Source of the DNA: an uncultured Candidatus Saccharibacteria bacterium
GTDB taxonomy: Bacteria > Patescibacteriota > Minisyncoccia > Minisyncoccales > Staskawiczbacteraceae
Assembly (NCBI GenBank): GCA_964599285.1
Contig: CAZREI010000004.1
Location: forward strand, 1 to 58,994
DNA length: 58,994 nt
Direction of reading: 5' to 3'
Shown: piece by piece, positions 1 through 58,994 of the stretch
Layout of the letters: the number at the start of each line of letters is the position of its first letter
Position numbering within the stretch: position 1 is the stretch's first letter
The notes under the pieces: generated by a model
Told to the model about the DNA's origin: nothing
The model's input: the letters and a program-made list of their open reading frames with translations, nothing else
The model's database searches: none
Made by a program: the position numbers and the translations under genes

Positions 1-165
1 GCTGAGTAGCTAAGTTGGGAACGGATAAGCGCTGAAAGCATATAAGCGCGAAACCCACTCCAAGATGAGAACTCTTAGATGTCCCGAAGATTACGGGTTT
101 GATAGGCCACAGGTGTAAGCGCCGTAAGGCGTTCAGCCGGGTGGTACTAATACATCATACATTTT
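1..165 (+). rRNA. rrl: 23S rRNA, 3' end (partial)
   Basis: Conserved 23S 3'-terminal motifs GCTGAGTAGCTAAG, GGATAAGCGCTGAAAGCATATAAG and GGTACTAATA. The exact 3' end is approximate. Confidence 0.93.
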
Positions 166-242
166 TTAGCGTAAGGCCTTGTGCTTTGCACGAGGTATGA
201 TAGATACAGATTTTATTTATCTTTAATATATGTTTTTACCTA

Positions 243-361
243 GATTGCTTCGCTTCGCTCGCAATGACGGATTAGGTTTTTACCTTTCACGCGTCATTGC
301 GGCAAGTCGCGAGAACTTCCAGCTTGACTGGAGTTCCCGACTCAGGCGCACCGAAGCAATC
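243..361. repeat. GTCATTGCG...GCAATC palindromic (REP/RPE-like) element pair in the 23S-5S spacer
   Basis: GATTGCTTCGCTTCGCTCGCAATGAC at 243-268 and GTCATTGCG...GGCGCACCGAAGCAATC at 293-361; same family as other loci in the window. Confidence 0.8.
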
Positions 362-383
362 TTATCCACAGAAATTGAGTTCT

Positions 384-496
384 GTGGTGGCGATTATACT
401 GAGCTTGTCCCACCTGTTCCCATTTCGAACACAGAAGTGAAATAGCTCAAGGCCGATGGTAGTGTGATGAACGCGAGAGTAGGTAGTCGCCACCTT
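384..496 (+). rRNA. rrf: 5S rRNA
   Basis: GGTGGCGAT/GTCGCCACC terminal stem, CCACCTGTTCCCATTTCGAACACAGAAGTGAA and GCCGATGGTAGTG...GAGAGTAGGT motifs. Confidence 0.92.
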
Positions 497-511
497 AGCA
501 CTCAATAAATT

Positions 512-538
512 AATCCGCAATTACTGCGGATTTTTTTT
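512..538 (+). terminator. Intrinsic terminator of the rRNA operon
   Basis: AATCCGCA-ATTAC-TGCGGATT hairpin followed by a T run. Confidence 0.75.
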
Positions 539-595
539 GCAACAAAATACCAATTTGCCAGCACGGTAAAATTTTGTTAGAGTGGAGAAATTACC

Positions 596-1423
596 ATGAA
601 CGTGTATATTAGAAAAAAAAGTTTTTTGTGGCAGAAAGTGATGCTGGCAGTTTTGCTGGTAGCGGGCAGTATTTTTTTACTGAATATTTTTGACCGGCAA
701 ATTAAAAACTCTTTTTATTATGCGACTTTTCCGGTTTCCCGGGTTCTTTGGCAAGCGGGCGATGGAGCCTCCTGGTTTTTGGGTTCTTTACTCAACGCAA
801 AAGGCATCAGCCAGGAAAACGCCAATTTAACCCAGGAAAACCAAAATCTTTTGGCCCAAGTCGCAACGCTCAAAGAAACCATCAAAGCCCGACAGGATTT
901 GGCATCTGCCTTGCAGGCAACGGCTGCCAATAGTGTCCATCTGACGCTTGCCCAGGTGATTGGTCTGGACAGTTTAAGCGATACGATTGTGGTTAACAAA
1001 GGGTCGGACGATGGCATTAAAGAAAACATGCCGGTGATTTCCAGCGCCAATGTGCTCTATGGCAAAGTATCAACCGTCTACAAAAATTTTTCCAAAGTGT
1101 TGCTGGTTTCAAGTCCGCAAAGCGTAGTGGATGCCAAAACTCAAAATAGCGACCCGGCGGTTCCTTCGATTTTGGGGGTCATTAAGGGGCAGGGAAATTT
1201 TTCGGTGTACCTGGACCTGGTGCCTTCCGATGCAAAACTTCAAAAAGGTGACCTGCTGGTTACGTCAGCCCTGGAAGGAATTTTTCCCAAAGATTTACTG
1301 ATTGGCAAAATAGTCCAGAGCACCCAAAGCGACGCCAAGCCTTTTCAAACCGCCCAAATCCAACCCTTCTTTGACCTTAACCATTTGGATAATCTTTTTA
1401 TTATCACCGATTACAAAAAATAA
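596..1423 (+). CDS. mreC: Rod shape-determining protein MreC
   Basis: N-terminal TM, coiled coil (ENANLTQENQNL), INKGSxxGIKENMPV and GIFPKDLLIGKI motifs; followed by mreD and mrdA. Confidence 0.9.
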   Translation: MNVYIRKKSFLWQKVMLAVLLVAGSIFLLNIFDRQIKNSFYYATFPVSRVLWQAGDGASWFLGSLLNAKGISQENANLTQENQNLLAQVATLKETIKARQDLASALQATAANSVHLTLAQVIGLDSLSDTIVVNKGSDDGIKENMPVISSANVLYGKVSTVYKNFSKVLLVSSPQSVVDAKTQNSDPAVPSILGVIKGQGNFSVYLDLVPSDAKLQKGDLLVTSALEGIFPKDLLIGKIVQSTQSDAKPFQTAQIQPFFDLNHLDNLFIITDYKK

Positions 1424-1944
1424 TGAATAAGTGGGTTAGTTATGCTGCATTAATGATCGTGCTTTTTGCCGCGACTTTAGTCCAGGAAAGTTTTCTTGTG
1501 CACTTGGCGGCTTTTGGCGTGGTGCCTAATTTGGTATTTGTGGTTTTTTTTGTGGCGGCATTTTTTGAAAAAAGAAATATGGGCTATGGCATGTATGTGG
1601 CGCTGGCCGCCGGATTTTTTTTAGATTTACTGTTGCCGTTTGGTTTTGGATCGGCGATGGTAGTGTTGCTTCTGTTATATTTTTTCATAAAGCTGATGCA
1701 ATATTTTTTAAAAGAGCGGCAGGGAAAATATAGGGTGGTCTATTTTGCCGTGGCATTTTTGGTTTCGTTTTTGGTTTATACCTTTTTACTTTCCTTGCGC
1801 ACGAATATCCATGCGTTTTCACTGATCTTGCATCCGGTTTTAATGCCGGCACTCTTGTATAACGGGGTGCTTGCCTTGCTCGGGTTTTACGTGTATAAAA
1901 CCATTGACGACAAGTTATCTGATCGGCAGTTGACCCTATTTTGA
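1423..1944 (+). CDS. mreD: Rod shape-determining protein MreD
   Basis: Hydrophobic 173 aa protein with VPNL and AGFFLDLL motifs; overlaps the mreC stop. Confidence 0.8.
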   Translation: MNKWVSYAALMIVLFAATLVQESFLVHLAAFGVVPNLVFVVFFVAAFFEKRNMGYGMYVALAAGFFLDLLLPFGFGSAMVVLLLLYFFIKLMQYFLKERQGKYRVVYFAVAFLVSFLVYTFLLSLRTNIHAFSLILHPVLMPALLYNGVLALLGFYVYKTIDDKLSDRQLTLF

Positions 1945-1975
1945 TGTTATTATAATGCCAATTTACTAATGACGT

Positions 1976-2019
1976 GCCAATGACGCTAATTCGTAACGTT
2001 ACGAATTAGCGTCATTGGC
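1976..2019. repeat. Perfect 44 bp palindrome within AT-rich short-repeat ladder
   Basis: GCCAATGACGCTAATTCGTAAC|GTTACGAATTAGCGTCATTGGC. Confidence 0.85.
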
Positions 2020-2058
2020 GACACTATTCGCATTATTGGCATTATAATCACTAGGCAT

Positions 2059-3984
2059 ATGAATATTAATAAATTCAAAGTCAAAAAATCCGAAGCCGAC
2101 ATTGAAACGCACCACATTTTTTTGGATACCTTGGCTCACAGCAAAGAGGAGGAGCTGGGGATTACCGAAAAAAAGTTTGAGGTGCCGCTGGGCAAACATT
2201 TGCTCTACCTTTTGTTCGGTTTTTTTTTGCTGTCCGCCCTGATCCTTTTTGCCAAAACGTTTTATTTAGAAATTCTGAACGGCAAAAAACTGGCGGTGGC
2301 GGCGGAAAATAATAAAGGAAAAATCGGTTTGCTGCCGGCAGAACGGGGAATTATCTACGACAAAAATGGCAAAAAATTGGTCATTAATTCCCCGGACTTT
2401 AACTTAGTTTGCGACAAGCGGAATTTTTCGCTATCTAATCCGCAATCGGGCCTTCAAATCCAAACCATGGCATCTATTTTAAATCAGCCGGCCGACGCCA
2501 TATCCTTGGCCATTGCCGATTCAGAGGATTCCAACGTGCTGATTTCCCAGAATCTTGCCCAAGAAACGTTACTGATTTTAGAAGCCAGAATGACCGATTT
2601 GCCCGATTGCCAGATTGAAAAAAACACTGTTCGCAATTATGTGATGGGGCCGATTTTCTCACATGTTTTAGGGTACACTGCCAAGCCGTCAAAGGATGAC
2701 TTGGAAAATTTGCCTAGCGTTTTAGCAACTGACAACGTGGGCAAAACCGGTTTGGAAAAATCGTACCAGAATTTTTTGCGAGGTACGCCCAGCCGCTTGC
2801 AAGTGGTTAAAAGCGCTACGGGAATTTCCAAGGGCCAAAAGGTGCTGTCAGAAGCAACGCCGGGCGACAATCTTGTTTTAAATATTGATGCCGGCCTGCA
2901 AACCAGCGTGTACAGCGCCTTGGAAAAATCTATTAAAAATATCGGAGCAAAAAAGGGCGCGGCGGTGGCGCTGGATCCGCGCACCGGCGCGGTGCTGGCG
3001 CTGGTATCGTATCCGGCCTACGATGATAATATTTTTAGCAAAGGGATTTCCCAAAAAGATTTTGATGCTATTATCAGCGATCCGGCCCAGCCATTTTTTG
3101 ATCGTGCCATCGCCGCCAAGTATCCGACCGGTTCCACCATCAAGCCCTTTTTAGCTTCGGGAGTTTTACAAGAACATATCATTGATCCTGCCAAAAAAAT
3201 TTATGATCCAGGATATATTTTAGTTCACAGCCAGTACGACCCATCGGTAACGTACAAATTTTCCGGAGTTAAGCCTCATGGTTGGGTGGACATGAAAGAG
3301 GCTATTGCCGTTTCGTCTAACATTTATTTTTATACCCTTGGCGGGGGGTATGGGGATCAGCAGGGCCTGGGTCCCGCAAGAATTAAAAAATATTTGGACA
3401 TGTATGGCTGGGAACAAAAAACCGGCATTGATTTGCCGGGAGAATTTTCCGGATTTGTGCCAAGTCCCGAATGGAAAAAACAAGTCAAAAAGGAATCCTG
3501 GTGGGATGGCGATACCTACAACCTTTCTATTGGACAGTCCGATTTGCAGGTGACTCCCTTGCAAGTGGCCGTTGCTTATTCAGCCATTGCTAATGGTGGA
3601 ACGCTGTATCAGCCTCAAATTGTTCAAAAAATTGTTGATGGTTCGGTTTCCGGTTCTATCATCAAGGAATTTAAGCCGGAAATTGTAAGCCAGATTGGCA
3701 TTGACCAAAAAAACCTTGATATTGTGCGACAAGGCATGCGCGACGGTGTGCAAAAAGATTACGGTTCATCTTTTTTGCTAAATGATTTACCGGTTGCCGT
3801 GGCCGGAAAAACGGGAACCGCCGAAACCAACAAAGCCGGTTTTTTCAACACTTGGTCCTGCGATTTTGCGCCCTACGACAATCCGCAGATTGTGTTTGTG
3901 GCAACGATTGAAGGAGTGGAAGGCTTGCGGGCGGCCACTTTGCCAGTGGCGCATGATGTACTGCAATATTATTTTTCCAAATAA
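2059..3984 (+). CDS. mrdA: Penicillin-binding protein 2
   Basis: RGIIYD dimerisation motif, catalytic PTGSTIK (SxxK), SSNIYF (SxN) and KTGTAE (KTG). Confidence 0.92.
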   Translation: MNINKFKVKKSEADIETHHIFLDTLAHSKEEELGITEKKFEVPLGKHLLYLLFGFFLLSALILFAKTFYLEILNGKKLAVAAENNKGKIGLLPAERGIIYDKNGKKLVINSPDFNLVCDKRNFSLSNPQSGLQIQTMASILNQPADAISLAIADSEDSNVLISQNLAQETLLILEARMTDLPDCQIEKNTVRNYVMGPIFSHVLGYTAKPSKDDLENLPSVLATDNVGKTGLEKSYQNFLRGTPSRLQVVKSATGISKGQKVLSEATPGDNLVLNIDAGLQTSVYSALEKSIKNIGAKKGAAVALDPRTGAVLALVSYPAYDDNIFSKGISQKDFDAIISDPAQPFFDRAIAAKYPTGSTIKPFLASGVLQEHIIDPAKKIYDPGYILVHSQYDPSVTYKFSGVKPHGWVDMKEAIAVSSNIYFYTLGGGYGDQQGLGPARIKKYLDMYGWEQKTGIDLPGEFSGFVPSPEWKKQVKKESWWDGDTYNLSIGQSDLQVTPLQVAVAYSAIANGGTLYQPQIVQKIVDGSVSGSIIKEFKPEIVSQIGIDQKNLDIVRQGMRDGVQKDYGSSFLLNDLPVAVAGKTGTAETNKAGFFNTWSCDFAPYDNPQIVFVATIEGVEGLRAATLPVAHDVLQYYFSK

Positions 3985-3987
3985 TAT

Positions 3988-4158
3988 TCGCTGAAATTAC
4001 GCTGATCAAAACGCTGATTTAACGCTGAAACGGCGGCGCCCGTGGGCGCCGCCGCCGAACACCATCATCACCCACCGTAATCGCTATCACCACCGTCATT
4101 GCGAGGCGCACCGAAGCAATCTTCATCCGTCGTCGTTGCGTGCCGTCGCGCGGCAATC
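3988..4158. repeat. Composite repeat: ACGCTGA tandem, GC hairpin and GTCATTGCG elements
   Basis: Near-identical composite at 51759-51894. Confidence 0.75.
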
Positions 4159-4168
4159 CATTTTTTGT

Positions 4169-4199
4169 AAAAAAAAGAGAGCGGTTGGGCCTCCGCTCT
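4169..4199 (-). terminator. Intrinsic terminator for the minus-strand two-gene unit
   Basis: AGAGCGG/CCGCTCT stem with an A run on the + strand. Confidence 0.7.
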
Positions 4200-4205
4200 A
4201 TTTGT

Positions 4206-4412
4206 CTATTGATTCTCGGGAACAGGAAACTCTTGTCCATTTACGATGAGGACAAAATTAGGGTTCTCGCATTTACATCCGGTTCGATGCTCTTTGCATT
4301 TTTTACACCAGACTGTTCCGAAGGTAGATATCCTCTTTAATTTCTCCAGCCTTTCCTGGCGATCAGGACATGTGCATTGGCCGGGGCTATTTCCGCAGGT
4401 TGCACAAATCAT
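4206..4412 (-). CDS. Small Cys-rich protein with two CxxC...CxC clusters (putative Zn-binding)
   Basis: CATC...CTC and CKKC...CKC; SD-like AAGGGAG upstream, terminator downstream. Confidence 0.6.
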   Translation of the reverse strand: MICATCGNSPGQCTCPDRQERLEKLKRISTFGTVWCKKCKEHRTGCKCENPNFVLIVNGQEFPVPENQ

Positions 4413-4475
4413 TTTTCTCTCCCTTGGGATTTCTCCCGTTGCGGGTTACAAGTAGTTAGATGCACCGATGTGGTG

Positions 4476-4676
4476 TCATCTTGCCTGTCCGTTTGTTACA
4501 ACATTTCTTTTCAAGGTGCTGCCAGGTTTCTCGCGATACCTTTTCATTCTTAGTCCTTCGGTGGGTAACCCCCAGGCTTCCAGAAAGAGTATCGCTTTTT
4601 TCCGGGCAGCCCAGTAACTTTGGCCATGCTTCAAAAATGGCGGTGCTTTTCCCTCAATGAAACATTGGAAAATCAT
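4476..4676 (-). CDS. Small hypothetical protein
   Basis: AAAGGAG SD upstream of ATG and a consensus promoter at 4720-4748. Confidence 0.5.
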   Translation of the reverse strand: MIFQCFIEGKAPPFLKHGQSYWAARKKAILFLEAWGLPTEGLRMKRYREKPGSTLKRNVVTNGQAR

Positions 4677-4719
4677 TCGCTACTCCTTTGAAATAGAGGC
4701 GTCAAGAAACCACCTTTCT

Positions 4720-4748
4720 AATATAACATCTATAAATTCTAATGTCAA
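4720..4748 (-). promoter_or_regulatory. Sigma70-type promoter
   Basis: TTGACA-17 nt-TATATT on the minus strand. Confidence 0.65.
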
Positions 4749-4787
4749 GATTTACGCTCATTGCCAATTTTGATATCATAAAAAAAC

Positions 4788-5378
4788 ATGCCATTTAGAG
4801 GGGAACGACAATTCGAAACTATCGAAGAAAAAGAAACGGTGGGCCATCAAATAGAAAGCAAAATAGGGGAATTTATTGCCGGCAGTTTTGATTGTGTAGA
4901 GAATATTGAATATACCAGCCACAACGGCCCTAATGATAAAAAAGGAATTGATATGGTAGTTACTTTTGAAGGCGGTCGTAAAATGGCAATAGACGTGACT
5001 GCCGATATGGGCTTGCGAGTGGAAGAAAAAATAAAAAGTATGCGGAGGAATCCGTTGGTGGGAATTGGGGAAGAAAGAAATACAGAAGGAGAAGTTAGCG
5101 TTGAAAAATCAAGAACACTTATTCCAAGGGGGCTTATTCGGGTTGATGGCGCCAAGTGGGCAGAGTATAATATTGAAAACGTGGGCGATGAGGTTTTGGT
5201 GTATATGCCCGACAGAACCAGAATCCAAGAGGAAAAAGATATTTTAAACCAGCTTCTGCGACAAATAGAGTACTTTTCAAAAGAGGATGGAGAATACAAA
5301 AAAGCGGCAGAGAAAATAAAAGAAATGTTGCAAGAGGCGCTGGAAGAAGTAGAAAAAATAGAAAAAGAATTTAACTAA
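4788..5378 (+). CDS. Hypothetical protein, possible degenerate PD-(D/E)xK-like fold
   Basis: D-x2-GID-x9-AIDVT pattern; 196 aa acidic ORF. Confidence 0.5.
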   Translation: MPFRGERQFETIEEKETVGHQIESKIGEFIAGSFDCVENIEYTSHNGPNDKKGIDMVVTFEGGRKMAIDVTADMGLRVEEKIKSMRRNPLVGIGEERNTEGEVSVEKSRTLIPRGLIRVDGAKWAEYNIENVGDEVLVYMPDRTRIQEEKDILNQLLRQIEYFSKEDGEYKKAAEKIKEMLQEALEEVEKIEKEFN

Positions 5379-5410
5379 TATAGGTTCAACGAAAAAATTT
5401 ATCCCTAATC

Positions 5411-5482
5411 GTCATTGCGAGGAGCGAAGCGACGTGGCAATCTAGTAATAAAAAAAGATTGCTTCACTTCGTTCGCAATGAC
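5411..5482. repeat. GTCATTGCG...GCAATC palindromic element upstream of lysS
   Basis: GTCATTGCGAGGAGCGAAGCGACGTGGCAATC...GATTGCTTCACTTCGTTCGCAATGAC; it artificially extends the lysS ORF at its 5' end. Confidence 0.85.
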
Positions 5483-5492
5483 GAGAACTCCT

Positions 5493-6980
5493 ATGGCAAC
5501 GATTGACGAGTTAAAAAAGGTTAGATTGGAAAAACTAAAGTCCCTACAGGATTCGGGGTTTTTGGCTTACCCGGCAACTACCAAGCGGACGCATTCTATT
5601 GCAGAAGCGTTGGAAAATTTTTCTAAGTTGGCCAAGTCGGAAAAAGAGATTGTCTTGGCCGGCCGAATTATGGCATTGCGAGGACACGGCGGCGCCACGT
5701 TTTTGGATGCCAATGATGGTTCAGGCAAATTGCAGGGACTTATTAAAGAAGATAAACTTGGCGAAAAAGGTTATAAGTTTTTTATTGACCACTTTGATAT
5801 TGGCGACTTTGTGGAAATCAAAGGCATTTTGATCAAAACCAAACGGGGAGAGCAAACGATTGAAGCCAGCGATTATAAAATGCTGGCAAAGTCGCTCTTG
5901 CCTTTGCCAGAAAAGTGGCACGGCTTGCAAGACGAAGAGGAAAAGTTGCGCAAGCGCTATTTGGATATTTTATTTAATCCGGAAGTTAAGCAAATGATTC
6001 AAAAGCGCGCGGTGTTTTGGAATGCCATGCGCGAATTTTTGACAGAAAAAGGATTTTTGGAAGTAGAAACTCCGGTACTAGAAGTGACTACGGGAGGCGC
6101 CGATGCCAAGCCGTTTGTGACACACCACAACGCGCTTGACCTGGATGTATATTTGCGCATTTCCACCGGCGAACTTTGGCAAAAGAAACTGATGGTGGCG
6201 GGATTTGAAAAAACGTTTGAAATCGGCCGGCAGTTCCGCAACGAAGGCATGGACGCCGAGCACTTGCAAGACTACACCCAAATGGAATTTTACTGGGCTT
6301 ACGCTGATTATCAGCAGGGCATGGATTTAGTGGAGGAGCTGTATAAATACATTATCAAAAAAACCTTTGGCACGCTGAAGTTTGAAATTCGCGGGTTCAA
6401 AGTGGACTTTGCGAAAAAGTGGCAAAAGTACGATTACCAAACCGTCATCAACCAGTATGCCGGCATCAATATTTTTGAAGCCGCGTTGCCAGAAATGGAA
6501 AAGCAGTTGCAAAAATTAGGCATTACTTACGACAAAAACGGGTTTAACAAAACTCGAGCTATTGATAACTTGTGGAAATATTGCCGAAAAAATTTGGCCG
6601 GTCCTGGGTTTTTGATAAATTTACCGGTTGATGTGTCGCCACTTGCCAAACGAATGGAAACCGCCTCCGCCAAGGCTTCGGCAGGTCAAAGTAAAATGGC
6701 GCAAAGGTTCCAGGTGATTTTGGCCGGCAGTGAAATGGGTAATGGTTACAGCGAATTAAACGACCCCATTGACCAGGAAGAAAGATTTAAAGAACAGGAA
6801 AAATTGCGAAAAGAAGGGGATCAAGAAGCCCAAATGTTTGATAAAGACTTTGTGGAAGCGCTGGAATACGGCATGCCACCAACCTGCGGATTTGGAGTTT
6901 CAGAAAGATTATTTAGCTTTTTGATGGACAAGCCAGCCAGAGAAACCCAAATTTTTCCGCTGATGAAACCAAAGATGTGA
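5493..6980 (+). CDS. lysS: Lysine--tRNA ligase (class II)
   Basis: OB-fold N-terminus, FLEVETP, EIGRQFRNEG (motif 2), YGMPPTCGFG (motif 3). Start placed at MATIDEL. Confidence 0.96.
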   Translation: MATIDELKKVRLEKLKSLQDSGFLAYPATTKRTHSIAEALENFSKLAKSEKEIVLAGRIMALRGHGGATFLDANDGSGKLQGLIKEDKLGEKGYKFFIDHFDIGDFVEIKGILIKTKRGEQTIEASDYKMLAKSLLPLPEKWHGLQDEEEKLRKRYLDILFNPEVKQMIQKRAVFWNAMREFLTEKGFLEVETPVLEVTTGGADAKPFVTHHNALDLDVYLRISTGELWQKKLMVAGFEKTFEIGRQFRNEGMDAEHLQDYTQMEFYWAYADYQQGMDLVEELYKYIIKKTFGTLKFEIRGFKVDFAKKWQKYDYQTVINQYAGINIFEAALPEMEKQLQKLGITYDKNGFNKTRAIDNLWKYCRKNLAGPGFLINLPVDVSPLAKRMETASAKASAGQSKMAQRFQVILAGSEMGNGYSELNDPIDQEERFKEQEKLRKEGDQEAQMFDKDFVEALEYGMPPTCGFGVSERLFSFLMDKPARETQIFPLMKPKM

Positions 6981-7007
6981 TTTATGATTTAGGATTTAAG
7001 ATTTATG

Positions 7008-7032
7008 AATCCGTCGAAAGGCGGATTTTTTT
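7008..7032 (+). terminator. Intrinsic terminator after lysS
   Basis: AATCCGTC-GAAA-GGCGGATT followed by a T run. Confidence 0.7.
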
Positions 7033-7101
7033 AATGAAACTAGCGACCTTATTTATAAAGAAAAAGGCGACCACTTGGATCGCCTTGTCAGCGCATCGCG
7101 C

Positions 7102-8103
7102 CTACTTTGAATCTTGGAACATAACCCTGATTAACCCCAACTTGTGATTTGGGTTATTCTTGTTATGCTCGCGGACCGAATCAGAAAAATTGTGGGCGTG
7201 TCCGTACACCATCAGGAATAGTCGGTCACTACTTGTTCTGGCTTGGGCAGATATAATTCTTATTGCCGCGTCCTCCCGATCTTTAAATATTGTTCTTTGA
7301 TCCAGGTCGACCGCATCTTCGGGTATTATGGTTTCTTTTGTTTCTGCTCCTTTTGGGATAATGTCTCCATCAATAAGCAGTTTAAATGGGAGACCGGGTC
7401 GTATGTAGACGTAGTTATCGCTTGCTATGGAAAACACGTTACTATTAGCCCACATGCGCGCTTCTTTGATGGTTGCTTCAGCTTGGGTAACTCTCTTTTT
7501 CTCTGGGTCAAGCATCGGAGGGTTCTCCCTAAAATACTTTTCCATTGATTGGATTTTTTTAGAGAGCAGGTATATAAAAATGGTCTCCCCGAACTTGTCT
7601 TTCCCTGGCACCTTAAGAGCATGCTCATCAAATAACTCTGCCGCTGCTTGGTATGAGAAAGCCGTGATCGCAAACTCATCCCATTCTTTCTTCTGGTTTT
7701 TAACCAACCTTATTAGCTCTTCTGTCCTTTCTTCTGTCAAACCTTCAAAGTAGACTATTCTATCGCAATATCCCGTGCTTTGGACCACAGGGATGATACA
7801 CTCAATCTTCTTCTGCGACCTTATAATGATGTCTGCGAAAAGGAAATTTCTGTGCTCTTTTTCTGATCTGTGGATTTGTGGTATGTGGACGATGTAAGGA
7901 CCGGATCCGTTGTCAACTTGGAGTGCAACATCAAATCCATGCTTGGAACCGAGCTCCTTCAATATACCAAGCAGTTCCTCTCTTGATTCTATCTCTTTGG
8001 CCTCTCTATCCAATCGACCAACACAGCAAAGCCAAAACCCGCTCCCAACAATAAGCAAGGTCAAAACAAGTAGTCTGTGCGAGAGTTTCTTTTTATTTAA
8101 CAC
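7102..8103 (-). CDS. Hypothetical membrane-anchored protein
   Basis: N-terminal basic stretch plus TM; AAGGAG SD before GTG; own promoter (TTGACA-17-TAAAGT, 8196-8224 minus) and terminator hairpin near 7061-7086. Confidence 0.7.
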   Translation of the reverse strand: MLNKKKLSHRLLVLTLLIVGSGFWLCCVGRLDREAKEIESREELLGILKELGSKHGFDVALQVDNGSGPYIVHIPQIHRSEKEHRNFLFADIIIRSQKKIECIIPVVQSTGYCDRIVYFEGLTEERTEELIRLVKNQKKEWDEFAITAFSYQAAAELFDEHALKVPGKDKFGETIFIYLLSKKIQSMEKYFRENPPMLDPEKKRVTQAEATIKEARMWANSNVFSIASDNYVYIRPGLPFKLLIDGDIIPKGAETKETIIPEDAVDLDQRTIFKDREDAAIRIISAQARTSSDRLFLMVYGHAHNFSDSVREHNKNNPNHKLGLIRVMFQDSK

Positions 8104-8265
8104 GTTAAGCTCCTTCTAGGCAGTTTTCGAAACAGCTCGTACACCATAGAACGACTATGGTAAGATACTGTTTATTTGTTAAGGTTCATGTCGTTACTTT
8201 ATATCATTTTAAAGTATATGTCAATAGTTGTTGGCTTTCTATAATTTTGATACAATCACTAAATT

Positions 8266-8691
8266 ATGAGTAAAAAGATATTAGTGTTTGGTACTTTTGA
8301 CGGACTGCACGACGGGCATAAGGATTTTTTTCGGCAGGCTCGTGAATTTGGTGACCATTTAGTGGTGGTGGTTGGGCGAGACTCAACTATCATAAAAACC
8401 AAGGGACGGCCGCCGAAGTTTAACGAACAGGAACGGCTGGCGGCCGTGGGCGCCGCAGAATATGTGGATGAAGCTCGCTTGGGCAACGAGGCTGTACTTG
8501 GTGAAAAGTTTAACCCCTACAAAGTTATTGAAGAAATAAAACCCGACGTTATTTGTTTAGGCTACGACCAGACTCATTTTACAGAAAAGCTGGCGGAAAA
8601 AATAAAAGAGATGGGGCTAAGCATTGAAATCAAAAGACTGAAAGCATATAGGCCTGAAATGTACCATTCTTCAATCATTAACAAGCAGTAG
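8266..8691 (+). CDS. Cytidylyltransferase-family protein (FAD synthase RibL-like)
   Basis: FGTFDGLHDGH (HxGH) motif and ICLGYDQ. Confidence 0.8.
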   Translation: MSKKILVFGTFDGLHDGHKDFFRQAREFGDHLVVVVGRDSTIIKTKGRPPKFNEQERLAAVGAAEYVDEARLGNEAVLGEKFNPYKVIEEIKPDVICLGYDQTHFTEKLAEKIKEMGLSIEIKRLKAYRPEMYHSSIINKQ

Positions 8692-8715
8692 GCTTATTCG
8701 TACGAATAGGAGAAT

Positions 8716-8982
8716 ATGAATAACAAAGATACCGTTAAATTTTTTAAAACACTAGGTAACGAAAGAAGGTTTTTAATTTTACGATATTTATTTGGTAATA
8801 AGGAGCTGACTGTTGGGCAAATCAGCGGTTTAATAAAACTTTCTTTTCGGAGCACATCAAAACATTTGGGCATATTAACGGGAATGGATTTGGTCACGAT
8901 ACGACAAGAAAGTTTACACAAATTCTATTCACTTAATTATGCAAAATTCCCAAAACAATTTATTACATTTTTCAAAAACTAA
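8716..8982 (+). CDS. ArsR/SmtB-family HTH transcriptional regulator
   Basis: FKTLGNERRFLIL...ELTVGQIS...STSKHL...FYSL pattern. Confidence 0.82.
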   Translation: MNNKDTVKFFKTLGNERRFLILRYLFGNKELTVGQISGLIKLSFRSTSKHLGILTGMDLVTIRQESLHKFYSLNYAKFPKQFITFFKN

Positions 8983-8996
8983 TTTTGAGAATTAAT

Positions 8997-9030
8997 ACTA
9001 TTCGCTTATTCGTACGAATAAGCGAATAGT
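8997..9030. promoter_or_regulatory. Perfect 34 bp palindrome, candidate operator; 17-mer core repeated at 8692-8708
   Basis: ACTATTCGCTTATTCGT|ACGAATAAGCGAATAGT. Confidence 0.5.
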
Positions 9031-9038
9031 TACTACCC

Positions 9039-10334
9039 ATGCTAGATATCAATAACATTCGCGATCACAAAGAAGAAACTAAAAAGTCCCTTTTGAAAAG
9101 ATTAAAAGAAGGCGATTTTAATTTGGATGAAATTATTGGTTTGGACGACCAGCGCAAACAGTTGCTCACCAAAGTTGAGCAACTTAAAGCCGAGCGCAAT
9201 AAAAATTCCAAAACCAAACCCACTCCAGAAATGATTGAAAAAATGAAAATGGTTGGAGAGGAAATAAAATCGTTAGATGAGCAAATAAAAAATGTAGAAA
9301 GCCAACTAAAAGAAACAGTATCAGCTCTGCCTAATCTTCTGTCCGAAGACGTGCCGGTGGGAAAAGATGAATCGGAAAATAAAGTTATCAGACAGTGGGG
9401 AAGTGTGCCAAAATTTAGCTTTGAAATAAAGGATCATGTGCGGCTTGGGCAGGATCTGGATTTAATCGACAATGAAACTGCTTCAAAGGTTTCCGGTGCG
9501 CGTTTTACCTATTTAAAAAATGAGTTGGCTCTGTTGCAATTTGCCTTAATCCAGCACGCATTTTTTGTTTTAACTAATCCCAAAATTATTAAAAAAATTG
9601 CCGATTCAGTAAAAAAGGGATTTAGCGCAAAGCCGTTTACGCTCGTTATTCCACCGGTTATGGTAAAACCCGACGTATTTTGGAAAATGGCGCGATTGGA
9701 ACCCAAAGAAGAACGATATTACATTCCATCAGACAGTGTGTATCTAGTGGGAAGTGCCGAGCATACGTTGGGGCCCATGCACATGGATCAAGTTATTTTA
9801 GAGCAGGATTTGCCGTTGCGTTACGTGGGATATTCGACCGCGTTTCGCCGAGAAGCCGGATCGTACGGAAAAGATACCAAGGGCATTTTACGTATGCACC
9901 AGTTTGATAAAATTGAAATGGAAAGTTTTTCAAAGCCGGAAGACTCTATTGGCGAACAGAATTTTTTTGTAGCTATCCAGGAATACCTATTGCAATCATT
10001 GAAAATTCCATACCAGGTGGTGATGATTTGCACCGGAGATATGGGCGGACCCGATGCCCGGCAAATTGATATTGAGTGCTGGATGCCCGGGCAAAATAAA
10101 TATCGGGAAACCCATACCGCAGATTTGATGACTGATTATCAAGCACGCCGGTTAAATACGAAACTCAAAAGAAAAAATGGTAAAAATGAATTTGTCCACA
10201 TGAACGATGCCACGGTTTTTGCTATTGGCAGGACCTTAATTGCTATTTTGGAAAATTACCAGCAAAAAGATGGGAGCGTGAAAGTGCCCAAGGTTTTGCA
10301 AAAATATACGGGGTTTAAGGTTATTCGTCGTTAG
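9039..10334 (+). CDS. serS: Serine--tRNA ligase
   Basis: MLDI N-terminal coiled coil, LPNL, AFRREAGSYGKDTKGILRMHQFDK, HMNDATVFAIGRTLIAILENYQ. Confidence 0.96.
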   Translation: MLDINNIRDHKEETKKSLLKRLKEGDFNLDEIIGLDDQRKQLLTKVEQLKAERNKNSKTKPTPEMIEKMKMVGEEIKSLDEQIKNVESQLKETVSALPNLLSEDVPVGKDESENKVIRQWGSVPKFSFEIKDHVRLGQDLDLIDNETASKVSGARFTYLKNELALLQFALIQHAFFVLTNPKIIKKIADSVKKGFSAKPFTLVIPPVMVKPDVFWKMARLEPKEERYYIPSDSVYLVGSAEHTLGPMHMDQVILEQDLPLRYVGYSTAFRREAGSYGKDTKGILRMHQFDKIEMESFSKPEDSIGEQNFFVAIQEYLLQSLKIPYQVVMICTGDMGGPDARQIDIECWMPGQNKYRETHTADLMTDYQARRLNTKLKRKNGKNEFVHMNDATVFAIGRTLIAILENYQQKDGSVKVPKVLQKYTGFKVIRR

Positions 10335-10337
10335 TTC

Positions 10338-10447
10338 GTCATTGCGAGGCGCACCGAAGCAATCTTAAGGCAACTGGATTGCCACGCTGACAAGATGTGG
10401 GTGTAATTGGCCGCAGCCAATTCGCCCCATCTTTGGCTCGCAGTGAC
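10338..10447. repeat. GTCATTGCG palindromic element
   Basis: GTCATTGCGAGGCGCACCGAAGCAATC...GATTGCCACG...GCTCGCAGTGAC. Confidence 0.8.
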
Positions 10448-10452
10448 GACAC

Positions 10453-11244
10453 GTGAGTGTGGAAGAAAGACAAATTTTGGTTAAAAATTTACAGGTAAAC
10501 TACAAGGTTTTTGGCCAAGGCAAGCCCATGCTTATTTTGCATGGCTGGCCTTCAAGTTCGGAAAAATGGGTGGCGGTGGGGGAATTATTATCGCAAACCC
10601 ATTCGGCGGGCTCGGGGCAGGAAGGTTTGAAAGTGATTGTTCCCGATTTGCCTGGTTTTGGCAAAAGCCAGCAGCCTTCGCAAGCTTGGAATACCGACAG
10701 TTACATTGAATGGGTCAGAGAATTTTGTGACAATGTGGACGGTCTTGCGGGCGAATTTTATTTGCTGGGGCATTCCTTTGGCGGGTCGCTGGCGGCAAAG
10801 TTTGCCGTAAAATATAACCAACGAATTACAAAACTTTTTTTAATTTCCGCGGCGGCAGTCCGAGAATCCACTCCCAAAAAAAAGTTTTATTATCAGATTT
10901 CCAGAGTAGGAAAAATATTTTCTTTTGTGCCCGGATACCCCCTTTTTAAAAAAGCTTTTTATAAATTTATCATCAGAAAAACCGATTATCCTTACGTAAA
11001 GGGCGTTATGAAAGAGACATACATAAAAGTAGTTTCGGAAGATTTATCGCATCGGCTGTCATTTATAAAAGTGCCGACCGTAATTATCTGGGGGGCAAAA
11101 GATGACTCAACGCCGCTGGAAGACGGCCAATTTATTCACGGAAAAATAAAAAATTCAACCCTGGTGGTAGTGCCAGATAAAAAGCATTCTTTGCAAATTG
11201 AAGCACCAGAATTGTTGGCCGAAAAAATATTAGCAAATATGTAA
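10453..11244 (+). CDS. Alpha/beta hydrolase
   Basis: LHGW, PDLPGFG, GHSFGG nucleophile elbow, WGAKD and a C-terminal His. Confidence 0.9.
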   Translation: MSVEERQILVKNLQVNYKVFGQGKPMLILHGWPSSSEKWVAVGELLSQTHSAGSGQEGLKVIVPDLPGFGKSQQPSQAWNTDSYIEWVREFCDNVDGLAGEFYLLGHSFGGSLAAKFAVKYNQRITKLFLISAAAVRESTPKKKFYYQISRVGKIFSFVPGYPLFKKAFYKFIIRKTDYPYVKGVMKETYIKVVSEDLSHRLSFIKVPTVIIWGAKDDSTPLEDGQFIHGKIKNSTLVVVPDKKHSLQIEAPELLAEKILANM

Positions 11245-11252
11245 CATAGTTC

Positions 11253-11319
11253 GTCATTGCGAGCAAAGCGAAGCAATCTTAGTAAAAAAATGGATTGCCA
11301 CGCTGCGGCTCGCAATGAC
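11253..11319. repeat. GTCATTGCG palindromic element upstream of the Mur ligase
   Basis: GTCATTGCGAGCAAAGCGAAGCAATC...GATTGCCACGCTGCGGCTCGCAATGAC. Confidence 0.85.
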
Positions 11320-11328
11320 GACCGATGG

Positions 11329-12972
11329 ATGGATTTTTTAATCAGAGCAATCAGTTTTCTTTGGTTTATAAGAACAATTAAGTTTGTTCTTTTTTGGATT
11401 TATCTTTGGCAGTTAAAGGAGTACCACGTTGGCCGATTTTTGGATCACTTTAAAACCTACAAAGGCAAAAAATTATTGTTTGATCCGCTGGTAGCTGTGA
11501 AAATACTTTTGCTGCCCTTACTTTTTTTACGTCCTGGATTTGCTTGGATTTTACTATTGGTTTATGGCGCGGAATTTTTGTTTTTTGGCTTAACGATTGT
11601 AAAAAGAACTTTCAAAAAACCGGTATTTACTGGCAAAGTCATTTTATTAACCGTTGTTTCTTTAGCATTGGCCGTGGCATTTTTGGTGGAGGCATACGTG
11701 GTCAAAAACAATGTCTTATTTGCCGCGAGCCTTTTGATTTTTGATATAGTTACTCCGATTGTCGTTTCTTTTGTTGTGCTGATATTTCAGCCATTTTTTG
11801 TAATGGCGCGCCGGCGAATTTTAAAAAAAGCGGCGCGAAAAATGGCAGAGCATAAAAATCTTATTGTTATTGGCATTACCGGAAGCTATGGCAAAACATC
11901 CACCAAAGAATTTTTAGCCACGATATTGTCATCAAAATTTAACGTGCTGGCTACGCCCGATCATAAAAATTCGGAAATGGGCATTGCGCAAACTATTTTG
12001 CAAGACCTGCGCCCCGAACACCAAGTGTTTATCGTGGAAATGGGGTCGTATAATAAAGGTGGCATAAAGTTATTGTGCGACATGGTAAAGCCGCGCATCG
12101 GCATGGTGACTGGCGTTAACCAACAGCACTTGGCAACGTTCGGATCTATGGAAAATTTGCTCTGGGCAGAAGGTGGCCGAGAGCTGGTTCAATGTTTGCC
12201 AAAAAATGGCTTGGTCATTGTTAATGGCGACAACCCTTACTGTTTGGATTTATACAAAAAAATATATACGCTGGCCGGCGGATTAAAAAAACAGTTGTAC
12301 ACGACAAAAAAGGAAAAATTGGAATCGGATATTTGGACCGAAGACATCAGCGTAAAAAAAGAAAGCCTGTCGTTTATCGCGCGCGACAAAGACGGGTACC
12401 TTGCCTCTATGAGTGTCAGCGTGCTTGGCAAACAGAATGTCCAAAATCTTCTGGCCGCGATACTGGCGGCAAAGAGCCTTGGCATGAGTTTGCAAGACAT
12501 TGCTCTGGCGGTCAAGCACATCAGGCCCGAACAAGCTGGCATGACTATAAAAAGGGGAGCGCACGGAATTGAAATTATTGATTCGTCGTACTCTTCAAAT
12601 CCCGATGGCGTGATGGCGGATTTGGATTATTTGAATATTTTTCCCGGAAGAAAAGTTTTGGTGATGCCTTGCTTAATTGAGTTGGGGAGTGAATCATCAA
12701 ACATCCACAAAAAAATAGGAAAAAAAATCGCCCAAGTTTGTGACATGGCAATTATTACTACTCGCGATCAATTTGAAAATATTAAAAAAGGAGCCACAGA
12801 AAATGGCATGGATGAAAAGCAAATCTTATTGTGCGACCCTTCGATTTCAATCAGGGCAGGCAAACCGCAGGAAATTGTAAGTCACATAACTACGTTCTGC
12901 AAAGAAGGCGACGCGGTGTTGCTGGAAGGTCGAGTGCCAAGCCAACTGATTACCTTATTATATGGACAGTAA
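11329..12972 (+). CDS. murF: MurF-like Mur ligase with N-terminal membrane segments
   Basis: ITGSYGKTSTKE P-loop, VEMG, IIDSSYSSNPDG, LVMPCLIELG. Confidence 0.8.
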   Translation: MDFLIRAISFLWFIRTIKFVLFWIYLWQLKEYHVGRFLDHFKTYKGKKLLFDPLVAVKILLLPLLFLRPGFAWILLLVYGAEFLFFGLTIVKRTFKKPVFTGKVILLTVVSLALAVAFLVEAYVVKNNVLFAASLLIFDIVTPIVVSFVVLIFQPFFVMARRRILKKAARKMAEHKNLIVIGITGSYGKTSTKEFLATILSSKFNVLATPDHKNSEMGIAQTILQDLRPEHQVFIVEMGSYNKGGIKLLCDMVKPRIGMVTGVNQQHLATFGSMENLLWAEGGRELVQCLPKNGLVIVNGDNPYCLDLYKKIYTLAGGLKKQLYTTKKEKLESDIWTEDISVKKESLSFIARDKDGYLASMSVSVLGKQNVQNLLAAILAAKSLGMSLQDIALAVKHIRPEQAGMTIKRGAHGIEIIDSSYSSNPDGVMADLDYLNIFPGRKVLVMPCLIELGSESSNIHKKIGKKIAQVCDMAIITTRDQFENIKKGATENGMDEKQILLCDPSISIRAGKPQEIVSHITTFCKEGDAVLLEGRVPSQLITLLYGQ

Positions 12973-14263
12973 ATTCCCAACCAAAGGCTGGTCCGCCCTT
13001 GGCGGAAAACCTATTTCTATTTCACTTTCTCCCAATGTCCAGCGCGACGATGTGGTTTTGGCTTTGAAGTTACTCTTTCAGCCTTGGAAGTGGAAGCGAG
13101 GTGGCGCCATCAAACAATTTGAAGATGAATTTAAAAATTACCTTGGCATCAAGTATGCGTTCTCTTTTAATAGTGGGAGGTCTTCGCTTTTCGCTATTTT
13201 GAAAGCGCTTAATTTGGAAAAAGGAAGTGATGTATTGTTACAGGCTTTTACCTGCAATGCAGTGCCAAATCCGGTATTATGGGCGGGTTTAAATCCAGTC
13301 TATGTTGATTGCACCGATGATTTTAATATTGACTTGTCGTCATTGCGAGCAACAGCGCGGCAATCCAGGGTATTGATAGTCCAGCACACGTTCGGCCTAC
13401 CCGCAAACCTGGATGAAGTTTTGGAAATTACCCGTCAACATAATATGGTTGTCATTGAAGATTGTGCCCACGCGCTTGGCGCGGAATTTAATGGAAACCC
13501 GGCCTTCGCGCAAGGCTTTGGCGGGCGAAGAAAAGTAGGCACCTTCGGTGACGCGGCATTTTTCAGTTTTTCGCGCGACAAAGTTATTTCTTCGGTGTAT
13601 GGAGGAATGGCAGTGACCAATAACGATCAGATTGGAAAAAAGTTAGAGGCACTTCAAAAAGAATTCGGCCAACCTAGTTTTTTTTGGATAAGACAACAAA
13701 TTCTGCATTCTATTTTACTTTGGTTTATTATCTTGCCGTTATATAATGTTATAGATCTTGGAAAATTATTTTTGGTGTTTTCGCAGTGGCTGCAGGTATT
13801 ATCAAAAGCGGTAAGCTGGCAGGAAAAGCGCGGCCAAAAACCTGATTATTTTCCCAAGGCCCTGCCCAATGCTTTGGCCGCGATGGCGTTGCATCAATTT
13901 GAAAAATTGGAAACATTTAACGCGCATCGCAAAAAAATTGCCGAATTTTATTATCAGGAATTGCAGAATACAACTTTTGTGTTGCCCAAACCCGGTGGTA
14001 TTTTTTTGCGCTTTGCTGTCCAGCATCCCAAGGCTCATGAAATATTGTATGAAGCTTGGCATCAGGAGAACATGTTGCTGGGGGATTGGTATCGCAGTCC
14101 CGTGGATCCGCATGATACACAATTAGAAGCGCTCAAATACCAAAAAGGAACCTGCCCAAACGCCGAAAGCCTAGCCAAAAAAACCTTAAACCTGCCAACC
14201 CACATCAATATTTCCATGGAAAATGCACGAAGAATCGTAGATTTTTTGAAAAAATGGAAATAA
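12962..14263 (+). CDS. DegT/DnrJ/EryC1/StrS-family PLP aminotransferase
   Basis: FNSGRSSL, IVQHTFG, VIEDCAHALG, FSFSRDK and LNLPTH. Confidence 0.9.
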   Translation: MDSKFPTKGWSALGGKPISISLSPNVQRDDVVLALKLLFQPWKWKRGGAIKQFEDEFKNYLGIKYAFSFNSGRSSLFAILKALNLEKGSDVLLQAFTCNAVPNPVLWAGLNPVYVDCTDDFNIDLSSLRATARQSRVLIVQHTFGLPANLDEVLEITRQHNMVVIEDCAHALGAEFNGNPAFAQGFGGRRKVGTFGDAAFFSFSRDKVISSVYGGMAVTNNDQIGKKLEALQKEFGQPSFFWIRQQILHSILLWFIILPLYNVIDLGKLFLVFSQWLQVLSKAVSWQEKRGQKPDYFPKALPNALAAMALHQFEKLETFNAHRKKIAEFYYQELQNTTFVLPKPGGIFLRFAVQHPKAHEILYEAWHQENMLLGDWYRSPVDPHDTQLEALKYQKGTCPNAESLAKKTLNLPTHINISMENARRIVDFLKKWK

Positions 14264-14307
14264 AAATGGGCAGATAGTCATGCGACTGTCTGCCCTACGA
14301 TAATGAA

Positions 14308-14535
14308 CTATGCGCGGAATGCCGCAACCTCTTTGAACCTGATAGCAACCTTGCCCCCCGTTTCAATTTTGAGGTAGAAGTGATCATTGGCCACTGTTGT
14401 CGGCACTCCTTCGTATTCCTTGCCACCGGAAATAACGACGTGGCACTTATGACCCCGCCCATACTTCTCATCGGCCATGTCCTGCAAACGAGATCTGAGC
14501 TGAGCTTCGAACCCCTCTTCGCGACGTCCAAACAT
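14308..14535 (-). CDS. Small hypothetical protein, possible Sm/LSm-like beta barrel
   Basis: AAGGAG SD before ATG (MFGRREE); C-terminal pattern CHVVISGGKEYEG...HFYLKIETGGKVAIRFKEVAAF. Confidence 0.55.
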   Translation of the reverse strand: MFGRREEGFEAQLRSRLQDMADEKYGRGHKCHVVISGGKEYEGVPTTVANDHFYLKIETGGKVAIRFKEVAAFRA

Positions 14536-14605
14536 GGATATCTCCTTGAATAAATCGAAAGGTTTCAACCAATAATTATGCTATCAGATTAAATTAAAGT
14601 TGTCA

Positions 14606-15637
14606 ATGGAAATAAAAGAAATTACTGATAAAAAAATTTGGGAGGATTTTTTGCTTCAATGCACCGAGAAGACTTTTTTGCAGTCTTGGAATTGGGGTCA
14701 GTTTCAGCAATCAATGCAAAAAAAAATCTGGCGATTTGGCATGTATCAAGATGGCCAGTTAGTTTCCGTGGCGCTGGTAATCAAAATGACGGCAAAGCGG
14801 GGGTCGTTTTTGTTGGTGCCCCACGGACCAGTAGTAGAATTAAAAAGTAATCCATTCAAACCTTTTATTTTAAAACTACTCAAAGATACATTGCTGGAGC
14901 TATCTAAAAAGGAAAAAACTGACTTTATGCGAATAAGCCCGATATGGGAAAGAACTCATGAAAATGAAAAGCTATTTGGAGAACTTGATTTTCGTCTGCG
15001 GCCATTGCATACGCATCCGGAATCAAGTTGGAAATTAAATATTCAGTCCACCGAAAAAGAACTGTTTGATGCCATGAGAAAAACGACACGATACTTAATT
15101 GGCAAAGCGCAAAAAGATGTAGACATAGAAATTATCAAAAGCATTGATATTGGCGACATTGAACAATTTAACGCCATGCACTTGGAAGTGGTAAAAAAAC
15201 AAAAATTCGTGCCGTTTTCCCTGGAATATTTTAAAAAAGAATTTGCGGCGTTTTTGCCAGACAATCAAATTTCCATTTTTTTTGCCAAATATAAGGGAAA
15301 AATCATTGCCGCTTCTTATGAAATTTTTTGGTCAGAAGTTGCGTTTTACCATCATGCCGCGTTATTGCCCGAGTATAAAAAAATTCCCGTTTCTTATTTG
15401 TTACAATGGGAAGCAATCGAGGAAGCAAAAAGAAGAGGATGCAAAGTATACGACTTTTGGGGGCACATTGACCCGGTAAAATATCCAAAACACCCTTACG
15501 CGGGGCCGACACTTTTTAAAATGGGTTTTGGCGGCTACGTAAAAGAGTATGTCAAAACGCAGGACTTTGTCATTTCCCAAAAATATTGGTTAAACTATAT
15601 TATAGAAACAGCGCGGCGCATAAAACGAGGACTCTGA
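14606..15637 (+). CDS. FemAB/FemX-family peptidoglycan bridge aminoacyltransferase
   Basis: TFLQSWNWG, PHGP, MRKTTRYLIGKA, YLLQWEAIEEAKRRG...YDFWG and FKMGFGG. Confidence 0.9.
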   Translation: MEIKEITDKKIWEDFLLQCTEKTFLQSWNWGQFQQSMQKKIWRFGMYQDGQLVSVALVIKMTAKRGSFLLVPHGPVVELKSNPFKPFILKLLKDTLLELSKKEKTDFMRISPIWERTHENEKLFGELDFRLRPLHTHPESSWKLNIQSTEKELFDAMRKTTRYLIGKAQKDVDIEIIKSIDIGDIEQFNAMHLEVVKKQKFVPFSLEYFKKEFAAFLPDNQISIFFAKYKGKIIAASYEIFWSEVAFYHHAALLPEYKKIPVSYLLQWEAIEEAKRRGCKVYDFWGHIDPVKYPKHPYAGPTLFKMGFGGYVKEYVKTQDFVISQKYWLNYIIETARRIKRGL

Positions 15638-15742
15638 AACTAAATTACAAACCACAAATTACAAATCACAAACACGGTTTTGAATTTAGAGATTAGGATT
15701 TAGATATTGTTTGTAATTTGTATATTGTAATTTGGAATTTGC

Positions 15743-16558
15743 ATGAATTATCGGAAAAAGTATATAAGTCCAAGGGTGCGGCATCTTAAGCCCAAAAAAA
15801 AGTTTTTCCAAAAGCCGGTGTTTTGGATTGTGCTTGCGGCGGTTCTGGCCGGCGCGCTTGCCTATGTGTTGCTATTTTATTCAACGTTCCAGGTCAGTCA
15901 TATTGAAATTTCCGGAAACGAAAAAATTCATAGCCAAGATATTACCGCACGGGTGAATAAAGATATTCAAAAAACCTTTTTGGCCGCCGGCGCTTTTTCC
16001 ATTGCTTCCAGAAGTATTTTCATTGCTTCCAGTGGCGCTATTACCAAAGATTTGCTTGCCGCTTTTCCAGAAATGGAAAACGCGCGTGTGCAAAAAAAAC
16101 TGCCTCAAGATATTTTGATTACGATTGAAGAGCGCCAACCCTTTGCTGTTTTTTGTAATGGACAAAATCCGGAGCATTGTTTTTTCATTGATGATCAAGG
16201 CGTCGTTTTTCAATCATTGTCTTCTGACACGCAAAGCGATTTGCCCGTGATGAGGCTGACATCGGCCGGCCAAGTTGCGATGGGTCAAACAGTCGCTTCA
16301 GGCACAGAAATTGAAGCTGTCAAAAGTATTCAAAAAAATATAAAAAATAATTTCCAGATTGACGCCAAGGAAATTTGGCTTGGCACGCCGATGATTATAA
16401 AAACGTCGGAGCAGTGGAAACTCTATATTGATCCAACGCAAGATATTGATTTGCAAATTACCAAACTAAACGCGCTCCTTGGCAGTATGCCGGAAGCCAA
16501 TCGTAAAAACCTCCAGTATATTTATCTTCAATATAGAGACCGGGCGTTTTACAAATGA
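15743..16558 (+). CDS. FtsQ/DivIB-like POTRA-domain protein
   Basis: N-terminal TM, IEISGNEKI POTRA, KKLPQDILITIEER and C-terminal YIYLQYRDRAFYK. Confidence 0.72.
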   Translation: MNYRKKYISPRVRHLKPKKKFFQKPVFWIVLAAVLAGALAYVLLFYSTFQVSHIEISGNEKIHSQDITARVNKDIQKTFLAAGAFSIASRSIFIASSGAITKDLLAAFPEMENARVQKKLPQDILITIEERQPFAVFCNGQNPEHCFFIDDQGVVFQSLSSDTQSDLPVMRLTSAGQVAMGQTVASGTEIEAVKSIQKNIKNNFQIDAKEIWLGTPMIIKTSEQWKLYIDPTQDIDLQITKLNALLGSMPEANRKNLQYIYLQYRDRAFYK

Positions 16559-16679
16559 TTGATTTTTCGCACAAGCCCGGTATCTGCGTAAATATTGCGC
16601 AGATACCCGACTTGTGTGCGCCCTGGACAAAGTTTTTATTTTAGGTAGTATGCGTAGTTGAGTAACGCGATACACTGCC

Positions 16680-17342
16680 ATGAACCAAAAGCAAAAGGAG
16701 CTGGTCAAAGTTTTCATCTTTTTATTTATTTTCAGTTTTATTGTCATCAATTGGGAAGAGGTTTCCTGGATTTTTAATTACAAAGAGTTGTATGGCTTGG
16801 CCTACGATTTTTTTAATCCTTATCCTGACCAAAACGATACGTTGCTTAGCGATATTACCCTTGCCAGCATCAGCCCCGAGGCCATTCAAACACAAGCAAG
16901 CTACGATAAAATTATTACCGCGCTACAAATTCCAGCCATTGATCTTTCCACGCCTGTTATTCAAGCCGAAAGCACCGACCGGACCATCTTGGCACAAGAA
17001 CTTGACCAGGGCGCGGTGGATTACCCGGGATCTGTGTTGCCGGGGGACAACGGTCAAATTGTCATTTTGAGCCACTCGGCTCCGCCCAATTGGCCATGCG
17101 TCAAGCACGATTGCAATTTCAGCAAGCTGGAAAATTTGAATGTCGGAGACCAGATTATTTTACAGTCCAGCGACCACCAGTACATTTACCTTGTCAAGGA
17201 CAAAAAAATAATCCCCAAAGGAGGGGACATCAGTTCGCCATTGTTGACCGGTCAAAATAACATCGTAACACTGGTCAGCTGTTATCCGCCTGGTAAAAAC
17301 ATCCAGCGCATCGCCGTGACGGCAGAATTGCTAAAACAATGA
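16680..17342 (+). CDS. Sortase-family protein
   Basis: N-terminal TM, ILSHS (His), TLVSCYPPG (catalytic Cys) and QR (Arg). Confidence 0.88.
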   Translation: MNQKQKELVKVFIFLFIFSFIVINWEEVSWIFNYKELYGLAYDFFNPYPDQNDTLLSDITLASISPEAIQTQASYDKIITALQIPAIDLSTPVIQAESTDRTILAQELDQGAVDYPGSVLPGDNGQIVILSHSAPPNWPCVKHDCNFSKLENLNVGDQIILQSSDHQYIYLVKDKKIIPKGGDISSPLLTGQNNIVTLVSCYPPGKNIQRIAVTAELLKQ

Positions 17343-17401
17343 TAATGCAAATCTGCAAATCTTATGCGAATGCCGCGAATTTGCTAATCTACGAATTACT
17401 G

Positions 17402-17553
17402 GATTGCCACGTTGTGGATCGCAATGACGATGAGAGGTGTATACGCGTTCGTCGTCATTGCGAGTGCCGGCTCGCAAGCCGGACACGCGGCAATCCAGAC
17501 ACATTAGCAATTTTGTAGATTAGCATAAGATTTGTAGATTTGCATTGCCATTA
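17402..17553. repeat. GTCATTGCG element plus ACACATTAGCAATTTTGTAGAT repeat
   Basis: Inverted GATTGCC...GCAATGAC / GTCATTGCG...GCAATC pair; 17499-17553 is repeated at 18363-18449. Confidence 0.75.
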
Positions 17554-18177
17554 TTTTCGGCCTTCAAACGCCGACTCTAAAGTTTCCTCATCAGCATACT
17601 CAAGCTCTCCTCCCACCGGTAGGCCTTTTGCCAGGTGGGTTATTTTTATGGCTGCAAACGACGGCAGTTCTTTGAGTATTTTTTCCACGGCCAGGGATGC
17701 CGCTTTGCCCTCGGGTGTCGGGTTGGTGGCAATGATAATTTCCGTAATATCGTGTTTTGGCAGGCCGAACTTTTCCGGATTTTCCATGTGCTTTTTTAAA
17801 TCATCAATACGCAATTCGTTGTTGGCAACTTTGCGCAGGGTAAGCGAATTGCTTCCCAAAATAAAATACAGTCCTTTGTAGCGTTTGGTAGCTTCAATGG
17901 ACAATAAGTCCGTTTCTTTTTCCACAATGCACAACATTTGCCGATTGCGTCCGTTATCTTGACAGATTGGGCAGAGCTTTTGTTGGCTCTGGTGCGGGTT
18001 AAAACAAAAATCGCACAAAGCGATGCTGGTTTTTAATTCCTGGATGGCGCTGATAAGATTTTCCACTTCTTGTTTTGGCTGGTTAATCAAATAAAAAACA
18101 AAACGTCCGGCCGTGCGCGGACCAACGGTGGGGAACTTGGCAAAGAGGTCGGTAAGACGCTTTATGCTATCGGGCAT
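17551..18177 (-). CDS. recR: Recombination mediator RecR
   Basis: FPTVGPRTAGR, C4 zinc finger (CDFC...CPIC), Toprim IIATNPTPEG and GLPVGGELEYAD. Confidence 0.95.
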   Translation of the reverse strand: MPDSIKRLTDLFAKFPTVGPRTAGRFVFYLINQPKQEVENLISAIQELKTSIALCDFCFNPHQSQQKLCPICQDNGRNRQMLCIVEKETDLLSIEATKRYKGLYFILGSNSLTLRKVANNELRIDDLKKHMENPEKFGLPKHDITEIIIATNPTPEGKAASLAVEKILKELPSFAAIKITHLAKGLPVGGELEYADEETLESAFEGRK

Positions 18178-18259
18178 AAAAAATTATTCTAATTAACCTA
18201 ATTATTCTAATTAACCTAATCAAATCCCAATGACAAAATGTCTAAATTTGAAAACGCTG

Positions 18260-18449
18260 GATTGCCGCGTCTCCGACTCTGGTCGGGACTCGCAATGACG
18301 GTGAGTGAGTGAGTGTGTGTACGCACGCTCGTCATTGCGAGGTACGCCGAAGCAATCTTGTTACACATTAGCAATTTTGTAGATTAGCACAAGATTTTCC
18401 GCCGAAGGACGGATTCGTCCTCTGGCGAAGTAGATTTGCATTACCATTA
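18260..18449. repeat. GTCATTGCG element pair and repeat with an inserted CCGCC hairpin
   Basis: Direct sequence comparison with 17402-17553. Confidence 0.75.
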
Positions 18450-19814
18450 GTCCACCTGTATCTCCGTGGCGTAATCTCCCTGTTCCAGGTTTCTGAAGCT
18501 TACCCTATTATCGTCAAAATATAATTTAACCGCGCCGGTGGGGCCGTTGCGATGCTTTGCCACGATGATTTCGGCAATGTTTTTTTCCAGCGAATTTTCG
18601 TTATACTTGTCTTCGCGGTAGATAAACAAAACGACGTCGGCATCTTGTTCAATGGCTCCTGATTCGCGCAAGTCTGATAGCATTGGTCGGTGCGGCGTTC
18701 GCTGTTCCACGGCGCGGGATAGCTGGGACAAAACTAAAATCGGCACGTTCAGTTCCTTGGCCAGCATTTTCAAAGCGCGCGAATTTTCCGTCACCTGCTG
18801 AATGGGGCTTGCGTACTTGTTGCTATGATCCATCAGTTGCAGGTAGTCAATGACCAAAAGTCCCAGGCCCTTGTCTTGCTGCAGGCGGCGCGACATGGCT
18901 CGGATTTGCAAAATGTTGACCATGCCGATGTCGTTGATATACAGTGGCGCTTCGGACAAACTGCCCATGGCGCTTTGCAATCTTGAAAAATCATTGTCGC
19001 CGGCGCCGTCCTGCAGTTTGCCGGTGCGCAGCCTCCAGGAATCAATATTGGCGTGGCTTGCCAGCAATCTTTCCACCAGCTGATCTTTAGACATTTCCAA
19101 ACTAAATACTCCCACCGGTAAATTTTCCATGACGGCCACATGTTTGGCAATGTCCAGCGCCAACGAGGATTTTCCCATGCTGGGCCGCGCTGCCAAAATA
19201 ACCAAGTCAGACCGCTGCAGACCAGATAACATATTATCCAGTTGTTTAAAACCGGTGGGGATGCCGCGGTATTGGCCGGTGTGCTGGGACAATTGTTCAA
19301 TTCGCTCAAACGTTTCGGGCAGCAACTCCTTAATAGAAATAAAATTTTGGGTCAGCGATTTTTGGCCAATGCTAAATACCTTTTTTTCCGCTTTGTCCAG
19401 CAGGCTGTCCACTTCCTGCGATTCGTCAAAAGCGTCCAGGCCAATTTCTTCAGACGCCTGAATTAAGTCCCGCAGAATCTTTTTTTCGCGCACAATTTTG
19501 GCGTAGTTGGCAACGTGGGTGGCGGTGGGCACCAGGTTAATGAGGGAAGTTAAGTAGGCGCTGCCGCCGATACCGTCCAGCTGGCCTTTTTCGCGAAGCC
19601 GCGTGGACACTGAAATAATGTCAATGGGTTCCATTTTTTGGTACAAGTCCATCATGGTCTGGAACAGTTCCTTGTGGGTGTGCTTGTAAAAATCTTCCGC
19701 GCTGACAAAATCGCTGACCTTGATAATGGCGTTTTTGTCCAGCATCAAACAGCCCAGCAAACTTTGCTCGGCCTCAACGTTCTGAGGTGGTTTTTTAATG
19801 ATGGCTTCGGGCAT
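18447..19814 (-). CDS. dnaB: Replicative DNA helicase
   Basis: PPQNVEAEQSLLG, AARPSMGKS Walker A, IDYLQL, SDLRESGAIEQDAD and KHRNGPTG. Confidence 0.97.
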   Translation of the reverse strand: MPEAIIKKPPQNVEAEQSLLGCLMLDKNAIIKVSDFVSAEDFYKHTHKELFQTMMDLYQKMEPIDIISVSTRLREKGQLDGIGGSAYLTSLINLVPTATHVANYAKIVREKKILRDLIQASEEIGLDAFDESQEVDSLLDKAEKKVFSIGQKSLTQNFISIKELLPETFERIEQLSQHTGQYRGIPTGFKQLDNMLSGLQRSDLVILAARPSMGKSSLALDIAKHVAVMENLPVGVFSLEMSKDQLVERLLASHANIDSWRLRTGKLQDGAGDNDFSRLQSAMGSLSEAPLYINDIGMVNILQIRAMSRRLQQDKGLGLLVIDYLQLMDHSNKYASPIQQVTENSRALKMLAKELNVPILVLSQLSRAVEQRTPHRPMLSDLRESGAIEQDADVVLFIYREDKYNENSLEKNIAEIIVAKHRNGPTGAVKLYFDDNRVSFRNLEQGDYATEIQVD

Positions 19815-20006
19815 GGAGTATTCACGAATATACAAATACGTTCAAATATACAAATATTACAAATATACAAATCGAGTTGTCGTCATTGCGAGGCGCACTG
19901 AAGCAATCTTCACATTTGTATATTCGTAAAATTTGTATATTGTTTTAAATTTGTATATTCGTGATTACTCCTTTGTATACCAAAAACCACCAAAGCCAAC
20001 AAGACA

Positions 20007-20035
20007 TTGACAATGTACCTTATAAATGCTACCAT
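20007..20035 (+). promoter_or_regulatory. Sigma70-type promoter for the vWA gene
   Basis: TTGACA-17 nt-TACCAT. Confidence 0.6.
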
Positions 20036-20111
20036 TAGAGCGTGGTGTAAATCGTAAATTTACATCAAACAGTTACTTAAGAAACCATCACTCTCTCGGG
20101 AGGTACAGATC

Positions 20112-20828
20112 ATGCATCTGCAAGACGTCAGTCAGTGGGTTGGTAACCAGCTTATTGCTCAACGAGGGCAGATTCAGACAAAGGAAGTTACCCTTGTCCT
20201 GCTCCTCGTGGACGACTCTGGGTCTATCGAAGCGTCAGGCAATACCCAAGCCGTCATAGACGGCTACAACGGCTTCGTAGAGGCCTTAAGAAGTTCGCCG
20301 AGCGAAGTGCGCGTTAAGACAATGTTTTTGAATAACAAGGTCGATACGCCCTTCCAGGATTCCAACGAAGTGCAACAACTGACCGGACAAACCTATCGTC
20401 CACACGGACAGACGCCACTATTTCTACGCAGTATGCAGGCACTTGACCACGTTATTAACGAGGCCAAGGATCTGACAGGGCAGGGGTTGACGGTCCGCAC
20501 AATAACTTTCATCTTCACCGATGGTGGTGACAATGAATCCGGACTGATCACAGCTGCCACGGTAAAGGTGATCGTTGATGTGATGCTGACGACGGGCACG
20601 CACATCGTCGGAGGCTGTGCCGTCAACGATGGTCGTACCAACTTCTGGCAAGTATTTGCTTCCATGGGTATTCCCGAGCAGTGGGTAAGGGTTCTGGCGA
20701 ACGATGCCGGCGAAATCCACGAAGGTGTCGCCAGCATGGGAAAGGTTGCTGCCACAGCGAGTACTTGCCATAAAGTCTTTAAGGAGACAAGTTCCACAGG
20801 TTTTTCTATTGTGGATGACGGCAAGTAG
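20112..20828 (+). CDS. vWA (MIDAS) domain protein
   Basis: LLVDDSGS (DxSxS), TPL and FIFTDGGDNES; GGAGG SD. Confidence 0.85.
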   Translation: MHLQDVSQWVGNQLIAQRGQIQTKEVTLVLLLVDDSGSIEASGNTQAVIDGYNGFVEALRSSPSEVRVKTMFLNNKVDTPFQDSNEVQQLTGQTYRPHGQTPLFLRSMQALDHVINEAKDLTGQGLTVRTITFIFTDGGDNESGLITAATVKVIVDVMLTTGTHIVGGCAVNDGRTNFWQVFASMGIPEQWVRVLANDAGEIHEGVASMGKVAATASTCHKVFKETSSTGFSIVDDGK

Positions 20829-20983
20829 TAGTCCTTTGCGTTAACTGTGCTCTTTCTTTTTAACAAGGCCCTTAGTAACTTAAATGTGAACGGGGCCATC
20901 TATCTTAGGCTCAAATGGATTTTATATTTGAGGTTAAGATAGGTGTTAAGGGTTTCTGTTCTTTGTCAACAAGGAGACTTCGC

Positions 20984-21481
20984 ATGTCGTTGCCATCGTT
21001 TCAAAAAGCCATGACTGTTTTGGTTGACCCCTGGAAGACAATCGTAAAAATCGTAAGTGACCGTTTCCACGAAGATTATTTCTCAAACTTCGTAATTCTC
21101 GGCAAGTACGACGGAATTGAAAAAGTGAAAATAAATGCGTGGGCTATTGTGGGCTTAGCTCCGGGACAGTCAGGTTTTTTGGAGTGTCACGTCACTGCGG
21201 GCAAAGCTTCCAATAAAGCTTTTTGGATTTCCGAATTAAGAGACACGCTTAAAGTTCTCTCGAGCTCGGAGAATCCTGCGTTGGAAGAAATACAACTGCT
21301 TGGCGGCACGCTTCATGCTCGACTTGGAATTGATAAACATCATGTCGTTGGGATGGTTTCCCTGCATCAAACCACGGAAACCAAACAGAGCTTCGCAGTT
21401 TTATGGACGCATCCGGAAATTGAGCGTCCTCTCGTTGAGAAAATCATGAAGTACGTCCTTAACGATAGACTACAAACCTAA
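20984..21481 (+). CDS. Hypothetical protein
   Basis: AAGGAG SD before ATG at 20984; bidirectional terminator near 21525-21568. Confidence 0.6.
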   Translation: MSLPSFQKAMTVLVDPWKTIVKIVSDRFHEDYFSNFVILGKYDGIEKVKINAWAIVGLAPGQSGFLECHVTAGKASNKAFWISELRDTLKVLSSSENPALEEIQLLGGTLHARLGIDKHHVVGMVSLHQTTETKQSFAVLWTHPEIERPLVEKIMKYVLNDRLQT

Positions 21482-21617
21482 AACAGTGCAAATGAAGAAA
21501 GTCTTGTCGGAAATCTTTTCAACTAAAAACCCCCTGAACAGAAATGTAACAAGGGGTTCTTTTTTTATTCTAAATTCAGTTATTCAATTCCAGCTTCAAG
21601 ATACAAGATTCCAGATT

Positions 21618-23114
21618 CTAGTTTTTCTTCAACACTGTTCCGTCTTTGGTGTCGTCCACTGTGTATCCGTATTTTGCTATTTCTTTTCTTGCTTCATCGG
21701 CTTTTTGCCATTCTTTTTCTTTTCTATAATTTTCTCTTGCTTTTACCAGTTCCGTTACTTCTTTTGGCACGTTAGACGTTTTTAGTTTTTTAAAATCAAT
21801 GATATCAAAAATTTCATTTATTTCTTCAAAAAATTCGTAAATCTCTTTGGCGGTTTTTTTATCTAAAGCGCTTTCGCCCATCAGTTTGTTGACGTTTTTG
21901 ATAAGTTCAAAAAGCACAGCGAAGGCTTTGGGTGTGTTGAAGTCGTCAGCCAAGTTTTTGTAAAAATTCTCTTTTCCACCTTTGAGTAAGTTTTGAATTT
22001 TAGATTTTGGTAATTTAGATTTATTTGTGGTTTGCCCGCCTCGCCTTGACAGCGAGTCGAGGCTGGGTAATTTGTAATTTGTAATTTTTCGTAAAAATTC
22101 TTCGATTTTTTCCAGAGCCATTTTTACTTCTATCATCACTGATTCGGAGTAATCAACCGGTGAGTGCCACAAATTTTTAGCTATCCAAAATCGCAAATGT
22201 TGGACAGGGTAGCGCTGTAAAAAGTTATCAATGCTGGTGCCGTTGCCCAAAGACTTTGACATTTTTTGGCTGTCAACCGTTAAAAATCCGGTGTGCATCC
22301 AGTATTTTGCCATCGGTTTTTTGTCGGACAAAGATTCCATCTGGGTGATTTCGGCTTCGTGGTGCGGAAATATCAAATCTCGTGCGCCGCCGTGAATGTC
22401 GTATTGGGCCCCAAAAAATGTTTCAGTAATGGCCGTGTCTTCAATGTGCCAACCCGGCCGTCCTGCTCCAAATGGTGCCGGCCACTGCGGCTCGCCTTCA
22501 ATAGTTCCGATTTTATCGAGAATCCTCGGCGCAGTCGGGACAAATTTCCACAAGCAAAAGTCGCCCCGATTTTTTTTGTTCTTGCTGTAATCAATGCGCG
22601 ATACGGAGTCTTCGGCCTGCAGGGCGGTTCTGTGCGATAGCTTGCCATAATGTTTAACCTTGGAAATATCAAAATAAATGCCGTCGTCCAGGGTGTAGGC
22701 AAATCCCTTTTTTTGCAATCTTTCCACTTGGCTGATAATTTCTTTAATGTAGTCGGTGGCTTTGGCGTATTTGTTGACGGTGGTGATATGAAGATTTTTC
22801 ATATCTTTTAAGTGTTCTTGAAAAAATGCTTCGGCCAAGTGCTCAGCCGACACTCCTTTTTCCCGCGCCCGCTGGATTATTTTATCATCTACATCGGTGA
22901 TATTTTGCAGGTAAAAAACGGTAAAGCCCGCGTGCTGTAAATATTTTACAAAGCAGTCAAAAATAATATAGGTTCTGGCGTGTCCAATGTGAGAAAAGTC
23001 GTACACGGTTGGGCCGCACACAAAAAGATTTACTTTTTTGTTTTTCAGGGGTTTAAGCAAATCTTTTTTGCCCGTGAGCGTGTTGTAAATTTTAATGGGT
23101 GATTTGGTTTTCAT
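21618..23114 (-). CDS. cysS: Cysteine--tRNA ligase
   Basis: CGPTVYDFSHIGH, GRPGWHIE, DIHGGARDLIFPHHEAE and KMSKS. Confidence 0.97.
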   Translation of the reverse strand: MKTKSPIKIYNTLTGKKDLLKPLKNKKVNLFVCGPTVYDFSHIGHARTYIIFDCFVKYLQHAGFTVFYLQNITDVDDKIIQRAREKGVSAEHLAEAFFQEHLKDMKNLHITTVNKYAKATDYIKEIISQVERLQKKGFAYTLDDGIYFDISKVKHYGKLSHRTALQAEDSVSRIDYSKNKKNRGDFCLWKFVPTAPRILDKIGTIEGEPQWPAPFGAGRPGWHIEDTAITETFFGAQYDIHGGARDLIFPHHEAEITQMESLSDKKPMAKYWMHTGFLTVDSQKMSKSLGNGTSIDNFLQRYPVQHLRFWIAKNLWHSPVDYSESVMIEVKMALEKIEEFLRKITNYKLPSLDSLSRRGGQTTNKSKLPKSKIQNLLKGGKENFYKNLADDFNTPKAFAVLFELIKNVNKLMGESALDKKTAKEIYEFFEEINEIFDIIDFKKLKTSNVPKEVTELVKARENYRKEKEWQKADEARKEIAKYGYTVDDTKDGTVLKKN

Positions 23115-23731
23115 GTGATCGGGTGGTCCTTAATATACAAGATTTTGAAAAAAATACTGGCGATGATAAGGTAAACCGAAAGCCACAGGATATAAATAAA
23201 AAAGATATGCGGCTGGCTGGGCCAAAATATCAGGATGGCCAAAAATACCACCGATTGCAAAACCATTTTCACTTTGCCGAAAATATCGGCTTTGATGAAG
23301 ATGTTTTTTCCATGCCCCCATGCTGAAATTAATCCGTTGATAATTTCCAGTAAAATAATCGTTAAAAACAGCCATCGATGCGAATCAAATAGGCTGTAAA
23401 TGGCAATGGGAATGATTAACATGCGGTCGGAAATGGGGTCGAGCATGGCACCAACATTGGTTTCCTGGCCAAACGCTCGGGCGATGGAGCCGTCTAAAAG
23501 ATCGGTCAAGGCACCCACTAAAAATAGCCAAACAACTAAGGCTTTGCTAGTTGTGTGGAAGTAAAAGAGCAAGACAAAGAGCCCGATAGCGATGATGATG
23601 CGCAGGATGGTCAGGTGGTTGGGGGTAATGCGCCGTGGCCAGAAAGGTTTTAAAATAGCAAAAAGGGCTTTGTCGCGCCAGCTATCTAATTTTTCAAAAA
23701 AGAGCTGAAGGTCGTAAAGAAAGTTTTTCAT
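23111..23731 (-). CDS. CDP-alcohol phosphatidyltransferase (PgsA-like)
   Basis: TPNHLTILR and TDLLDGSIARAFGQETNVGAMLDPISDR signature. Confidence 0.9.
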   Translation of the reverse strand: MKNFLYDLQLFFEKLDSWRDKALFAILKPFWPRRITPNHLTILRIIIAIGLFVLLFYFHTTSKALVVWLFLVGALTDLLDGSIARAFGQETNVGAMLDPISDRMLIIPIAIYSLFDSHRWLFLTIILLEIINGLISAWGHGKNIFIKADIFGKVKMVLQSVVFLAILIFWPSQPHIFFIYILWLSVYLIIASIFFKILYIKDHPIT

Positions 23732-24039
23732 GAAAATATCATCGAATAACGAATTACTTGCGAATTTACGAATCACCACGTATTGATTATCAGAATGCTT
23801 TTATCATAACAAATTTTTAGTTAAATTCCAAATTTAAGGATTTTGCACAATGAAAATAATTGTGATAACGTTAAAAGGAGTAATCACGAATATACAAATT
23901 TAGAACAATATACAAATTTTACCAATATACAAATCCCGTTACCGTCATTGCGAGCCGCAGCGTGGCAATCCAGCACATTCGTATATTTGTAACATTTGTA
24001 TATTTGGGAATATTCGTATATTTGTGATTACTCCAAATT

Positions 24040-24636
24040 ATGAAGATTGTTGACGTTATTTTTGCGCTGGTGTGCGGGCGGCTGATCGGTTTTGTGGTGG
24101 GCGATTTTTTAAAAAGTTTTGGAATTCCCATCGGGTTGTATGAAAATATCGCGCTTTGGATTGTTCTGCCGCTGTTTGCTTTATTTTGCTTGTGGTTGGC
24201 TGCGATCATGGGCCGAAAATGGCCATTTATTTACCAGGTTGCCAAATTTTTACTGATTGGCGGCGCGGCCACGGTGATTGATTTGAAAATTTTTGAGCTG
24301 CTGGTATGGGGGATTGCCTTTTTTGTTGTAGTGGGGCCCTGGCTTGGCAAGGCAATTTCTTTTTTGATCGCCATGGCTATAAAATACTGGGGTAACAAAT
24401 ATTGGACGTTCCAAAAACCGGAGAAAGAAGGAATGCACATAGAAATTGCTAAGCTGGTCATCATGGACGTGCTGTCGCTGGCAATTAATTTGATAGCTTT
24501 TTATATTTTTACCGCGCTGGTTGGGCCGCGGTTGGGATTGTCGCCGGTGCTCTGGGTTAAACTGAGCGTCATTTTGGCGGCACTGGCATCGGCGGTCAGC
24601 AATTTTTTAGGGTACAAGTTTTTTGTATTTACTTAA
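24040..24636 (+). CDS. GtrA-family membrane protein
   Basis: QVAKFLLIGGAATVID, YWGNKYWTF and NFLGYKFFVF. Confidence 0.82.
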   Translation: MKIVDVIFALVCGRLIGFVVGDFLKSFGIPIGLYENIALWIVLPLFALFCLWLAAIMGRKWPFIYQVAKFLLIGGAATVIDLKIFELLVWGIAFFVVVGPWLGKAISFLIAMAIKYWGNKYWTFQKPEKEGMHIEIAKLVIMDVLSLAINLIAFYIFTALVGPRLGLSPVLWVKLSVILAALASAVSNFLGYKFFVFT

Positions 24637-24770
24637 AATAGTTATGAGTTGATAGTTTAAAGTTTAAGTTTAAAAAAGTTTTCAGTTTAAAACTAAAAAC
24701 TAAAGAACTTAAACTAACAGGCCGCGCCGCCTTTTGGCGGCGCGGCCGGAACCTAAAACCAAAAACTACT

Positions 24771-25874
24771 ATGGATAATATCGTCCTCTATCGCAAATAC
24801 CGGCCCACGGATTTTGACCAAGTGATTGGCCAGGAGCATATCGTTCAAACCTTGACCAACTCAATTAGCGCGGGGAATATTTCCCATGCGTATTTATTTT
24901 CCGGGCCGCGGGGGTCGGGCAAAACCACCATCGCGCGCCTCTTTGCCAAGGCGGTAAATTGCCAAGCCAAAAGCGGCAAGAAACCCTGCAATACGTGCGC
25001 CTCGTGCTTGCAAATTACCAATGGCCAGTCTATGGATTTATTGGAAATTGACGCGGCCAGCCACACCGGTGTTGATGATGTGCGCGAATTGATAGACGGA
25101 ATTAAGTTCGCGCCAGTGTCTTCAAAATACAAAATTTTTATTATTGACGAATGCCATCAGTTATCAAAATCGGCGTCCAACGCGTTATTAAAAACATTGG
25201 AAGAGCCGCCGGCCCACGCCATTTTTTTGCTGGCAACTACCGAAGCGCACAAGATGCTACCCACCATTATTTCCCGTTGCCAACGGTTTGATTTCAAGCG
25301 TTTGCACGTTCCGGAGATCACCAAAAAATTGGAGTTTATTTTAAAAAAAGAGGGGATTAAGTGCGAGCCGGCGGTTCTGCCGTTAATTGCTTTGAATGCT
25401 CGTGGATCGTTTCGCGACGCCGAATCGCTTTTGGACAAATGCATCAGCTTTACCGGCCAAGACAAACTGATTACTTTGCAAGAGGTAAAGGAGTTGCTGG
25501 GGATTGTGGAAGTGGGGCAGATATCACGATTTTTGGATTTGGTGCTGGCAAAGCAAACCAAAGAATCGTTATTATTTTTAAATACGCTGACCGACGAGGG
25601 GATTGATCTACAAGAATTTGCCAAAACGTTGGTATTTTATGTGAGGCAATTATTGCTTTTAAAAATAAATCCAGAATTTTTAAATCCCCAAACGTCGGGA
25701 TTGTCTAAAGAAGAAATCGCCAAAATGCAAGAGCAAATAGTAGGCCTTACAGAAAAAGAAATTCAAAAAATGCTAGAGCTGTTCATTGAAGCGGAAAATC
25801 AAATGAAACACGCCATCATTTTGCAATTACCGCTGGAACTTGCCATCGTGGATCTAACCCAAAAAGAATCGTAA
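24771..25874 (+). CDS. dnaX: DNA polymerase III gamma/tau
   Basis: LYRKYRP, GPRGSGKTT, zinc Cys cluster, EIDAAS, IIDECH, NALLKTLEEPP and SRCQ. Confidence 0.95.
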   Translation: MDNIVLYRKYRPTDFDQVIGQEHIVQTLTNSISAGNISHAYLFSGPRGSGKTTIARLFAKAVNCQAKSGKKPCNTCASCLQITNGQSMDLLEIDAASHTGVDDVRELIDGIKFAPVSSKYKIFIIDECHQLSKSASNALLKTLEEPPAHAIFLLATTEAHKMLPTIISRCQRFDFKRLHVPEITKKLEFILKKEGIKCEPAVLPLIALNARGSFRDAESLLDKCISFTGQDKLITLQEVKELLGIVEVGQISRFLDLVLAKQTKESLLFLNTLTDEGIDLQEFAKTLVFYVRQLLLLKINPEFLNPQTSGLSKEEIAKMQEQIVGLTEKEIQKMLELFIEAENQMKHAIILQLPLELAIVDLTQKES

Positions 25875-25934
25875 TTGCTTGTAGTATTTGAACTAAGATC
25901 GTATAATCAAATTATACCAAAGCTTGGTTCGAAT

Positions 25935-26621
25935 ATGAAATCAAAAACTCAAGCGAGAGAAAAAGCCATTGCTTTGCGGAAAAGTGGTTTATCATACCGT
26001 GAAATTTTGGAACAAATTCCGGTTGCCAAATCATCCTTGTCTTTATGGCTGAAAAGTGTTAAATTAGCGGAAAGCCAGAAACAGCGGTTGACGGATAAAA
26101 AGTTAGCCTCGGCGCGAAGAGGAGCGCGGAAAATGAAAGATATCAGAATAGCTCTTACAAAAGAAATAAAAGATAAAGCAAGAAAAGAAGTAGGGAAATT
26201 AACTGAAAGAGAATTGTGGCTTATTGGAGTGGCTCTTTATTGGGCAGAAGGGAGTAAGGAAAAAGAACATAGTCCCGGTTCCCATGTGGCATTTTCAAAC
26301 TCAGACCCATATATGATAAAATTCTTTTTAGAATGGCTTGTGAAAGTGGTTAAAGTACCTGAAGAGAAAATTTATTTTGCGATTTATATCCATGAAAGCC
26401 ATAAGAATAGATTAGAAGAAGTTAAAAATTATTGGATACAACATACTCAATTTAGCAAAGAAAGCATGAAATATATCTATTTTAAGAAGAATAAATTAAA
26501 TACCAAAAGAAGGAATGTTGGCGCTATTTATTTTGGATTATTAAGAGTGATGGTGATTGAAAGCTCTACTTTAAACAGAAAAATACAAGGTTGGACGGAA
26601 GGTATTTGTGGCAACTTATAA
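25935..26621 (+). CDS. HTH plus LAGLIDADG-like endonuclease-fold protein
   Basis: N-terminal HTH (GLSYREIL...VAKSSLSLWL) and LYWAEGSK...FSNSDP motif; stop codon lies 4 bp before tRNA-Gln. Confidence 0.6.
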   Translation: MKSKTQAREKAIALRKSGLSYREILEQIPVAKSSLSLWLKSVKLAESQKQRLTDKKLASARRGARKMKDIRIALTKEIKDKARKEVGKLTERELWLIGVALYWAEGSKEKEHSPGSHVAFSNSDPYMIKFFLEWLVKVVKVPEEKIYFAIYIHESHKNRLEEVKNYWIQHTQFSKESMKYIYFKKNKLNTKRRNVGAIYFGLLRVMVIESSTLNRKIQGWTEGICGNL

Positions 26622-26625
26622 ACAT

Positions 26626-26697
26626 TGCGGGGTCGTCTAACGGTCGGACGTCGGTCTTTGGAACCGCACAATCTAGGTTCGAATCCTAGCCCCGCAG
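26626..26697 (+). tRNA. tRNA-Gln(TTG)
   Basis: Acceptor TGCGGGG/CCCCGCA, anticodon loop CT-TTG-GA, T arm CTAGG-TTCGAAT-CCTAG; CCA not encoded. Confidence 0.92.
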
Positions 26698-26918
26698 CAG
26701 CCCTATGCTAAGTCAAGTGACTAGGTCCCCTCGACTATTTTGGTGAAAAAGTTCGATAAAAAATTCCCTCACGGGAATGAGATTCGAACGTAAAACCATA
26801 GTAGTGAGGCGACCAAGAAGCATAGAGAACTATTCCTTAGTTGGCAAACCGGTTGAGTTACCGTATCCAGAACAAAAATTCGCCCAAAAGGCGAATTTTT
26901 GTTAGCATTATAAAACAT

Positions 26919-28259
26919 ATGTGGCATTTAATTTATAACAAATTCAAAGTACTAATTAGTCCGCAGTATTTTGCCAGCCGCGATATTACTACTATCAACG
27001 CACAAGTTGGCTTAGTAGATATGCTTCAGGATTATCTAAAGAAAACGGATCCGGTTTTATGTAGCGTTGAATTTTACTACCCTAAATACATCGAAGAGCA
27101 GTTAGGAATCAGAAGAGTGTTCAATGGTTTTGGTAACGAGGTTATTTTTACTAGTAAATCCAAGGAGGGTGTCGCTTTTTTTGATGATAAATTTATACCA
27201 AACTTAGACGAGAGAAATATGCATAACGATATACTTTCAATTACTATTGAAAACAAAATTCCCTTTATTTTATCAGGCCTGGAAATATCAAGAAAAGAAG
27301 AAATGGAATTACTTAAAAGATATAATATTACAATTCTGAAGCTGGATGCTCTAAAAGAAAAGATAAAAGCATTCTTGCAGGGGTTTTTCAACTATTATAA
27401 GTTTGATCTTTTGCAGGGAGTGGATAGTCCTGATATGGCTCATGCGATGTCTGACCCCCTGCATAAAAAACTATATATTTTAGAGGATAAGATTAAGGTT
27501 TCTGACTTAAGTGTAGCCGTAAAAGAGCGAATTCGATCCTTTGTTCATAACCGGTATGTAGATATCTTAGTAACAATTGATAAGATCAACTTTTACAAAA
27601 TACAACAACAGATCTTAGATATAGAAAGAAATATTTTAGATAATAAGGAACCTCAATTCCATGGAGCAATAAGGTATTACCTGAATTATTATCTTCTTCT
27701 GATATGGGGATATGTCGACCACATGTGTCTGATTATTAATGACATATTTGTATTTGGATATGATGACGAGAAATTTAATGACAGAAAAAAGATTGGATTC
27801 CAAAATTCCGAAAATAAGCAGGAATTTCTTGAAAAAATTAAAGGACTAAATGAGAATCTATATTCTTTTATCATTTCAAAAGAATTCCAAGAATGGTTGA
27901 ATGTCTTGGGTCAACTGAGACATAAAAACGCTCACAAAGAAATGATTTCACCTTCACCCTTGTTGCAGCCGACACCGGCCTCAGAAATTAGCGACCAGGA
28001 AATTGATGCGATTATTTATAAAGATAGACCTCCTTTAGAAGAGGAGGTGCTAAAAAGTTTTCCTTCGTTATTGGAGATCCAAAAAGCACAAGATCGGTAT
28101 CACTATAAAATTTCTAAAATGGATAAAATATTCGACCATGTTGCCATAATAAAGGGTGGTTTCCTTGATCCCATTGCTAGAATAAACATTGACATGAAAA
28201 ATATCAAAAAGTTAACTGAGTTATTCTTAGAAGCTGCAAATAATAAATTTAAGCAATAA
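26919..28259 (+). CDS. Hypothetical protein with C-terminal HEPN-like RxxxxH motif
   Basis: LRHKNAH (R-x4-H) in a helical domain; the N-terminal part is loosely PIN-like. Confidence 0.6.
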   Translation: MWHLIYNKFKVLISPQYFASRDITTINAQVGLVDMLQDYLKKTDPVLCSVEFYYPKYIEEQLGIRRVFNGFGNEVIFTSKSKEGVAFFDDKFIPNLDERNMHNDILSITIENKIPFILSGLEISRKEEMELLKRYNITILKLDALKEKIKAFLQGFFNYYKFDLLQGVDSPDMAHAMSDPLHKKLYILEDKIKVSDLSVAVKERIRSFVHNRYVDILVTIDKINFYKIQQQILDIERNILDNKEPQFHGAIRYYLNYYLLLIWGYVDHMCLIINDIFVFGYDDEKFNDRKKIGFQNSENKQEFLEKIKGLNENLYSFIISKEFQEWLNVLGQLRHKNAHKEMISPSPLLQPTPASEISDQEIDAIIYKDRPPLEEEVLKSFPSLLEIQKAQDRYHYKISKMDKIFDHVAIIKGGFLDPIARINIDMKNIKKLTELFLEAANNKFKQ

Positions 28260-28295
28260 AGCTAAAAAGACTACCGTAGTCTTTTTAGCTTTATG

Positions 28296-29609
28296 TCACT
28301 CTAGGATAATCTTTTTGTCTTTTAGCGCCAGTTTGCTTTTCAGGAAGAATAGTAGTTCGCGTTTTTCAACAAGGGTTCCTTCTCTGAGCAAGTACTTGGC
28401 ATAATTTCGTATATCTATTTCAGAATTATTAGCCTCCTTTTTATGGCCTAGCACCCCGATTCTGAATTTATTAAAGCGGGCGATTTCTTGCTCAATCCTA
28501 TTTCTTACACCCAGCTCATCCAGGTTAATTTTATCCATCAGGTCTATTAATTCTGTTATCAGGCTCGGCTCATTGATCATCGGATTTTTACAGTCGATAT
28601 TTCTGGCCTTAGTGCAGAAATAGTAGACGTGCCGATTCACTCCGCCATCCTTGAGCTTTTTGAATTTCTCATCAGCCGATATGCCCGAGCCACAGTAGCC
28701 ACACTTAATCAGCTTGGTGAAGGCAAATTCTTTAGATTCAGTTTTCGGCACAAAGTTCTCGCTCAGAGTAGTTTGGACTTTATCAAATAATACCTTATCT
28801 ATTATCGGTGTATGCTTACCGGTGTACCAGTTTCCGCTACCGACAGGAAATTCAAATTCTCCATAATAGAAACTGTTTCTTAAGATGAGGTAGACATTGC
28901 CCAGTACCAAAGGTTTACCGCTTTTGGTTTTAAACCCTATCTCATTGAGCCATCGGAAAAGTTTTCTACCCGACCACTGTTCATTGGCTACTTTTTCAAA
29001 CATCTGCTTAATTATGGGAGCCCGTTTGGGATCCAGCCTGCACTGGCATTTCTTGTCCACATGCTTTTCGTTAAGGTAGCCAGTAGGGGCCACTCCGGGG
29101 CGATAACCCATTTCGCAGCGTGTCTTGAGTCCGCGTTTTACGTTGACTGCCTTATTATCATTTTCCAGCTTGGCTTGGCTACCCAGAATCATAAGCAGGA
29201 ACTTTTCATTTGGATTATTGGTAAACCGTTGCCCGTAAGTCCTTATTTCAATCAAGAGTTTCTGGTCCATTAAATCCACCACGGATCCCAGGTCGCCAGC
29301 ATTGCGGCTCAATCGGTCCGGCGCCCATGTTAGAATGGCATTGTATTTTCCTTCCCTAATTTCATTGATCATTTCATTGAATACCGCCCGCTGGCCAACT
29401 TCCTTGGAGGAGTGAGATTCTCGTTTAATATCAATGATTTTTAGATTCTCTTTTTCGGCCAATACCATCATTTCTTTAATTTGTGAGTCAATGGATAAGA
29501 CCTGCTTGTCTTCGGCCTCGGTGGATTTCCTGGCATAAAGGCAGTATTTGAGGGTAGGCGCCATTACGGGAGGGGACGAGGTTCTACTCACTTGTGTTGC
29601 TTGTGTCAT
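28296..29609 (-). CDS. Large serine recombinase (resolvase, recombinase and zinc-ribbon domains)
   Basis: YCLYARKS catalytic Ser, TWAPDRLSRN, PTGY and IKCGYCGS...YYFC. Confidence 0.92.
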   Translation of the reverse strand: MTQATQVSRTSSPPVMAPTLKYCLYARKSTEAEDKQVLSIDSQIKEMMVLAEKENLKIIDIKRESHSSKEVGQRAVFNEMINEIREGKYNAILTWAPDRLSRNAGDLGSVVDLMDQKLLIEIRTYGQRFTNNPNEKFLLMILGSQAKLENDNKAVNVKRGLKTRCEMGYRPGVAPTGYLNEKHVDKKCQCRLDPKRAPIIKQMFEKVANEQWSGRKLFRWLNEIGFKTKSGKPLVLGNVYLILRNSFYYGEFEFPVGSGNWYTGKHTPIIDKVLFDKVQTTLSENFVPKTESKEFAFTKLIKCGYCGSGISADEKFKKLKDGGVNRHVYYFCTKARNIDCKNPMINEPSLITELIDLMDKINLDELGVRNRIEQEIARFNKFRIGVLGHKKEANNSEIDIRNYAKYLLREGTLVEKRELLFFLKSKLALKDKKIILE

Positions 29610-29783
29610 CTCTTTAATATTAGTTAGTTTGTATTACGCGACATTCTTAGTTCGACCTTTACAGGTACAGGAATGACGCAATGGCGACAAGGAGTCCAGG
29701 CCTCATCAGTTGGTAACCATTAGCATTGAAAATTATCAAATATTTACTTTTTAGAGAAAAAGTGCTAAATTTAAAGAAAATAT

Positions 29784-32700
29784 ATGGAAATTAAGTCAAA
29801 ATTTGAGTTTTTTCGCAGAAATAACCTTGTTTATCTCGATAGCGCAGCCACTACACAAGTACCTGATATTGTGGTCAGAGAAGTGGAGCGAGTTTTAAAT
29901 TACCGTGGAAATCCAGGTCGTAGCGCTCACATAATCGCCAGAAAAGCTGAAGAATGGGTAGCTGAAGCAAGAGAAAATATTGCTAAGTTTATCGGAGCCG
30001 GTGCCAATGAAATTGTTTTTACAAATAATGCTACCGATTCAATTAATCTTGCTGTTGACGCAATTGCTGATCATATAAAAAGTGGTGATGAAATTATTAT
30101 TGGAATTTCAGAGCATCACTCAAATATGCTTCCGTATTTGAAGCTAGTAAAACGGGGAGCAAAGATAAAAACGGTTGGCCTCAAAGACGGAATTATTTCT
30201 CCTGAAGAAATTAAATCTGTATTGAGTAAAAAGACAAAGGTGGTTGCAGTTGGCCACTGCTCTAATGTTTTGGGAAATATTAACGACGTACAAACCATCG
30301 GTTCAGTCGTTAAGGAAAAAAATAAAGATATTTTTTATATCATTGATGGAACTCAAGCGGTCGCTCATTTGCCGGTCAACGTGAAACCGATAAGAGCTGA
30401 CTTCTATGCTTTTTCTGGACATAAAATGTACGGACCGGATGGCGTGGGCGTGTTATATGCCTCGGATCATATTCATCATTTTCTTTCACCGGTACGCGCC
30501 GGTGGCGGAACGGTGAAAAATGTTGCTATCACATTTCAGAAAGAAGGAGATATTATTTCTCCGGATTATTTTCAGTCGTTACTTATGCTGGAAGGCGGAA
30601 CATCGAATACTTCAAATATCGTGGGGCTATCCAAAGCCGTCAATTTTATCCGGTCAGTTGGTTTTGATCAAATTCGCCATCATGATTTGCAGCTAATCTC
30701 AAAGTTACGTGAAGCGTTGAAGCAATTTGAGGAAATAGTAATATTTGGCCCTACGGAAGCAAAGAATAAGATTGGCCTTTTATCATTTGGCTTAAAAGAA
30801 TACAGCACCCAAGAACTAGGAGATTATCTGGGACGGCAAAAAATATGTATCCGCTACGGCGCTCATTGTGCATTTCCTTTAGCAGAACATTTAGGCCAAG
30901 AAAGTTTACGAGTAAGCTTTGGCGCTTATAATACTGAAGAAGATATTGATCAGATTGTTGGCGAAATAAAGTTTTTTCTAGACAAGAAAAAGGGGTTAAT
31001 TAAAAATCCAAATCTTGAACCCTTGCGTTCAAAGATTTATTATCGTAACACCCACATCGTAAATTCCGCTGCATCAATTATTGAGAAGGTAAAACAGGGA
31101 CTCTATAGCCCACAAGATACCGAAATTGTGGTAATGGGAGGGCACTTTCTTGGCATTCCCGATATGCAAGAGAATAGATTTTGGCCAAGTATTACAGGAC
31201 TGCTTCCTGAGCGTCTATACGGCTTAATGGACGAATTTGGTATGACCAGTTTTCCTCTTTTCACCTGGGAAGTTTCATGCAAGATAGTTTCAGAGCTTCA
31301 AAAAGCTGGATATCAAGCAAAGCTCTCCATTATCGTCAACGATACGACCGGTATAAATGAACTTCGTCTTTCAAAAATAAATGCAAATGGAAAAACGGCG
31401 GAAACGTACCGTGATGAGCTACTCAATTCTTTTATGGAAGACGATATTCCGAAAAGGTATTTGGAGATATTGAAAAAATATAAGCTTGGCAAAAAAGATA
31501 TCATCAAAAATGCTGCTAAATTTTATTTTAGGGAAACGCTTTTAAGGGCGAACTTCAAAAAGTTTATAAGCAACAATAAAAGATTTTTTTCTGGCGTTAT
31601 TGATTATACGGCTGAGACAGACGACAATATTGATCTCTCGATAAATATATTAGATAACCAGCAGATTAAAACGTGCAATATCGAAACGTTCCATTCGAAA
31701 ACGGGTGGTAAGTTCTGCGTTATTGAGTTGTGTCAATTCATTGCCGAGTTATTCGGCAAAGCCCCTGAAGTGAAATTTGGGTACCTATCTGAAAAAGTTA
31801 ATAAACCCAAAATAAAGTCAAAACACAAGGTATTGATCGCCTTAACGCCCGCCATGTGCGATAACGCAGTAACCCGTTCAGCTGAATTATACGCAAAACT
31901 TTTTCTGCAAGAAAAAGGAGAAGGCTCTTTCAAGTTTTTTAATATTCCCTTGGGACCTAATGCCCAAAGAAATCTCGCTATTGGCACAGAACTTACCTAT
32001 GTTTCAGATAAAGACAATCTGGAAATTCTTGACGTTGATTCAGAGCCAGCTTTTCCCGAATTATGGAAATTATGCGAGTACAAGTTACTATACGACCCCA
32101 AGTCCTACGCAGAAGATATGAAAAACCTTTTTGAAAAAATAGGAATCGGTAAGCAATCTGGCATCCTTGATACCTGCGTGGGGCCTGGATTTTTTGATAC
32201 GGAGTTACTGAAAGAGGGATATCATATTACAACCGCAGATAAAAATCCGAATATGATTGTTCCGTTTCAGAATGCACTGCGCGAACTTGGGATTGATCAT
32301 GCGACAACCATATCCGCATGGCTTGATCTGCCCAAACACTTTCAGAAAGAATCGTTTGATTTACTATTGAACCGCGGCAATAGTTTTATTTACGCAGCGG
32401 GCGGATGGAATGAAATGATCGCAATAGACAAAAACGAATCTCTTGCCAAATTCAAGGAGACGCTGGAAGTGTATTACGACTTGCTCAAGCCAGGAGGATA
32501 TCTTTATATTGATAAATTCAGAGATTCTGAAATACCAGATAAAAAAGTGGTTGCTCGGCTGAATATTGAAAACGGAGAAGAGCAAAAAGATATTGTTTTC
32601 TATGTTGAACGAAAACCTGAAGAGAATGTAAGATTTGCCCAAATGTTGCTTCGGGACGAAAGTGGAGAGGAAAGGGGTTTGCCAAACGTAGCATATGACT

Positions 32701-32807
32701 TAAGCGAAGACGAGATGGAAAATCTTTTAAAGGAAATTGGCTTTAAATCCCAGAAATTATCCATAAAATCTGAAAGGCATTTTGTGGTCTGGCTTGCACA
32801 AAAATAA
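29784..32807 (+). CDS. Fusion: SufS-like PLP cysteine desulfurase, unknown domain and class I SAM methyltransferase
   Basis: YLDSAATTQ, DGTQAVAH, FSGHKMYGP (PLP Lys) and RYGAHCA (SufS-type Cys); C-terminal LDTCVGPG and NRGNSFIY. Confidence 0.85.
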   Translation: MEIKSKFEFFRRNNLVYLDSAATTQVPDIVVREVERVLNYRGNPGRSAHIIARKAEEWVAEARENIAKFIGAGANEIVFTNNATDSINLAVDAIADHIKSGDEIIIGISEHHSNMLPYLKLVKRGAKIKTVGLKDGIISPEEIKSVLSKKTKVVAVGHCSNVLGNINDVQTIGSVVKEKNKDIFYIIDGTQAVAHLPVNVKPIRADFYAFSGHKMYGPDGVGVLYASDHIHHFLSPVRAGGGTVKNVAITFQKEGDIISPDYFQSLLMLEGGTSNTSNIVGLSKAVNFIRSVGFDQIRHHDLQLISKLREALKQFEEIVIFGPTEAKNKIGLLSFGLKEYSTQELGDYLGRQKICIRYGAHCAFPLAEHLGQESLRVSFGAYNTEEDIDQIVGEIKFFLDKKKGLIKNPNLEPLRSKIYYRNTHIVNSAASIIEKVKQGLYSPQDTEIVVMGGHFLGIPDMQENRFWPSITGLLPERLYGLMDEFGMTSFPLFTWEVSCKIVSELQKAGYQAKLSIIVNDTTGINELRLSKINANGKTAETYRDELLNSFMEDDIPKRYLEILKKYKLGKKDIIKNAAKFYFRETLLRANFKKFISNNKRFFSGVIDYTAETDDNIDLSINILDNQQIKTCNIETFHSKTGGKFCVIELCQFIAELFGKAPEVKFGYLSEKVNKPKIKSKHKVLIALTPAMCDNAVTRSAELYAKLFLQEKGEGSFKFFNIPLGPNAQRNLAIGTELTYVSDKDNLEILDVDSEPAFPELWKLCEYKLLYDPKSYAEDMKNLFEKIGIGKQSGILDTCVGPGFFDTELLKEGYHITTADKNPNMIVPFQNALRELGIDHATTISAWLDLPKHFQKESFDLLLNRGNSFIYAAGGWNEMIAIDKNESLAKFKETLEVYYDLLKPGGYLYIDKFRDSEIPDKKVVARLNIENGEEQKDIVFYVERKPEENVRFAQMLLRDESGEERGLPNVAYDLSEDEMENLLKEIGFKSQKLSIKSERHFVVWLAQK

Positions 32808-33592
32808 TGAAAACTTTTCAATTTGACCACGAACCAACCTTTGCTGAATTATGGGATGCTTGCGTCTACAACCTTCTCTACCAAGCCCAGGATTATAAGA
32901 AAGATATCGTAGAATTATTTAGTAAGATCGGCATAGACAAAAAGTCAAAAATAATTGATGTTTCGGCGGGCGGCGGGTTTCCTGCCCTTGAACTAATCAA
33001 GGATGGATATGACATTGTTTGCTCTGATGGTTTTGATGACGAAGTAGAACTCTTTAACAGGAAGGCAAAACAAGAAAAGGTTAGTTCACGTTGTATAAAA
33101 GTATTATGGAAGGAGCTGCCAGAACATTTTTCCAGTAATTCTTTTGATTTTCTTTTTTGTCGAGGTAACTCGTTTATTTACGCAGACGGCGGATGGAATA
33201 CGCCCATAAAAGTTGATACGATAGAAGTAATGAATAATTACCAAAACACGTTGAACATATTTTATGACCTGCTTCAACCAGGCGGTTGGATATATGTTGA
33301 TAAATTTAAGGATAACGAAACCACTCATCAGGAAAAAGTTGGCGAAGTAAAAGTGAACAATGAAAATTCAGAAGATTTAATTTTTTGGACGCAGCGATTT
33401 CCAGAAAAGAAAATGCGACAAGCGTCGATGATAAGGAAAGAAAATGACCATGAAAAGAAAATCCCCAATATTTCCTATGATTTATCTTCTGTTGAGTTGG
33501 AAGGTTTATTGGGGAAAGCTGGCCTTAGGAATATTCAAAAAATAGATTTACCTAGCGAGAAAACTTTTGATATTTGGATTGCTCAGAAATAA
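32807..33592 (+). CDS. Class I SAM methyltransferase, paralog of the upstream C-terminal domain
   Basis: IDVSAGGG and CRGNSFIYADGGWN; aligns by eye with the C-terminus of the 1007 aa protein. Confidence 0.85.
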   Translation: MKTFQFDHEPTFAELWDACVYNLLYQAQDYKKDIVELFSKIGIDKKSKIIDVSAGGGFPALELIKDGYDIVCSDGFDDEVELFNRKAKQEKVSSRCIKVLWKELPEHFSSNSFDFLFCRGNSFIYADGGWNTPIKVDTIEVMNNYQNTLNIFYDLLQPGGWIYVDKFKDNETTHQEKVGEVKVNNENSEDLIFWTQRFPEKKMRQASMIRKENDHEKKIPNISYDLSSVELEGLLGKAGLRNIQKIDLPSEKTFDIWIAQK

Positions 33593-33612
33593 CTACCAGC
33601 CGAAATTATAGT

Positions 33613-35595
33613 ATGAAAAATATATTTACCAAAACTAAAATAGCAACAAAATTCGGAGATTTTGATATCCGAGTTTATGCGGATGTACAAGGCAAAGAAA
33701 CAGTCGTGCTTTCGACTGAAAAGTTAGATACATCTGTTCCCGTGCTCGTCAGAATACACAGTGAGTGTATGACCGGCGATACCTTTGGTAGTTTACAGTG
33801 CGATTGTGGCGAACAACTTGATAAGTCTTTAGAGAAAATCACTGAAAGTAAAAATGGCGTTCTTGTTTATCTACGCCAGGAAGGTCGCGGAATTGGATTG
33901 TTTGAAAAAATAAAAAGTTACCAACTTCAAGATAAGGGGTATGATACCTTTGAAGCAAACCTTTTGCTAGGACACCGTCCTGACGAACGAACCTATGAAA
34001 AGGCAAAAATAGCTCTTAGCGATCTAGGAGCAAGCCGTATCCGTTTGTTGACCAACAATCCATCAAAAGTGTCTGAAATGGCAAAACTTGGCATTGAAGT
34101 GGTAGAACGTGTCCCCTTAATAATAAAGTCAAACAAATATAATCAAGATTACTTTGTATCAAAGCGTGATAAATTCAAACATTTTTTTAGCACAGAGGTT
34201 AGTTATTATTTTTATCAATTTCACGCTGTAACTCCGGAACAAGTTGAACAGATCGGCGAATTCTTAAAAGACAAAAAGCGTGACCCTCTTCTAAAAATTT
34301 GTGTTGGTGTTGCCGCGGATCATTCTGTAATAGACAGTACAGAAAAAATTATTCAAATAGAGAGTATTTTTCGCGCTTGCGATCTTTATGAGGGCTTTGT
34401 TCCAATATTACATTTTTCTTTTAGGAACTCGCCCGACCCATTAAAAGATATTCGGATTATAAAGAAGAATTTACCGTTCGTTAAGTACATCCAAACAAAT
34501 GATATTCCATCACCAGAATTGGAGACAATAAAACTTGCATGCCGGTCTTTTCTCGCTGATATCCCACTATCAGATAAAAACTTTGATTTAGTCAACGATG
34601 TCAGTTTTAGACGAGCAATTACAAAGTATAAAGCATTCATACTTTTAGATAATAGCAAAGGCACAGGAATACGTGAGGCAAAAGAATCTTTAATGAAAAA
34701 AATAGATGTTTTGCTCAAGTATGGCTTGAACGATATTGCAATTTTTGGTGGATTTGGACCAGATGATCTCGATACATATTTTGAACTTCGTCGTTATTAC
34801 AAAATCAATTTTTCAATTGACGCTGAGACAAAACTCAAAACTAACGGCCAAATCGACATCGAAAAAACGAAACTGTATCTATCGCAACTCATTAGGTTTA
34901 GTGATCCCAAAGAAGCAGGCATCGAACAGACGAGAACATTCTTGCAACAAAGCAAACATACTAATTGGGATAAGGCTACAATCGAAGGCAAAGAATTTTC
35001 AATACACCCTGCGGTGTTTCATCCAGGTTCTTTTCCTTCGACCATATGGTATGCTGTTGCTGTCCGCGAACAAGTAAAAGGACAAGGAGATTTTTGTGAA
35101 GTAGGATGTGGTGCAGGAGTGGTAAGTTGCTTGGTCGCCATTGATAATCCCAACATTCAAGTTGTCGCAACCGACATAAATCCTTTTGCCAGCGAGAATA
35201 CGAAACTCAATGCTGATAAACTTGGTGTTGGCGATAGAGTTGAGGTTACCACCGGAGATGTTCTCGACGGCATACCAAGTGATCGTAAATTTGACTCAAT
35301 ATTCTGGTCATTGCCTTTTGGATTTCTTGATCCTGGAGCACCCGTAACATTAGAAGAAATGCAGGTATTTGACCCTGGATATAAAGCAACGCGAAAGTTT
35401 TTGAACGATGCTAAAAAGTTTTTAAAACCAAACGGGCAATTGCTCATTGGATTTTCTTCAGATTTAGGACACGAGGAACTGCTTGAGGAATTAGCAAAAG
35501 AAGCCGGTATTAAAATAGAAAAAGTTAAAGAGCATGAAATGCAAGAGAAAGACACCCTAAAATTTGAACTTCTTCGTGGGGTTTATTTGAGGTAA
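33613..35595 (+). CDS. Fusion: GTP cyclohydrolase II, TrpF-like barrel and HemK-like methyltransferase
   Basis: VRIHSECMTGDTFGSLQCDCGEQL, RQEGRGIGL, DERTY and LLTNNP; middle LLDNSKGTG/FGGFGP/IDAETKL; C-terminal EVGCGAG, ATDINP and FWSLPFG. Confidence 0.85.
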   Translation: MKNIFTKTKIATKFGDFDIRVYADVQGKETVVLSTEKLDTSVPVLVRIHSECMTGDTFGSLQCDCGEQLDKSLEKITESKNGVLVYLRQEGRGIGLFEKIKSYQLQDKGYDTFEANLLLGHRPDERTYEKAKIALSDLGASRIRLLTNNPSKVSEMAKLGIEVVERVPLIIKSNKYNQDYFVSKRDKFKHFFSTEVSYYFYQFHAVTPEQVEQIGEFLKDKKRDPLLKICVGVAADHSVIDSTEKIIQIESIFRACDLYEGFVPILHFSFRNSPDPLKDIRIIKKNLPFVKYIQTNDIPSPELETIKLACRSFLADIPLSDKNFDLVNDVSFRRAITKYKAFILLDNSKGTGIREAKESLMKKIDVLLKYGLNDIAIFGGFGPDDLDTYFELRRYYKINFSIDAETKLKTNGQIDIEKTKLYLSQLIRFSDPKEAGIEQTRTFLQQSKHTNWDKATIEGKEFSIHPAVFHPGSFPSTIWYAVAVREQVKGQGDFCEVGCGAGVVSCLVAIDNPNIQVVATDINPFASENTKLNADKLGVGDRVEVTTGDVLDGIPSDRKFDSIFWSLPFGFLDPGAPVTLEEMQVFDPGYKATRKFLNDAKKFLKPNGQLLIGFSSDLGHEELLEELAKEAGIKIEKVKEHEMQEKDTLKFELLRGVYLR

Positions 35596-35712
35596 AGTTC
35601 AAATCTGAAAAAAGCAGGAATAAGGGGGGATAAGCTATAGAGGCCTCATATTAGGGGCTTTTTGAGTATTTTTAAGCCTAAATGTTGACTAAATCAAAAG
35701 GACGTGTTGCTA

Positions 35713-35741
35713 TTGACAAGAAAACTGATATTTGATATGAT
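35713..35741 (+). promoter_or_regulatory. Strong sigma70 promoter heading the small-ORF array
   Basis: TTGACA-17 nt-TATGAT. Confidence 0.75.
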
Positions 35742-35928
35742 ATAGGCATAGGGTTTCGCCCTATAAAACTGCACTTTTATAGCGAGTATTAAGTTGCTTG
35801 GCCATAGCTATAAGACACTGACTATTCAGTATTTTATAGCTATGGCTACCACTTCGGAAGCCAAGCTAACTCATCCTCTACCTAGAAGGTAGAGGACCAA
35901 GCCGACTATCAGTCGGAAGGAGCTTATC

Positions 35929-36291
35929 ATGGCGAAGTACGGGCACCTGTCTCATAACTACATCGAAGCCATCTTGAACAAGATGGGTGGCGAGGATGCC
36001 GCTCAGAAGTTTCTCAATGGCGAGTTGGAGATTCTCCCGAAGAAACAGCCGAAAAAGCGCATGTCTCACCGCGAACCCGTCGCAGACAAGGATCGTCTGG
36101 CATACGTCTTTCAGGTCATCGAGGAGATTATGGAGTCGGAATGTTCCGGAACGGCAGAAAAGCTTGGAGCTATCAAACGTGCTCTTGATACGTTTGATCA
36201 GAAGAATCTTACATTCATTCTGTCCCGCATCTATGACGGGATGGCTCCGAGTGGATTCAACTGGAATCCGGACAATGGGTACGCTCCCTAA
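35929..36291 (+). CDS. Small phage-like hypothetical protein (array ORF1)
   Basis: AAGGAG SD; 120 aa. Confidence 0.7.
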   Translation: MAKYGHLSHNYIEAILNKMGGEDAAQKFLNGELEILPKKQPKKRMSHREPVADKDRLAYVFQVIEEIMESECSGTAEKLGAIKRALDTFDQKNLTFILSRIYDGMAPSGFNWNPDNGYAP

Positions 36292-36301
36292 TACTCCAAA
36301 A

Positions 36302-36416
36302 CCGCAGTTCATAACCACACATCTGCGTAATAAAAGTGTGGATTACATAAGGCCGAACGGATTCGTCCCTCGGCCTCACTTCAGAGGAATTTTCAAAAGA
36401 AGATTTTTCTGAAGTG
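36302..36416 (+). repeat. Structured intergenic element, copy A (three hairpins)
   Basis: CGCAG/CTGCG, AGGCCGA/TCGGCCT and CACTTCAGA/TCTGAAGTG stems. Confidence 0.9.
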
Positions 36417-36490
36417 AACGATTGTACATTCAACCCCGATTTTCGGGCGGCAACCTCGGAGGCCGTAATTCCGAAACAAGGAGATTCGCA

Positions 36491-36724
36491 ATGACTCAAA
36501 TGACTAGTTTGGAATTCAATGCAGTAATAAGTGCGTGGGGCGTGAATGATGAGCGCAAGCTCAAGGCTATTGGACTTTTAATGAACCGTATAAAACCACA
36601 TGAAGTCCTTCGGCTTGTTGATAAAATGGGGCTTGCCGAAAACGCAGTGCGAAAAGCTCAGATTGAGCTGGAGCGAACCAACAAAGCTTTCGATGATTTC
36701 TGTAATGAGAATGCCCGTGGGTAA
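36491..36724 (+). CDS. Small hypothetical protein (array ORF2)
   Basis: AAGGAG SD before ATG at 36491. Confidence 0.65.
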   Translation: MTQMTSLEFNAVISAWGVNDERKLKAIGLLMNRIKPHEVLRLVDKMGLAENAVRKAQIELERTNKAFDDFCNENARG

Positions 36725-36771
36725 AGAAAAAAGGTTAAGGGAGAATACCTGCGTTAAAACTTCTCTCGCTA

Positions 36772-36831
36772 AGGCAAACTCCGGTTTGCCTCACTTCAGA
36801 GGAATTTATCAAGATAGATTTTTCTGAAGTG
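36772..36831 (+). repeat. Structured intergenic element, copy B (two hairpins)
   Basis: AGGCAAAC/GTTTGCCT and CACTTCAGA/TCTGAAGTG. Confidence 0.85.
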
Positions 36832-36869
36832 TTGATGGAAGTTTTCACCGTTCTTTAAAGGAGAAGGTC

Positions 36870-37112
36870 ATGAAGTGCCGAGTAAATCCTTATCCTTCGG
36901 GTGAAGGTTGGCTCCAGCTGGAGCAGTTTGAGATCATTCTGGTCCCCCAAAATAAAAGGGATCAGCGTGTTCTCTCTGCTATGAAGACCGCCAAGGCTTT
37001 TCTCACCCATGACTCGGGAGACGATGGCACCGTCAAGAGTGCCAGAGTTCTAGTGCATGGAAAGCACTATGAACGCGTCATGGCCCGGACAAGAGCCAAG
37101 CGCGGTTACTAA
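36870..37112 (+). CDS. Small hypothetical protein (array ORF3)
   Basis: AAAGGAG SD. Confidence 0.65.
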   Translation: MKCRVNPYPSGEGWLQLEQFEIILVPQNKRDQRVLSAMKTAKAFLTHDSGDDGTVKSARVLVHGKHYERVMARTRAKRGY

Positions 37113-37137
37113 AAAAGAGTGTCAACTCTCTAACTGA

Positions 37138-37249
37138 CCGCAGTTCACAAACCACACTGCGAAAACAAAAGTGGATTACATAAGGCCGAATGGATTAAAA
37201 ATTCGGCCTCACTTCAGAGGAATTTACCAGTGTAGATTTTTCTGAAGTG
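37138..37249 (+). repeat. Structured intergenic element, copy C
   Basis: Full three-hairpin copy. Confidence 0.9.
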
Positions 37250-37289
37250 GATGATTGACTGAACGAAATCTTAACTAGAGGAGACAGTG

Positions 37290-37541
37290 ATGAAGAAGCT
37301 CTTTCTTTGCGCGACCAGTGACCCGCTCGACCGTCGTTTCGGTGGCATGAAGCACATGGCGTGCTGGGCGGAAACTGCGGAGGAGGCCTGCGAGGAATTC
37401 CGTCGTGTGCGCCGTCCAAGGATGAAGTGGCAAGCGTACGCTGTGGAGATTACGGATGAGCTGAAGCAACAGTACCCTTGGATAAAGGGTATCCCCGTTA
37501 GTGTTCCGGGAAGGAAATTCGGGGACGTGCGGATAACCTAG
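37290..37541 (+). CDS. Small hypothetical protein (array ORF4)
   Basis: AGAGGAG SD. Confidence 0.65.
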   Translation: MKKLFLCATSDPLDRRFGGMKHMACWAETAEEACEEFRRVRRPRMKWQAYAVEITDELKQQYPWIKGIPVSVPGRKFGDVRIT

Positions 37542-37788
37542 CGCACGGAAAACCCGCCACGGATGGCGGACTAGGATAATGGGGAGACTCAATCAGTTTC
37601 CCCTCCATATATGAGTTTTGAAAAAGTTTCAAGACTGATACATGGATTAGCTCTTTATTAAAAAATCACAGTCATAGCTATAAGTTTTTATTTTAAAAGA
37701 TGAAAGTTTATAGCTGTGACTGAAGGCATTTCGCCAACGGGCAGTCGGTTTCTTGGATATCACAACAACCAAGCAGAGGAGATTTACT

Positions 37789-38007
37789 ATGGCAACCGTA
37801 AACATCCCCAAAGCAACAGTCACTCTTACGGACCCGCAGATTGGTATCTTGCTCCAGATGATCAAATACTGGAGGGAAACAGAAGTGGCGTTTGAGGCAG
37901 TGGAGGAGAAGCCATGGCTCAAACCCAAAAACCCAATCAATTTAAATCCTACTGATTTGGCAGAGGTCGAGAAGATCTTGATGAAGGCCATGTGGGATTG
38001 TGGTTGA
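37789..38007 (+). CDS. Small hypothetical protein (array ORF5)
   Basis: AGAGGAG SD before ATG at 37789. Confidence 0.6.
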   Translation: MATVNIPKATVTLTDPQIGILLQMIKYWRETEVAFEAVEEKPWLKPKNPINLNPTDLAEVEKILMKAMWDCG

Positions 38008-38098
38008 TGTGGGGCCGTCAGGTACCTAGCAAGCACCGCACGGTGCACCTGGCGAAAGTGAGGCAATTCGTGATGACGACGAAACCTCACAGCAATCA

Positions 38099-38161
38099 AG
38101 GACGATTCGCAAGATTCGTCCCCACTTCAGAGCAGTTTTCAATGAAGACTTTTCTGAAATG
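38099..38161 (+). repeat. Structured intergenic element, copy D (diverged)
   Basis: GGACGA/TCGTCC and CACTTCAGA/TCTGAAATG. Confidence 0.75.
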
Positions 38162-38239
38162 TTGACGGAAATTACAAGCTCTTTTCTTCCCATATCGGGC
38201 GGCCTCAATGGTGGCCGAAATCTCTTGAAAGGAGATACC

Positions 38240-38845
38240 ATGAACAATCTGTTGATTCACCAGGGTTTCACCGTTCTGTCGAGTCTCTACACCCTCACCA
38301 TTTTCTTCCCTTTGAAAGCGAAGAAGGATAAGGGGTTGGATGATTTGGAAGCGTACCAACACTTCCCAATCACCGCGGGGAACGACGACGAGGCGATTCT
38401 CCGGGCCCAAGAAGCTACCACGGGTATAGATTTTGAGAGTAGCTATGGCTACCTCATTCATCGTACCGAGGACGCGATTCGGATTGTGTCCGTGAAGATT
38501 AAGATTCTCGGACTAGGTTACTGCCGTCACGGACATTATCCTGGTTCCTTCGTGGAGTCCTACTTCGTGAAGAACGAGGAGGAAGCCAGGGCACACTTCA
38601 AGGATGCTATTCGGGGTTGCGAACGCAATCACGGAATCTGTATTGACGCGAGTTTTCGCAACAATACTGCAGATTGTTACTTTCCTGGGCTTTGGCCAGG
38701 CGAGCCAATTCTGCAGAGCAGTCTTCCCTGCACAACTCCTGCTATTCAGCGCGGTAGTGCGGTACCTCCCCCAATTCTGCTTTCGGAGGAAAAGGGAATC
38801 CTTGTTAAGGAAACCCTTGAACTCTGGGACAAGCTCGCCAAGTAA
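38240..38845 (+). CDS. Hypothetical protein (array ORF6)
   Basis: AAAGGAG SD; contains YCRHGH and GCERNHG. Confidence 0.7.
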   Translation: MNNLLIHQGFTVLSSLYTLTIFFPLKAKKDKGLDDLEAYQHFPITAGNDDEAILRAQEATTGIDFESSYGYLIHRTEDAIRIVSVKIKILGLGYCRHGHYPGSFVESYFVKNEEEARAHFKDAIRGCERNHGICIDASFRNNTADCYFPGLWPGEPILQSSLPCTTPAIQRGSAVPPPILLSEEKGILVKETLELWDKLAK

Positions 38846-38851
38846 CCGCGC

Positions 38852-38968
38852 CCGCAGTTCACAAACCACACTGCGCAAATAAAAGTGGATAACATATATC
38901 AAGGCCGAACGGATTCGTCCCTCGGCCTCACTTCAGAGTAGTTTACCAGTGTAGACTTTTCTGAAGTG
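38852..38968 (+). repeat. Structured intergenic element, copy E
   Basis: Full three-hairpin copy with a compensatory AGTTT/AGACT change. Confidence 0.9.
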
Positions 38969-39001
38969 GCGAATGTATCTTTACAAAAGGAGGAGAAAAC
39001 C

Positions 39002-39250
39002 ATGCTTATTCTCATTGAAGTTCAGAAGACGCGGGGAAGCGAATTCGAAGTGGTCGGCATTGTTGATGCCGCAGACACCAAAGTCGCCACCGAAGAAGCT
39101 GATCGTCAGTATGCCGGTTCAACCTACTGTCGGTCGGCAAGGTATCTTACCGATAAGGTCGTCGCCGAGCTTGCTGAGAAGGGTTTCAAAGTCTGCGCTG
39201 GCGGCCCTGACTGCCAGCATGGAAGCGACAAACCCCACCTCGTTCGGTAG
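39002..39250 (+). CDS. Small hypothetical protein (array ORF7)
   Basis: AAGGAGG SD. Confidence 0.65.
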   Translation: MLILIEVQKTRGSEFEVVGIVDAADTKVATEEADRQYAGSTYCRSARYLTDKVVAELAEKGFKVCAGGPDCQHGSDKPHLVR

Positions 39251-39312
39251 GGTTCGGCAAAAGGTTGTGGGTCATCCTTAAACCCTCTCCGATTTTCTGA
39301 AAGGAGGCAATA

Positions 39313-39537
39313 GTGAACGAAATCGGGCAGATTTTCTCGATGCTGGTGGTCTTGGTTATCATGGGTCTCGGTTTGACACTCATGGTAGGTGGGCCAAAAC
39401 TGGCGGAGAGATATTGCGTCTGGCTACGCAACGCAACATTCAGCTTGATTCTGTGGACAATCAAGCTGCCCTTCCGACTAATCGGAAAACTGATATTTGG
39501 AGGCAAGAAAAAGAAGAAAAAGAAGAAACGTCCATGA
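39313..39537 (+). CDS. Small membrane protein with poly-Lys tail (array ORF8)
   Basis: AAGGAGG SD, GTG start, hydrophobic N-terminal segment, KKKKKKKK tail; AGCTCCG/CGGAGCT terminator-like hairpin follows. Confidence 0.6.
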   Translation: MNEIGQIFSMLVVLVIMGLGLTLMVGGPKLAERYCVWLRNATFSLILWTIKLPFRLIGKLIFGGKKKKKKKKRP

Positions 39538-39645
39538 AACGCAGAAAGCTCCGCGGGAAACCTCGGAGCTGTTTTAATACATAGTTTTTAGAAAACAGGC
39601 TCGTCTGTTAGGTTATTTTTTGGTATAATTCACTAACCTAAAATT

Positions 39646-41235
39646 ATGCCAGAAAGAGAACCATCGTTTGAGCCAAATACCTACCAGCCAAGTGTGCCAG
39701 AAACACATGAGGCTGCACCCGAAATAGAAAACAAACTCAACAACCCTCAATTTTTAGAGGGGCAATTTAGGCTTCCCAAAGAACAATGGGATGAACAATT
39801 TCGTGTATTGGTTCAACAAAAGTCCGAAGAAAATCAGCGAATGATTCAAGAAGCCGAAGAATCTCTGGGCAAGGAATTTGAAGAAAGCCCACAAGAAACA
39901 TCTTCAAGGTCTCCCGAAGTAATTCGTCAGGAAACATTTGAGAGGTATGTCAGAGGGTTAGGATTAAGCGGAGAAGACTTAAGAGGAAAGAGCATTTTAG
40001 ATTTAGGCTGCCATGAAGGTGAATTCGTAGAACAGCTTATCAAAGAGAATATCACATCAGAAGCATACGGTCTTGAAGCCAATGAGGAAGTGGCAATCAA
40101 GGAAGACCTCAAAGACCATGTTTTACGAGGGAACTTCGCAAAGAAGTTACCAAAAGAAAATCTTGATTATGTGGTATCCGTAGGCGCAGTATCAAACTAT
40201 ATATCAGAGGGGAAAGAAGGAGCCGAGGCTATAGAAGACACCATAAAAAATTCCCTAGATTCTCTGAAAGAAAGTGGAGAAGTAAGAATATATCCGATAC
40301 AGGAGGCACAGGAAAACTCTGAACTGGTGGGACTTATAGAATCCAGAAAGAGCTGGGGCAGCCTTGCTGAAAAGATTTCCAAGGAAGAGGGTGTAACATG
40401 CAGTATTGAACCGAGAGCTGTAAAAGTAATCGGCAAGAATAATGATGTCATTCTTGAATCAGTTTTGGTTATTAGAAAGCTACCTGAAAAAGAAAGGCAA
40501 TGGCAATCCTTTGAAAAACAATTTAAGGAAACTACTGATGCTTTGGGTTACGAGATTGAACCAAAAATTATGGATACGGTAGTCGGATTAAATGCGATTG
40601 GCATTAGTACCTACCAGTCTTGCGAAGGACACGTTGATCGTGGACGCATTGCTCCATGGGTAGATGTTTCTGCTCCCAACGAACCGAAAAAGAAATTCGA
40701 AAAATCAACAATATCCGATAAAGAAATTTACGAAAAAAATGATGTTTCGGAAGAGCTACTTACAAAATCAAAAAAGTTAGAAGGTAAGTTTAAGCGTGAA
40801 ATGAAGAAAAGAGAGATTGAGATGGATGACATGAAAGAACGAAAGAAGCTTGCCAAAGAGCTGATGGCCGAGCTTGAAATTTCCAAGGAAGAAGCGAAGA
40901 AATTGAGCAAGGCAGCAAAACAAATAGACAGATCAAAACATACCCCTACCCCAGAATATAAAAAATGGATGGAGGCAAACGAAGAACTAGTAAAGAAAGC
41001 AGAGGCCCTAGTTGCCGAATTTAACCAAGGCAGGGATAGGCCGGAAGGCTCAAGAATAAAAACGCAACCGAGGGGCTACGGTGCAGCTATTTATAATGGA
41101 GGAGAGGATTACGAAACTGCGAATACGGAGAGAACAGAACAAGAAAAAGAAGAACTAAAGTCTCGTTTAGAATCTTACCGGGCAGAATTCAAGGAGTTTG
41201 CGGAGTTTTTAAAAAAGAAGTTTTTTGAATCGTAA
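39646..41235 (+). CDS. Hypothetical protein with a SAM methyltransferase-like domain and a SCEGH-motif C-terminal domain
   Basis: KSILDLGCHEG and TYQSCEGH. Confidence 0.65.
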   Translation: MPEREPSFEPNTYQPSVPETHEAAPEIENKLNNPQFLEGQFRLPKEQWDEQFRVLVQQKSEENQRMIQEAEESLGKEFEESPQETSSRSPEVIRQETFERYVRGLGLSGEDLRGKSILDLGCHEGEFVEQLIKENITSEAYGLEANEEVAIKEDLKDHVLRGNFAKKLPKENLDYVVSVGAVSNYISEGKEGAEAIEDTIKNSLDSLKESGEVRIYPIQEAQENSELVGLIESRKSWGSLAEKISKEEGVTCSIEPRAVKVIGKNNDVILESVLVIRKLPEKERQWQSFEKQFKETTDALGYEIEPKIMDTVVGLNAIGISTYQSCEGHVDRGRIAPWVDVSAPNEPKKKFEKSTISDKEIYEKNDVSEELLTKSKKLEGKFKREMKKREIEMDDMKERKKLAKELMAELEISKEEAKKLSKAAKQIDRSKHTPTPEYKKWMEANEELVKKAEALVAEFNQGRDRPEGSRIKTQPRGYGAAIYNGGEDYETANTERTEQEKEELKSRLESYRAEFKEFAEFLKKKFFES

Positions 41236-41245
41236 ACTAAAAACT

Positions 41246-41917
41246 ATGCCAGAAAAGTTTTCAAGTAGTGAAGGTGGTGATTTTCTCAAAGAAAAATACC
41301 CCGACCTTCCTAAATCACCAGAAGTTGAGAGTGCAGTAAAACGCCAAGAGATACGAGAAGACGAAAAAGTAGGCAATGATCCCAAAGAAAAAATTGGGGC
41401 CTATTTAGACCGCCTCAATGAAATTTTTAATCCAGAAGATGTCGATAAAAAAGAGAGGAGAGTTGATATCTTAAAAGATAAACTCCACGAAAAGTTTGTC
41501 ATAAAAGAAATCCCAGAAAGTTATTTTAAGCAACAGCAGAGAATGGCACGAGAGCAAGGACACGGCGACATTGAAATTACAGATCAATTACGACAAGAAG
41601 CACTAAAAACAATTTCTGCTGACCAAGCACAAAGTCTTGATAATTGGATAGATTATTTGGGTTCAGAAGATGCCACCTATCCAGATTGGCTAAAATATTG
41701 GGCATTTAGAAGTATTACTCAACTTTCCCAATATGACAAAGAGGCTCATGAATTTAAGAGGCGAAGCAAAAGCACTACCGCTCCTTTCCCCGATATAAAT
41801 CGTGAGGCTTTGGCGTATGTATTGGACGCTGTAGAAAAACAGCAAAAAGAAAAGGCATTATTTAATTCAAGTAGTGATTTTGAGAGTTTTTTGGCAAACT
41901 ATAAAAATGAAAAATAA
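41246..41917 (+). CDS. Hypothetical protein, possibly C-terminally truncated
   Basis: Acidic ORF that ends overlapping the NUDIX start. Confidence 0.6.
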   Translation: MPEKFSSSEGGDFLKEKYPDLPKSPEVESAVKRQEIREDEKVGNDPKEKIGAYLDRLNEIFNPEDVDKKERRVDILKDKLHEKFVIKEIPESYFKQQQRMAREQGHGDIEITDQLRQEALKTISADQAQSLDNWIDYLGSEDATYPDWLKYWAFRSITQLSQYDKEAHEFKRRSKSTTAPFPDINREALAYVLDAVEKQQKEKALFNSSSDFESFLANYKNEK

Positions 41918-42317
41918 CATAGAACAAAAACCAGATTTCGCTATCCGAGTAATGGTTTTCAAAGACGGGAAAATTTTACTTGGAAAAAACAAAGGTAAGC
42001 ACGGCACGGGGAGTTATACCTTTGTCGGTGGTCATTTGGAGTATATGGAGTCCATTGAAGATTGTATCAAAAGGGAGTTATTGGAGGAGTGCGGTGTTGA
42101 AGTAGAAAATATAAAACTTCAATCAGTTTTAAGTGTTACAGATTACCCGCCATTTCACAGTATTCATATTACCTATACTGCCGATTGGAAAAGCGGAGAA
42201 CCGAAAGTATTAGAACCAGAAAAAATAGAAAGTTGGGATTGGTATAATTTGGATACTTTACCACAGCCGCTTTTTAAGAATGTGGAGCTGTCTTTAAAAG
42301 ACTATAAAAAATTATAA
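41907..42317 (+). CDS. NUDIX hydrolase
   Basis: GGHLEYMESIEDCIKRELLEECG Nudix box. Confidence 0.9.
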   Translation: MKNNIEQKPDFAIRVMVFKDGKILLGKNKGKHGTGSYTFVGGHLEYMESIEDCIKRELLEECGVEVENIKLQSVLSVTDYPPFHSIHITYTADWKSGEPKVLEPEKIESWDWYNLDTLPQPLFKNVELSLKDYKKL

Positions 42318-43009
42318 TGAAAAAACCAATTACAACTTTGTTTATGTTAATGTCCGTTGATGGGAAAATCTCCACAGGAGATAACGATTCAATGGATGTG
42401 GATAAAGATTTTCCTCAAATCACTGGCATAAAAGAGGGGCTAAACCAATACTATGAATTGGAAAAGCGGACTGATTTATTTTCTATGAATACAGGACGGG
42501 TCTTTGCTAAAATTGGTATCAATGAAAAAACTGATGAACCAATAAAGCTACCCGTTAGTTTTATTGTTATTGATAATGAACCGTATCTTAAAAACAAAGG
42601 CGTGGAGTATTTAGCTAAAAAAGCTAAAACATTATTTGTCGCCACAACAAATAAAAAACATCCTGCCTTTCAGTTAAAAAGGCAGATGCCGAATATAGAA
42701 GTATTGCTTTACGACAAAGATATTGATTTCGCAGATTTAATGGAAAAACTATCTAACTACGGCGTTGATAAACTCACTATTCAATGCGGTGGTACGCTAA
42801 ACTCAATTTTAATTAGGGCTGGATTATTAGATAGAGTTCAGCTGGTTGTCGCTCCTACCTTGATAGGTGGTAAAAATACTTCTACGATTATGGATGGTGA
42901 GTCTTTGCATAACGTGGACGAATTATCAAAAATAAAATCACTGGAATTAGTAAAAGCCGAACCACTTAAAAACTCTTATCTGTTATTAGAATATAAAGTT
43001 AATAATTAA
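42317..43009 (+). CDS. RibD C-terminal (DHFR-like) reductase-domain protein
   Basis: MSVDGKI, IQCGGTLNS, GLLDRVQLVVAPTLIGG. Confidence 0.85.
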   Translation: MKKPITTLFMLMSVDGKISTGDNDSMDVDKDFPQITGIKEGLNQYYELEKRTDLFSMNTGRVFAKIGINEKTDEPIKLPVSFIVIDNEPYLKNKGVEYLAKKAKTLFVATTNKKHPAFQLKRQMPNIEVLLYDKDIDFADLMEKLSNYGVDKLTIQCGGTLNSILIRAGLLDRVQLVVAPTLIGGKNTSTIMDGESLHNVDELSKIKSLELVKAEPLKNSYLLLEYKVNN

Positions 43010-43013
43010 AATT

Positions 43014-43913
43014 ATGTCAGAAAGGCAACCAACACCAAATCCAGAAGAAGAACCAAAAATGCCCCAGATAGAAACCATACCAGAAGAAATTGGTAGAGCT
43101 GATATTTTACGATTTAGGGAAAAGTATTTACAACCCCTTGAAGGAGAAATTGAAAAAACTCCAGAGGAAGTAAGATTTATTGCGAAGGCAAATGAATGGA
43201 TAGAACAGGAATTGAAAGAGCTTCAGATTGATACTCTACCAACAGAAATAAAACCTGAACAAGTCCATATTTTATCAGATGTGGGGTGGGAAACCGAAGC
43301 TGGCTGGGGCAACCATGATGATGCCTATAACAAACCCTATGGCAATGCAATAATAATTCATAGCGAACGAGTGCAAGGCCAACTGAAAAGAATGGCTATA
43401 ATCTTGCATGAGTCTATTCATTTACAATCCCATCATAAATTTCGCACTAACGAAGACCCATCGTATCGTGATGGTTATATGGCTGAAAATCAAAGCCACG
43501 AAACCTCTTTTGAAGGTTTTAACGAAGCCGTTGTGGAGGGATTAACGATGCACCTCATGTACAACCATGAGAAAGAATTAGAAGACGAATTCAAAATTGA
43601 TTTAGAGAATTTAGATGATAATCTCTTTAACTATAGGAATTACGTTGACCTCTTATCGCTAATTATAGCTGATGTTGCAAAGAAAAAAGGAGAATCTACC
43701 GACGTAGTGCGCGATAAAATACTTCGTGGTCTTTTCTCTGGTGAAACAACGCACCTGCAAGATATTGAAGGAACTTATGGAAAATCGGCTTTGCAGGTCA
43801 TCAATTACTTAGGAGTTGAGGGTAAATCGCAAAAGGTTTTTAACTTCTTTTCAGAGAAAGACGATGATAAGCGGAATATAATTGCGGAGGAGATTCTGAA
43901 AGAAACACAATAA
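43014..43913 (+). CDS. Hypothetical protein with zincin HExxH motif
   Basis: ILHESIH followed by GFNEAVVE. Confidence 0.65.
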   Translation: MSERQPTPNPEEEPKMPQIETIPEEIGRADILRFREKYLQPLEGEIEKTPEEVRFIAKANEWIEQELKELQIDTLPTEIKPEQVHILSDVGWETEAGWGNHDDAYNKPYGNAIIIHSERVQGQLKRMAIILHESIHLQSHHKFRTNEDPSYRDGYMAENQSHETSFEGFNEAVVEGLTMHLMYNHEKELEDEFKIDLENLDDNLFNYRNYVDLLSLIIADVAKKKGESTDVVRDKILRGLFSGETTHLQDIEGTYGKSALQVINYLGVEGKSQKVFNFFSEKDDDKRNIIAEEILKETQ

Positions 43914-43919
43914 AAAACT

Positions 43920-44726
43920 ATGCCAGAAAAATTTGAAGGAAATTTAACTAATGGCGAAAACCCAGAGTCTAAAAAATTTGATGTAACCAAACCATTGATT
44001 GTGAGTAGTTTTGATTACGACAGGGGTGATTTTGAGAGTGAGGAAAATAAACTTTTTGAATTTGAGGGAGACCCACGCTATGTTGTGCGAATTGAAGACA
44101 TTGAGTTTCTGAAAACAGCTTTTTTTAAAGAAGCATCATCTCCATCAGAAAAGATGGAAAAAATGAGGGGATTATTTGATGAATTAAAAGAAAAATACGG
44201 TATTGTTGCACCAGTTGATTTTGCAATCGTAGAAGGTTGGGAAAAGAAAGAACCGTTGCTTTATATTATTACGGATAAGGTAGAAGGGGAACACCCCGAA
44301 AAGTTAGATTTTAACTCTCCCGATAAAGAGGAGCTAATAAAAAAGTTTGAAGATTTTTATGTATCTCTAGCGAGATATTTCATAGATAAATTCAAAAGTG
44401 ATGATTTGGTGCTTTGGGATATTGCCAAAAGTTCTGCCATTAAATATGGCAAGAAGGAGGGCGATGTTTCTCCCAATTTATATGTCGTAGACACAGACCC
44501 AAAACTCACTTCTGGTGGTTCTGGTATCGGAGACCTCACAGATATGTTTTCAACCATTCAAATGATAGAGTCAAAAGGCGGAAGAAAGTTTAATCTTGTG
44601 AGGCAAGAATTAAGTGATTTTTTAAGCCAATTAGATAAGGAGGAAGTAAAGCCAGCCGATAGAGTTTCAGAAAACTATATGAAAAGCGTAGTGGGATATA
44701 TAAGAGCCTTTTTAGAAGAAAAATAG
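43920..44726 (+). CDS. Hypothetical protein, possibly kinase-like fold
   Basis: YIITDKVEG, VLWDI and LYVVDTD spacing resembles the protein-kinase-like fold; weak. Confidence 0.5.
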   Translation: MPEKFEGNLTNGENPESKKFDVTKPLIVSSFDYDRGDFESEENKLFEFEGDPRYVVRIEDIEFLKTAFFKEASSPSEKMEKMRGLFDELKEKYGIVAPVDFAIVEGWEKKEPLLYIITDKVEGEHPEKLDFNSPDKEELIKKFEDFYVSLARYFIDKFKSDDLVLWDIAKSSAIKYGKKEGDVSPNLYVVDTDPKLTSGGSGIGDLTDMFSTIQMIESKGGRKFNLVRQELSDFLSQLDKEEVKPADRVSENYMKSVVGYIRAFLEEK

Positions 44727-45160
44727 ATTCAAGCGGAGGTTAGATAGCCATTAAACAAGTTCTAATATCACGCACGAAGCCCAGCATTTGAAAATTTAGG
44801 ATCTTTACGGTCCTAAATTTTAAAATCTGGGAGCTGTGATTCGAACCTCAAAAGGGGTCGGGAAAAAGGATTTTTCCCGTGGCGGAATTATTCAAACCGA
44901 GGGGTTTGAAGGAGGCCGAAGGCTGACTGGTTCAAGCGGAGCGGAATCCTAGTCCCGCAGCCAAGTTTATTGTGCGACAAAGTTTTTAAAATGCAAACAA
45001 GGTAGAGATATGTCTATACCCAAAGTGAAAATCGCAAGTTACCTCAGTCTACGGATCGAGGCTTTTTATTGTGCGACAGTTTACGGCTGCTGGCAGTTTT
45101 GTGATTTTCATCAATTATTTAGGATTTTTTGGGTACTATGGTATTAAACAATTAAAAAAT

Positions 45161-45595
45161 ATGGATAAAAAATCAAATCCTGTCGTGCACTTTGAGATGG
45201 GCTATACCGACAAAAATCGGATGTGCGCTTTTTATGAAACGGTTTTTGGTTGGAAAACAAATAACATGGGGCCGGAAATGGGAAACTATGTGGTGGCTCA
45301 TACTACGCAAACTGATAAGGAGGGCATGGTAAAAACTCCCGGCGCTATCAATGGAGGATTTTACCAGAAAACGGAAAATCCGTTATCCCATGCGCCGTCG
45401 GTGGTTATTGCGGTGGATGATATTTACGCTTCGGTAAAAGCAGTCCAGGCCGCTGGCGGCAAGATTTTAGGCGCCATGGACCAGGCGGGCAAACAATCCA
45501 TGGAGCCGCAGGATATTCCCGGAGTGGGTTTGTGGATTTCGTTTATGGATACCGAGGGCAATCGGGTTAGCATGCTTCAACCAAAGAAAATGTAA
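45161..45595 (+). CDS. VOC/glyoxalase-family protein
   Basis: VVHFEM, FYETVFGW, VQAAGGKI and FMDTEGN. Confidence 0.88.
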   Translation: MDKKSNPVVHFEMGYTDKNRMCAFYETVFGWKTNNMGPEMGNYVVAHTTQTDKEGMVKTPGAINGGFYQKTENPLSHAPSVVIAVDDIYASVKAVQAAGGKILGAMDQAGKQSMEPQDIPGVGLWISFMDTEGNRVSMLQPKKM

Positions 45596-45775
45596 TGTTA
45601 CCGCGGAACCACGCGCCCGCCTCGCCTTGACAGCGAGTCGAGGCCGGGGAAATTAACGTTAAGACGCGAGGCGCAATTGGTAGCAACCAATTCGCCCTGT
45701 CTCTGGAATCACGCAGAAACGAATATCTTACAGTCGCGCTTGATTTAATATTTTGTTTAGGTAAGATGCAGTAAT

Positions 45776-46459
45776 ATGCACCATTACCTCATCCGCGCGA
45801 AGTTTTTTTTAGCAACATTTATTTTTTTTCTGGCCACTTTTTTTGTTGTGACGACGTTGGCACAAGCCAGTTCAAAAAGTAATAATGCACAAGCTCCCGT
45901 ACTGACCGATGCAGCCGCCTTTTTGCAAACCGAGCCGATTGGCGTATTGATTGACGATGTGCCCGCGCAAGAATCATCACTGACACCCGCGCCTATCGTG
46001 CCTGATCAGGCAACCATCGGAAAACCGGTTCGCCTTAGCATTCCCGCCATTGGGGTCAATGCCGCCATTGAGCATATCGGATTGACTGGCGCAGGAGCTG
46101 TCGGCGTGCCAGATAACGCGGTTGATGTTTCTTGGTTTGATGCCGGGCCCCGACCTGGGCAATTGGGCAGCGCGGTTATTGTTGGGCACTATGGCATTTG
46201 GAAAAATGGCAGTCATTCGGTTTTTGACCGACTACCGGATTTGAAAATCGGTGACCACATTACCGTTAAGGACGATCAAGGTACCATCAGATTGTTTGTG
46301 GTGCAAGAATCAAAAGTGTATAGCAAAGACGCTACGGTTCCAGAAATTTTCAAAAAATCCGATCAGGCTTATTTAAATATCATCACCTGCCATGGCCAAT
46401 ATTTGCCAAGTCAAAAAACTTACTCGCAGCGCCTGGTAGTTTTTGCGAAACTTCAATAA
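45776..46459 (+). CDS. Class F sortase
   Basis: RLSIPAIGVNA, GPRPGQLGSAVIVGH and LNIITC. Confidence 0.88.
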   Translation: MHHYLIRAKFFLATFIFFLATFFVVTTLAQASSKSNNAQAPVLTDAAAFLQTEPIGVLIDDVPAQESSLTPAPIVPDQATIGKPVRLSIPAIGVNAAIEHIGLTGAGAVGVPDNAVDVSWFDAGPRPGQLGSAVIVGHYGIWKNGSHSVFDRLPDLKIGDHITVKDDQGTIRLFVVQESKVYSKDATVPEIFKKSDQAYLNIITCHGQYLPSQKTYSQRLVVFAKLQ

Positions 46460-46596
46460 TTCAATTTCTTTAATCAAAGAAATTCGCGGATCATCGCAGA
46501 TGCAACGCAGATTATCGCGGATTACGACGTAACGTATCCGCGCGAATCAGTGTCTTAATCAGCGTGAATCCGCGTATTTTTACGGAGTAAAAATGT

Positions 46597-47091
46597 ATGG
46601 AACAAAAAATTACCCCATTTTTGTGGTTTAATATCCAAGCCGAAGAGGCCATCAACTTTTACGTTTCTATTTTTAAAAACTCAAAAATTGTCAGCATCAA
46701 GCGTTATCCGGAAGGGCCGTTGCAAGAACCGATGAAGGGGATGGAAGGCAAGGTGCTGACGGCAGTTTTTGAACTGGAGGGCCAAACGTTTATGGCGCTA
46801 GACGGAGGTCCGTTTTTTAAACCTTCAGGCGCAGTGTCTTTTTATATTGAATGTAAAACACAAGACGAGGTGGATTATTATTGGGATAAGTTGACTGAAG
46901 GCAGCGACCCAAAGGCCCAGCAGTGCGGCTGGTTGCAAGATAAGTACGGATTTTCCTGGCAGGTTATTCCAATCGCGTTGCCAAAATTACTCAATGATCC
47001 TGATGCTAAAAAAGCCGATAGGGTAATGCAGGCAATGCTCAAAATGAAAAAAATTATTATCGCGGATTTGGAAAGCGCCTACAACCAATAA
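46597..47091 (+). CDS. VOC-family PhnB-like protein
   Basis: KITPFLWF, AEEAINFY and CGWLQDKYGFSWQV. Confidence 0.9.
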   Translation: MEQKITPFLWFNIQAEEAINFYVSIFKNSKIVSIKRYPEGPLQEPMKGMEGKVLTAVFELEGQTFMALDGGPFFKPSGAVSFYIECKTQDEVDYYWDKLTEGSDPKAQQCGWLQDKYGFSWQVIPIALPKLLNDPDAKKADRVMQAMLKMKKIIIADLESAYNQ

Positions 47092-47154
47092 ATAAATCGC
47101 GGAAAAACGCGGAAAGCAAAAAATCGCCCGAAGGCGACTTTTTGCTTGCAAGCG

Positions 47155-48993
47155 TTAAATCAGTTTTATTAGGTGGTTAATGTCGATGGGTTTGGTCAGG
47201 TGATGGTCAAAGCCGGCTTCCTTGGCCAGTTTTTTATCTTTTTCCTGGCCATATCCGGTAAAGGCGATTAGTTTTATTTTTTTGGCTGAACCCTCGTTTT
47301 TGCGTATCATTTTTGCCACTTGGTAACCATTGATGTCGGGCAGGCCAATATCAATAAAGGCGGCGTCGGGTTTGAACACTTTAGAAATTTTTACGGCGCG
47401 CGTTCCGTTATGGGTGGCTTCTATAACATGCCCCTGTGCCCGCAGAATTTTTGAGATGGCGTTGCGGATGTCCTCATTGTCGTCCACAATCAATACCCGC
47501 GAAACATTTTTTGGAGCCGACCCCGACCCCGCCGCCGCTGAAAACTTTTGATAAACAGTCCGACTCAAAGCGGGCAACCGGATGATAAATTCACTACCCT
47601 TGTTGTGCCCTTTGCTCTTTACCAAAATGGTACCCTTGTGCAGGGACACCAAGTTTTTGACAATATTTAAACCAATGCCAAGTCCGCCAATACCCATGAA
47701 CGGCTGGCCATGATCGCTGAATAGTTCAAAGACTCTTTTGATTTTTGTCGCCTCCATGCCGATGCCGTTGTCTTTGACGCGAAGTTCCATTTTTTTGTTT
47801 TTCAATCCCGCGTAAATTTCTATGCGGCCTTTGGGCTGGGTGTATTTTGAAGCGTTGTTAATAATGTTGACCATAATTTGCTCCAGGCGCACCGGATCAG
47901 CGTTTAGGTACAGGGGGTTTTGGCCAAAGACAACCGACACTTCCTGACCCTTGGTGGCAATAAAGGGCATAGAAGCTTTGACTGAATTTTTTACAATTTC
48001 ACACATATCCACCTTGCTTTTTTTCAGTTCTATCTTGTTGCGGCTCAATCGAGAAACATCTAAAATGTCGTTTAATAAATCGGCCATCATTTTTGATTCT
48101 TTTTCTATCACGTCAACCGCTTCGTGGATGGCCGGATTTTCAATTTGCTGATCTTGCAGGAGCGACTTGATAAACTGGGCGTTGGCCATAATCGGGGTTA
48201 GGGGGTTGCGCAATTCGTGGGACATGATAGAAATGAAATTATTTTTTTCCTCGTCGGTTTTTTTGCGGGCCGTGATGTCGGAAAATATTAGTGCCATTTG
48301 GTGTTCATTGGGTTTGTAGGCGTAGAGTTCAAAATATTTTTTGGTTTTGGCGTTATAGCTTTCAACGTACATGGGTTTGCCGGTAGTGGCGACCTGGTCA
48401 TATTCTTTGCGGGACTTGATGCTTTCTTTGCTTTGGGAATTGGGCGCAAGTTCGTTGGCCGTTTTGCCAACAATTTGATCGCGCGATAACTTTGACAGCT
48501 TTTCAAAAGCCGGGTTGACGTCTACAAATCGGTAGTCAACGGGCTTGTGGCGCTTGTCAAAAATAATATCCTGCAGAGCATAGCCATAGTTCATTTTCTC
48601 AAAAAGCAAATGGTAGCGCTTCTCACTTTCTATTAATCCACTTTCAGCTTTTTTTTGGTCAGTAATATCTGATCCATATACCAGGATTGAACTTAGGTCT
48701 GGCATATAGTAAAAAAAATGCCGAAACCATTTGTTTTGAATTTTTATATCTCGGTTAAATGATTTTGCTCCTCTTTTTAGTATTTTGACAATACTTTTAA
48801 AATTCGAAAAATAGGGGTGGCGTATTCCTTTTTTTTGCAAATCCGGAAAAGTAGCTTTTGTGGCGGCGTTCTGGTAAATAATGTTGCCATGTAAATCAAT
48901 TTCCACCACTGGCCGCGGGTTGAGTCTTGTAAACGAAGCCAGCCTTGCAATTTCTTCTTGAACTTTAATAGGTGGCGATTTTTTCTTATTCAT
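47155..48993 (-). CDS. PAS-domain hybrid sensor histidine kinase with receiver
   Basis: SHELRNPL, NNASKYT, DNGIG, GLGIGL; receiver with DIGLPD. Confidence 0.92.
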   Translation of the reverse strand: MNKKKSPPIKVQEEIARLASFTRLNPRPVVEIDLHGNIIYQNAATKATFPDLQKKGIRHPYFSNFKSIVKILKRGAKSFNRDIKIQNKWFRHFFYYMPDLSSILVYGSDITDQKKAESGLIESEKRYHLLFEKMNYGYALQDIIFDKRHKPVDYRFVDVNPAFEKLSKLSRDQIVGKTANELAPNSQSKESIKSRKEYDQVATTGKPMYVESYNAKTKKYFELYAYKPNEHQMALIFSDITARKKTDEEKNNFISIMSHELRNPLTPIMANAQFIKSLLQDQQIENPAIHEAVDVIEKESKMMADLLNDILDVSRLSRNKIELKKSKVDMCEIVKNSVKASMPFIATKGQEVSVVFGQNPLYLNADPVRLEQIMVNIINNASKYTQPKGRIEIYAGLKNKKMELRVKDNGIGMEATKIKRVFELFSDHGQPFMGIGGLGIGLNIVKNLVSLHKGTILVKSKGHNKGSEFIIRLPALSRTVYQKFSAAAGSGSAPKNVSRVLIVDDNEDIRNAISKILRAQGHVIEATHNGTRAVKISKVFKPDAAFIDIGLPDINGYQVAKMIRKNEGSAKKIKLIAFTGYGQEKDKKLAKEAGFDHHLTKPIDINHLIKLI

Positions 48994-49136
48994 ATTTTTT
49001 ATATTTGCATATCTATAAAATTTGTCCAGACTTTTTTTGCACCGCGCCCCTTGCAACAGACAAGAGTAATGTAGTATCGTATCTTAATGGAGTTGAACAT
49101 TGACAACAACACATATTATAAAGAAGGGGGGTAACT

Positions 49137-49751
49137 TTGGAAGGAAATGTATGGGCACTGACACACGGACTAACATACGGATTGAAACCTCGCGGTAAAC
49201 CAAATCCGGATTTAACCGAAGAGGGAAGTCACGATATCTACAATTTGGGTGTGGGAGGCGAAGGAGCCTTGCTGCATTCTCTGAAAATCCGGCGCGTTAT
49301 CATCGGTATGAATTGGAGGTGCGAAGAAACGCATCATTCCTTGAATATTTTCCCACGGATAGAACCCGAGTTCAATTATTTCTTTGGGGGCGAAGATTCG
49401 GTTACCATCATCGATACCGATTCCGGCAATAAGCAAGTAATGGTTGTCACTGGTTGCGATACGCGGGTGCCCAAGGAACGATGCACTCGGTTATCCGATA
49501 GCCGTGTCTTTCGCTCTGTTGCGTGGAGAATCCTGGAGGAAACAATTGGAAAAGATAATCGGAAGAATGTAATTCTTTATTGCACTGGTGATGCGCTAGC
49601 CGCTTTGGATATCCCTCGGGAGAAAATTCATAGTGCCTGCCTCTACAAGCTCACCATCAGCACCGAAGAAGCGGTGTGCTACATTTATCGGGGGCATCTG
49701 TTAAACCCCCCCGAAGTGGTGAAGCCGGCGTGCAATATAGTAGTAGCCTGA
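49137..49751 (+). CDS. Degenerate histidine-phosphatase-like protein
   Basis: LTHG...PDLTEEG and RCEET resemble RHG...LTxxG...RAxxT, but the Arg of RHG is absent. Confidence 0.45.
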   Translation: MEGNVWALTHGLTYGLKPRGKPNPDLTEEGSHDIYNLGVGGEGALLHSLKIRRVIIGMNWRCEETHHSLNIFPRIEPEFNYFFGGEDSVTIIDTDSGNKQVMVVTGCDTRVPKERCTRLSDSRVFRSVAWRILEETIGKDNRKNVILYCTGDALAALDIPREKIHSACLYKLTISTEEAVCYIYRGHLLNPPEVVKPACNIVVA

Positions 49752-49922
49752 CAACGATGTCGGGCTTTTTTATTTTAGCAAAACTTCATGATTTTTTCAT
49801 TAAAACCAAGTGTTGCAAGACCAAATTTTAATAAGTTTTTAATAAAAAGTTATATATAATGACTCAAGCTATGATCAAGGGGATCGTAGTGATGCCATCT
49901 CAAAGTAGAGAAGGAGTTTGCT

Positions 49923-50774
49923 ATGGTAGCAAATCTGGTAGCATTGGCTAATTCGGGTATCGCATATGCCCTCGCGCTTATCGTTGAGCGCTATGAAAAA
50001 GCCAAGCCTGCCCTGCCCTTCCACGTTACGGGCCATACCCTCCAAGTCGTTGATCGGACGCAACGATTGAGTCAGGCGATGGGCTTGCCTATGGAAGAGC
50101 AATGTTGCTGTTGCCTTGCCGCCGCGTTTCACGACACGGTGTGGAAGTGGCGATTGGAGGTGATGCCCGATGGCGCCATCATCCGCAAAGCGCTTTCGGG
50201 ATACAATGAACGGGCTTCGGCGCAAGATCTTGATTTATGGGCCAGCGCCAAAGGCAGTTTTTCTGCGTACCATATCAGCCTTATGAAAGAGGCTGTTGTG
50301 GCAACCATCACAGTGTGGGATTGGGGAAATGCCTCTATTATCCAGCCGCATTTGTATTACCAAAGCCATCCTGTAGTGCGTTGCGTGGCATTGGCTGATC
50401 TTGGTACCGCGGGCATGGATGCTTTGGCTTTTGTCAACGAAGGCAACGGACGGTTTCGGGAGAAAAACGTTGACATTGACCAGGCCATTGCTCAAGCCCA
50501 AGCCAAAAGCGACGTTTCGCAAAGCCAGCAGGATTGGTATTGCGAACGGATGCTGGAGTGGTCCGAGCGGCAGATTGCGTTTGCCATCGGCCGCAAAAAG
50601 CGTTTTGATAGCGAGCTGGGAAACCTTGAGGGATCGGCTCGTCAGAACGTCACTTTGCTCTTTAGCAATTTTGACCAGTCGATCAAGTTGGTTCACCAGG
50701 CTTTCAAAGATCGACAGGCTATGGGCTTTTGGCCCATGGCAGAAGCGATGGGATACCGCGTTCCCACCAGCTAA
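49923..50774 (+). CDS. HD-domain protein
   Basis: FHVTGH, AAAFHD and ALADLG; AAGGAG SD. Confidence 0.7.
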   Translation: MVANLVALANSGIAYALALIVERYEKAKPALPFHVTGHTLQVVDRTQRLSQAMGLPMEEQCCCCLAAAFHDTVWKWRLEVMPDGAIIRKALSGYNERASAQDLDLWASAKGSFSAYHISLMKEAVVATITVWDWGNASIIQPHLYYQSHPVVRCVALADLGTAGMDALAFVNEGNGRFREKNVDIDQAIAQAQAKSDVSQSQQDWYCERMLEWSERQIAFAIGRKKRFDSELGNLEGSARQNVTLLFSNFDQSIKLVHQAFKDRQAMGFWPMAEAMGYRVPTS

Positions 50775-50923
50775 ATTATCATCATGCTTTGCGACTCTTA
50801 TTGAAGGGTCGCAAAGCTTTTTTTGTCACATTGGTGCGATTTTAATAAAATTTTAATGAATGATTTGTACAATAAATGTGTTGATTCGCGCCAGCGCCCT
50901 TTGTCCTGTTGCACTGAACACTT

Positions 50924-51002
50924 GTCATTCCCGCGGAAGCGGGAATCCAGAACCAGAGATAAAACTTACTAACTCTGGATCCCCGATTGAATCGGGGATG
51001 AC
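50924..51002. repeat. ATTCCC-N8-GGGAAT (dRS3/RPE-like) palindromic element
   Basis: GTCATTCCCGCGGAAGCGGGAATCC...GGATCCCCGATTGAATCGGGGATGAC. Confidence 0.8.
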
Positions 51003-51073
51003 AACGAAAAGAAAAAGGCTTGGCATTTTATTGATTTTTTGGGCGGGTCAATATATAGTATAAAGAAAACGCT

Positions 51074-51754
51074 ATGAGGATACTAATCGTAGAAGACCAG
51101 GAAAAGTTGGTAAAAACCATCAAGACGGGCTTAAAAGCCAAAGGCTACGCCGTTGATTATTTGACCGATGGCCAGAAAGCCTTAAACCGCATTCAAATAA
51201 ACCACACGGATTACGATGTTATCGTTTTAGATCTTTCTTTACCCGGGAAACCCGGACTGGAAATTTGCAAAGCCATGCGCCAGATGAATATTTCTACGCC
51301 GGTGCTGGTGCTTACCGCCGACAACAACGTGGACAGCAAAGTAACCCTGTTTGATGCCGGCGCCGATGATTATTTGGTAAAACCGTTTGCCTTTGAAGAG
51401 CTGTTGGGCAGGATCCGAGCTATCACACGCCGGCCCAAGCAGGCGCTTCCGGTTCAGCTTATGGCTGCCGACTTGGTTCTCAATCCTTCCACCCAAAAAG
51501 TAATGCGGGGGGAACAGGAGGTGCGGTTGACTTTGCGAGAATTTCGCATTTTGGAATACTTCATGCGAAATCCCAATAAAGTTTTGTCGCGCGAGGATAT
51601 TACCAGCAACATTTGGGATTTTGATTATGATTCTTTTTCTAATGTGCTAGATGTGTTTGTCAATAAACTGCGAAATAAAATAGACAAGGGGCGGTATAAT
51701 AAATTGATTCAGACGGTTCACGGTGTGGGATATAAATTGAATACGTACGTGTGA
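51074..51754 (+). CDS. OmpR/PhoB-family response regulator
   Basis: ILIVED, LDLSLP, GADDYLVKPF and IQTVHGVGY. Confidence 0.93.
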   Translation: MRILIVEDQEKLVKTIKTGLKAKGYAVDYLTDGQKALNRIQINHTDYDVIVLDLSLPGKPGLEICKAMRQMNISTPVLVLTADNNVDSKVTLFDAGADDYLVKPFAFEELLGRIRAITRRPKQALPVQLMAADLVLNPSTQKVMRGEQEVRLTLREFRILEYFMRNPNKVLSREDITSNIWDFDYDSFSNVLDVFVNKLRNKIDKGRYNKLIQTVHGVGYKLNTYV

Positions 51755-51758
51755 CCTA

Positions 51759-51894
51759 TCGCTGAAATTACGCTGATTAATACGCTGATATAACGCTGAA
51801 ACGGCAACGCCCCATGGGGCGTTGCCGTTTTCGTCATTGCGCGACCACTCACCGTCATTGCGAGGAGCACCGAAGCAATCCTCGTCGTCATTGC
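51759..51894. repeat. Composite repeat matching 3988-4158
   Basis: TCGCTGAAATTACGCTGAT...AACGCTGAAACGGC hairpin followed by GTCATTGCG units. Confidence 0.75.
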
Positions 51895-52007
51895 GGCCAG
51901 CTGAGCTGGCCAGACCCGCTAAGCGGGTCGATCCGCAGCGCGGTCCCGATGGCGTAACCATCAGGGATCCCGTATGTCCCGATAAAAATCGGGACATACG
52001 GGACAAT

Positions 52008-52193
52008 CTATTTGATCTTTTTTATCAACTTTTGGATTTTTTTGCCATCGGCTAACAAAGATTTTAAGCATTTTTTTTGCCTGGCGGTAAGCGGGCCGTA
52101 CAGTTCCTGCAATAGTAATTCGACCGACAAGCCAACGCTGGTTAAAAGGTTGTTGATGTCGTGAATAATTTTTTCTTGGTTATTTTTTTCCAT
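52008..52193 (-). CDS. Stand-alone HisKA-like (H-box) small protein or kinase fragment
   Basis: IIHDINNLLTSV followed by a helical hairpin; no ATPase domain. Confidence 0.55.
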   Translation of the reverse strand: MEKNNQEKIIHDINNLLTSVGLSVELLLQELYGPLTARQKKCLKSLLADGKKIQKLIKKIK

Positions 52194-52393
52194 GATATTT
52201 GCAGTAGGTTTTATGATATTATCATAATCCTTTTTTAAAAAATAACAATTTTCCTAAAATACTCTATACTACAAATTTAACGGCCGTTAAATTTGTAGTA
52301 TAAGGTGGTTTTTTACTTAAAAATTATTAACACAAAATTCATTATGCAGTGATAGGATTGCAGTTGGGCTTACTATATCTCAATCTCACTACT

Positions 52394-52939
52394 ATGACAT
52401 CGTTAACTCAACAAGAAAAAGATTTTTTGGAAGTTTACCAGGAGCATTCGGATGCCGTTTTTCGATATTGCTACTGGCAAGTTTTTGACGCGGCCGCCGC
52501 GGAAAATATTGTTCAAAAATCTTTTTGCCGCGCCCTCACATACGTTAATTTTCAAGATTTTCGTAACTCGTTGATGATCTTAGTCTACCAAATGGCCGGC
52601 AATATCATCAACGAGTCGCAAAAAACTCCCATGGCGTTTTTCAAAAAAATAGTCCGAAAAGTTTTTTTATCCCATAGCTACGCACAAGGGAAGATCCGGC
52701 ATTATTTTATTGACCAAGAAATTACGCATGCGATACAATCGCTGGACCAACGCCAAAAAGACGCCATCATATTAAAATATATCAGCGGGCTTTCTGTTGA
52801 TCAAATTTCAAACATATTGCATCAGCCCGAAGACGCCATTGAACAGAGCATCCAGCAAGGATTGCTAAAAACACAAGAGATATTGGAAAATAAAGTGCCG
52901 GATTTCTTTTCTACGTTCATCCATATCCATATGTTGTAA
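52394..52939 (+). CDS. ECF-type sigma-70 family factor
   Basis: YQEHSDAVFRYC, AENIVQKSF (region 2); QKDAIILKYISGLSVDQISNIL (region 4). Confidence 0.75.
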   Translation: MTSLTQQEKDFLEVYQEHSDAVFRYCYWQVFDAAAAENIVQKSFCRALTYVNFQDFRNSLMILVYQMAGNIINESQKTPMAFFKKIVRKVFLSHSYAQGKIRHYFIDQEITHAIQSLDQRQKDAIILKYISGLSVDQISNILHQPEDAIEQSIQQGLLKTQEILENKVPDFFSTFIHIHML

Positions 52940-53091
52940 ACTTTGAATTACGCAATGCCCGTTTAAGAAGACTTTTTTGCCTTCTCTCGAATTTCTAAAG
53001 GTCTTAAGTCTAACCTAATCAATCCCAGTCTGTTGGCGCGCGCCAATCCCGCGATGGTATTGGTGCGAATTTACAGATTCGGATTACGTAT

Positions 53092-53169
53092 ATGGCTAGA
53101 ATGTGCCCAGCATGTAATCACGAGCATGAAAAAGGCCAGGCATGCGCCGAGTGTGGTTGCGAAAAATAG
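53092..53169 (+). CDS. 25 aa Cys/His-rich microprotein (MARMCPACNHEHEKGQACAECGCEK)
   Basis: Read directly from the sequence; CxxC-x-H-x-H...CxxCxC; terminator-like hairpin AATCCG/CGGATT plus T run downstream. Confidence 0.6.
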   Translation: MARMCPACNHEHEKGQACAECGCEK

Positions 53170-53259
53170 AAACTGATAGGCCCGTTGATTACCGGACAAT
53201 CCGTTCTTGTGCGTCGCAAGGGCGGATTTTTTATGGTCCAATGTGGCAGTCTATCTACT

Positions 53260-53428
53260 TTGAATTGCGAAATGCCCATTGAAAAAAAGAGTTTCGGGTC
53301 TTTTCTCCAAATTTTGGCTACAAATTCGCTATAATTTTTCGGCGGAGCCGTTGGCTAAGCCGAAAAATTCTATCAAATTTCTATCTCAAAATTTGAAGAA
53401 AATACCTCGAAAGCATTTCGTGATTCAA
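53260..53428. mobile_element. 169 bp MITE-like element, copy 1
   Basis: 16 bp imperfect TIR TTGAATTGCGAAATGC/GCATTTCGTGATTCAA; second copy at 56399-56567. Confidence 0.7.
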
Positions 53429-53530
53429 AGTATCTATCCATATTTTTTGATTTGTGTTAGAATTATCCACAATGCTATGGCGAATTCAGGTAATACGTTA
53501 AACCTAAATATCGAAAACAAATTTTAAAAT

Positions 53531-53971
53531 ATGGAAAATTGCGTGTTTTGTACATTGCCAGAAATTAAGAATAGGGAAATTGTTGCAAATGATCTTGCCA
53601 GAGCTTTTTTGACGAATCTGCCCATCGTTCCTGGCCATATGTTAGTGATTCCAATTCGTTGCGTATCAAGATACGAAGAATTAACTAGGGAAGAGCGGGA
53701 GGCAATAGAAAAATTACGAAACGTGGTAATGGCGGGGCTTAAGAAAAGTTTTGGCGCCGAAGGTTTTAATTTTTCATGGAACGATGGCGTATATGCGGGT
53801 CAAACGGTTGACCATTTTCATTTGCACGTTATTCCAAGAACAAAAGGAGACACAGGTATTTATCAATACGAACCACGAAAATTTTTATACCGTCCCAGTA
53901 CGGAACGTCCCAAAAAACCAGAAAAAGAGTTGGTAGAAATAACTAACATTATTAAAAATAATTTAGAATAA
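53531..53971 (+). CDS. HIT-family nucleotide hydrolase
   Basis: CVFC, PGHMLVIP and HFHLHVIPR. Confidence 0.92.
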   Translation: MENCVFCTLPEIKNREIVANDLARAFLTNLPIVPGHMLVIPIRCVSRYEELTREEREAIEKLRNVVMAGLKKSFGAEGFNFSWNDGVYAGQTVDHFHLHVIPRTKGDTGIYQYEPRKFLYRPSTERPKKPEKELVEITNIIKNNLE

Positions 53972-53972
53972 A

Positions 53973-54515
53973 ATGGCTTACGAAATTGAAACAAAAGTAC
54001 TGGACATTGATGCGGATGCAATTAAGGAAGGGCTTATAGCACTTGGTGCTGTTAAAAAACAGGAAACAAGATTATTGGTTGATTGGTATCAGGTGGCAGG
54101 AACAAAAGAGGGGAGCGAAGATTGGTTTTTGCGGATTAGATCAAATTCAGAAGGTAAGCACGAAGTTACCTGGAAAGCAAAATCAAGCATTATTGGTGTT
54201 GGCAGAAAACATAAGGAGATTAATTTTCTTATTACGGAACCAGAAAAATTGGCAGATTTATTTTTGGAATTGGGCTTGGAAAAATATGCTCACCAAGAAA
54301 AAGACAGGACGTCACTTGCGCTAAAAGATTGGTTGATTGAGATAGATCAATATCCGAATATGCCACCATTTTTGGAAATCGAAGGCAAAGATGAAGATCA
54401 TTTAAAAGAAGCGATAAAACTATTAGGATTGGAAAATAATAGAACTTGGGCCAAAGGCGAACGGATTTTAATCCAGGAAGTTTATGGATTAGATTGGTAT
54501 AATATGAAATTTTAG
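53973..54515 (+). CDS. CYTH-domain protein
   Basis: YEIETK (ExExK), FLRIR, EVTWK, EKDR and FLEIEG. Confidence 0.88.
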   Translation: MAYEIETKVLDIDADAIKEGLIALGAVKKQETRLLVDWYQVAGTKEGSEDWFLRIRSNSEGKHEVTWKAKSSIIGVGRKHKEINFLITEPEKLADLFLELGLEKYAHQEKDRTSLALKDWLIEIDQYPNMPPFLEIEGKDEDHLKEAIKLLGLENNRTWAKGERILIQEVYGLDWYNMKF

Positions 54516-54548
54516 GGATTTGAAATTGATTAAATTTTTAAAAGTATT

Positions 54549-54833
54549 ATGTATGTAGAAGAAGTTTTAAATACAGAAAAAAAGTTGACGAAAGAGAATC
54601 AGAAAGATATTCTGCGGATGATGTCTATGAATAGATTAGGCACAGGATTAATAGACCCTGGTTTTTATGAAACTAGAGCGTTATTCGACTTAATTGAGTC
54701 AATAGAAAAACTAGATAAGAATAGTACTAAATTATCTAAAAAAGTTATTTTCCTAACATGGGTATTGGTTTTTCTCACTATAGTGTTGGTTGTTTTAACG
54801 ATTCTTCTTACGGTTCTAGCTTTTAAGAAATGA
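54549..54833 (+). CDS. Small protein with C-terminal TM
   Basis: Hydrophobic C-terminus; coupled to the next gene by an ATGA overlap. Confidence 0.55.
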   Translation: MYVEEVLNTEKKLTKENQKDILRMMSMNRLGTGLIDPGFYETRALFDLIESIEKLDKNSTKLSKKVIFLTWVLVFLTIVLVVLTILLTVLAFKK

Positions 54834-55693
54834 AACAAAAAAAATATACCGTTATTCTTTTCTACAAGTTCAGTAGGATTAAAAAGCCGGAACAGTTTAA
54901 AAACAAGCAACGGAAAATTGCCGAGCATTTTGGTTTGCTCGGACGAATGCTAGTGGCGCACGAGGGAGTGAATGCCACGTTTGAAGGGACTTCCAAAAAC
55001 ATCAAGGGGTACATCAAAGAACTGCGAAAACAAAGTATTTTTAAAAAAGTAGTGTTTAAGGAAAGTGTGGGAAATGGCAAAGCTTTTACCAAGTTGCAGG
55101 TAAAAGTACGGCCGGAAACCGTGACGCTGGGAGTAGGGGACTTGGATGTCAAAAAAAATACGGCTACCATGATAACGCCCGCACAGCTTAACAAAATGTA
55201 TGATAAAAAAGAAGATTTTGTGATTTTGGATTTGCGCAATGATTACGAAATCCAAGCAGGCTATTTTGAAAAAACGGTAAATCCGAAGATGCGATTTTTC
55301 CGCGAACTGCCGCAGAAAATAAAAAATCTTCAACATTTAAAAACCAAAAAAGTGGTAACGGTTTGTACCGGTGACATACGATGTGAAAAGGGCAGTTGCT
55401 TGCTCAAAAAAGAAGGCTTTAAAAATGTGTACCAGTTGCAAGATGGCATTCACACTTATATGAAAAAATATCCAGGCAAGCGATTTAAGGGAACGCTGTT
55501 TGTGTTTGATAATCGCATGACAACGCCCGTGATTGATGTGTCAAACCGCCAAGTTGTAGCCAAGTGTTTTTATTGTGCGACACCTTGCGAAGAATTTTAC
55601 AATGATGATTCGGTTCGGCCATCGCGCAAAGTTATTTGTTGCCAAAATTGTATTATGCGACATAAAAAGCTAAGAAAATGCGTTCCGGCGTAA
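54830..55693 (+). CDS. trhO: Rhodanese-domain protein, TrhO/YceA-like tRNA U34 hydroxylase
   Basis: ILFYKF, GRMLVAHEGVNAT, LDLRNDYE, CTGDIRCEK, GTLFVFDNR and a C-terminal Cys cluster. Confidence 0.8.
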   Translation: MKQKKYTVILFYKFSRIKKPEQFKNKQRKIAEHFGLLGRMLVAHEGVNATFEGTSKNIKGYIKELRKQSIFKKVVFKESVGNGKAFTKLQVKVRPETVTLGVGDLDVKKNTATMITPAQLNKMYDKKEDFVILDLRNDYEIQAGYFEKTVNPKMRFFRELPQKIKNLQHLKTKKVVTVCTGDIRCEKGSCLLKKEGFKNVYQLQDGIHTYMKKYPGKRFKGTLFVFDNRMTTPVIDVSNRQVVAKCFYCATPCEEFYNDDSVRPSRKVICCQNCIMRHKKLRKCVPA

Positions 55694-55698
55694 AAATC

Positions 55699-55726
55699 TT
55701 GACAGCGTTTTTATTTCTGGTAGACT
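55699..55726 (+). promoter_or_regulatory. Sigma70-type promoter
   Basis: TTGACA-16 nt-TAGACT. Confidence 0.6.
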
Positions 55727-55732
55727 CAAATC

Positions 55733-56110
55733 CAAGATGGTATCGCATCTGCCAATTGTTTTCAGAAAGCTATGTATAAAAATAAATAGTTTTCTGAAGA
55801 CGGTTGGCAGGGCATTGCGTGTTGTTCCCCGCACATACCATGGCAGCTTGTGTGGGCTGAATTCGGAGGCGGGTCTCAATCGTGGGACCGTTACAGAGCA
55901 AGTCTCTAAGAACCCTCCAAAGGGAAGGAGGTTCTGGGAAAAGTTTTCCCTAACTTTCCAGAGGTGGAATCCTCTTGAGAGCTGCTCATGGCGTGGCACA
56001 TTGCCACTTCAACCCTTCAGTGATTTAGCTCCCCTGCCAACCGTCTTTCCGTTCTTTTTTCTCATCTTTATCTTCGCCTAGGGCCACAGCGATTGTTGTG
56101 GCCTTTCCCT
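55733..56110 (+). ncRNA. Candidate highly structured ncRNA, unassigned family
   Basis: 16 bp long-range stem 55797-55812/56032-56047, nested stems, alternative 25 bp 5' hairpin with G-U pairs; flanked by promoter and terminator. Confidence 0.55.
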
Positions 56111-56293
56111 TTTTAGTAAATTTGATTTTCATTCATTTGACGGAGTCATTTTTTTTTGCTAAAATTTTAAACACGTGGGCCCATAGTTCATCTTGCCCTG
56201 TTAAATAATTTTGATTAAAAATCAAAATTAAAATCATATGGATTTTATTTAACAGGGTGAAGTAGAACGCCATTTGCACATATTTCTTTTGGT

Positions 56294-56368
56294 GGGCGCG
56301 TAGTTCAGTGGTGGAACGCCATACTGATAATATGGAGGTCGAAGGTCCGATTCCTTCCGCGCCCACCA
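56294..56368 (+). tRNA. tRNA-Ile(GAT)
   Basis: GGGCGCG/CGCGCCC acceptor, CCATA-CT-GAT-AA-TATGG anticodon arm, CCA encoded; T loop TCCGATT is atypical. Confidence 0.9.
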
Positions 56369-56398
56369 AAAGAAATATGGAGGCTCTGCTCAATTATC

Positions 56399-56567
56399 TT
56401 GAATTACGAAATGCCATTTAAAAAGGCGAGTTTCGGGTCTTTTCTCCAAATTTTGGCTATAAATTCGCTATAATTTTTTCACGTAGCTGTTGGCTACGAT
56501 AAAAAATTCTATCAAATTTCTATCTCAAAATTTGAAGAAAATACCTCGAAAGCATTTCGTAATTCAA
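56399..56567. mobile_element. 169 bp MITE-like element, copy 2
   Basis: TIR TTGAATTACGAAATGC/GCATTTCGTAATTCAA; interior near-identical to copy 1. Confidence 0.7.
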
Positions 56568-56598
56568 GGTCAATTAGAAAATAAATAAAAACAGACTC

Positions 56599-56639
56599 AT
56601 AATATGGAGGCAGAAGGTCCGATTCCTTCTGGGCCCACA
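56599..56639 (+). pseudogene. Degenerate 3' half of tRNA-Ile (att-like remnant)
   Basis: ATAATATGGAGGCAGAAGGTCCGATTCCTTCTGGGCCCACA versus tRNA ATAATATGGAGGTCGAAGGTCCGATTCCTTCCGCGCCCACC. Confidence 0.7.
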
Positions 56640-56833
56640 AGATAAAAAACTCGAGAGCTAAGCTCTCGAGTTTTTTTTGTGTATTTTATGCACAAAGTGG
56701 GAAAACATTAAATTCAAATTATACGATAAAAACTCAAGCGCTACCTGTGGATAACTGGCCTATTTTACGAACAAATCAGGGTTTTTGGGGACTATTGACC
56801 TATGTCTACGATATAAGATATAAATATAGGTAA

Positions 56834-56858
56834 GTGGATAAATGTGGATAAGAGTGGG
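56834..56858 (+). promoter_or_regulatory. MraZ-type operator (GTGG repeats with 10 bp period)
   Basis: GTGGA at 56834, GTGGA at 56844 and GTGGG at 56854, upstream of mraZ. Confidence 0.65.
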
Positions 56859-56990
56859 AAAACTATGATTATCTGTTGATAATCTATCAACGAATACCGA
56901 ATCTTTTACGAATTTTCGAATAAAAACGAATTGGCGGACGCTACGGCGTATTCGTAAATTCGTAAGTAATTCGTTATTCGATGATAACGC

Positions 56991-57422
56991 ATGCTGATAG
57001 GCCAGTACCAACATACCATCGACATCAAAAAGCGCCTGGCGCTTCCGGTTAAGTTTCGGGGAGAATTGGGCGCCAAGGTGATTGTGACCAAAGGCGTGGA
57101 AAATTGCTTAGTGGTTTACACCGAAAAGGAATGGGAAACGATGTCGCAAAAGTTGGGGAACTTGCCGGTATCGCAGGGCGAGGCACGGAGCTTTACGCGC
57201 CACTTATTGGCCAGCGCCACCGAAGTTGAACTGGACAAGCTGGGAAGAATCCTGTTGCCCGATTATTTAAAAACCTACGCGAACTTGCAGAAAAATGTCG
57301 TGGTGTGCGGATTATCAAATCGGTTAGAAATATGGGACCAGCAAAAGTGGCAGGATTACACTAAGAACGCCGAGAAGGGAGTGGAGGAGATAGTGTCAAA
57401 ACTAGGACCGCTGGGGATATAA
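56991..57422 (+). CDS. mraZ: Division/cell wall cluster repressor MraZ
   Basis: MLIGQYQHTIDIKKRLALPVKFR and ELDKLGRILLP. Confidence 0.95.
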   Translation: MLIGQYQHTIDIKKRLALPVKFRGELGAKVIVTKGVENCLVVYTEKEWETMSQKLGNLPVSQGEARSFTRHLLASATEVELDKLGRILLPDYLKTYANLQKNVVVCGLSNRLEIWDQQKWQDYTKNAEKGVEEIVSKLGPLGI

Positions 57423-57571
57423 AGCGAATTTCTAATTATTCTAATTATTCTAATTAACCCAATCAAATCCCAATTTCAAAATGCCTAATGTCCAAACTGA
57501 CGTTTTAGAAAATTGGGATTTAGTCATTATTTTAGAATAATTAGGGCACTTAGAATAATTAGAATAATTCA

Positions 57572-58453
57572 ATGCACGTTCCTGTTCTTATAAAAGAAAT
57601 ATTGGGTTGTTTGGATCCCAAGCCCAATGAAAATTTTATTGATGGGACTGTTGGTCAGGCCGGGCACGCGCTGATGATTCTGGAAAAAACCGGGCCGCAG
57701 GGAAAATTGCTAGGGATTGATGCAGATCCTGGCCAGATAGCCAACGCCGCGGCGCGGACCGCAGGTTACGGCGATCGGGTGATCCTGGTCAACGATTCCT
57801 ATGCCAACATCAAACAGATTGCAAAAGAAAAGAATTTTGAGCCAGTGCACGGGATTTTGCTGGACTTGGGCTATTCGTCTTGGCAATTGGAACAATCGGG
57901 CAAAGGATTTTCCTTTTTAAAAGATGAGAAGCTGGACATGCGCTATGACACAAGCAGGGAATTGACGGCTGAAAAAATTGTCAATCATTATCCGGAAGCG
58001 GAAATAGAGAAAATTCTAAAAGAATACGGAGAAGAAACATTTGCCAGAAAAATTGCTAAAGAAATTACGGCACAACGAACGGTAAGAAAGATAGAAACCA
58101 CATTCCAGTTAAAAAATATCATAGAAAGCGTGGTGCCCAAAAAATTCCAGCACGGCCGAATTCATTGTGCGACAAAAACGTTTCAGGCTTTGCGCATCGC
58201 GGTCAACGATGAGTTGAATACTTTGCAAAAGGCTTTGCCCGATGCCGCAGGAATCCTGGCTCCCGGTGGAAGGTTAGCAGTAATATCTTTTCATTCCTTG
58301 GAAGACCGGATTGTCAAAAACTTTTTTAATCAGGAAGCAAAAAGGGGAAGCGTAAAAATAGTAACCCAAAAGCCAATCGCTGCCTCGTCGGAAGAATTAG
58401 TAAAAAACCCGCGGGCGCGATCGGCAAAGTTAAGAAGCATTATTAAAAAATAA
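57572..58453 (+). CDS. rsmH: 16S rRNA m4C1402 methyltransferase
   Basis: HVPVL, DGTVGQAGH, LDLGYSS, TFQALRIAVNDE, ISFHSLEDR and NPRARSAKLR. Confidence 0.96.
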   Translation: MHVPVLIKEILGCLDPKPNENFIDGTVGQAGHALMILEKTGPQGKLLGIDADPGQIANAAARTAGYGDRVILVNDSYANIKQIAKEKNFEPVHGILLDLGYSSWQLEQSGKGFSFLKDEKLDMRYDTSRELTAEKIVNHYPEAEIEKILKEYGEETFARKIAKEITAQRTVRKIETTFQLKNIIESVVPKKFQHGRIHCATKTFQALRIAVNDELNTLQKALPDAAGILAPGGRLAVISFHSLEDRIVKNFFNQEAKRGSVKIVTQKPIAASSEELVKNPRARSAKLRSIIKK

Positions 58454-58570
58454 ATTCTAAATCCAAAATCCTAAACTCTAAACAAATTCCAAATCCTAAA
58501 TATCAAATTCCAAAACGTTTTAGAATTTAGAGTTTAGAATTTAGAGTTTCTTTTACAGAGTAAAAGCATT

Positions 58571-58939
58571 ATGTCTACCGCCACACTCAAACTCCACTAT
58601 CGCGCTTTGCACCATAAAATTCAGTCCCGAGCCTTTGCTATCCCTGCCATCAGGGTGCCCTGGAAACTGATCTATGTCATGGCCGCTCTGGTCACGGCGC
58701 TCTTGATGGTTTTTTACGTTGCCAAGGTTGACGAGCTGACCAAAGGTGCTTACGCCATCAAAAATTACACCAAAGAAATCAGCAGCTTGTCAGAAGAAAA
58801 CAAGGCATTAGAAACCCAATTTGCCGAGCGCGATTTTTTGGGTTCCATAACCCAAAAAGCCGAGGCCCTTGGCTTTGAAAAAATCGGGCAAGTCACCTAT
58901 GTGCAAGTTCTGCAAAATTCGCTGGCACAAGCCAAGTAG
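58571..58939 (+). CDS. FtsL-like bitopic protein
   Basis: Single TM followed by a coiled coil, downstream of rsmH. Confidence 0.6.
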   Translation: MSTATLKLHYRALHHKIQSRAFAIPAIRVPWKLIYVMAALVTALLMVFYVAKVDELTKGAYAIKNYTKEISSLSEENKALETQFAERDFLGSITQKAEALGFEKIGQVTYVQVLQNSLAQAK

Positions 58940-58994
58940 GGAGTAGTCACGAATATACTAATACGATCAAATATACAAATATTACCAATATACG

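Follow-up and report, generated by a model that had tools for sequence, protein, structure and literature searches.

Short GC-rich DNA words and hairpins encoding extra peptides in conserved proteins of an ultra-small CPR genome

Introduction

Nostoc and related cyanobacteria are said to carry small dispersed repeats (SDR4-6, reportedly described by Elhai et al. in 2008) of 21-27 nt, which differ in presence or absence between relatives, are nested in other repeats and also lie within genes; we know of no enzyme associated with them. For RPE-1 to RPE-10 of Rickettsia (Ogata et al. 2000, 2002), one published summary (PMC10969869) gives a length of about 100-150 bp and one conserved peptide read in one frame, and describes these palindromic elements as confined to Rickettsia, often in frame in unrelated housekeeping genes, and fold-compatible. 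REP sequences and REPINs are short GC-rich imperfect palindromes, extragenic and species-specific, which co-occur with a RAYT (Y1 HUH) gene (PMC3116915; PMC6006769). IS200/IS605 elements insert after a fixed short sequence without evident duplication (PMC3201880; PMC5027513).

The DNA studied here (the window, i.e. the whole stretch of 58,994 nt that was analysed) belongs to an ultra-small CPR genome, Candidatus Staskawiczbacteria (G000; GC content 0.435). The initial annotation had proposed that several of its housekeeping enzymes carry extra peptides encoded by GC-rich mini-palindromes, and had drawn a parallel with the Rickettsia elements. As regards behaviour the parallel is sound: both are dispersed repeats in a reduced genome that are read in frame in unrelated ORFs as an extra peptide, located in loops (here tested for CysRS only). 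Membership of the same class, however, does not follow, because inserts of 24-39 bases stand against about 150 and the origin is unrelated; moreover, the elements described here span 22-60 nt, are used in several frames and both orientations, are in several cases non-palindromic, and include one word present in at least 51 genera. With the cyanobacterial repeats, as these are reportedly described, they share a 24-nt unit, variability between relatives, nesting, occurrence in genes and the lack of a detected enzyme. They differ in phylum and sequence, in the quantified excess of insertions in conserved proteins, in the reuse of loops, and in the defined target motif of one family.

Short GC-rich imperfect palindromes also recall REP and minimal IS200/IS605 elements, and a 39-nt double hairpin resembles two joined subterminal hairpins, with a fixed short target and no evident duplication as in IS200/IS605. 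Unlike REP/REPIN sequences, many copies are intragenic, one word is spread phylum-wide and G000 has no PF01797 match; unlike REPINs, the words lie mostly in coding sequence, and just one inverted doublet was seen (C6:46730). A pair of GIY-YIG genes in G000 is similar, by proximity alone, to homing-type cassettes beside tRNA genes, but the solitary in-gene hairpins, unlike such cassettes, carry no nuclease gene. A full-text literature search found no paper on such elements in Patescibacteria.

Materials and Methods

Proteins with listed sites were aligned with orthologs from 24 congeneric and about 6-8 same-order genomes (up to 29 orthologs per protein). For the genome-wide comparison, 371 ortholog trios from G000, G015 and G020 were used, and segments of at least 4 aa were scored. 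An insert was counted as a repeat copy when it had a non-self match of at least 36 bits in its own genome, control coding segments being treated likewise; bit-score thresholds were used because a laxer criterion (at least 15 nt, 93% identity) was passed by 29-36% of the controls. Folding was scored on the segment as single-stranded DNA against dinucleotide shuffles (z). When the inserts of G000 were searched against G015 and G020, the controls also matched, at their own orthologs.

Extra peptides in the window

The sites are listed in Table 1. The extra peptides were found where the initial annotation had placed them, with boundaries off by 1-3 bases only, and they are GC-rich as it had claimed (GC 0.70-0.73 in the four that entered the trio scoring). 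Each adds 8-13 residues, DegT 13337 excepted, and most of the 24 congeneric and about 6-8 same-order orthologs lack them at every site except that one.

Table 1. Features of the window, numbered from its first base.
Feature	Position	Strand	Description
lysS insert	6660..6686	+	in frame, 24 nt, (T)ASAKASAG; copy of the SAKASA word GCCTCCGCCAAGGCTTCGGCAGG
Predicted LysRS peptide spanning the lysS insert			KRMETASAKASAGQSK
Intergenic CGTCATTGCGAG...GAAGCAATC repeat	10337..10366	+	between serS and the hydrolase gene
Further CGTCATTGCGAG...GAAGCAATC copies (starts)	5410, 11252, 11309(-), 17453, 18289(-), 18330, 19881		
alpha/beta-hydrolase insert	10597..10620	+	in frame, 24 nt, THSAGSGQ; variant of the SGQA word
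Motif copy ATTGTGCGAC	12828..12837	+	within the Mur-ligase gene, encodes LLCD; insert starts directly 3'
Mur-ligase insert	12838..12861	+	in frame, 24 nt, PSISIRAG; SGQA-type word CCTTCGATTTCAATCAGGGCAGGC
DegT N-terminal insert	12977..13006	+	30 nt, PTKGWSALGG; holds mini-hairpin TCCGCCCTTGGCGGA
DegT 13337 segment	13337..13373	+	CGTCATTGCGAG...GGCAATCCAG repeat copy, read as SSLRATARQSRV
DegT 13496 insert	13496..13528	+	33 nt, NPAFAQGFGGR; SAKASA word in another frame
ACAAAT-word stretch	about 22005-22090		surrounds the hairpin of cysS insert 1
cysS insert 1	22035..22067	-	PSLDSLSRRGG; 34-nt GC hairpin CCCAGCCTCGACTCGCTGTCAAGGCGAGGCGGGC
cysS insert 2	22503..22538	-	PTAPRILDKIGT; 36 nt, imperfect palindrome
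Predicted CysRS peptide spanning an insert			KLPSLDSLSRRGGQ
Further copy of the cysS insert 1 hairpin	45615-45648		

The lysS insert was absent from 26 of the 28 aligned LysRS sequences and is carried only by G000 and G021, which are not sisters (0 of 200 bootstrap gene trees unite them); its word was found again in other genes. Similarly, the hydrolase insert is carried only by G000 and G003, with 21 of 24 nucleotides identical in proteins that are 55% identical, and monophyly of the two bearers was rejected (AU p=0.007). At the Mur ligase, where 27 of 30 orthologs are without the insert, the same point is occupied by a 27-nt insert of EALAK type in G022 and by a 39-nt double hairpin in G015; the three species have three different inserts directly after the motif. 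None of the 29 other DegT orthologs carries the N-terminal insert. The DegT 13496 insert was found in G000 only within the trio comparison, and other species have different inserts at that point. The DegT 13337 segment, which had also been taken for an insertion, is a repeat copy with an exact 12-mer match to the 111-copy CGTCATTGCGAG family, but it aligns without change of length where the genus is hypervariable (G003, G005 and G019 have similar sequence). Since it is as long as the native sequence of distant homologs, replacement is indicated rather than pure insertion.

Neither cysS insert is general in the genus: insert 1 is not present in congeners, and insert 2 is missing in most of them, G015 having an unrelated 10-aa insert at that spot. 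The hairpin of insert 1 has at least 12 copies in the genome, mostly intergenic, and 102 of the 111 CGTCATTGCGAG copies lie outside conserved coding sequence, which agrees with the statement in the initial annotation that related sequences occur between genes; a genome-wide search for a second copy of insert 2 found none. Structural mapping was run for CysRS only. The AlphaFold model has a mean pLDDT of 89, and the two inserts lie in its only two low-confidence loop blocks (pLDDT 56-67), the loop of insert 1 being at residues 350-360 and the block of insert 2 having pLDDT 65-67. Across 120 homologs, inserts concentrate at these two loops, assorted inserts occupying the loop of insert 2 in 12.

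Word families and folding

At least eight short families were distinguished, as the initial annotation had suggested when it spoke of several. Its term mini-palindrome fits cysS insert 1 (z -3.45) and the DegT N-terminal insert (z -2.0), the two of the eight window sites that fold significantly, but it fails as a general description: no significant fold was obtained for lysS (z +0.7), hydrolase (+1.5), Mur (-0.3), cysS insert 2 (-0.5), DegT 13496 (-0.1) or DegT 13337 (-0.15). With no significant structure in most of the listed inserts, a mechanism that depends on hairpins cannot apply generally. Several elements are short words, not palindromes. Two related families, ACCCTTCGACAAGCTCAGGGCAAG and TTCGCCAAGGCTTCGGCGG, supply the inserts of lysS, hydrolase and Mur, each a word of 24 bases that pairs weakly.

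One DNA word is read in various frames and on both strands as SAKASA, LRQGFGG, PAPRLRR or EALAK, and another likewise as PSTSSGQA or LRQAQGK. Repeats are nested inside ACGCGGAA arrays and CGTCATTGCGAG elements. Allowing at most one mismatch, the 19-mer TTCGCCAAGGCTTCGGCGG was present in 56 of 401 genomes and 51 of 320 genera sampled phylum-wide, and its reversed control gave no match in the same 401 genomes. A 60-66-nt VHPVK...KQFNRV element has 15-nt inverted ends, which the 24-nt words lack. Target-site duplications were sought at the hydrolase, lysS, Mur and double-hairpin sites, yielding only short, ambiguous candidates (GAC, CGAC, GCAR) and none that was consistent; under MITE criteria, none could be defined for the VHPVK...KQFNRV element.

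An insertion point for the 39-nt double hairpin

Of the families, only that of the related 39-nt double hairpin has a defined point of insertion, which follows ATTRTGCGAC or CATTGCGA. Its 18 copies include 9 after ATTRTGCRAC and 5 after CATTGCGA/G; in 3 of the 18 the family is in reverse orientation, and among 41 relatives it was found only in G000 and G015. The motif ATTRTGCGAC has 52 genome copies, 43 co-oriented with GC skew, and 7 of 14 double-hairpin copies are so oriented. Since the double hairpin ends in CGACA, the insertion site is regenerated. The double hairpin appears to insert 3' of a short fixed target and not to duplicate it, although the latter point, calculated by arithmetic from two copies in coding sequence, is not certain. 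It may behave like a minimal element whose mover would be a nuclease, of the single-strand or homing type, that recognises hairpins.

Origin of the inserts

We consider it probable, at roughly 65%, that the inserts are copies of several very short, GC-rich mobile or copied DNA families that have been filtered by selection for frame and loop tolerance. This reading is supported by gain confined to lineages, by membership in repeat families, by the reading of words on either strand and in multiple frames, by the repeated use of hot-spot loops and by the phylum-wide spread of one word. What multiplies, within Patescibacteria genomes and from one to another, would be the DNA of these dispersed families of about 22-60 nt and not the peptide, and copies would land both between and within genes. 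Survivors in conserved genes would be those that add multiples of three bases (modes 24 and 30 nt) without a stop codon, the absence of stops being almost automatic because the DNA is GC-rich. They would also be those whose frame and orientation give small polar residues (SAKASA, PSTSSGQA) in permissive surface loops, where they would be translated as extra residues.

If this is true, essential enzymes of the smallest bacterial genomes are continually lengthened by 8-13 codons of selfish or copied DNA, counter to the usual bacterial deletion bias, and a concrete, countable source of the loop insertions in CPR proteins is at hand. Such insertions complicate annotation, alignment and structure prediction in the phylum. 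The targeted double hairpin and the phylum-wide 19-mer offer handles for finding the responsible enzyme or process.

Candidate enzymes were sought. Y1 transposases (PF01797; IS200/IS605 or RAYT type) gave no match in G000, and PF01797 is present in 24 of 41 relatives; a Y1 protein of one relative is encoded at G021:C11:44605-44943. Three copies of PDDEXK_3 (GxxExxY) genes occur in G000, and no link between them and the in-gene words was found. When the ORFs of the double-hairpin cluster (C1:40-70 kb) were scanned by eye, only a XerC/D-like gene was notable. G000 has two GIY-YIG-domain genes of about 100 aa (C14:16605-16814 and C6:47179-47388), each adjoining tRNA genes. Around the former, approximately seven GCTNAGC-loop hairpins lie within 0.6 kb, among them a double hairpin that abuts the apparent start of a tRNA gene not called by ARAGORN.

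No enzyme tied to the 24-30-nt words was found in G000, and this result, together with the lack of a clear target duplication, would be expected if there were no dedicated mobile element and the inserts were templated patches from replication or repair, the commonest GC-rich repeats being the commonest donors. Template switching, microhomology-mediated copying or short-patch recombination with taken-up DNA could serve as routes. Such an origin would also suit the varying ends of inserts of one and the same word (24, 27, 30 or 33 nt), the position of the Mur hot spot, with its three unrelated inserts, exactly at a replication-polar motif, and the sharing of words by species whose genes are saturated with changes, as expected under DNA exchange. 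However, few or no intergenic copies of the SGQA and SAKASA words exist in G000 to act as donors, the 24-nt unit (RACCCTTCGACAAGCTCAGGGCAAG) has consistent ends (RACCCTTCGAC...GGGCAAG) in independent copies, and the insertion point of the double hairpin is sharp in 14 of 18 copies. We regard patching as the strongest competitor, yet unlikely.

Somewhat more doubtful still is a phylum-wide pool of "coding-compatible" words of 24-39 nt that would spread without a resident transposase and serve as a standing generator of loops. Single strands, either taken up or derived from repeats, might deliver its words to hot spots linked to replication (the polar motif TTATTRTGCGACA is one), or else the tiny GIY-YIG nucleases might insert them, if those enzymes recognise GCTNAGC hairpins. 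Such a pool would account for separate species having received one word at one loop, for the 4:1 excess of insertions in essential genes and for near-identical words across genera.

Excess of insertions over losses

Across the 371 trios, 165 segments were present in one genome only and 43 were absent from one only. The one-genome segments had a GC content of 55.9%, compared with 43.2% for segments common to two genomes (p=7e-8), and their lengths peaked at 8 aa (30 cases) and 10 aa (22 cases). Inserts folded better than matched control coding segments (p=2e-5 to 7e-11), and repeat copies were more frequent among them than among controls (34% vs 2.3%, 27% vs 2.4% and 16% vs 0%). The approximately 4:1 ratio of lineage-specific gains to losses, the differing inserts at one loop across species and the recurrence of one word at one site in non-sister lineages support the idea of an active route for adding loops, as the initial annotation had put it. 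Its observation is partly confirmed and its interpretation is supported.

The same figures bear on whether the peptides are ancestral loops repeatedly lost in relatives. The lysS and hydrolase inserts are each common to two species, and hairpin elements moved by Y1 enzymes can excise precisely and so be erased cleanly (PMC5027513). But only 1-2 of about 24 congeners carry any given insert and no outgroup of the same order does, so that at least five independent exact losses would be needed; in addition, the bearers are non-sister, insert DNA is more conserved than its flanks, and the 165 to 43 ratio runs the other way. Ancestral loops are accordingly very improbable.

Frame, strand and coding location

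The words are not used evenly. SAKASA is the reading in 18 of 35 occurrences and PSTSSGQA in 8 of 12, the sense strand is also favoured, and 15 of 17 SAKASA words and 18 of 25 SGQA words lie within conserved coding sequence. Orientation with respect to replication (7/9 and 9/13) was not significant, and for this reason the sense-strand bias is inseparable from replication bias. This coding location and sense orientation are unusual for selfish DNA and could reflect peptide selection or copying between genes. They would also be expected of selected functional modules, e.g. flexible linkers or interaction tags, that arose by convergence at the protein level. Against such modules, the same nucleotide word gives unrelated peptides in other frames or antisense, the nucleotide identity of 83-88% greatly exceeds what convergence of peptides would need, neither host proteins nor sites are related, and the CysRS model puts the inserts in disordered loops; we give this explanation very little chance.

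All copies within about 630 conserved genes are in frame and stop-free. In the mitochondria of some yeasts, GC-rich in-frame bypass elements are known, but removal at expression (as in introns, inteins or translational bypass) or assembly artefact, for which we found no direct support, is the least credible origin of all: segments that were removed would be under no in-frame, stop-free constraint, and independently assembled genomes of other species have homologous inserts. No out-of-frame copy splitting a gene was found (2 genes checked, among the approximately 630). The only match in this split-gene test was a 373-nt in-frame insertion in a gene on C13.

Extra peptides in conserved enzymes

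The genome carrying the window (G000; 858,846 bases in 24 contigs, 43.5% GC, the window being contig C4) belongs to Candidatus Staskawiczbacteria, Patescibacteria/CPR, according to the names of its closest database CysRS proteins. Genes were approximated as ORFs with matches in relatives, and the gene names of the initial annotation agree with Pfam. Each protein was aligned with its orthologs from 24 congeneric and 16 same-order genomes.

Genes, inserts and motif copies in the window
Feature	Position	Strand	Remark
LysRS gene	5415-6980		Pfam-confirmed
SerRS gene	9039-10334		Pfam-confirmed
Alpha/beta hydrolase gene	10453-11244		Pfam-confirmed
Mur ligase gene	11257-12972		Pfam-confirmed
DegT aminotransferase gene	12962-14263		Pfam-confirmed
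CysRS gene	21618-23114	-	Pfam-confirmed
LysRS insert	6660-6686	+	
Hydrolase insert	10597-10620	+	
Mur-ligase insert	12838-12861	+	
DegT N-terminal insert	12977-13006	+	
DegT repeat copy	13337-13373	+	
DegT insert	13496-13528	+	
cysS1	22035-22067	-	PSLDSLSRRGG
cysS2	22503-22538	-	PTAPRILDKIGT
ATTRTGCGAC / TTATTRTGCGACA	3721, 12072, 12828, 44969, 45068, 55572, 58164	+	

In CysRS, hardly any congener has PTAPRILDKIGT (residues 193-204) or PSLDSLSRRGG (350-360). At the first of these sites G015, the closest relative, carries a 10-residue insert of unrelated sequence, and other inserts adjoin the second in G021 and G024. The 8-residue (T)ASAKASA of LysRS was found only in G000 and G021, and THSAGSGQ of the hydrolase only in G000 and G003. 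PSISIRAG of the Mur ligase is confined to G000, with inserts of 9 residues (G022) and 13 residues (G015) at exactly the same point. PTKGWSALGG and NPAFAQGFGGR of DegT are likewise present in G000 only, different inserts of other species occurring at the NPAFAQGFGGR point, and the remaining DegT site, an exact CGTCATTGCGAG...GGCAATCCAG repeat copy, aligns without length change in a region hypervariable in the genus. These alignments indicate that the extra peptides reported in the initial annotation are real and lie where it had placed them. Internal stops were seen in the CysRS genes of two congeners, G010 and G023, on genome search (L024 and L028; one TAG and two TAA, and one TGA and one TAG, respectively), which could be pseudogenes or assembly errors.

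All the inserts had been described as mini-palindromes. When each site was folded as single-stranded DNA against dinucleotide shuffles, this description held for cysS1 (z -3.45) and the DegT N-terminal insert (z -2.0). No excess folding was found at the lysS, hydrolase, Mur, cysS2 and other two DegT sites (z -0.5 to +1.5); 'GC-rich repeat words' describes these sites better. In an AlphaFold2 model of CysRS, the sole protein modelled (120-sequence alignment; mean pLDDT 89.2, pTM 0.89), confidence is low only in residues 191-210 (pLDDT 67, 65) and 351-370 (56, 56); both inserts fall inside these blocks, which are predicted to be mostly non-regular.

Gain of segments across the genome and the genus

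To count such segments genome-wide, all of G015 (39.1% GC) and most of G020 (37.9% GC) were compared with G000, giving 371 reciprocal-best ortholog trios of about 70% median identity. Scoring was confined to clean internal indels of 4 or more residues between conserved flanks, with polarity taken from the three genomes as a star phylogeny. Segments present in one genome only numbered 53, 51 and 61, and those absent from one genome only 17, 16 and 10, which would correspond to roughly four times as many gains as losses; the alternative, ancestral loops lost repeatedly in the relatives, is disfavoured. One-genome segments are richer in GC than two-genome segments (55.9% vs 43.2%, p=7e-8), and are most often 8 residues (30 cases) or 10 residues (22 cases) long. 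They were also more GC-rich and folded better than five matched control coding segments each (p 2e-5 to 7e-11). Non-self matches of at least 36 bits within the own genome were obtained for 34%, 27% and 16% of inserts, compared with 2.3%, 2.4% and 0% of controls.

Gene trees were set beside insert distribution. The two bearers of the LysRS insert were united in 0 of 200 bootstrap trees, G021 pairing with insert-free G005. In the hydrolase tree G000 falls with G002 and G005, and G003 with G012; a constraint joining G000 and G003 was rejected (AU p=0.007). Their inserts share 21 of 24 bases in proteins just 55% identical. Among 120 database homologs of CysRS, inserts of at least 4 residues cluster at the two G000 loops (12 and about 23 sequences), and some of these insert families reappear elsewhere among the G000 genes (compare PDASEVGSAGSPVS of a homolog with PDASKAGSAGLPVS at C16:12839). 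In an even sampling of the phylum, with one mismatch allowed, the 19-mer TTCGCCAAGGCTTCGGCGG was found in 56 of 401 genomes (51 of 320 genera), while the reversed control pattern gave 0 matches in the 401 genomes.

Repeat families and reading frames

The G000 genome is rich in short repeats. CGTCATTGCGAG has 111 copies, 102 of them outside conserved coding sequence. The cysS1 hairpin CCCRGCCTCGACTCGCYGTCRAGGCGAGGCGGGC occurs 12 times or more, within arrays built of ACAAAT or CGCGGAA words; the ACAAAT flanks of the cysS copy are those of copies on contigs C6 and C10. Throughout the genus, the CysRS linker after the catalytic domain (window 22005-22090, minus strand; orthologs L002-L022) is made of ACAAAT and ACGAAT-type words, the same that form intergenic repeat arrays, read as peptides such as KITNYKLQITNKSKI and IRSTKSEIR; the cysS1 hairpin thus lies within an older word stretch. 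The hydrolase and Mur inserts represent a 24-nt unit, RACCCTTCGACAAGCTCAGGGCAAG (about 10 copies), and the lysS and DegT 13496 inserts a related word, CCNCC-TTCGCCAAGGCTTCGGCGG-GCAAG (about 16 copies). A genome-wide repeat search found no second copy of cysS2 in G000. The 53 G000-only segments sort into recognisable families: these two words; a 60-nt element whose inverted ends are 15 nt long and which encodes VHPVKSA...KQFNRV; a double hairpin of 39 nt encoding PAERDQGPLSGPT; ACGCGGAA and ACAAAT words; CGTCATTGCGAG copies; and pure GC palindromes.

Counted with some loci entered twice where ORFs overlap, the CCNCC-TTCGCCAAGGCTTCGGCGG-GCAAG word is read as SAKASA (18), LRQGFGG (6) and PAPRLRR (2), with EALAK-type readings on the opposite strand (9), and the RACCCTTCGACAAGCTCAGGGCAAG unit as PSTSSGQA (8) and LRQAQGK (3). 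The copied unit is DNA rather than peptide, and convergence at the peptide level is disfavoured. The skew to frames giving small polar residues is the expectation for a selection filter on randomly phased insertions. No out-of-frame copy interrupted either of two genes checked, among about 630 conserved genes checked, which argues that the segments are translated; their removal at the RNA or protein level is accordingly disfavoured.

Under the best-supported interpretation, very small repeat DNA of several families is copied into new sites, and the copies in genes are filtered by selection. Selection would retain within genes only those copies that are in frame, free of stops and located in loops. 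In size and behaviour the closest known elements are the small dispersed repeats of cyanobacteria, reportedly treated by Elhai in 2008. Full-text searches combining CPR with palindromic or in-frame, or with MITE, REP or REPIN, found no paper on such elements in this phylum. The Rickettsia palindromic elements are alike in working, but the inserts described here do not share their defining size and palindrome features (PMC10969869). There is partial likeness to REP/RAYT and IS200/IS605 biology, but the enzyme is missing here (PMC3116915, PMC5027513, PMC6006769).

The double hairpin and candidate enzymes

The 39-nt double hairpin has the form CCCGCTNAGCGGGG-N5-GGTCCGCTNAGCGGACC-GACA and occurs in 18 copies in G000, 2 in G015 and 0 in the other 39 relatives. 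Nine of the 18 follow ATTRTGCRAC, five follow CATTGCGA/G within the CGTCATTGCGAG repeat, and three represent the family in reverse orientation. ATTRTGCGAC, reported as the 13-mer TTATTRTGCGACA, has 52 genome copies, its single-mismatch neighbours having 0-4 each. It is co-oriented with GC skew in 43 of the 52 (p=2e-6), and on contig C1 its orientation switches where the skew switches, at about 50-60 kb, near a XerC/D-like gene. One copy of the motif forms the Mur-ligase hot spot, where three species have three different inserts directly behind it. The 13-mer was seen in coding sequence (several frames), just past terminator hairpins or tRNA 3' ends, and ahead of promoters; it is possibly an architecture motif of the KOPS/Chi kind.

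The double hairpin may be a site-specific element whose movement depends on a nuclease or transposase that recognises hairpins; the words might spread by the same movement, by template switching or by short-patch recombination. No Y1 transposase (PF01797) was found in G000, while 24 of 41 relatives have one. G000 has three PDDEXK_3 genes and, next to tRNA genes, two genes for GIY-YIG domain proteins of about 100 aa. No link of the Y1, GIY-YIG or PDDEXK_3 candidates to the 24-30-nt words was seen in G000. Around one GIY-YIG gene (C14:16605-16814, about 99 aa) lie about seven hairpins with a GCTNAGC loop, one of them a double hairpin that abuts an apparent tRNA gene start without ARAGORN call. 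The region C14:16437-17280, outside the window, reads tRNA-Tyr, the GIY-YIG gene, then an apparent split tRNA (5' part GATGTAGCTCAGTGG..CCATGG, 3' part GGTCGTGAGTTCAATCCTCACCA, about 200 nt between), possibly an intron-containing tRNA.

Genome composition and gene starts

G000 (43.5% GC, 859 kb) exceeds its two closest relatives (38-39%, about 0.79-0.81 Mb) in GC and size. Its stop-free ORFs of 90 aa or more are also about 45% more numerous, and part of the difference between the genomes may stem from GC-rich repeats. Directly upstream of lysS (5410-5500) and the Mur-ligase gene (11252-11330), CGTCATTGCGAG repeats leave the frame open, so that the longest ORFs begin about 25-30 codons too early (LRGAKRRGNL... 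and LRAKRSNLSKK...); the true starts are MATIDEL and near MDFLI. Outside the window, a conserved gene at C13:13797-14170 is longer than its G015 ortholog by an in-frame insertion of 373 nt (about 124 aa).

Follow-up and report, generated by a model that had tools for sequence, protein, structure and literature searches.

The question raised by this locus is what an intact GTP cyclohydrolase II could be making when it is joined, in a single protein, to a divergent TrpF-like barrel and to a SAM-dependent methyltransferase. The gene encoding this protein lies in a window of 58,994 nucleotides (the whole stretch of DNA that was analysed) from an uncultured Candidatus Saccharibacteria bacterium, and it is organised as follows:

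33613-35595, + strand: fusion gene (P0001), RibA / PRAI-like barrel / methyltransferase, 660 aa
33613-34197, + strand: GTP cyclohydrolase II (RibA) domain, residues 1-195
34177-34197, + strand: flexible linker from RibA to the barrel, residues 189-195
34198-34908, + strand: (beta-alpha)8 barrel of the PRAI/TrpF superfamily, residues 196-432
34909-35592, + strand: class I SAM methyltransferase of the MTS/HemK2 type, residues 433-660

The open reading frame runs on the + strand from the ATG at 33613 to the stop at 35595, and its translation comprises 660 amino acids. Nearly all of the approximately 270 homologues measure 655-670 aa and share the same architecture; these lengths fit the ATG at 33613 as the start. 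The full-length AF2 model is compact (pLDDT 87.6, pTM 0.81), the linker being its only segment with a pLDDT below 50, and the three-part fusion postulated in the original prediction was borne out with the domain borders listed above. The homologues that carry a source name in public records are labelled 'GTP cyclohydrolase II'. No description of the fusion itself was found in the literature, the search turning up only the paper on RibA and TrpF of Chlamydia (PMC4161248).

The RibA domain matched Pfam PF00925 (E 5.5e-59, 198.9 bits, cut-off 23.3), NCBIfam TIGR00505 (228.5 bits, cut-off 205.85) and NF001591 (236.3 bits, cut-off 148), and it aligned to E. coli RibA (2bz0) with an E-value of 3.4e-48. 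In the latter alignment, the zinc ligands Cys54, Cys65 and Cys67 of the E. coli enzyme correspond to C52, C63 and C65 (nt 33757-33810), and the catalytic Tyr105 and Arg128 correspond to Y103 and R126; all of these residues are invariant across 47 homologues. The EGRGIGL motif is located at nt 33880-33900, and the modelled domain superimposes on 2bz0 with a TM of 0.89 and an rmsd of 2.1 (Foldseek). The domain had been called intact from the outset, and with a score above the TIGR00505 cut-off and the zinc cysteines, Tyr105 and Arg128 in place, this description is accurate. A RibA activity is well supported by the sequence and by the predicted fold.

The middle region was modelled by AF2 as eight beta-alpha units (pLDDT 86.6), with the strands at the following residues:

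beta1: 199-204 (YFYQFH)
beta2: 227-236
beta3: 262-269 (His267)
beta4: 292-296 (Gln294, Asn296)
beta5: 314-319
beta6: 342-346 (Asp346)
beta7: 375-378, then GGFG at 379-382
beta8: 401-403 (SID-AE)

The comparison with PRAI proposed at the beginning thus gave a (beta-alpha)8 barrel whose best match in the PDB was a TrpF, that of T. thermophilus (1v5x, Foldseek E 1e-8); the similarity is moderate (TM 0.70 normalised by the target and 0.54 normalised by the query), and triosephosphate isomerases ranked after it with a TM of approximately 0.5. The kinship was also reached by sequence profiles, using a bridge family of approximately 250 aa and 63 members (A2): the profile of the fusion barrel (A1) aligned with that of A2 by hhalign at a probability of 99.9 (E 3e-31), 35 of the 63 A2 members matched Pfam PRAI (PF00697; best E 8.5e-12), and the A2 profile matched the TrpF crystal structures 4aaj (E 2.7e-6), 5lhf and 1lbm. 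No Pfam or NCBIfam model matched residues 195-455 at E <= 0.1, PF00697 and all the NCBIfam TrpF models included, and PF00697 had no match in the whole of the organism's own genome. Two other leads were discarded: a direct PDB sequence search with the middle region, which gave only a chance match to pepV; and a QAPRTase identity, for which the A1 profile match was sub-threshold (E 0.25) and which was dropped once the Foldseek and profile searches had given TrpF. Judged by the profiles and by the modelled fold, the barrel is a real, divergent relative of TrpF within the PRAI/TrpF superfamily, and the resemblance exceeds chance. The TrpF-like barrel of the original prediction is correct as a TIM barrel of the phosphate-binding type belonging to the TrpF superfamily, but not as TrpF proper, there being neither a direct PF00697/NCBIfam match nor the catalytic Cys.

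The motifs on which this kinship had been proposed are the following:

34642-34668, + strand: LLDNSKGTG, residues 344-352, at the end of beta6; equivalent to LLDxxxGGxG of TrpF
34741-34770, + strand: IFGGFGPDDL, residues 377-386, beta7 and the Gly-Gly phosphate-binding loop; equivalent to (L/V)AGGLxPxN of TrpF
34813-34866, + strand: SIDAETKLKTNGQIDIEK, residues 401-418, beta8 and the start of alpha8; equivalent to VDVSSGVE...KD..K of TrpF

All three are present and align, through A2, with beta6 (catalytic Asp), beta7 (GG phosphate loop) and beta8 of TrpF. By the same route, the invariant Asp346 in LLDNS aligns with the general-acid Asp of TrpF (Asp126 of T. maritima). The general-base Cys of TrpF (Cys7 of T. 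maritima, at the end of beta1) is missing: beta1 of the barrel reads Y-F-Y-Q-F-H, and A2 has a Thr at the aligned position. In the phosphate loops, the GGFG of beta7 is invariant, and beta8 carries SIDAE compared to the DVSSG of TrpF (SSG replaced by DAE). There is, in addition, a barrel-specific set of invariant residues (His267, Gln294, Asn296, Ser348, Asp403, Glu405), and all the invariant residues of the barrel are located at the C-terminal ends of the beta-strands, which in a TIM barrel form the catalytic face. Common to the barrel and A2, and unused by the Cys/Asp mechanism of TrpF, are a His at beta3, QxN at beta4 and DxS at beta6, indicating that the reaction could differ from a plain Amadori rearrangement. 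Compared to TrpF (PF00697; 1v5x, 4aaj, 1nsj), the barrel has the same (beta-alpha)8 fold, the beta6 LLD...G.G with the general-acid Asp, the beta7 GG loop and the (V/I)D of beta8, but it falls under the Pfam/NCBIfam thresholds, is approximately 40 residues longer, has Cys7 replaced and shows additional invariant positions (His, Gln, Asn, Ser and Glu).

The methyltransferase domain, which starts with an N-terminal helix and a beta-hairpin (residues 434-464), contains three recognisable motifs:

35098-35118, + strand: SAM motif I, EVGCGAG
35167-35181, + strand: acidic motif II, ATD
35302-35325, + strand: motif IV, FWSLPFGF

It matched PF05175 (MTS) with an E-value of 5.2e-14 (52.7 bits, cut-off 23), and EVGCGAG and ATD are invariant among the homologues. 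By sequence, its nearest PDB relatives are apramycin N-MT, Tgs1, RlmG and HemK; by fold, the carbamoyl N-MT Asc-Orf2 (9l4q) and HemK2/N6AMT1 (TM approximately 0.78). The solved relatives include small-molecule N-methyltransferases (apramycin N-MT, Asc-Orf2) as well as guanine-N2 methyltransferases (Tgs1, RlmG). With HemK2/N6AMT1, PrmC, Asc-Orf2 and apramycin N-MT the domain shares the class I Rossmann fold, the MTS small-domain signature and the N-terminal beta-hairpin, and the P-F with which its motif IV closes is likewise found in enzymes methylating planar amino/amide nitrogens. It differs from PrmC/HemK in several respects: motif IV is FW(S/N)xPF in place of NPPY; the HemK/PrmC models are far below their cut-offs (TIGR03534, 50.1 against 199.1 bits; TIGR00536, 44.2 against 115.5 bits); there is no PrmC N-terminal helical domain; and the substrate is presumably a small molecule. 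The term 'HemK-like' used initially consequently holds for the fold, but neither for motif IV nor for the HemK models.

The association between these domains extends beyond this gene. Barrel and GTP cyclohydrolase II were linked in all of the 89 loci, either fused or with the cyclohydrolase encoded directly upstream of the barrel (in L042-44, a RibBA together with a stand-alone barrel), which fits a barrel enzyme acting on the RibA product. Split forms consist of a 436-510-aa RibA-barrel protein followed by a separate MTS methyltransferase gene (L029, L033, L036/37, L076, L099). Most loci also have a methyltransferase, for which three unrelated types occur, the place of the MTS type being taken by a Methyltransf_11/25-type enzyme in L084 and L086, and by a 'DVGGG'-type enzyme that is fused in L030/31 and adjacent in L080-88. 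The occurrence of unrelated methyltransferases in the same place suggests that methylation of the product is the conserved feature. Exporters are often located beside the barrel (MFS transporters in 12 loci, EamA in 3). For the Gammaproteobacteria-type homologues (L094-97), a larger conserved cluster surrounding the gene was considered and rejected, because its members are mostly housekeeping genes (FtsH, a 5'-3' exonuclease, an amino-acid-kinase-family protein, a RecF-like ATPase); its non-housekeeping members are a KsgA-like methyltransferase, TrmB regulators and an EamA transporter. A queuosine/preQ0 link was also rejected: the own genome is without PTPS/QueD, and among the barrels just one, distant and stand-alone, has a Vut_1 transporter nearby.

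There is a precedent for the first two domains working together: RibA (CT731) and TrpF(CtL2) of C. trachomatis bypass FolE/FolQ, and the purified C. trachomatis TrpF, when supplied with the RibA product, yields 7,8-dihydroneopterin monophosphate by Amadori rearrangement and ring closure (Adams et al. 2014, mBio 5:e01378-14; PMC4161248). The fusion is an uncharacterised variant of this known RibA+TrpF bypass. The pair of enzyme families and their order are the same, GTP cyclohydrolase II being proposed here to form the intermediate DARP, and a TrpF-type barrel to act on it. The Chlamydia bypass uses separate enzymes and a normal, promiscuous TrpF that keeps its PRA isomerase activity, and its product proceeds to FolB/FolK/FolP; in contrast, the barrel of the fusion belongs to a dedicated, highly divergent clade that lacks the catalytic Cys, occurs in every case fused to RibA or next to it, is coupled to a methyltransferase, and is carried by genomes without DHPS.

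We are inclined, on balance, to read the 660-aa fusion as a self-contained three-step GTP enzyme that would form DARP, carry out an Amadori rearrangement with closure of a pterin ring, and N-methylate the result. In the first step, the N-terminal GTP cyclohydrolase II is predicted to open the imidazole ring of GTP, freeing formate and pyrophosphate and yielding 2,5-diamino-6-(5-phospho-D-ribosylamino)pyrimidin-4(3H)-one (DARP). In the second, the Gly-Gly loop of beta7 and the first part of alpha8 in the barrel would bind the 5'-phosphate, Asp346 would help to open the ribosylamine, and an Amadori rearrangement would give a 1-deoxy-ribulosylamine; a base other than the TrpF Cys would be needed, the candidates being His204 (at the end of beta1), His267 and Gln294/Asn296. 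The 5-amino group and the new 2'-keto group would then condense to form a 7,8-dihydropterin ring of the dihydroneopterin-3'-phosphate type. Homology, the obligatory linkage to RibA and the Chlamydia precedent are the grounds for proposing this second step. In the third, the MTS/HemK2-like domain would move the methyl group of SAM to a nitrogen of the step 2 product or of an intermediate, the likeliest site being the guanine-N2-like exocyclic 2-amino group. The proposed series of ring opening, formate release, Amadori rearrangement and dihydropterin closure is that of GTP cyclohydrolase I (FolE). In FolE, a single active site of the unrelated T-fold performs all the steps and the triphosphate is retained, whereas the fusion would use two domains and its product would be a monophosphate.

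The genomic setting of the gene is defined by the following features:

26626-26698, + strand: tRNA-Gln(TTG), left boundary (attachment site) of the approximately 18.3-kb island carrying the fusion gene
28296-29609, - strand: large serine recombinase of the island (Resolvase, Recombinase and Zn_ribbon_recom domains)
42317-43009: RibD_C-type pyrimidine reductase of the same island
44944-44961, + strand: right boundary of the island, a direct repeat of the 3' end of tRNA-Gln (17/18 nt match 26681-26698)

In its own genome, the fusion gene is accessory cargo on this tRNA-Gln-integrated island. Its distribution is patchy (it was present in one of 25 species of the same genus, and in none of the 35 further genera sampled across its family and order), its neighbours vary between loci, and serine recombinases flank it in 9 of the 91 loci contributing to the fusion-gene cluster. 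A joint pathway with the upstream genes for SufS-X-MT (1007 aa) and a 261-aa methyltransferase was rejected, these forming an independent two-gene module that occurs elsewhere without the RibA fusion. The RibD_C-type reductase of the island could steer the RibA product to a ribityl compound, an observation that would speak against the three-step route.

The content of the carrier genomes bears on the fate of the product. Searches of the own genome for Pterin_bind/DHPS, DMRL synthase, PTPS and PRAI gave no match, and DHPS (PF00809) and DMRL (lumazine) synthase were absent in 11 of 11 carrier genomes (the own genome and ten others of 0.6-2.0 Mb, five Chlamydiae-type MAGs among the latter); the controls of the DMRL synthase search were positive in 14 of 14 genomes. 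The named carriers are CPR and Chlamydiae MAGs. As carriers are without both pathways, the product would not serve as a precursor of riboflavin or folate; it is probably a methylated pteridine or pyrimidine that remains a free metabolite and is often exported. A Pterin_4a homologue of the own genome is located on another contig, in an uninformative context, and no pterin-using enzyme could be tied to the fusion gene. Tentatively, and with the balance somewhat against the proposal as a whole, the RibA/barrel/methyltransferase triad may be a horizontally mobile pathway, usually contained in one gene, that converts GTP and SAM into an undescribed N-methylated pterin or ring-opened aminopyrimidine. 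Host-dependent bacteria with reduced genomes (CPR/Patescibacteria, environmental Chlamydiae) might export this compound via the adjoining MFS/EamA transporters, and it might affect their hosts or competitors as a signal, effector or antimetabolite; within the TrpF superfamily, the barrel would then represent a new clade of DARP-specific isomerases that use a base other than Cys.

The alternative that survives best, although we consider it unlikely, keeps the architecture and assigns another chemistry to the barrel, whose own His/Gln/Asn/Asp/Glu site would perform a hydrolysis, a deamination, a cyclisation or a retro-aldol cleavage, the methyltransferase then making a methylated diaminopyrimidine nucleotide or a toxoflavin-like azapteridine. 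The toxoflavin pathway comprises ToxB (a GTP cyclohydrolase II), ToxE, ToxC/D, the N-methyltransferase ToxA and exporters, and it is not known to include a TrpF-like barrel. The logic of ToxB and ToxA is similar to that of the fusion, namely a RibA homologue that acts outside the riboflavin pathway and is accompanied by an N-methyltransferase and an exporter, which would lead to a methylated GTP-derived heterocycle. This alternative is also consistent with the loss of the TrpF Cys, with the barrel-specific invariant set common to A2, with the lack of a direct PRAI model match, and with the presence of VOC/glyoxalase genes close to the fusion in 4 loci. However, no homologues of ToxC, ToxD or ToxE were seen beside the fusion gene in the neighbourhoods examined; the general-acid Asp and the GG phosphate loop of TrpF are invariant in the barrel; the PRAI family is known for Amadori chemistry alone; and an ordinary TrpF already carries out the Amadori step on DARP (PMC4161248).

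An improbable reading is that of a conflict gene of a mobile element, serving in defence, counter-defence or host manipulation, through consumption of GTP or through a modified nucleotide or antimetabolite directed against phage or against the host cell of the symbiont. Several observations agree with it: the tRNA-integrated island with its serine recombinase; the patchy distribution; the several loci where the fusion gene stands alone beside recombinases and XRE-type HTH genes, together with the fusion to an HTH seen in L030/31; the small genomes of all the carriers tested, those named being CPR and Chlamydiae MAGs; and a 5-hmdU DNA kinase-like gene adjoining one locus. On the other side, identity with a known defence-system protein was rejected, PADLOC giving only generic methyltransferase similarity (mad2), and the Chlamydiae-type and Gammaproteobacteria-type loci are chromosomal, with conserved synteny and with exporters and regulators as partners of the gene, which gives them the look of small-molecule metabolism. 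This reading concerns the biological role, and it is compatible with the enzymology of the three-step enzyme.

A role in ordinary riboflavin or folate metabolism, the fusion being the organism's RibA or a Chlamydia-style FolE/FolQ bypass to folate with incidental extra domains, would agree with the public name 'GTP cyclohydrolase II', with the fully intact RibA domain and with the known RibA+TrpF bypass (PMC4161248), but it is very improbable and was rejected, because lumazine synthase and DHPS are absent from the 11 carrier genomes and because neither pathway needs the methyltransferase that is nevertheless linked in most loci.

With the three-step enzyme as the preferred reading, the fusion probably turns GTP into a methylated pterin-like compound never described before. 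The analysis corrects the 'GTP cyclohydrolase II / riboflavin' annotation of the homologues with a source name, and it delimits a barrel family that so far has no name and whose active-site residues form a new set. The hypothesis is directly testable, requiring one soluble protein and the cheap substrates GTP and SAM, and the product is probably fluorescent. If true, the fusion would be a natural 'Rosetta stone' tying GTP cyclohydrolase II to a TrpF-type isomerase, and the RibA+TrpF route to pterins, so far known only as a promiscuity patch in Chlamydia, would have been fixed by evolution as a dedicated and widespread enzyme. It would also point to an unknown methylated GTP-derived compound from ultra-small symbionts and environmental chlamydiae; since hardly any biosynthetic capacity is left in these carriers, the compounds that they continue to produce, and in many cases export, likely matter for their lifestyle.

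The open reading frame of the fusion gene starts either at TTG 33574 or at ATG 33613. The latter, assumed in the original prediction, is the likely start, since the upstream gene stops at 33592 and almost all of the ~270 homologues collected are 655-670 aa long; translation from it gives 660 residues.

Features of the fusion gene and of the island that carries it.
26626-26698 (tRNA-Gln) to 44944-44961 (3'-end repeat, 17/18-nt match): island with the fusion gene, ~18.3 kb
28296-29609, reverse strand: large serine recombinase, the only recombinase on the island (domain search)
29784-33592, upstream of the RibA fusion: SufS-like/~380-aa middle domain/methyltransferase fusion (1007 aa) and 261-aa glycine-sarcosine-methyltransferase-like gene
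33574 (TTG) or 33613 (ATG) to 35595, forward strand: fusion open reading frame (ORF call)
Residues 4-194, forward strand: GTP cyclohydrolase II (RibA) domain (Pfam and NCBIfam)
LLDNSKGTG: TrpF beta6 LLD…GGxG with the general-acid Asp, here invariant Asp346
IFGGFGPDDL: TrpF beta7 (L/V)AGGLxPxN, phosphate loop
SIDAETKL…: TrpF beta8 VDVSSGVE
Residues ~455-645, forward strand: class I methyltransferase, MTS type (PF05175)

We show that the domains of the fusion are identifiable and intact. The RibA domain, previously described as intact, matches PF00925 in Pfam (E 5.5e-59) and exceeds the equivalog-domain cut-off of TIGR00505 in NCBIfam (228.5 bits, cut-off 205.85); its zinc ligands Cys54/65/67, Tyr105 and Arg128 are kept in the alignment to E. 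coli RibA (2bz0, E 3.4e-48), onto which the RibA domain of the full-length model superimposes with a TM-score of 0.89 (rmsd 2.1 Å). The full-length model is confident and compact (pLDDT 87.6, pTM 0.81), disorder being confined to the linker (residues 189-195), and no PDB entry is similar to the three-domain whole.

Residues 195-455 had no direct match in Pfam, NCBIfam or the PDB sequences. Their predicted structure (pLDDT 86.6, pTM 0.83) is a barrel of eight regular beta-alpha units, and the Foldseek comparison with the PDB ranked T. thermophilus TrpF first (1v5x, E 1e-8, target-normalised TM 0.70), followed by triosephosphate isomerases (~0.5). With a profile of 33 diverse middle domains drawn from the homologues (A1), 1.84 billion representatives were searched exhaustively. 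The hits fell into three groups: RibA-barrel proteins lacking the methyltransferase, barrels that stand alone and, in the tail, proteins of ~250 aa (A2). The hhalign comparison shows A1 to be homologous to A2 (probability 99.9, E 3e-31). The Pfam PRAI model is matched by 35 of the 63 A2 members (best E 8.5e-12), A2 members match NCBIfam TrpF models below their cut-offs, and the A2 profile matches crystal structures of TrpF (4aaj at 2.7e-6, followed by 5lhf, 5lhe and 1lbm/1nsj). The A1, A2 and TrpF alignments place the three motifs of the original prediction on TrpF beta6, beta7 and beta8, as it had proposed. The barrel is thus homologous to TrpF, with the general-acid Asp and the beta7 phosphate-binding loop conserved.

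Even so, the barrel is not a TrpF proper. The beta1 cysteine that serves TrpF as general base is missing (beta1 is YFYQFH, residues 199-204), as is the SSG loop of beta8. The invariant residues common to A1 and A2, His267 (beta3), Gln294/Asn296 (beta4), Ser348 (beta6) and Asp403/Glu405 (beta8), are unused by the Cys/Asp mechanism of TrpF and all map to the C-terminal ends of the strands, which form the catalytic face in TIM barrels. Stand-alone A2 proteins (e.g. at loci L035, 8001-8774; L103, 6001-6759; and L105, 6001-6714, from other genomes or metagenomes) have the signature His(beta3), QxN(beta4), DxS(beta6), GG(beta7), SIDAE(beta8) in common with the barrel of the fusion and lack the cysteine; the neighbour is Pterin_4a for one member and, in archaeal surroundings, BtpA for another, and a third lies in a phage-like context.

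The third domain scores 52.7 bits against PF05175 (cut-off 23). Its description as HemK-like holds for the fold only: the NCBIfam HemK/PrmC models match far below their cut-offs, and motif IV is FW(S/N)xPF instead of NPPY. The nearest solved structures by fold are HemK2/N6AMT1 and the carbamoyl N-methyltransferase Asc-Orf2; by sequence they are an apramycin N-methyltransferase, Tgs1, RlmG and HemK. All these relatives methylate nitrogens of amino or amide groups, in some cases on small molecules.

The linkage of the domains was surveyed in 95 loci from genomes and metagenomes. The barrel was present in 89 and always came with a GTP cyclohydrolase II, either as part of the same protein or as the product of the gene just upstream.

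Arrangements of RibA, barrel and methyltransferase (L numbers are loci).
RibA-barrel-methyltransferase, ~660 aa: commonest, 50 complete examples
RibA-barrel (436-510 aa), then a separate MTS methyltransferase gene: reading frames abut in L036/L037
RibBA and stand-alone barrel: L042-44
HTH-RibA-barrel fused to a different ('DVGGG') methyltransferase, 733 aa: L030/31
RibA-barrel, then the 'DVGGG' methyltransferase as its own gene: L080-88
RibA-barrel, then a Methyltransf_11/25-type enzyme: L084, L086

RibA-barrel linkage is obligatory, and methyltransferase linkage is recurrent and non-homologous: three unrelated methyltransferase families occupy the same position, which points to methylation of the RibA-barrel product as the conserved function. 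In L030 (7224-9425) and L031 the N-terminal extension is an XRE-type HTH_3 domain, and in L003 the gene just before the fusion is a small HTH gene.

The best-supported reading of our analysis is a one-protein pathway from RibA through the PRAI-like barrel to a methylated product. The RibA domain would make DARP; the barrel, using a base other than Cys, would perform an Amadori rearrangement of this phosphoribosylamine, after which the 5-amino group would close a dihydropterin ring; and the third domain would N-methylate the product. The second step has direct experimental precedent: given the RibA product, purified C. trachomatis TrpF forms dihydroneopterin monophosphate, and TrpF and RibA jointly take the place of FolE and FolQ (PMC4161248). 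The remodelled active site would also fit a barrel of different chemistry, leading to a methylated pyrimidine or a toxoflavin-like compound, which we consider rather unlikely.

A role of the fusion gene in conflict or host interaction, which its mobility would fit, appears improbable as a separate explanation, and is compatible with the same enzymology as the one-protein pathway. An operon of the fusion with the SufS-like fusion and the 261-aa methyltransferase gene was rejected: the latter two form an independent module, conserved in Patescibacteria and DPANN archaea (>100 homologues), that is likewise found with serine recombinases and, in L108 and L109, lacks the RibA fusion beside it, so the apparent operon is two juxtaposed cargo modules. 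The central ~380-aa domain of the SufS-like fusion had no Pfam or PDB sequence match. Downstream of the RibA fusion (36329-38976), 3-5 copies of a ~96-nt hairpin element (CACTTCAGA...TCTGAAGTG), with no Rfam match at gathering thresholds, lie between small orphan ORFs.

Neighbours in the 91 loci contributing to the fusion-gene cluster include MFS transporters (12), serine recombinases (9), TrmB-type regulators (8), a second methyltransferase (7), VOC/glyoxalase proteins (4) and EamA transporters (3); the frequent transporter genes suggest that the product is exported. The VOC/glyoxalase (bleomycin-resistance-like) genes lie within a few kb of the fusion (window, 45071-45595, just outside the right repeat of the island; L002, 13509-13907; L010, 7708-8133; L053, 9954-10352) and could encode self-protection proteins or be coincidental. 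In L005 (8260-9228), from a TGA-recoded genome, the lone fusion gene adjoins one whose product contains a 5-hmdU DNA kinase helical domain (PF18723).

The island also carries a RibD_C-type pyrimidine reductase-like gene (42317-43009; TIGR00227 E 2.7e-21 and TIGR01508 E 3.3e-20, both below cut-off) in a genome that lacks the riboflavin pathway. The encoded enzyme could take the RibA product or a dihydropterin as its substrate and might, in this genome, draw the RibA product away from the barrel. No counterpart was found in the other loci clustered at that stage.

The fusion gene occurs in one of 25 species of its genus and in none of 35 other genera sampled from the same family and order. Several same-genus genomes lacking it (G001, G002, G015, G017) have weak RibA-like matches (27-30% identity) in open frames of 240-300 aa, e.g. 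at L041. Homologues with a named source come from Patescibacteria lineages, from several Chlamydiae, and from one MAG each labelled Bdellovibrionales, Flavobacteriaceae and Gammaproteobacteria; some of these single assignments may reflect binning errors.

Wherever the protein is named in public records, it appears as 'GTP cyclohydrolase II' or under a closely similar name, and no description of the fusion was found in the literature searched. The closest known system is the RibA and TrpF bypass of Chlamydia, from which the family differs by its dedicated divergent barrel clade, covalent fusion, coupled methyltransferase and lack of downstream folate synthesis (no DHPS). In the genome of the window (859 kb, 97.6% complete) the fusion is the only GTP cyclohydrolase II, a Pterin_4a homologue is present elsewhere, and no DHPS, lumazine synthase, PTPS or PRAI was found; DHPS and lumazine synthase are also absent from all ten other carrier genomes (0.6-2.0 Mb, five of them Chlamydiae-type MAGs). 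This gene content contradicts a plain riboflavin or folate function, indicating that the product of the fusion feeds neither pathway in its carriers.

Follow-up and report, generated by a model that had tools for sequence, protein, structure and literature searches.

What does a structured element do that recurs in the spacers of a single array of small genes, and does it act in the RNA or in the DNA? In the 859-kb genome of a candidate-phyla-radiation (CPR, ultra-small) bacterium, eight orphan genes stand in a row behind one promoter, and the gaps between them repeatedly carry an element with a two-hairpin core, in which H2, of variable sequence, sits directly against H3, 18 bp long.

The array and its structured spacers

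A consensus promoter had been proposed at 35713-35741, and a promoter scan agreed, with 11 of 12 consensus positions matched plus a TG extension (-35 TTGACA, 35713-35718; TG-extended -10 TATGAT, 35736-35741); this is the sole strong sigma-70-like site on the plus strand of the island. It belongs to a promoter-leader module (P-module, Table 1) that also contains a 5' hairpin, ATAGGG..CCCTAT, at 35748-35764, and the same module of about 110 nt stands at the head of arrays on contig C15 of the same genome and in the related loci L009, L041/L014, L037, L042, L043, L044 and L031. All eight ORFs were confirmed, each preceded by an AGGAG-type Shine-Dalgarno (SD) sequence. Leaders are reused as well. 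The two short hairpins of the o1 leader (35875-35895 and 35902-35916) both lie 5' of the SD, and the region of its long hairpin LH1 holds a 21-nt inverted repeat (I5 in the repeat search, 90% complementary); a long hairpin related to LH1 is found at 37660-37722 and in L021, L026, L032, L034 and L039. Ahead of different ORFs, the o2 leader recurs in L047, L048, L041 and L020; related leaders stand before o6 (38190-38236) and before an ORF on contig C8. The terminator-like hairpin at the array end is conserved in L041 and falls under the T-run threshold of our terminator scan. H3, a hairpin with no U-tract behind it, is ruled out as an intrinsic terminator.

Table 1. Features of the array in the window, i.e., the whole 58,994-nt stretch analysed (z, fold of the copy; bits, H3 model score).
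Feature	Position	Strand	Description
P-module (conserved promoter-leader module)	35670..35768	+	TTGACTAAATC box upstream, -35, -10, 5' hairpin
Structured 5' leader of o1	35800..35916	+	long hairpin LH1 35801-35846, then two short hairpins
o1, 120 aa, orphan	35929..36291	+	ORF with SD GGAAGGAG
Copy A	36302..36416	+	H1 36303-36327, H2 36350-36376, H3 36377-36416; z -6.9, 66 bits
Leader module before o2	36437..36486	+	TTTCGGGCGGC..GCCGTAATTCCGAAACAAGGAG; reused elsewhere ahead of unrelated ORFs
o2, 77 aa, orphan	36491..36724	+	ORF; no Pfam/PHROG match
Copy B	36732..36831	+	pseudoknot X, H2 36772-36791, H3 36792-36831; z -6.1, 64.5 bits
o3, 80 aa, orphan	36870..37112	+	ORF; no Pfam/PHROG match
Copy C	37138..37249	+	H1, H2 37183-37209, H3 37210-37249; z -6.9, 64.9 bits
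o4, 83 aa	37290..37541	+	homologous cassette in L026
Sixth, decayed copy	37581..37645	+	o4-o5 gap; z -5.0
o5, 72 aa, orphan	37789..38007	+	ORF; no Pfam/PHROG match
Copy D	38058..38161	+	upstream hairpin, H2 38100-38121, H3 38123-38161; z -5.0, 56.5 bits
o6, 201 aa, real gene	38240..38845	+	dN/dS 0.24 vs L047
Copy E	38852..38968	+	H1, H2 38902-38928, H3 38929-38968; z -5.5, 64 bits
o7, 82 aa, small Cys-containing protein family	39002..39250	+	paralogues in L041
o8, 74 aa, small membrane protein, poly-Lys tail	39313..39537	+	array's last gene
Terminator-like hairpin	39551..39578	+	GCTCCG..CGGAGC then TGTTTT; closes array; read from sequence

The five copies of the preliminary description were all recovered by the repeat search, on the plus strand and at the positions first given. 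An H3 covariance model trained on 49 distinct copies matches the 59-kb window at exactly these five H3 positions, with 56-66 bits on the plus strand and 31-42 bits on the minus strand, and the next-best match reaches 12 bits. The plus-strand fold of each copy has a z-score between -5.0 and -6.9, equalled by none of 200 dinucleotide shuffles. The list of element-bearing gaps thus stands for these copies but is extended by the o4-o5 gap, where H2 of the decayed copy (GGGGAGACU..GUUUCCCC, 37581-37603) precedes a hairpin shaped like H3 but divergent in sequence (37605-37645); the same H2 with an intact H3 (L026 4028-4063, 49.7 bits) follows the o4 homologue in L026. Copies B and D, previously taken for core-only, do have parts of their own on the 5' side: an H-type pseudoknot of module X at 36732-36767 in copy B (stem S1, AGGT 36732-36735 with ACCT 36747-36750; stem S2, GGGAGAA 36739-36745 with TTCTCTC 36761-36767) and a GTGAGG/CCTCAC hairpin at 38058-38090 in copy D. 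In copy A, the loop CCACAC (36315-36320) of the H1 stem CGCAG/CTGCG can pair with GTGTGG (36337-36342); the corresponding pairing in copy C is CCAC/GTGG.

Three more copies elsewhere bring the genome total to eight; these occur solely in three arrays of the same kind, always co-directional with the genes. Pattern scans identified about 50 further distinct copies in Staskawiczbacteria-like CPR genomes and metagenomes. All copies are intergenic and run in the direction of the flanking SD-led ORFs, and in many related CPR genomes the same modules separate unrelated genes. In L012, L015, L032 and L037, H2-H3 is also present 3' of the last ORF, right before the terminator. Sequence searches of viral, phage and plasmid collections, including IMG/VR, did not find the element, and Rfam gave nothing at E<=1, in line with the initial impression that it belongs to no named family; it matches no catalogued RNA or recombination site.

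A fold on the sense strand

That selection acts on a single-stranded fold was borne out by H3, in which pairing reaches 95.2% across the 49 distinct copies, compared with 43-53% in slid registers; double-sided changes occur at six pairs, and 0 of 500 shuffles match the observed values. The stem contains an invariant G.U pair (pair 10-34, 49/49 copies), a near-invariant U.G pair (pair 15-29, 46/49) and an N.U mismatch mid-stem; the wobble pairs to which the earlier argument appealed sit at fixed positions. Besides, pair 1 shows C-G to U-G changes, and an altered 5' arm (CGU) in L031 is still paired via wobble pairs. As such pairs would be A.C mismatches on the opposite strand, they favour the sense strand, on which the model scores 20-25 bits higher than on the antisense at every site. 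The outer 9-bp arms (CACTTCAGA..TCTGAAGTG) are nearly invariant, a 30-nt hairpin insertion is tolerated in the apical loop in L048, and the inner pair switches from A-U in copies A-C to G-C in D and E, as first described. The compensatory changes reported for H2 were likewise reproduced: AGGCCGA/TCGGCCT in A, C and E, AGGCAAAC/GTTTGCCT in B, and GGACGA/TCGTCC in D. In 47 of 51 copies a hairpin of 6 bp or more ends 0-2 nt 5' of H3, with 41 different sequences, against a baseline of 26% of random 40-mers that give such a hairpin. A conserved single-stranded motif, nnGAUGGAAAUU, follows H3.

The 5' modules covary too. The 12 copies of module X carry compensatory changes in both interleaved stems (47/48 paired cells in S1, 82/84 in S2), and the H1 loop-linker pairing is extended from CCAC/GTGG to CCACAC/GTGTGG through a joint 2-nt insertion. 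Wobble pairs, pseudoknots and strand asymmetry speak for a function at the RNA level. Among the three hypotheses of the preliminary description (RNA processing or stabilising sites, a reused cis-regulatory RNA, or recombination sites of a cassette array), those at the RNA level gain from the pseudoknot modules and the invariant G.U pairs.

Cargo genes and mosaic boundaries

The genes had been called phage-like, but searches of PHROG, Pfam and PADLOC and of phage, plasmid and IMG/VR collections all ended without a match. No homologue of o1 exists among 5.8 billion proteins; o6 has only two in the same set, in L047 (whose array lies between uvrA and groEL) and L048, both with the same element on the 3' side. 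About 10 small homologues of o7 occur among 1.84 billion representative proteins, and two paralogues lie within the syntenic L041 array. The o8 protein is 93% identical to its L041 counterpart (dN/dS 0.14) and has a paralogue on contig C6. With dN/dS values of 0.14-0.24, the cargo genes are real genes, yet orphans.

A gene and the element on its 3' side are inherited as a unit. Across three contexts o6 retains its 3' element but differs in the part upstream. Copy E travels with o6; it is 87-91% identical to its L047 and L048 counterparts, the ORF 82-85% (dS 0.45). The o4 cassette shares 82-84% nucleotide identity with L026 3661-4027, within a different array. The cassette idea had predicted other ORFs at the same site, and array content does differ: the window, L041 and L026 carry different ORFs at the orthologous site, which lies upstream of a 529-aa gene. 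There, the arrays of the window and its relatives have only the distal genes o7 and o8 in common, and L052-L055 have no array. L042 and L043 are 100% identical 3' of H3 and unrelated 5' of it, L014 and L041 are 94-100% identical until H3 and unrelated beyond, and tandem cassette duplicates in L039 and L021 run from H3 to H3. The exchange point lies in the 3' arm of H3 in L042/L043 and in the 5' arm in L014/L041; two informative pairs exchanging in different arms argue against one fixed attC-type crossover point. Homologous recombination at the sole conserved patch would account for the H3 breakpoints just as well.

Proposed RNA punctuation and its alternatives

On balance, we think it probable that the elements are cis-acting RNA punctuation (processing, stabilising or insulating), with H3 doubling as a homology patch for shuffling. 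The main rival, which we consider rather unlikely, is a DNA cassette system in which H2-H3 would be an attC-like single-strand recombination site and a recombinase, possibly the nearby large serine recombinase, would insert, excise or reorder ORF-plus-element units behind a fixed promoter. Such a system would fit the inherited unit, reminiscent of ORF-attC, the gene content that varies at one orthologous site around shared distal o7/o8 and an absence of the array from some relatives, and the varied cargo (orphans, a cupin, a vWA protein and a haem-oxygenase-like protein). As in integron arrays and CALINs, one promoter is followed by co-directional unrelated small genes, each with a structure-conserved imperfect hairpin on its 3' side, and array content varies between relatives. 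Elements after the final ORF suit it as well: just before a terminator they look redundant as processing or stabilising hairpins and natural as cassette-borne sites, which counts against RNA punctuation, as does the ability of the element's hairpin parts to fold in single-stranded DNA too. A large serine recombinase gene near four independent arrays also weighs against RNA punctuation; it lies directly upstream of the L041 array promoter, in divergent orientation, and within 1-6 kb in the window, L010/L022 and L024/L040. However, no recombinase adjoins the arrays in L047, L048, L009, L012 and L015 or on contigs C5, C15 and C8, the recombinase paralogue on contig C1 has no neighbouring array, and recombinase gene and array have no sequence in common. 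Unlike in integrons, there is no IntI, and H3 has no R/L boxes (RYYYAAC/GTTRRRY), extrahelical bases or unpaired central spacer; unlike attC, the hairpin is sequence-conserved, has sense-strand G.U pairs and is pseudoknot-joined, and the two high-identity pairs reveal no single crossover point. Covarying pseudoknots would be useless in a DNA hairpin site, and the sense-strand bias with its invariant G.U positions suits RNA.

Enterobacterial REP/BIME elements stabilise upstream mRNA and occur dispersed in hundreds per genome, with RAYT transposases, and Correia and ERIC elements are co-transcribed into mRNA. A REP/MITE-like selfish hairpin inserted between genes and tolerated or co-opted in such a manner would be in keeping with a short, repeated, near-palindromic, intergenic element in a genome where other hairpin repeat families abound, and the element shares with REP/BIME extragenic palindromes within operons, 3' of stop codons, and a mosaic modular build. 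We nevertheless regard this as very improbable: only eight copies exist, restricted to three arrays of the same kind and each running with the genes, we saw neither terminal inverted repeats nor target-site duplications, H3 is constant while H2 differs in sequence in almost every copy, unlike the copying of one element, and modularity and position specificity extend to the entire spacer (pseudoknot, H2, H3, post-H3 motif, leader). Least probable in our estimation is a double-stranded DNA or transcription signal, in which the CACTTCAGA..TCTGAAGTG arms would form a palindromic operator of a dimeric regulator, or the nascent RNA would act on RNA polymerase as a put-like antiterminator or attenuator. 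The near-invariant outer 9-bp arms are compatible with the former, and, in untranslated gaps, structured spacers would presumably impede Rho loading. Inner-stem and apical compensatory changes and loops of variable length, however, make no sense for an operator, and HK022 put and lambda nut act once per operon, whereas the element follows every gene.

RNA punctuation has closer counterparts. RNase III sites (R0.3-R1.3) lie between the early genes of T7, RNase III cleaves Correia/NEMIS hairpins in Neisseria mRNAs, and in both, cleavage leaves a hairpin guarding the upstream mRNA. The array resembles these systems in that related sense-strand hairpins, weak or mismatched mid-stem, are repeated in the spacers along a single polycistronic transcript. 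It differs in that cleavage is putative here, the element is a composite of pseudoknot, free-sequence hairpin and conserved hairpin, and its basal stem is sequence-conserved across genomes; in contrast to T7, the genes are chromosomal orphans of a CPR host rather than phage genes. The promoter-early stem-loops (PeSLs) of T4-type phages, mobile regulatory cassettes composed of a sigma-70 promoter and a terminator stem-loop, likewise place short conserved regulatory motifs beside small orphan genes in hyperplastic regions, where inter-motif recombination shuffles, deletes and replaces genes (PMC2839356, PMC4122927). Unlike PeSLs, the present elements have pseudoknots and covarying stems, carry neither promoter nor terminator U-tract, and are not found in the phage genomes of the collections searched.

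For RNA punctuation we envisage the island as one transcription unit, running from a strong promoter and a 5' hairpin through eight orphan genes to a terminator. Its spacers are assembled from a limited repertoire of structured modules that are used repeatedly and would work as punctuation within the mRNA; spacer transcription, H3 cleavage and the effects on stability and translation are what we infer. Each gene carries a 3' unit of an optional H-type pseudoknot (type H1 or X), a GC-rich free-sequence H2 and the abutting H3. H3 may be the recognition or processing site of a host double-strand-RNA factor, for which RNase III would be the simplest candidate; the host genome has genes for RNase III, RNase J and PNPase. 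Since RNase III can normally do without a conserved sequence, the strongly conserved basal 10 bp of H3 point to a more specific partner. H2 and the pseudoknot would stay on the upstream cistron as its protective 3' end, and the nnGAUGGAAAUU motif and leader hairpins would begin the downstream one. Adjacent genes would thereby become uncoupled in stability and translation. Since H3 is the only sequence common to otherwise unrelated genes, it could also act as a patch of homology for the exchange, duplication and loss of gene-plus-element units.

Setting and inventory of the array

The eight co-directional orphan ORFs (o1-o8) lie behind the sole strong sigma-70-like site that a promoter scan found on the + strand of the enclosing island, and are closed by a terminator-like hairpin. 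In agreement with the preliminary description, this promoter has 11 of 12 consensus positions plus a TG extension, an AGGAG-type Shine-Dalgarno sequence is located upstream of each ORF, and the five spacer copies (A-E) are all found in their places. The folding proposed for them was also borne out, as each copy has a z-score of -5.0 to -6.9 against dinucleotide shuffles, and a covariance model of the conserved hairpin H3 matches exactly these five sites in the window, scoring 56-66 bits in sense orientation versus 31-42 bits in antisense. Copy B had been regarded as core-only; it carries a pseudoknot module. A sixth, decayed copy was identified as well, and its intact counterpart follows the o4 homologue in L026 (L numbers denote compared loci in other genomes and metagenomes). 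The genome (859 kb in 24 contigs, 97.6% complete, the window being contig C4) contains three more H3 copies, two on C15, in an array cut by the end of the contig, and a single one on C5, which gives eight copies per 859 kb, all within three arrays.

The 18.3-kb island is bordered by tRNA-Gln, whose 3' end CGAATCCTAGCCCCGCAGCA reappears at the other border as GGAATCCTAGTCCCGCAGCC (18/20), and it comprises, besides the orphan-gene array, a large serine recombinase gene, a SufS/methyltransferase/RibA cluster and the 529-aa gene, which lies downstream of the array. The G+C content is 45-52% at 35.7-39.6 kb versus 35-41% in the flanks, and GC3 is 0.42-0.66 in the array ORFs, compared with 0.27-0.35 for their neighbours and 0.41-0.50 for the window's housekeeping genes. 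This genome keeps no fewer than four compositionally distinct orphan-gene arrays, including a fourth island on C8 of the same build without H3. Those on C8, C5 and C15 are high-GC mini-arrays with promoter, leader hairpin, orphan ORFs and terminator; the C15 array is cut off by the contig end within a homologue of the o6 leader, pointing to a break of the assembly at repeated modules. At several loci (in the window, C5 and C8), the word TTATTGTGCGACA(G/A) recurs immediately before promoters or after terminators, and it may be a member of another repeat family in this repeat-rich genome. Candidatus Staskawiczbacteria MAGs are the nearest public relatives of the locus; since MAGs labelled 'Saccharibacteria' are 72-76% identical to Staskawiczbacteria loci at the nucleotide level in a flanking host gene, this label is doubtful, and no cross-class transfer is claimed.

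The cargo genes are real, because dN/dS is 0.24 for o6 and 0.14 for o8. Among 5.8 billion proteins o1 has no homologue and o6 has two, about ten small members of the o7 family occur among 1.84 billion representative proteins, and only o8 has a paralogue in its own genome. ORFs of separate arrays are unrelated to each other, and sequence searches of Pfam, PHROGs, PADLOC and PDB returned nothing significant on cargo function. The 74-aa o8 product contains two hydrophobic segments and has eight consecutive lysines at its C terminus; it is 93% conserved at the end of a syntenic array in L041, and its paralogue on contig C6 is 44% identical.

Coordinates of the array, its elements and related features
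Feature	Contig or locus	Position	Remark
tRNA-Gln	window	26626-26698	island border
Large serine recombinase gene	window	28296-29609	minus strand
Sequence upstream of recombinase gene	window	29645-29715	
Promoter	window	35713-35741	
Leader hairpin of o1	window	35801-35846	
ORFs o1-o8	window	35929-39537	plus strand
Copy A	window	36302-36416	
Copy B	window	36732-36831	
Copy C	window	37138-37249	
Decayed copy	window	37581-37645	
Leader hairpin region with sub-threshold Rfam match	window	37651-37741	
Leader hairpin of o5	window	37660-37722	
Copy D	window	38058-38161	
Copy E	window	38852-38968	
o8	window	39313-39537	
Terminator-like hairpin	window	39551-39578	
Repeat of tRNA 3' end	window	44943-44962	18.3 kb downstream of tRNA-Gln
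TTATTGTGCGACA(G/A) word	window	44970-44982, 45067-45080	
Second serine recombinase gene	C1	35223-36473	
Sequence upstream of recombinase gene	C1	36500-36570	
Mini-array	C8	13230-14100	
Mini-array	C5	14900-16900	minus strand
Mini-array	C15	1-1230	minus strand
Tandem DGR target genes and H2-H3	L021	6126-9594	
Variable repeats	L021	6639-6775, 7543-7679	
Template repeat	L021	8045-8181	
Reverse transcriptase	L021	8536-9594	
Sequence upstream of recombinase gene	L041	1985-2035	
H3 with extra hairpin	L048	2195-2275	
Inverted repeats	L052	1200-1560, 3170-3520	~350 nt

Hairpin H3 and its neighbouring modules

From 5' to 3', the element consists of an optional pseudoknot module (H1 or X), the free-sequence hairpin H2 and H3, an 18-bp hairpin free of bulges, with a single N.U position and a loop of 3-7 nt. 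In the set of 49 distinct sequences, 95.2% of the H3 cells are paired, with both-sided changes at six pairs; these pairing values were reached by 0/500 shuffles, and slid registers are only 43-53% paired. Both A-U and G-C occur at pair 13-31 (33 and 15 copies), A-U and U-A at pair 17-27 (30 and 18), and C-G and U-A at pair 18-26 (31 and 12). Pair 10-34 is G.U in 49/49 and pair 15-29 U.G in 46/49, and at 11-33 an N.U mismatch predominates. The basal ten pairs are nearly invariant in sequence, with the ends CACTTCA ... TGAAGTG in the 49 distinct copies, and the bases 3' of H3 are variable (AACG, TTGA, GATG, GCGA and others). The sense (top) strand folds better, and no U-tract follows H3 in the window. 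In L048, the apical loop of H3 holds an extra 30-nt hairpin, with the basal arms kept.

Of 51 copies, 47 have an H2 hairpin of at least 6 bp (mean 9.4) that ends 0-2 nt upstream of H3, and 41 different H2 sequences are represented; the chance level for such hairpins in random 40-mers is 26%. Two alternative modules occur 5' of H2. Module X, AAGGUUAAGGGAGAAUACCUnnGUUAAAAyUUCUCyC, is an H-type pseudoknot, whose 12 copies display compensatory changes in both interleaved stems (S1 paired in 47/48 cells, S2 in 82/84); in six copies its second stem replaces H2 and stacks on H3. Module H1 is composed of CGCAG..CCACA..CUGCG, an A-rich linker and GUGG, the loop being predicted to pair with the linker, and this pairing grows from CCAC/GTGG to CCACAC/GTGTGG through joint insertion in two copies. 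Because the H1 stem never varies, the evidence for pairing in this putative module is thin. A derivation of H1 from the tRNA-Gln 3' end as an att core was rejected, CGCAG alone being in common. A frameshift or read-through role of the pseudoknot was likewise rejected from sequence, because the slippery-looking A AAA AAG sits past the o2 stop codon and the read-through frame ends after 10 codons.

The loosely conserved single-stranded motif nnGAUGGAAAUU follows H3, and 3' of it a U-rich stretch, a reusable leader hairpin and a Shine-Dalgarno sequence are often found. Alternative pairing of this motif with the 3' arm of H3 was dismissed for want of complementarity. Arrays of this kind start with a ~110-nt promoter-leader module, which is conserved at at least 11 independent loci, and a scan of the array spacers detected no internal promoter or terminator. 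Both the o1 leader and the o5 leader begin with a member of a second long leader-hairpin family, CAUAGCUAUAAG..UUAUAGCUAUG, and relatives with compensated stems, CAGCAAUAAG..UUAUUGCUG, lie 3' of H3 in L021, L032, L034 and L039, with one before an ORF in L026. The o5 leader hairpin is the source of the sole Rfam match, a sub-threshold one to a miRNA model (27 bits versus a gathering score of 100). Concerning the element itself, for which the preliminary description had recognised no named family, cmscan against Rfam release 15 (33000-42000, both strands, E<=1) matched none of the copies.

Spread of the family and exchange of cargo

One degenerate H3 pattern was scanned against GTDB representative genomes, JGI/ENA metagenome contigs and IMG/VR viral contigs, which yielded 6 loci, 33 loci and none, respectively, two H3 patterns having been tried on IMG/VR; such pattern scans catch near-consensus copies only. 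After removal of duplicates, about 52 distinct copies with 49 distinct H3 sequences were obtained, and a covariance model confirmed the copies from the pattern scan and added two divergent ones in L026. Three IMG/VR matches to a 17-mer of the promoter are due to chance, the module being absent around them. The designation of the genes as phage-like could not be upheld, since the cargo has no PHROGs match, H3 is absent from the IMG/VR scan, and a blastn search with the complete island gave no match in phage or plasmid records. In full-text literature searches, neither the motif nor any account of such arrays in Patescibacteria turned up.

Homologous arrays do hold different ORFs, a point raised by the preliminary description. 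At the orthologous site upstream of the 529-aa gene, the window carries o1-o8, L041 carries five ORFs with only o7-like genes and o8 in common with the window, L026 carries at least six with only o4 in common, and L052/L053, L054 and L055 have no array. In L052, inverted repeats flank a low-GC two-gene segment between a resolvase fragment and the 529-aa-gene homologue, which is the array site of other genomes. Moreover, o6 is known in three contexts, and in all of them the same H1-H2-H3 element is located 3' of it, with 87-91% identity versus 82-85% for the ORF. Upstream of o6 are a D-type H3 and the o6 leader in the window, a B-type X/H2/H3 and the o6 leader in L047, and a promoter with an o2-type leader in L048, while the downstream sequences part company directly after CUGAAGUG. 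The inheritance unit is therefore the ORF together with its 3'-side element.

Two high-identity pairs of loci place exchanges within H3. L042 and L043 share 100% identity downstream and through the H3 3' arm, whereas the loop differs and the upstream sequences are unrelated; L014 and L041 are 94-100% identical upstream, have a rare U at H3 position 1 in common and differ from position 8 on. The exchanges therefore took place in different H3 arms. This is expected if a conserved patch serves homologous recombination or template switching, and not from a site-specific enzyme with one crossover point. Tandem duplicates in L039/L021, which run H3-to-H3, fit the same route.

Proposed RNA punctuation and the cassette-site alternative

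In our view, selection acts on the sense-strand RNA: the element has pseudoknots and fixed wobble pairs, is biased to the sense strand and is strictly co-oriented with translation signals. In the model we favour, H3 would be the recognition or processing site of a host double-strand-RNA factor, H2 and the pseudoknot may remain on the upstream cistron as a protective 3' end, and the post-H3 motif with the leader hairpins would form the start of the downstream cistron. Beyond RNA folding, we infer all of these steps; the model accounts for an H2 that always adjoins H3 and is GC-rich and sequence-free, for the conservation of H3, and for the freedom of its apical part to vary or grow. The genome encodes RNase III (on contig C14, with the signature NERLEFLGDA), RNase J and PNPase, and H3 has 18 bp and a weak mid-stem. 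In its behaviour, the element appears to come closest to the RNase III processing sites separating the early genes of T7, a type of site that the enzyme cleaves at a defined position in the hairpin.

The basal H3 stem is conserved in sequence, H2-H3 precedes the terminator at the end of four arrays, and a large serine recombinase recurs near arrays. These facts point to a more specific partner or an additional DNA-level role, and for these reasons we keep the rival view that H2-H3 is a cassette site acting at the DNA level. We consider it unlikely, as exchanges in different H3 arms are contrary to a single crossover point and those attC-defining features that were tested are absent. The large serine recombinase, 6 kb upstream, is the only recombinase in the array neighbourhood, and the absence of recombinases near other arrays is often uninformative, many metagenome contigs being short. 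A junction formed from the leftover 3' end of this gene was rejected, a 12-nt chance match being all that array and gene share. Directly upstream of each large serine recombinase gene lies a conserved ~70-nt non-coding sequence, GACCTTT..AGGAATGACGCAA..GGAGTCCAG..GTTGGTAAC, found in the window, on C1 and in L041; the C1 recombinase copy is 76% identical and has no adjoining array. It is also rather improbable that Staskawiczbacteria-like CPR bacteria own a dedicated gene-cassette platform parallel to integrons, with the same element doubling as mRNA punctuation. In such a platform, the promoter-leader module would head an open-ended array, and units of ORF and 3' element would be captured, exchanged and duplicated at H3 by an unrecognised enzyme, perhaps the large serine recombinase adjoining several arrays, or by an RNA-templated route.

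The layout of the element resembles integron cassette arrays, but attC R boxes read RYYYAAC ... GTTRRRY with crossover in GTT, in contrast to the H3 ends, and the extrahelical bases and unpaired central spacer of the attC bottom strand are opposed by a continuous helix that folds better in the sense strand; a complete integron has adjacent intI and attI, and Pfam revealed no Phage_integrase among the flanking genes. REP/BIME elements (REPIN), whose RAYT gene (Y1 transposase) lies between such repeats, have many copies scattered through extragenic DNA genome-wide, unlike the confined distribution here. The gene shuffling is most like that of PeSL cassettes of T4-type phages (PMC2839356), which combine a strong sigma-70 promoter and a terminator stem-loop in hyperplastic regions, whereas the present spacers lack promoter-like sites, U-tracts after H3 and matches to phage records or IMG/VR. 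MITEs have terminal inverted repeats and target-site duplications and occur in either orientation, whereas all copies here are co-directional with the genes, H2 differs among them and the alignments reveal no flanking duplications. The target-site hairpin of DGRs sits directly 3' of a variable repeat, and the matching template repeat adjoins a reverse transcriptase gene; no such repeats match the window array, for which DGR involvement was rejected, and the four DGR-type RT genes of the genome (C5, C10, C11, C22) are not linked to it. The foreign array L021/L039 contains two tandem DGR target genes, the first followed by H2-H3, and in L021 their variable repeats match a template repeat with an adjoining reverse transcriptase.

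CPR/Patescibacteria genomes are smaller than 1 Mb, yet this one retains an elaborate, conserved RNA architecture between array genes. Either way, the family of about 60 copies, with two pseudoknot modules and an invariant G.U pair, is new to Rfam and the literature searched, and is directly testable in vitro under both readings. If the elements are recombination sites, they would constitute a second, non-integron way to build gene-cassette arrays, which bears on accessory-gene gain and turnover in ultra-small symbionts. If they are processing or insulating sites, they would be natural modular 'parts' that let one operon take in unrelated genes and still express them, and would offer a handle on the RNA metabolism of an uncultured phylum.

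Follow-up and report, generated by a model that had tools for sequence, protein, structure and literature searches.

The locus at 55699-56115 is a transcription unit of ~380 nt that has its own promoter and terminator and encodes a non-coding structured RNA on the + strand. It is very likely an rrn-type boxB/boxA module, and this module probably stayed before the spacer tRNA-Ile(GAU) gene when the rRNA operon broke up. On balance, the evidence points to a cis-acting leader of the rrn type that loads Nus factors and that was orphaned before tRNA-Ile(GAU) by fragmentation of the rRNA operon. The first-pass annotation had proposed a structured non-coding RNA with an independent promoter and terminator, and this part of it is upheld. 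It did not include the boxA directly after strand C of a long-range helix, or the constant link to tRNA-Ile(GAU) and 16S. These features place the element among the leader and spacer signals of rRNA operons.

The window (the whole stretch of 58,994 nt analysed here) is contig C4 of an 859-kb genome that is 97.6% complete. The element and the downstream tRNA unit have the following parts.

55699..55726, + strand: promoter P1, TTGACA-16-TAGACT, 10/12 matches, with TG before the -10 box (extended -10), from a promoter scan
55749..55810, + strand: 5' hairpin, the boxB-like element, 25 bp, present in the MFE fold
55749-55773, + strand: arm A of the 5' hairpin, with A2 basal and A1 apical
55774-55785, + strand: loop of the 5' hairpin, between arms A and B
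55786-55810, + strand: arm B of the 5' hairpin, with B1 apical and B2 basal
55797..55812, + strand: B2, the shared strand, whose partner is either A2 (55749-55762) or C
55813..56031, + strand: variable structured core (expansion domain), between B2 and C
56032..56047, + strand: C, a Watson-Crick copy of A2 that forms the 3' side of the long-range clamp helix B2:C
56050..56061, + strand: boxA-like element, 8-nt core CGUUCUUU (56050-57), 11-mer GUUCUUUUUUC, starting 3 nt after C
56080..56115, + strand: intrinsic terminator, stem-loop 56080-56105 (11-bp stem) followed by an interrupted U tract, UCCCUUUUU, from a scan
56137..56165, + strand: promoter P2 of the tRNA-Ile unit, TTGACG-17-TAAAAT, with TG before the -10 box, from a scan
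56294..56368, + strand: tRNA-Ile(GAU), the conserved downstream partner gene

The + strand is predicted to form a very stable RNA that belongs to no known family. The promoter TTGACA-16-TAGACT and the terminator hairpin that had been annotated earlier were both recovered by the scans. P1 looks like a strong sigma-70 promoter, and transcription from it would start near 55733. The folding energy of the + strand is -151.7 kcal/mol compared to -111.3 +/- 5.4 for shuffled sequences (z -7.43), while the - strand folds more weakly (z -4.94). The full-length MFE fold keeps the whole A:B hairpin and not B2:C. By direct reading, 21 of the 25 pairs in the hairpin are Watson-Crick and the other 4 are G-U, with no mismatches. 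G-U pairs are therefore its only deviations, as first described, although the partner arm ends at 55810 and not at 55812. In the window no Rfam model matched at gathering thresholds, and the matches to the region at E<=10 were spurious ones to miRNA hairpins. The genome has its RNase P RNA elsewhere (C11:21143-21569), as well as its tmRNA (C19:8440-8793), and the models for small and large SRP RNA and for 6S RNA have no match at the locus or in the whole genome. The earlier exclusion of RNase P, tmRNA, SRP RNA, and group I introns is borne out by the model searches.

Homologues of the element are widespread in the family but patchy within the genus. BLAST of the whole RNA against 60 relatives aligned the hairpin alone, and only for two members of the genus. 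When genome and metagenome collections were scanned with exact patterns, the matches were limited to G015, G016, and one new contig, OBEQ010693212. This metagenome contig (L022, called OBEQ here) has a closer relative of the window RNA. An nhmmer search anchored on the tRNA-Ile gene added G013, G014 (two in tandem), G017, G024, and G012. A generic search for A/B/C triples allowing G-U pairs was too noisy in AT-rich DNA. The broadest view came from a covariance model, R1, that was built on the hairpin alone and made no use of the tRNA. It matched 37 of 79 genomes and 13 of 16 genera of the same GTDB family (CPR), but only 11 of the 26 genomes in the genus. The window itself scores 73.9 bits with R1 on the + strand and 43.9 on the - strand.

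Both of the alternative partners of B2 are conserved by covariation. B2 at 55797-55812 (AAGACGGTTGGCAGGG) is the exact reverse complement of C at 56032-56047 (CCCTGCCAACCGTCTT) over 16 nt, and direct reading confirmed this feature of the first description. For the 5' hairpin, 93.7% of the cells are paired among ten homologues, and 14 of 23 pairs have double changes (0/500 shuffles as high). For B2:C, 14 of 16 pairs have double changes across 33 loci. The number of double-change cells is 73 compared to 23.5 +/- 5.1 in shuffles (0/500 as high); this count was made on mini-constructs of B2 plus its best partner, and the choice of partner favours it somewhat. Slid-register and shuffle controls nevertheless gave a clear separation. 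Both helices that had been proposed as mutually exclusive are thus supported by the homologues collected, in many genomes.

The two pairings differ in strength. A2 has the sequence of C apart from C-to-U and A-to-G transitions, which replace Watson-Crick pairs with B2 by G-U pairs. Among the 35 loci, G-U pairs make up 84 of 428 pairs in A2:B2 (19.6%) and 35 of 500 in B2:C (7%). B2:C is the more stable helix in 33 of the 35 loci, with mean energies of -24.5 and -15.8 kcal/mol for B2:C and A2:B2. The G-U pairs exist only on the + strand and the R1 score is far higher on that strand, which indicates that selection acts on the RNA. Other pairings were considered and rejected. Pairing of the tail with arm A1 shows no covariation, as OBEQ keeps ACAAUUU in the tail and has no AAAUUGU in A1. 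In the window, L063, and L066 the anticodon stem of tRNA-Ile, to which B2 and C are complementary, shows no covariation with them.

The core between B2 and C is the least conserved part of the element. Its length ranges from 40 to 310 nt across the family, and in G070, G005, and G068 it is nearly absent (about 40-60 nt). The core sequence could not be aligned between genera with MAFFT and RNAalifold, and the alignments were too poor for a family-wide structure. The local hairpins that had been listed for the window, GGTCTC/GGGACC, AGAACCCTCC/GGAGGTTCT, GGGAAA/TTTCCC, AGAGG/CCTCT, and GTGGCA/TGCCAC, are all present in the sequence, and the last two show covariation in relatives. The proposed helix CCATGGCAGC/GCTGCTCATGG did not survive the comparison. 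It is lost in the closest homologue, where GCUGCUCAUG pairs with CAGAGCAAGU. The helices of the core are as follows.

55854-55862/56023-56031, + strand: core helix supported by the closest homologue
55894-55903/55981-55990, + strand: core helix supported by the closest homologue, with one compensatory change; it supplants CCATGGCAGC/GCTGCTCATGG
55960-55964/55971-55975, + strand: hairpin Z, supported by the closest homologue and covarying within the genus
55993-55998/56002-56007, + strand: hairpin W, supported by the closest homologue and covarying within the genus
55872-55877/55884-55889, 55909-55918/55927-55935, and 55936-55941/55945-55950, + strand: core helices that are window-specific or predicted

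The motif that follows C closely resembles boxA, the RNA site where NusB and S10 (NusE) load onto RNA polymerase. Its family consensus is GYUCUUUWACAAUUU, and it lies 2-10 nt after C in most of the 35 loci (3 nt in the window). The published boxA consensus is GYTCTTTAANA (PMC5725501), and the stretch recognised by NusB-NusE is eight nucleotides long, UGCUCUUU in E. coli (PMC3177189). A match to the 11-mer with two or fewer mismatches within 45 nt of C is found in 19 of the 35 loci compared to 9% of background windows, and the boxA of L065 matches it perfectly. The OBEQ sequence TGCTCTTTTACAATTTAT is identical at 17 of 18 positions to the E. coli rrn leader sequence TGCTCTTTAACAATTTAT. The E. 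coli leader string is found in 5426/5426 genomes of this species, with a median of 7 copies per genome and ~100 nt upstream of 16S, and there the boxB stem ends 2 nt before boxA. Similarly, the element has a helix immediately 5' of boxA and downstream of a promoter, as an rrn leader does. In the window the 8-nt core CGUUCUUU is kept, while the 11-mer has three mismatches that are confined to its 3' half. The window copy is therefore a weaker member of the boxA group.

The genome encodes at least one of the proteins that a boxA would need. NusB was identified at C14:8429-8866 (PF01029, 3e-35), and an RNase III signature (rnc) lies just downstream of nusB at C14:9154. The NusB result was checked by Pfam, and the Ffh query discussed below by a positive control.

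The genomic context links the element to spacer tRNA and rRNA genes. tRNA-Ile(GAU) is the classical tRNA of the 16S-23S spacer. Of the 35 family loci, which were found without the use of the tRNA, 21 have it as the first tRNA on the downstream side, 19 of them on the same strand. The homologues usually lie 130-250 nt upstream of tRNA-Ile(GAU). The genes on the upstream side vary by lineage: one genus has gatA there, and three genomes of the window's genus have a rhodanese/TrhO-like gene. The unit is therefore inherited together with the tRNA and is no mobile cassette. An origin of A2 and C from a mobile element or MITE was also rejected; the substitutions are strand-specific transitions that keep G-U pairs, and the flanks (gatA or trhO) are vertically syntenic.

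Across the family the order of parts is a promoter, the 5' hairpin, the core, C, the single-stranded motif, zero to two small hairpins, a terminator, and in some cases P2. A TTGACA-type promoter is present at the same place in 23 of the 35 loci (60-70 nt upstream were examined), terminator-like hairpins are found 3' of boxA in 27, and 15 have a second promoter, P2, after the terminator and before the tRNA. In G003, G014, G082, and G088 complete units are repeated in tandem, and every unit has a covarying B2/C pair of its own.

In five relatives whose 16S is assembled (G012, G022, G002, G008, and G082, the last with two in tandem) the module is located directly 3' of the 16S leader-trailer helix. 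This helix has 27 bp in the relatives, and the module begins right after its 3' strand. Association with rRNA or spacer-tRNA genes is expected of an rrn-type leader and was found here. The 16S-linked module of G022 and G002 continues into tRNAs, and no terminator intervenes. That of G008 and G012 stops at a terminator, with no stable-RNA gene before it, and the copy of G008 has its own promoter. The complete genome of G008, which belongs to the same genus, has unlinked rRNA genes, with 16S and 23S-5S 6.7 kb apart. Its 23S has its own promoter but no boxA-hairpin module upstream. Many genomes of the genus lack the module, and G008 lacks it at the tRNA-Ile locus. In the window, a terminator and P2 intervene between the module and tRNA-Ile, so transcription does not run terminator-free into the stable-RNA gene. 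The same layout is seen in most of the tRNA-linked loci, and terminator-free copies are found only in the 16S-linked modules of G022 and G002.

The preferred reading, a cis-acting Nus-loading leader, suggests an ordered sequence of folding events. In the emerging RNA the full hairpin A:B would form first. When C is made, its perfect Watson-Crick match would displace the G-U-rich A2 from B2. This exchange would close the insert and place boxA at the foot of a composite helix of ~30 bp, in which A1:B1 is stacked on B2:C. The resulting geometry, a helix and then boxA, would be that of E. coli boxB-boxA. NusB-S10 bound at this site would act with NusG and NusA to modify the polymerase. The modified polymerase could then pass the imperfect terminator, with its interrupted U tract, and continue into tRNA-Ile, while unmodified polymerase would stop and leave the ~380-nt leader RNA. 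The module could thus serve either to let polymerase read through into tRNA-Ile in a Nus-dependent way or to supply a free boxA RNA.

The closest known system is the E. coli rrn boxB-boxA(-boxC) leader and spacer (the rrnTAC loading site). Both have a strong promoter upstream and stable-RNA genes adjacent, and in both the helix ends within the 2-10 nt before a single-stranded boxA that is seen in the family. The boxA sequences are nearly identical (the family consensus compared to UGCUCUUUAACAAUUU in E. coli), and NusB is encoded in both organisms. The hairpin here is longer, however, with 25-30 bp compared to about 7 bp. In addition, an insert of 40-310 nt is clamped by a second helix that competes with the base of the hairpin, the module has its own terminator followed by a separately promoted tRNA-Ile rather than by rRNA, and some genomes have tandem arrays.

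Other systems share parts of this arrangement. In lambda nutR-tR1 and nutL-tL1, a promoter-proximal boxA and hairpin precede a terminator that only modified polymerase can pass. This logic is shared with the layout of P1, module, terminator, and gene described here, although read-through at the present locus is a prediction. The lambda order is boxA and then boxB, and phage N protein is needed on boxB, whereas no N-like partner is known here. The leader-trailer helices of pre-16S and pre-23S rRNA, like B2:C, are long-range helices between the flanks of a structured RNA. B2:C differs from them in enclosing a small variable insert and not rRNA, and boxA lies 3' of the trailer-like strand here rather than 5' of the leader strand. 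Among the transient helices of such leaders, the accessory ones are variable and dispensable (Warner et al. 2023, PMC10250234). The module has no sequence or structural similarity to HK022 put or Bacillus EAR, and no Rfam match to them. Those RNAs are structured cis-acting leaders that act on polymerase to pass terminators; both act without boxA, and put also acts without Nus factors.

Explanations based on a regulatory switch or a small protein fit the homologues poorly. If the RNA were a ligand- or signal-responsive switch, the core would be an aptamer that chooses between A2:B2 and B2:C. The conservation of both exclusive pairings and the very stable fold agree with this idea, but it is very improbable, as the part that should be the aptamer is unalignable between genera and reducible to about 40 nt. 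Neither a conserved aptamer core nor an expression platform over a terminator or ribosome-binding site was found. The alternative pairings overlap neither kind of site and are at least 33 nt from the terminator, and there is no Rfam riboswitch match. The weaker, G-U-rich A2:B2 helix fits an ordered co-transcriptional strand exchange and not a ligand switch; a conserved pocket is missing, and the terminator lies outside both pairings. A free-standing riboswitch-like sensor, built on the multibranch core and the conformational switch of the first-pass annotation, is therefore not supported, nor is control of the terminator, while the two folds remain. A T-box-like tRNA sensor had been suggested by UGGAA-type loops in hairpin Z and by AG-rich stretches; it was rejected since the UGGN and specifier elements are not conserved and no Rfam T-box matches. 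A type I toxin-like mRNA or small-protein gene was rejected on the family comparison. It would be encoded by the 114-aa ORF at 55737-56081 on the + strand or by a short ORF in the U-rich tail. The 114-aa frame does exist and its C-terminus is hydrophobic, and the 5' hairpin with long-range closure resembles the folding logic of hok mRNA. However, neither this ORF nor the antisense 109-aa ORF has a Pfam match, and neither is conserved in length, frame, or position in the 35 homologous loci. The longest + strand ORF of the closest homologue has 40 aa. The tail motif begins with TTG, CTG, TCG, or CCG and is not a start codon, and the stops that follow are at varying places. Hydrophobicity is expected from the translation of U-rich RNA.

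The remaining alternatives accept a relationship to rRNA operons or to boxA and differ in what the module does now. The main points against a cis-acting leader are that most loci have a good intrinsic terminator and a separate promoter between boxA and tRNA-Ile. With these in between, tRNA-Ile does not need P1. Antitermination of the rrn type is established for Rho-dependent termination and much less for intrinsic terminators. The terminal modules of G008 and G012, the degenerate boxA of the window, the 23S of G008 with no module, and the MFE fold that keeps A:B also count against it. The main rival, possible but less likely, is a trans-acting small RNA. The terminated ~380-nt transcript would then be the product, a stable scaffold that exposes boxA and serves as a NusB-S10 decoy or sensor, or binds another partner, and it would couple the supply of S10 to stable-RNA transcription. 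Most loci have a strong promoter and a terminator of their own, only a terminator follows the modules downstream of 16S in G008 and G012, and four genomes have complete units in tandem. Copies co-transcribed with 16S would be freed as discrete RNAs by cleavage of the leader-trailer helix. On the other hand, the core from which a scaffold would derive its specificity is highly variable and in three genomes nearly absent, the distribution in the genus is patchy by R1, and the G022 and G002 modules continue into tRNAs. A related idea, rather unlikely, is that of a self-contained device, in which the G-U-weakened A2 acts as a timer and boxA is exposed on an abundant terminated transcript that buffers or senses NusB-S10 in trans, or else of a checkpoint like lambda nut. 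A trans device would tie ribosomal-protein supply to stable-RNA synthesis in a lineage with a fragmented rRNA operon; at a checkpoint only Nus-modified polymerase would pass the intrinsic terminator into the tRNA gene. It is improbable that the module is a decaying relic of an old rRNA operon spacer with no present function. The 3' half of the window boxA is degenerate, and many genomes of the genus have no copy of the module, among them the complete genome of G008 at its tRNA-Ile locus. But both helices are maintained by compensatory changes in 13 genera, the element still has its promoter, boxA core, and terminator, and the strand-specific G-U asymmetry indicates selection on the RNA.

The cis-acting leader would extend a well-known mechanism to a group where it has received little attention. 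Antitermination by boxA and Nus factors is textbook knowledge for E. coli rRNA operons and phage lambda, but to our knowledge little has been reported about it in CPR bacteria, where rRNA genes are unlinked. Here a leader-type module appears to have been turned into its own promoter-to-terminator unit, and in some genomes it has been duplicated in tandem. A competitor strand is built into it, with a G-U content tuned so that its pairing is weaker than the final long-range helix. The module may therefore serve as a natural test case for encoded co-transcriptional strand displacement, and for the question of whether Nus complexes can act as gates at intrinsic terminators or RNA can titrate them. 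The locus further illustrates a trap in annotation, since a large, very stable, and covarying RNA beside a tRNA gene is not necessarily a new ribozyme or riboswitch.

The search for known RNAs led to separate observations on the family. A divergent SRP RNA had been considered as the identity of the locus, and the absence of Ffh and FtsY led to its rejection. E. coli Ffh used as a query found nothing in this genome, while it gave 3e-91 on the positive control. The Ffh M domain is absent from 78 of the 79 family genomes, including this one, and without Ffh no SRP RNA is expected; SRP RNA was detected in 0/79. The whole CPR family thus appears to live without the SRP pathway (Ffh, FtsY, and SRP RNA). 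Its 16S also appears to have no anti-Shine-Dalgarno sequence. These apparent losses may interest more readers than the RNA itself.

The tRNA-Ile gene downstream of the module has partial copies of itself on both sides in the window, and in relatives such copies lie ahead of it. Two features mark the region in the window:

56294-56368, intact tRNA-Ile(GAU)
56592-56638, tRNA-Ile 3' fragment

A degenerate tRNA-Ile 5' half lies upstream of the intact gene (both within 56178-56400). It is followed by TTGCACA and then by a leader that pairs with the 3' trailer of the tRNA (ATATTTCTTTTGGT...ACCAAAAGAAATAT). At least seven relatives (L002, L034, L039, L041, L046, L071, and L081) carry stacks of degenerate 5' halves ahead of tRNA-Ile. 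These stacked halves may be the scars of repeated insertion, or they may form a functional tRNA-like leader. In the window an AT-rich hairpin of about 70 nt (CCYGTTAAATAATTTTGA...TTTATTTAACRGGGT) is inserted in the D-loop of the pseudo-tRNA 5' half, at 56192-56265. The same hairpin is found directly upstream of the module in its closest relative, the metagenome contig OBEQ010693212 (L022:10385-10455), suggesting that the element is a small mobile or promoter-bearing hairpin. In one genus (L062, L071, L074, and L076) a SAM riboswitch lies directly downstream of tRNA-Ile. The genome of the window, G000, also has a tRNA-Ile(UAU) on another contig (C6:17551-17623).

Some relatives have more than one copy of the module. 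Two or three complete promoter-module-terminator units are arranged in tandem in G003 (L059), G014 (L026), G082 (L067), G088 (L079), and G008 (L084). Each unit has its own covarying pair of B2 and C, the two strands of the long-range clamp helix. The 5' hairpin is missing from some units. Some units continue into odd tRNA-like genes, which aragorn reports as tRNA-???. Two adjacent tRNA-like genes in G000 (C1:2060-2304) are given 2-nt "anticodons" by the same program.

The signal recognition particle (SRP) pathway appears to be absent from G000 and from its GTDB family. The SRP RNA model RF00169 had no match in any of the 79 family genomes, and a search of G000 with RF01854 found no SRP RNA. 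The only one of the 79 genomes with an Ffh M domain (PF02978) was G007, whose contamination is 3%. When all ORFs of at least 60 aa in G000, a 97.6%-complete genome, were searched with E. coli Ffh, neither Ffh nor FtsY turned up; as a positive control, the same query matched the G007 locus at 3e-91. No literature connecting Parcubacteria with SRP loss was found.

Two genes stand side by side on contig C14 of G000:

C14:8429-8866, nusB
C14:~9154, RNase III signature ERLEFLGD, in the gene directly after nusB

The boxA loading factor and the enzyme that cuts leader-trailer helices are therefore neighbours. A full boxA-like string, CGCTCTTTTACAATT, also occurs at C2:73915-73930, inside a 60-nt intergenic gap. 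The ATG of a 147-aa ORF (C2:73936-74376) lies about 25 nt downstream of it. This ORF may be a Nus-regulated gene like that described for suhB, or the string may be there by chance.

The 16S rRNA of G012, G008, G022, and G002 (L083 to L086) ends in ...GCUCGUGGAUCAUUUUUUU and lacks the CCUCC anti-Shine-Dalgarno sequence. This fits the absence of Shine-Dalgarno sequences remarked on in the first-pass annotation. In every 16S leader examined (L083, L085, L086, and L087), a GC-rich hairpin with U7 behind it (AUAUCCGCG...CGCGGGUGUUUUUUUCA) lies some 250-350 nt before the 16S gene. It has the canonical shape of an intrinsic terminator, although within an rRNA leader, and is weakly matched by R1, the covariance model of the module's 5' hairpin. 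The 23S gene of G008 (L108) is interrupted by a group I intron.
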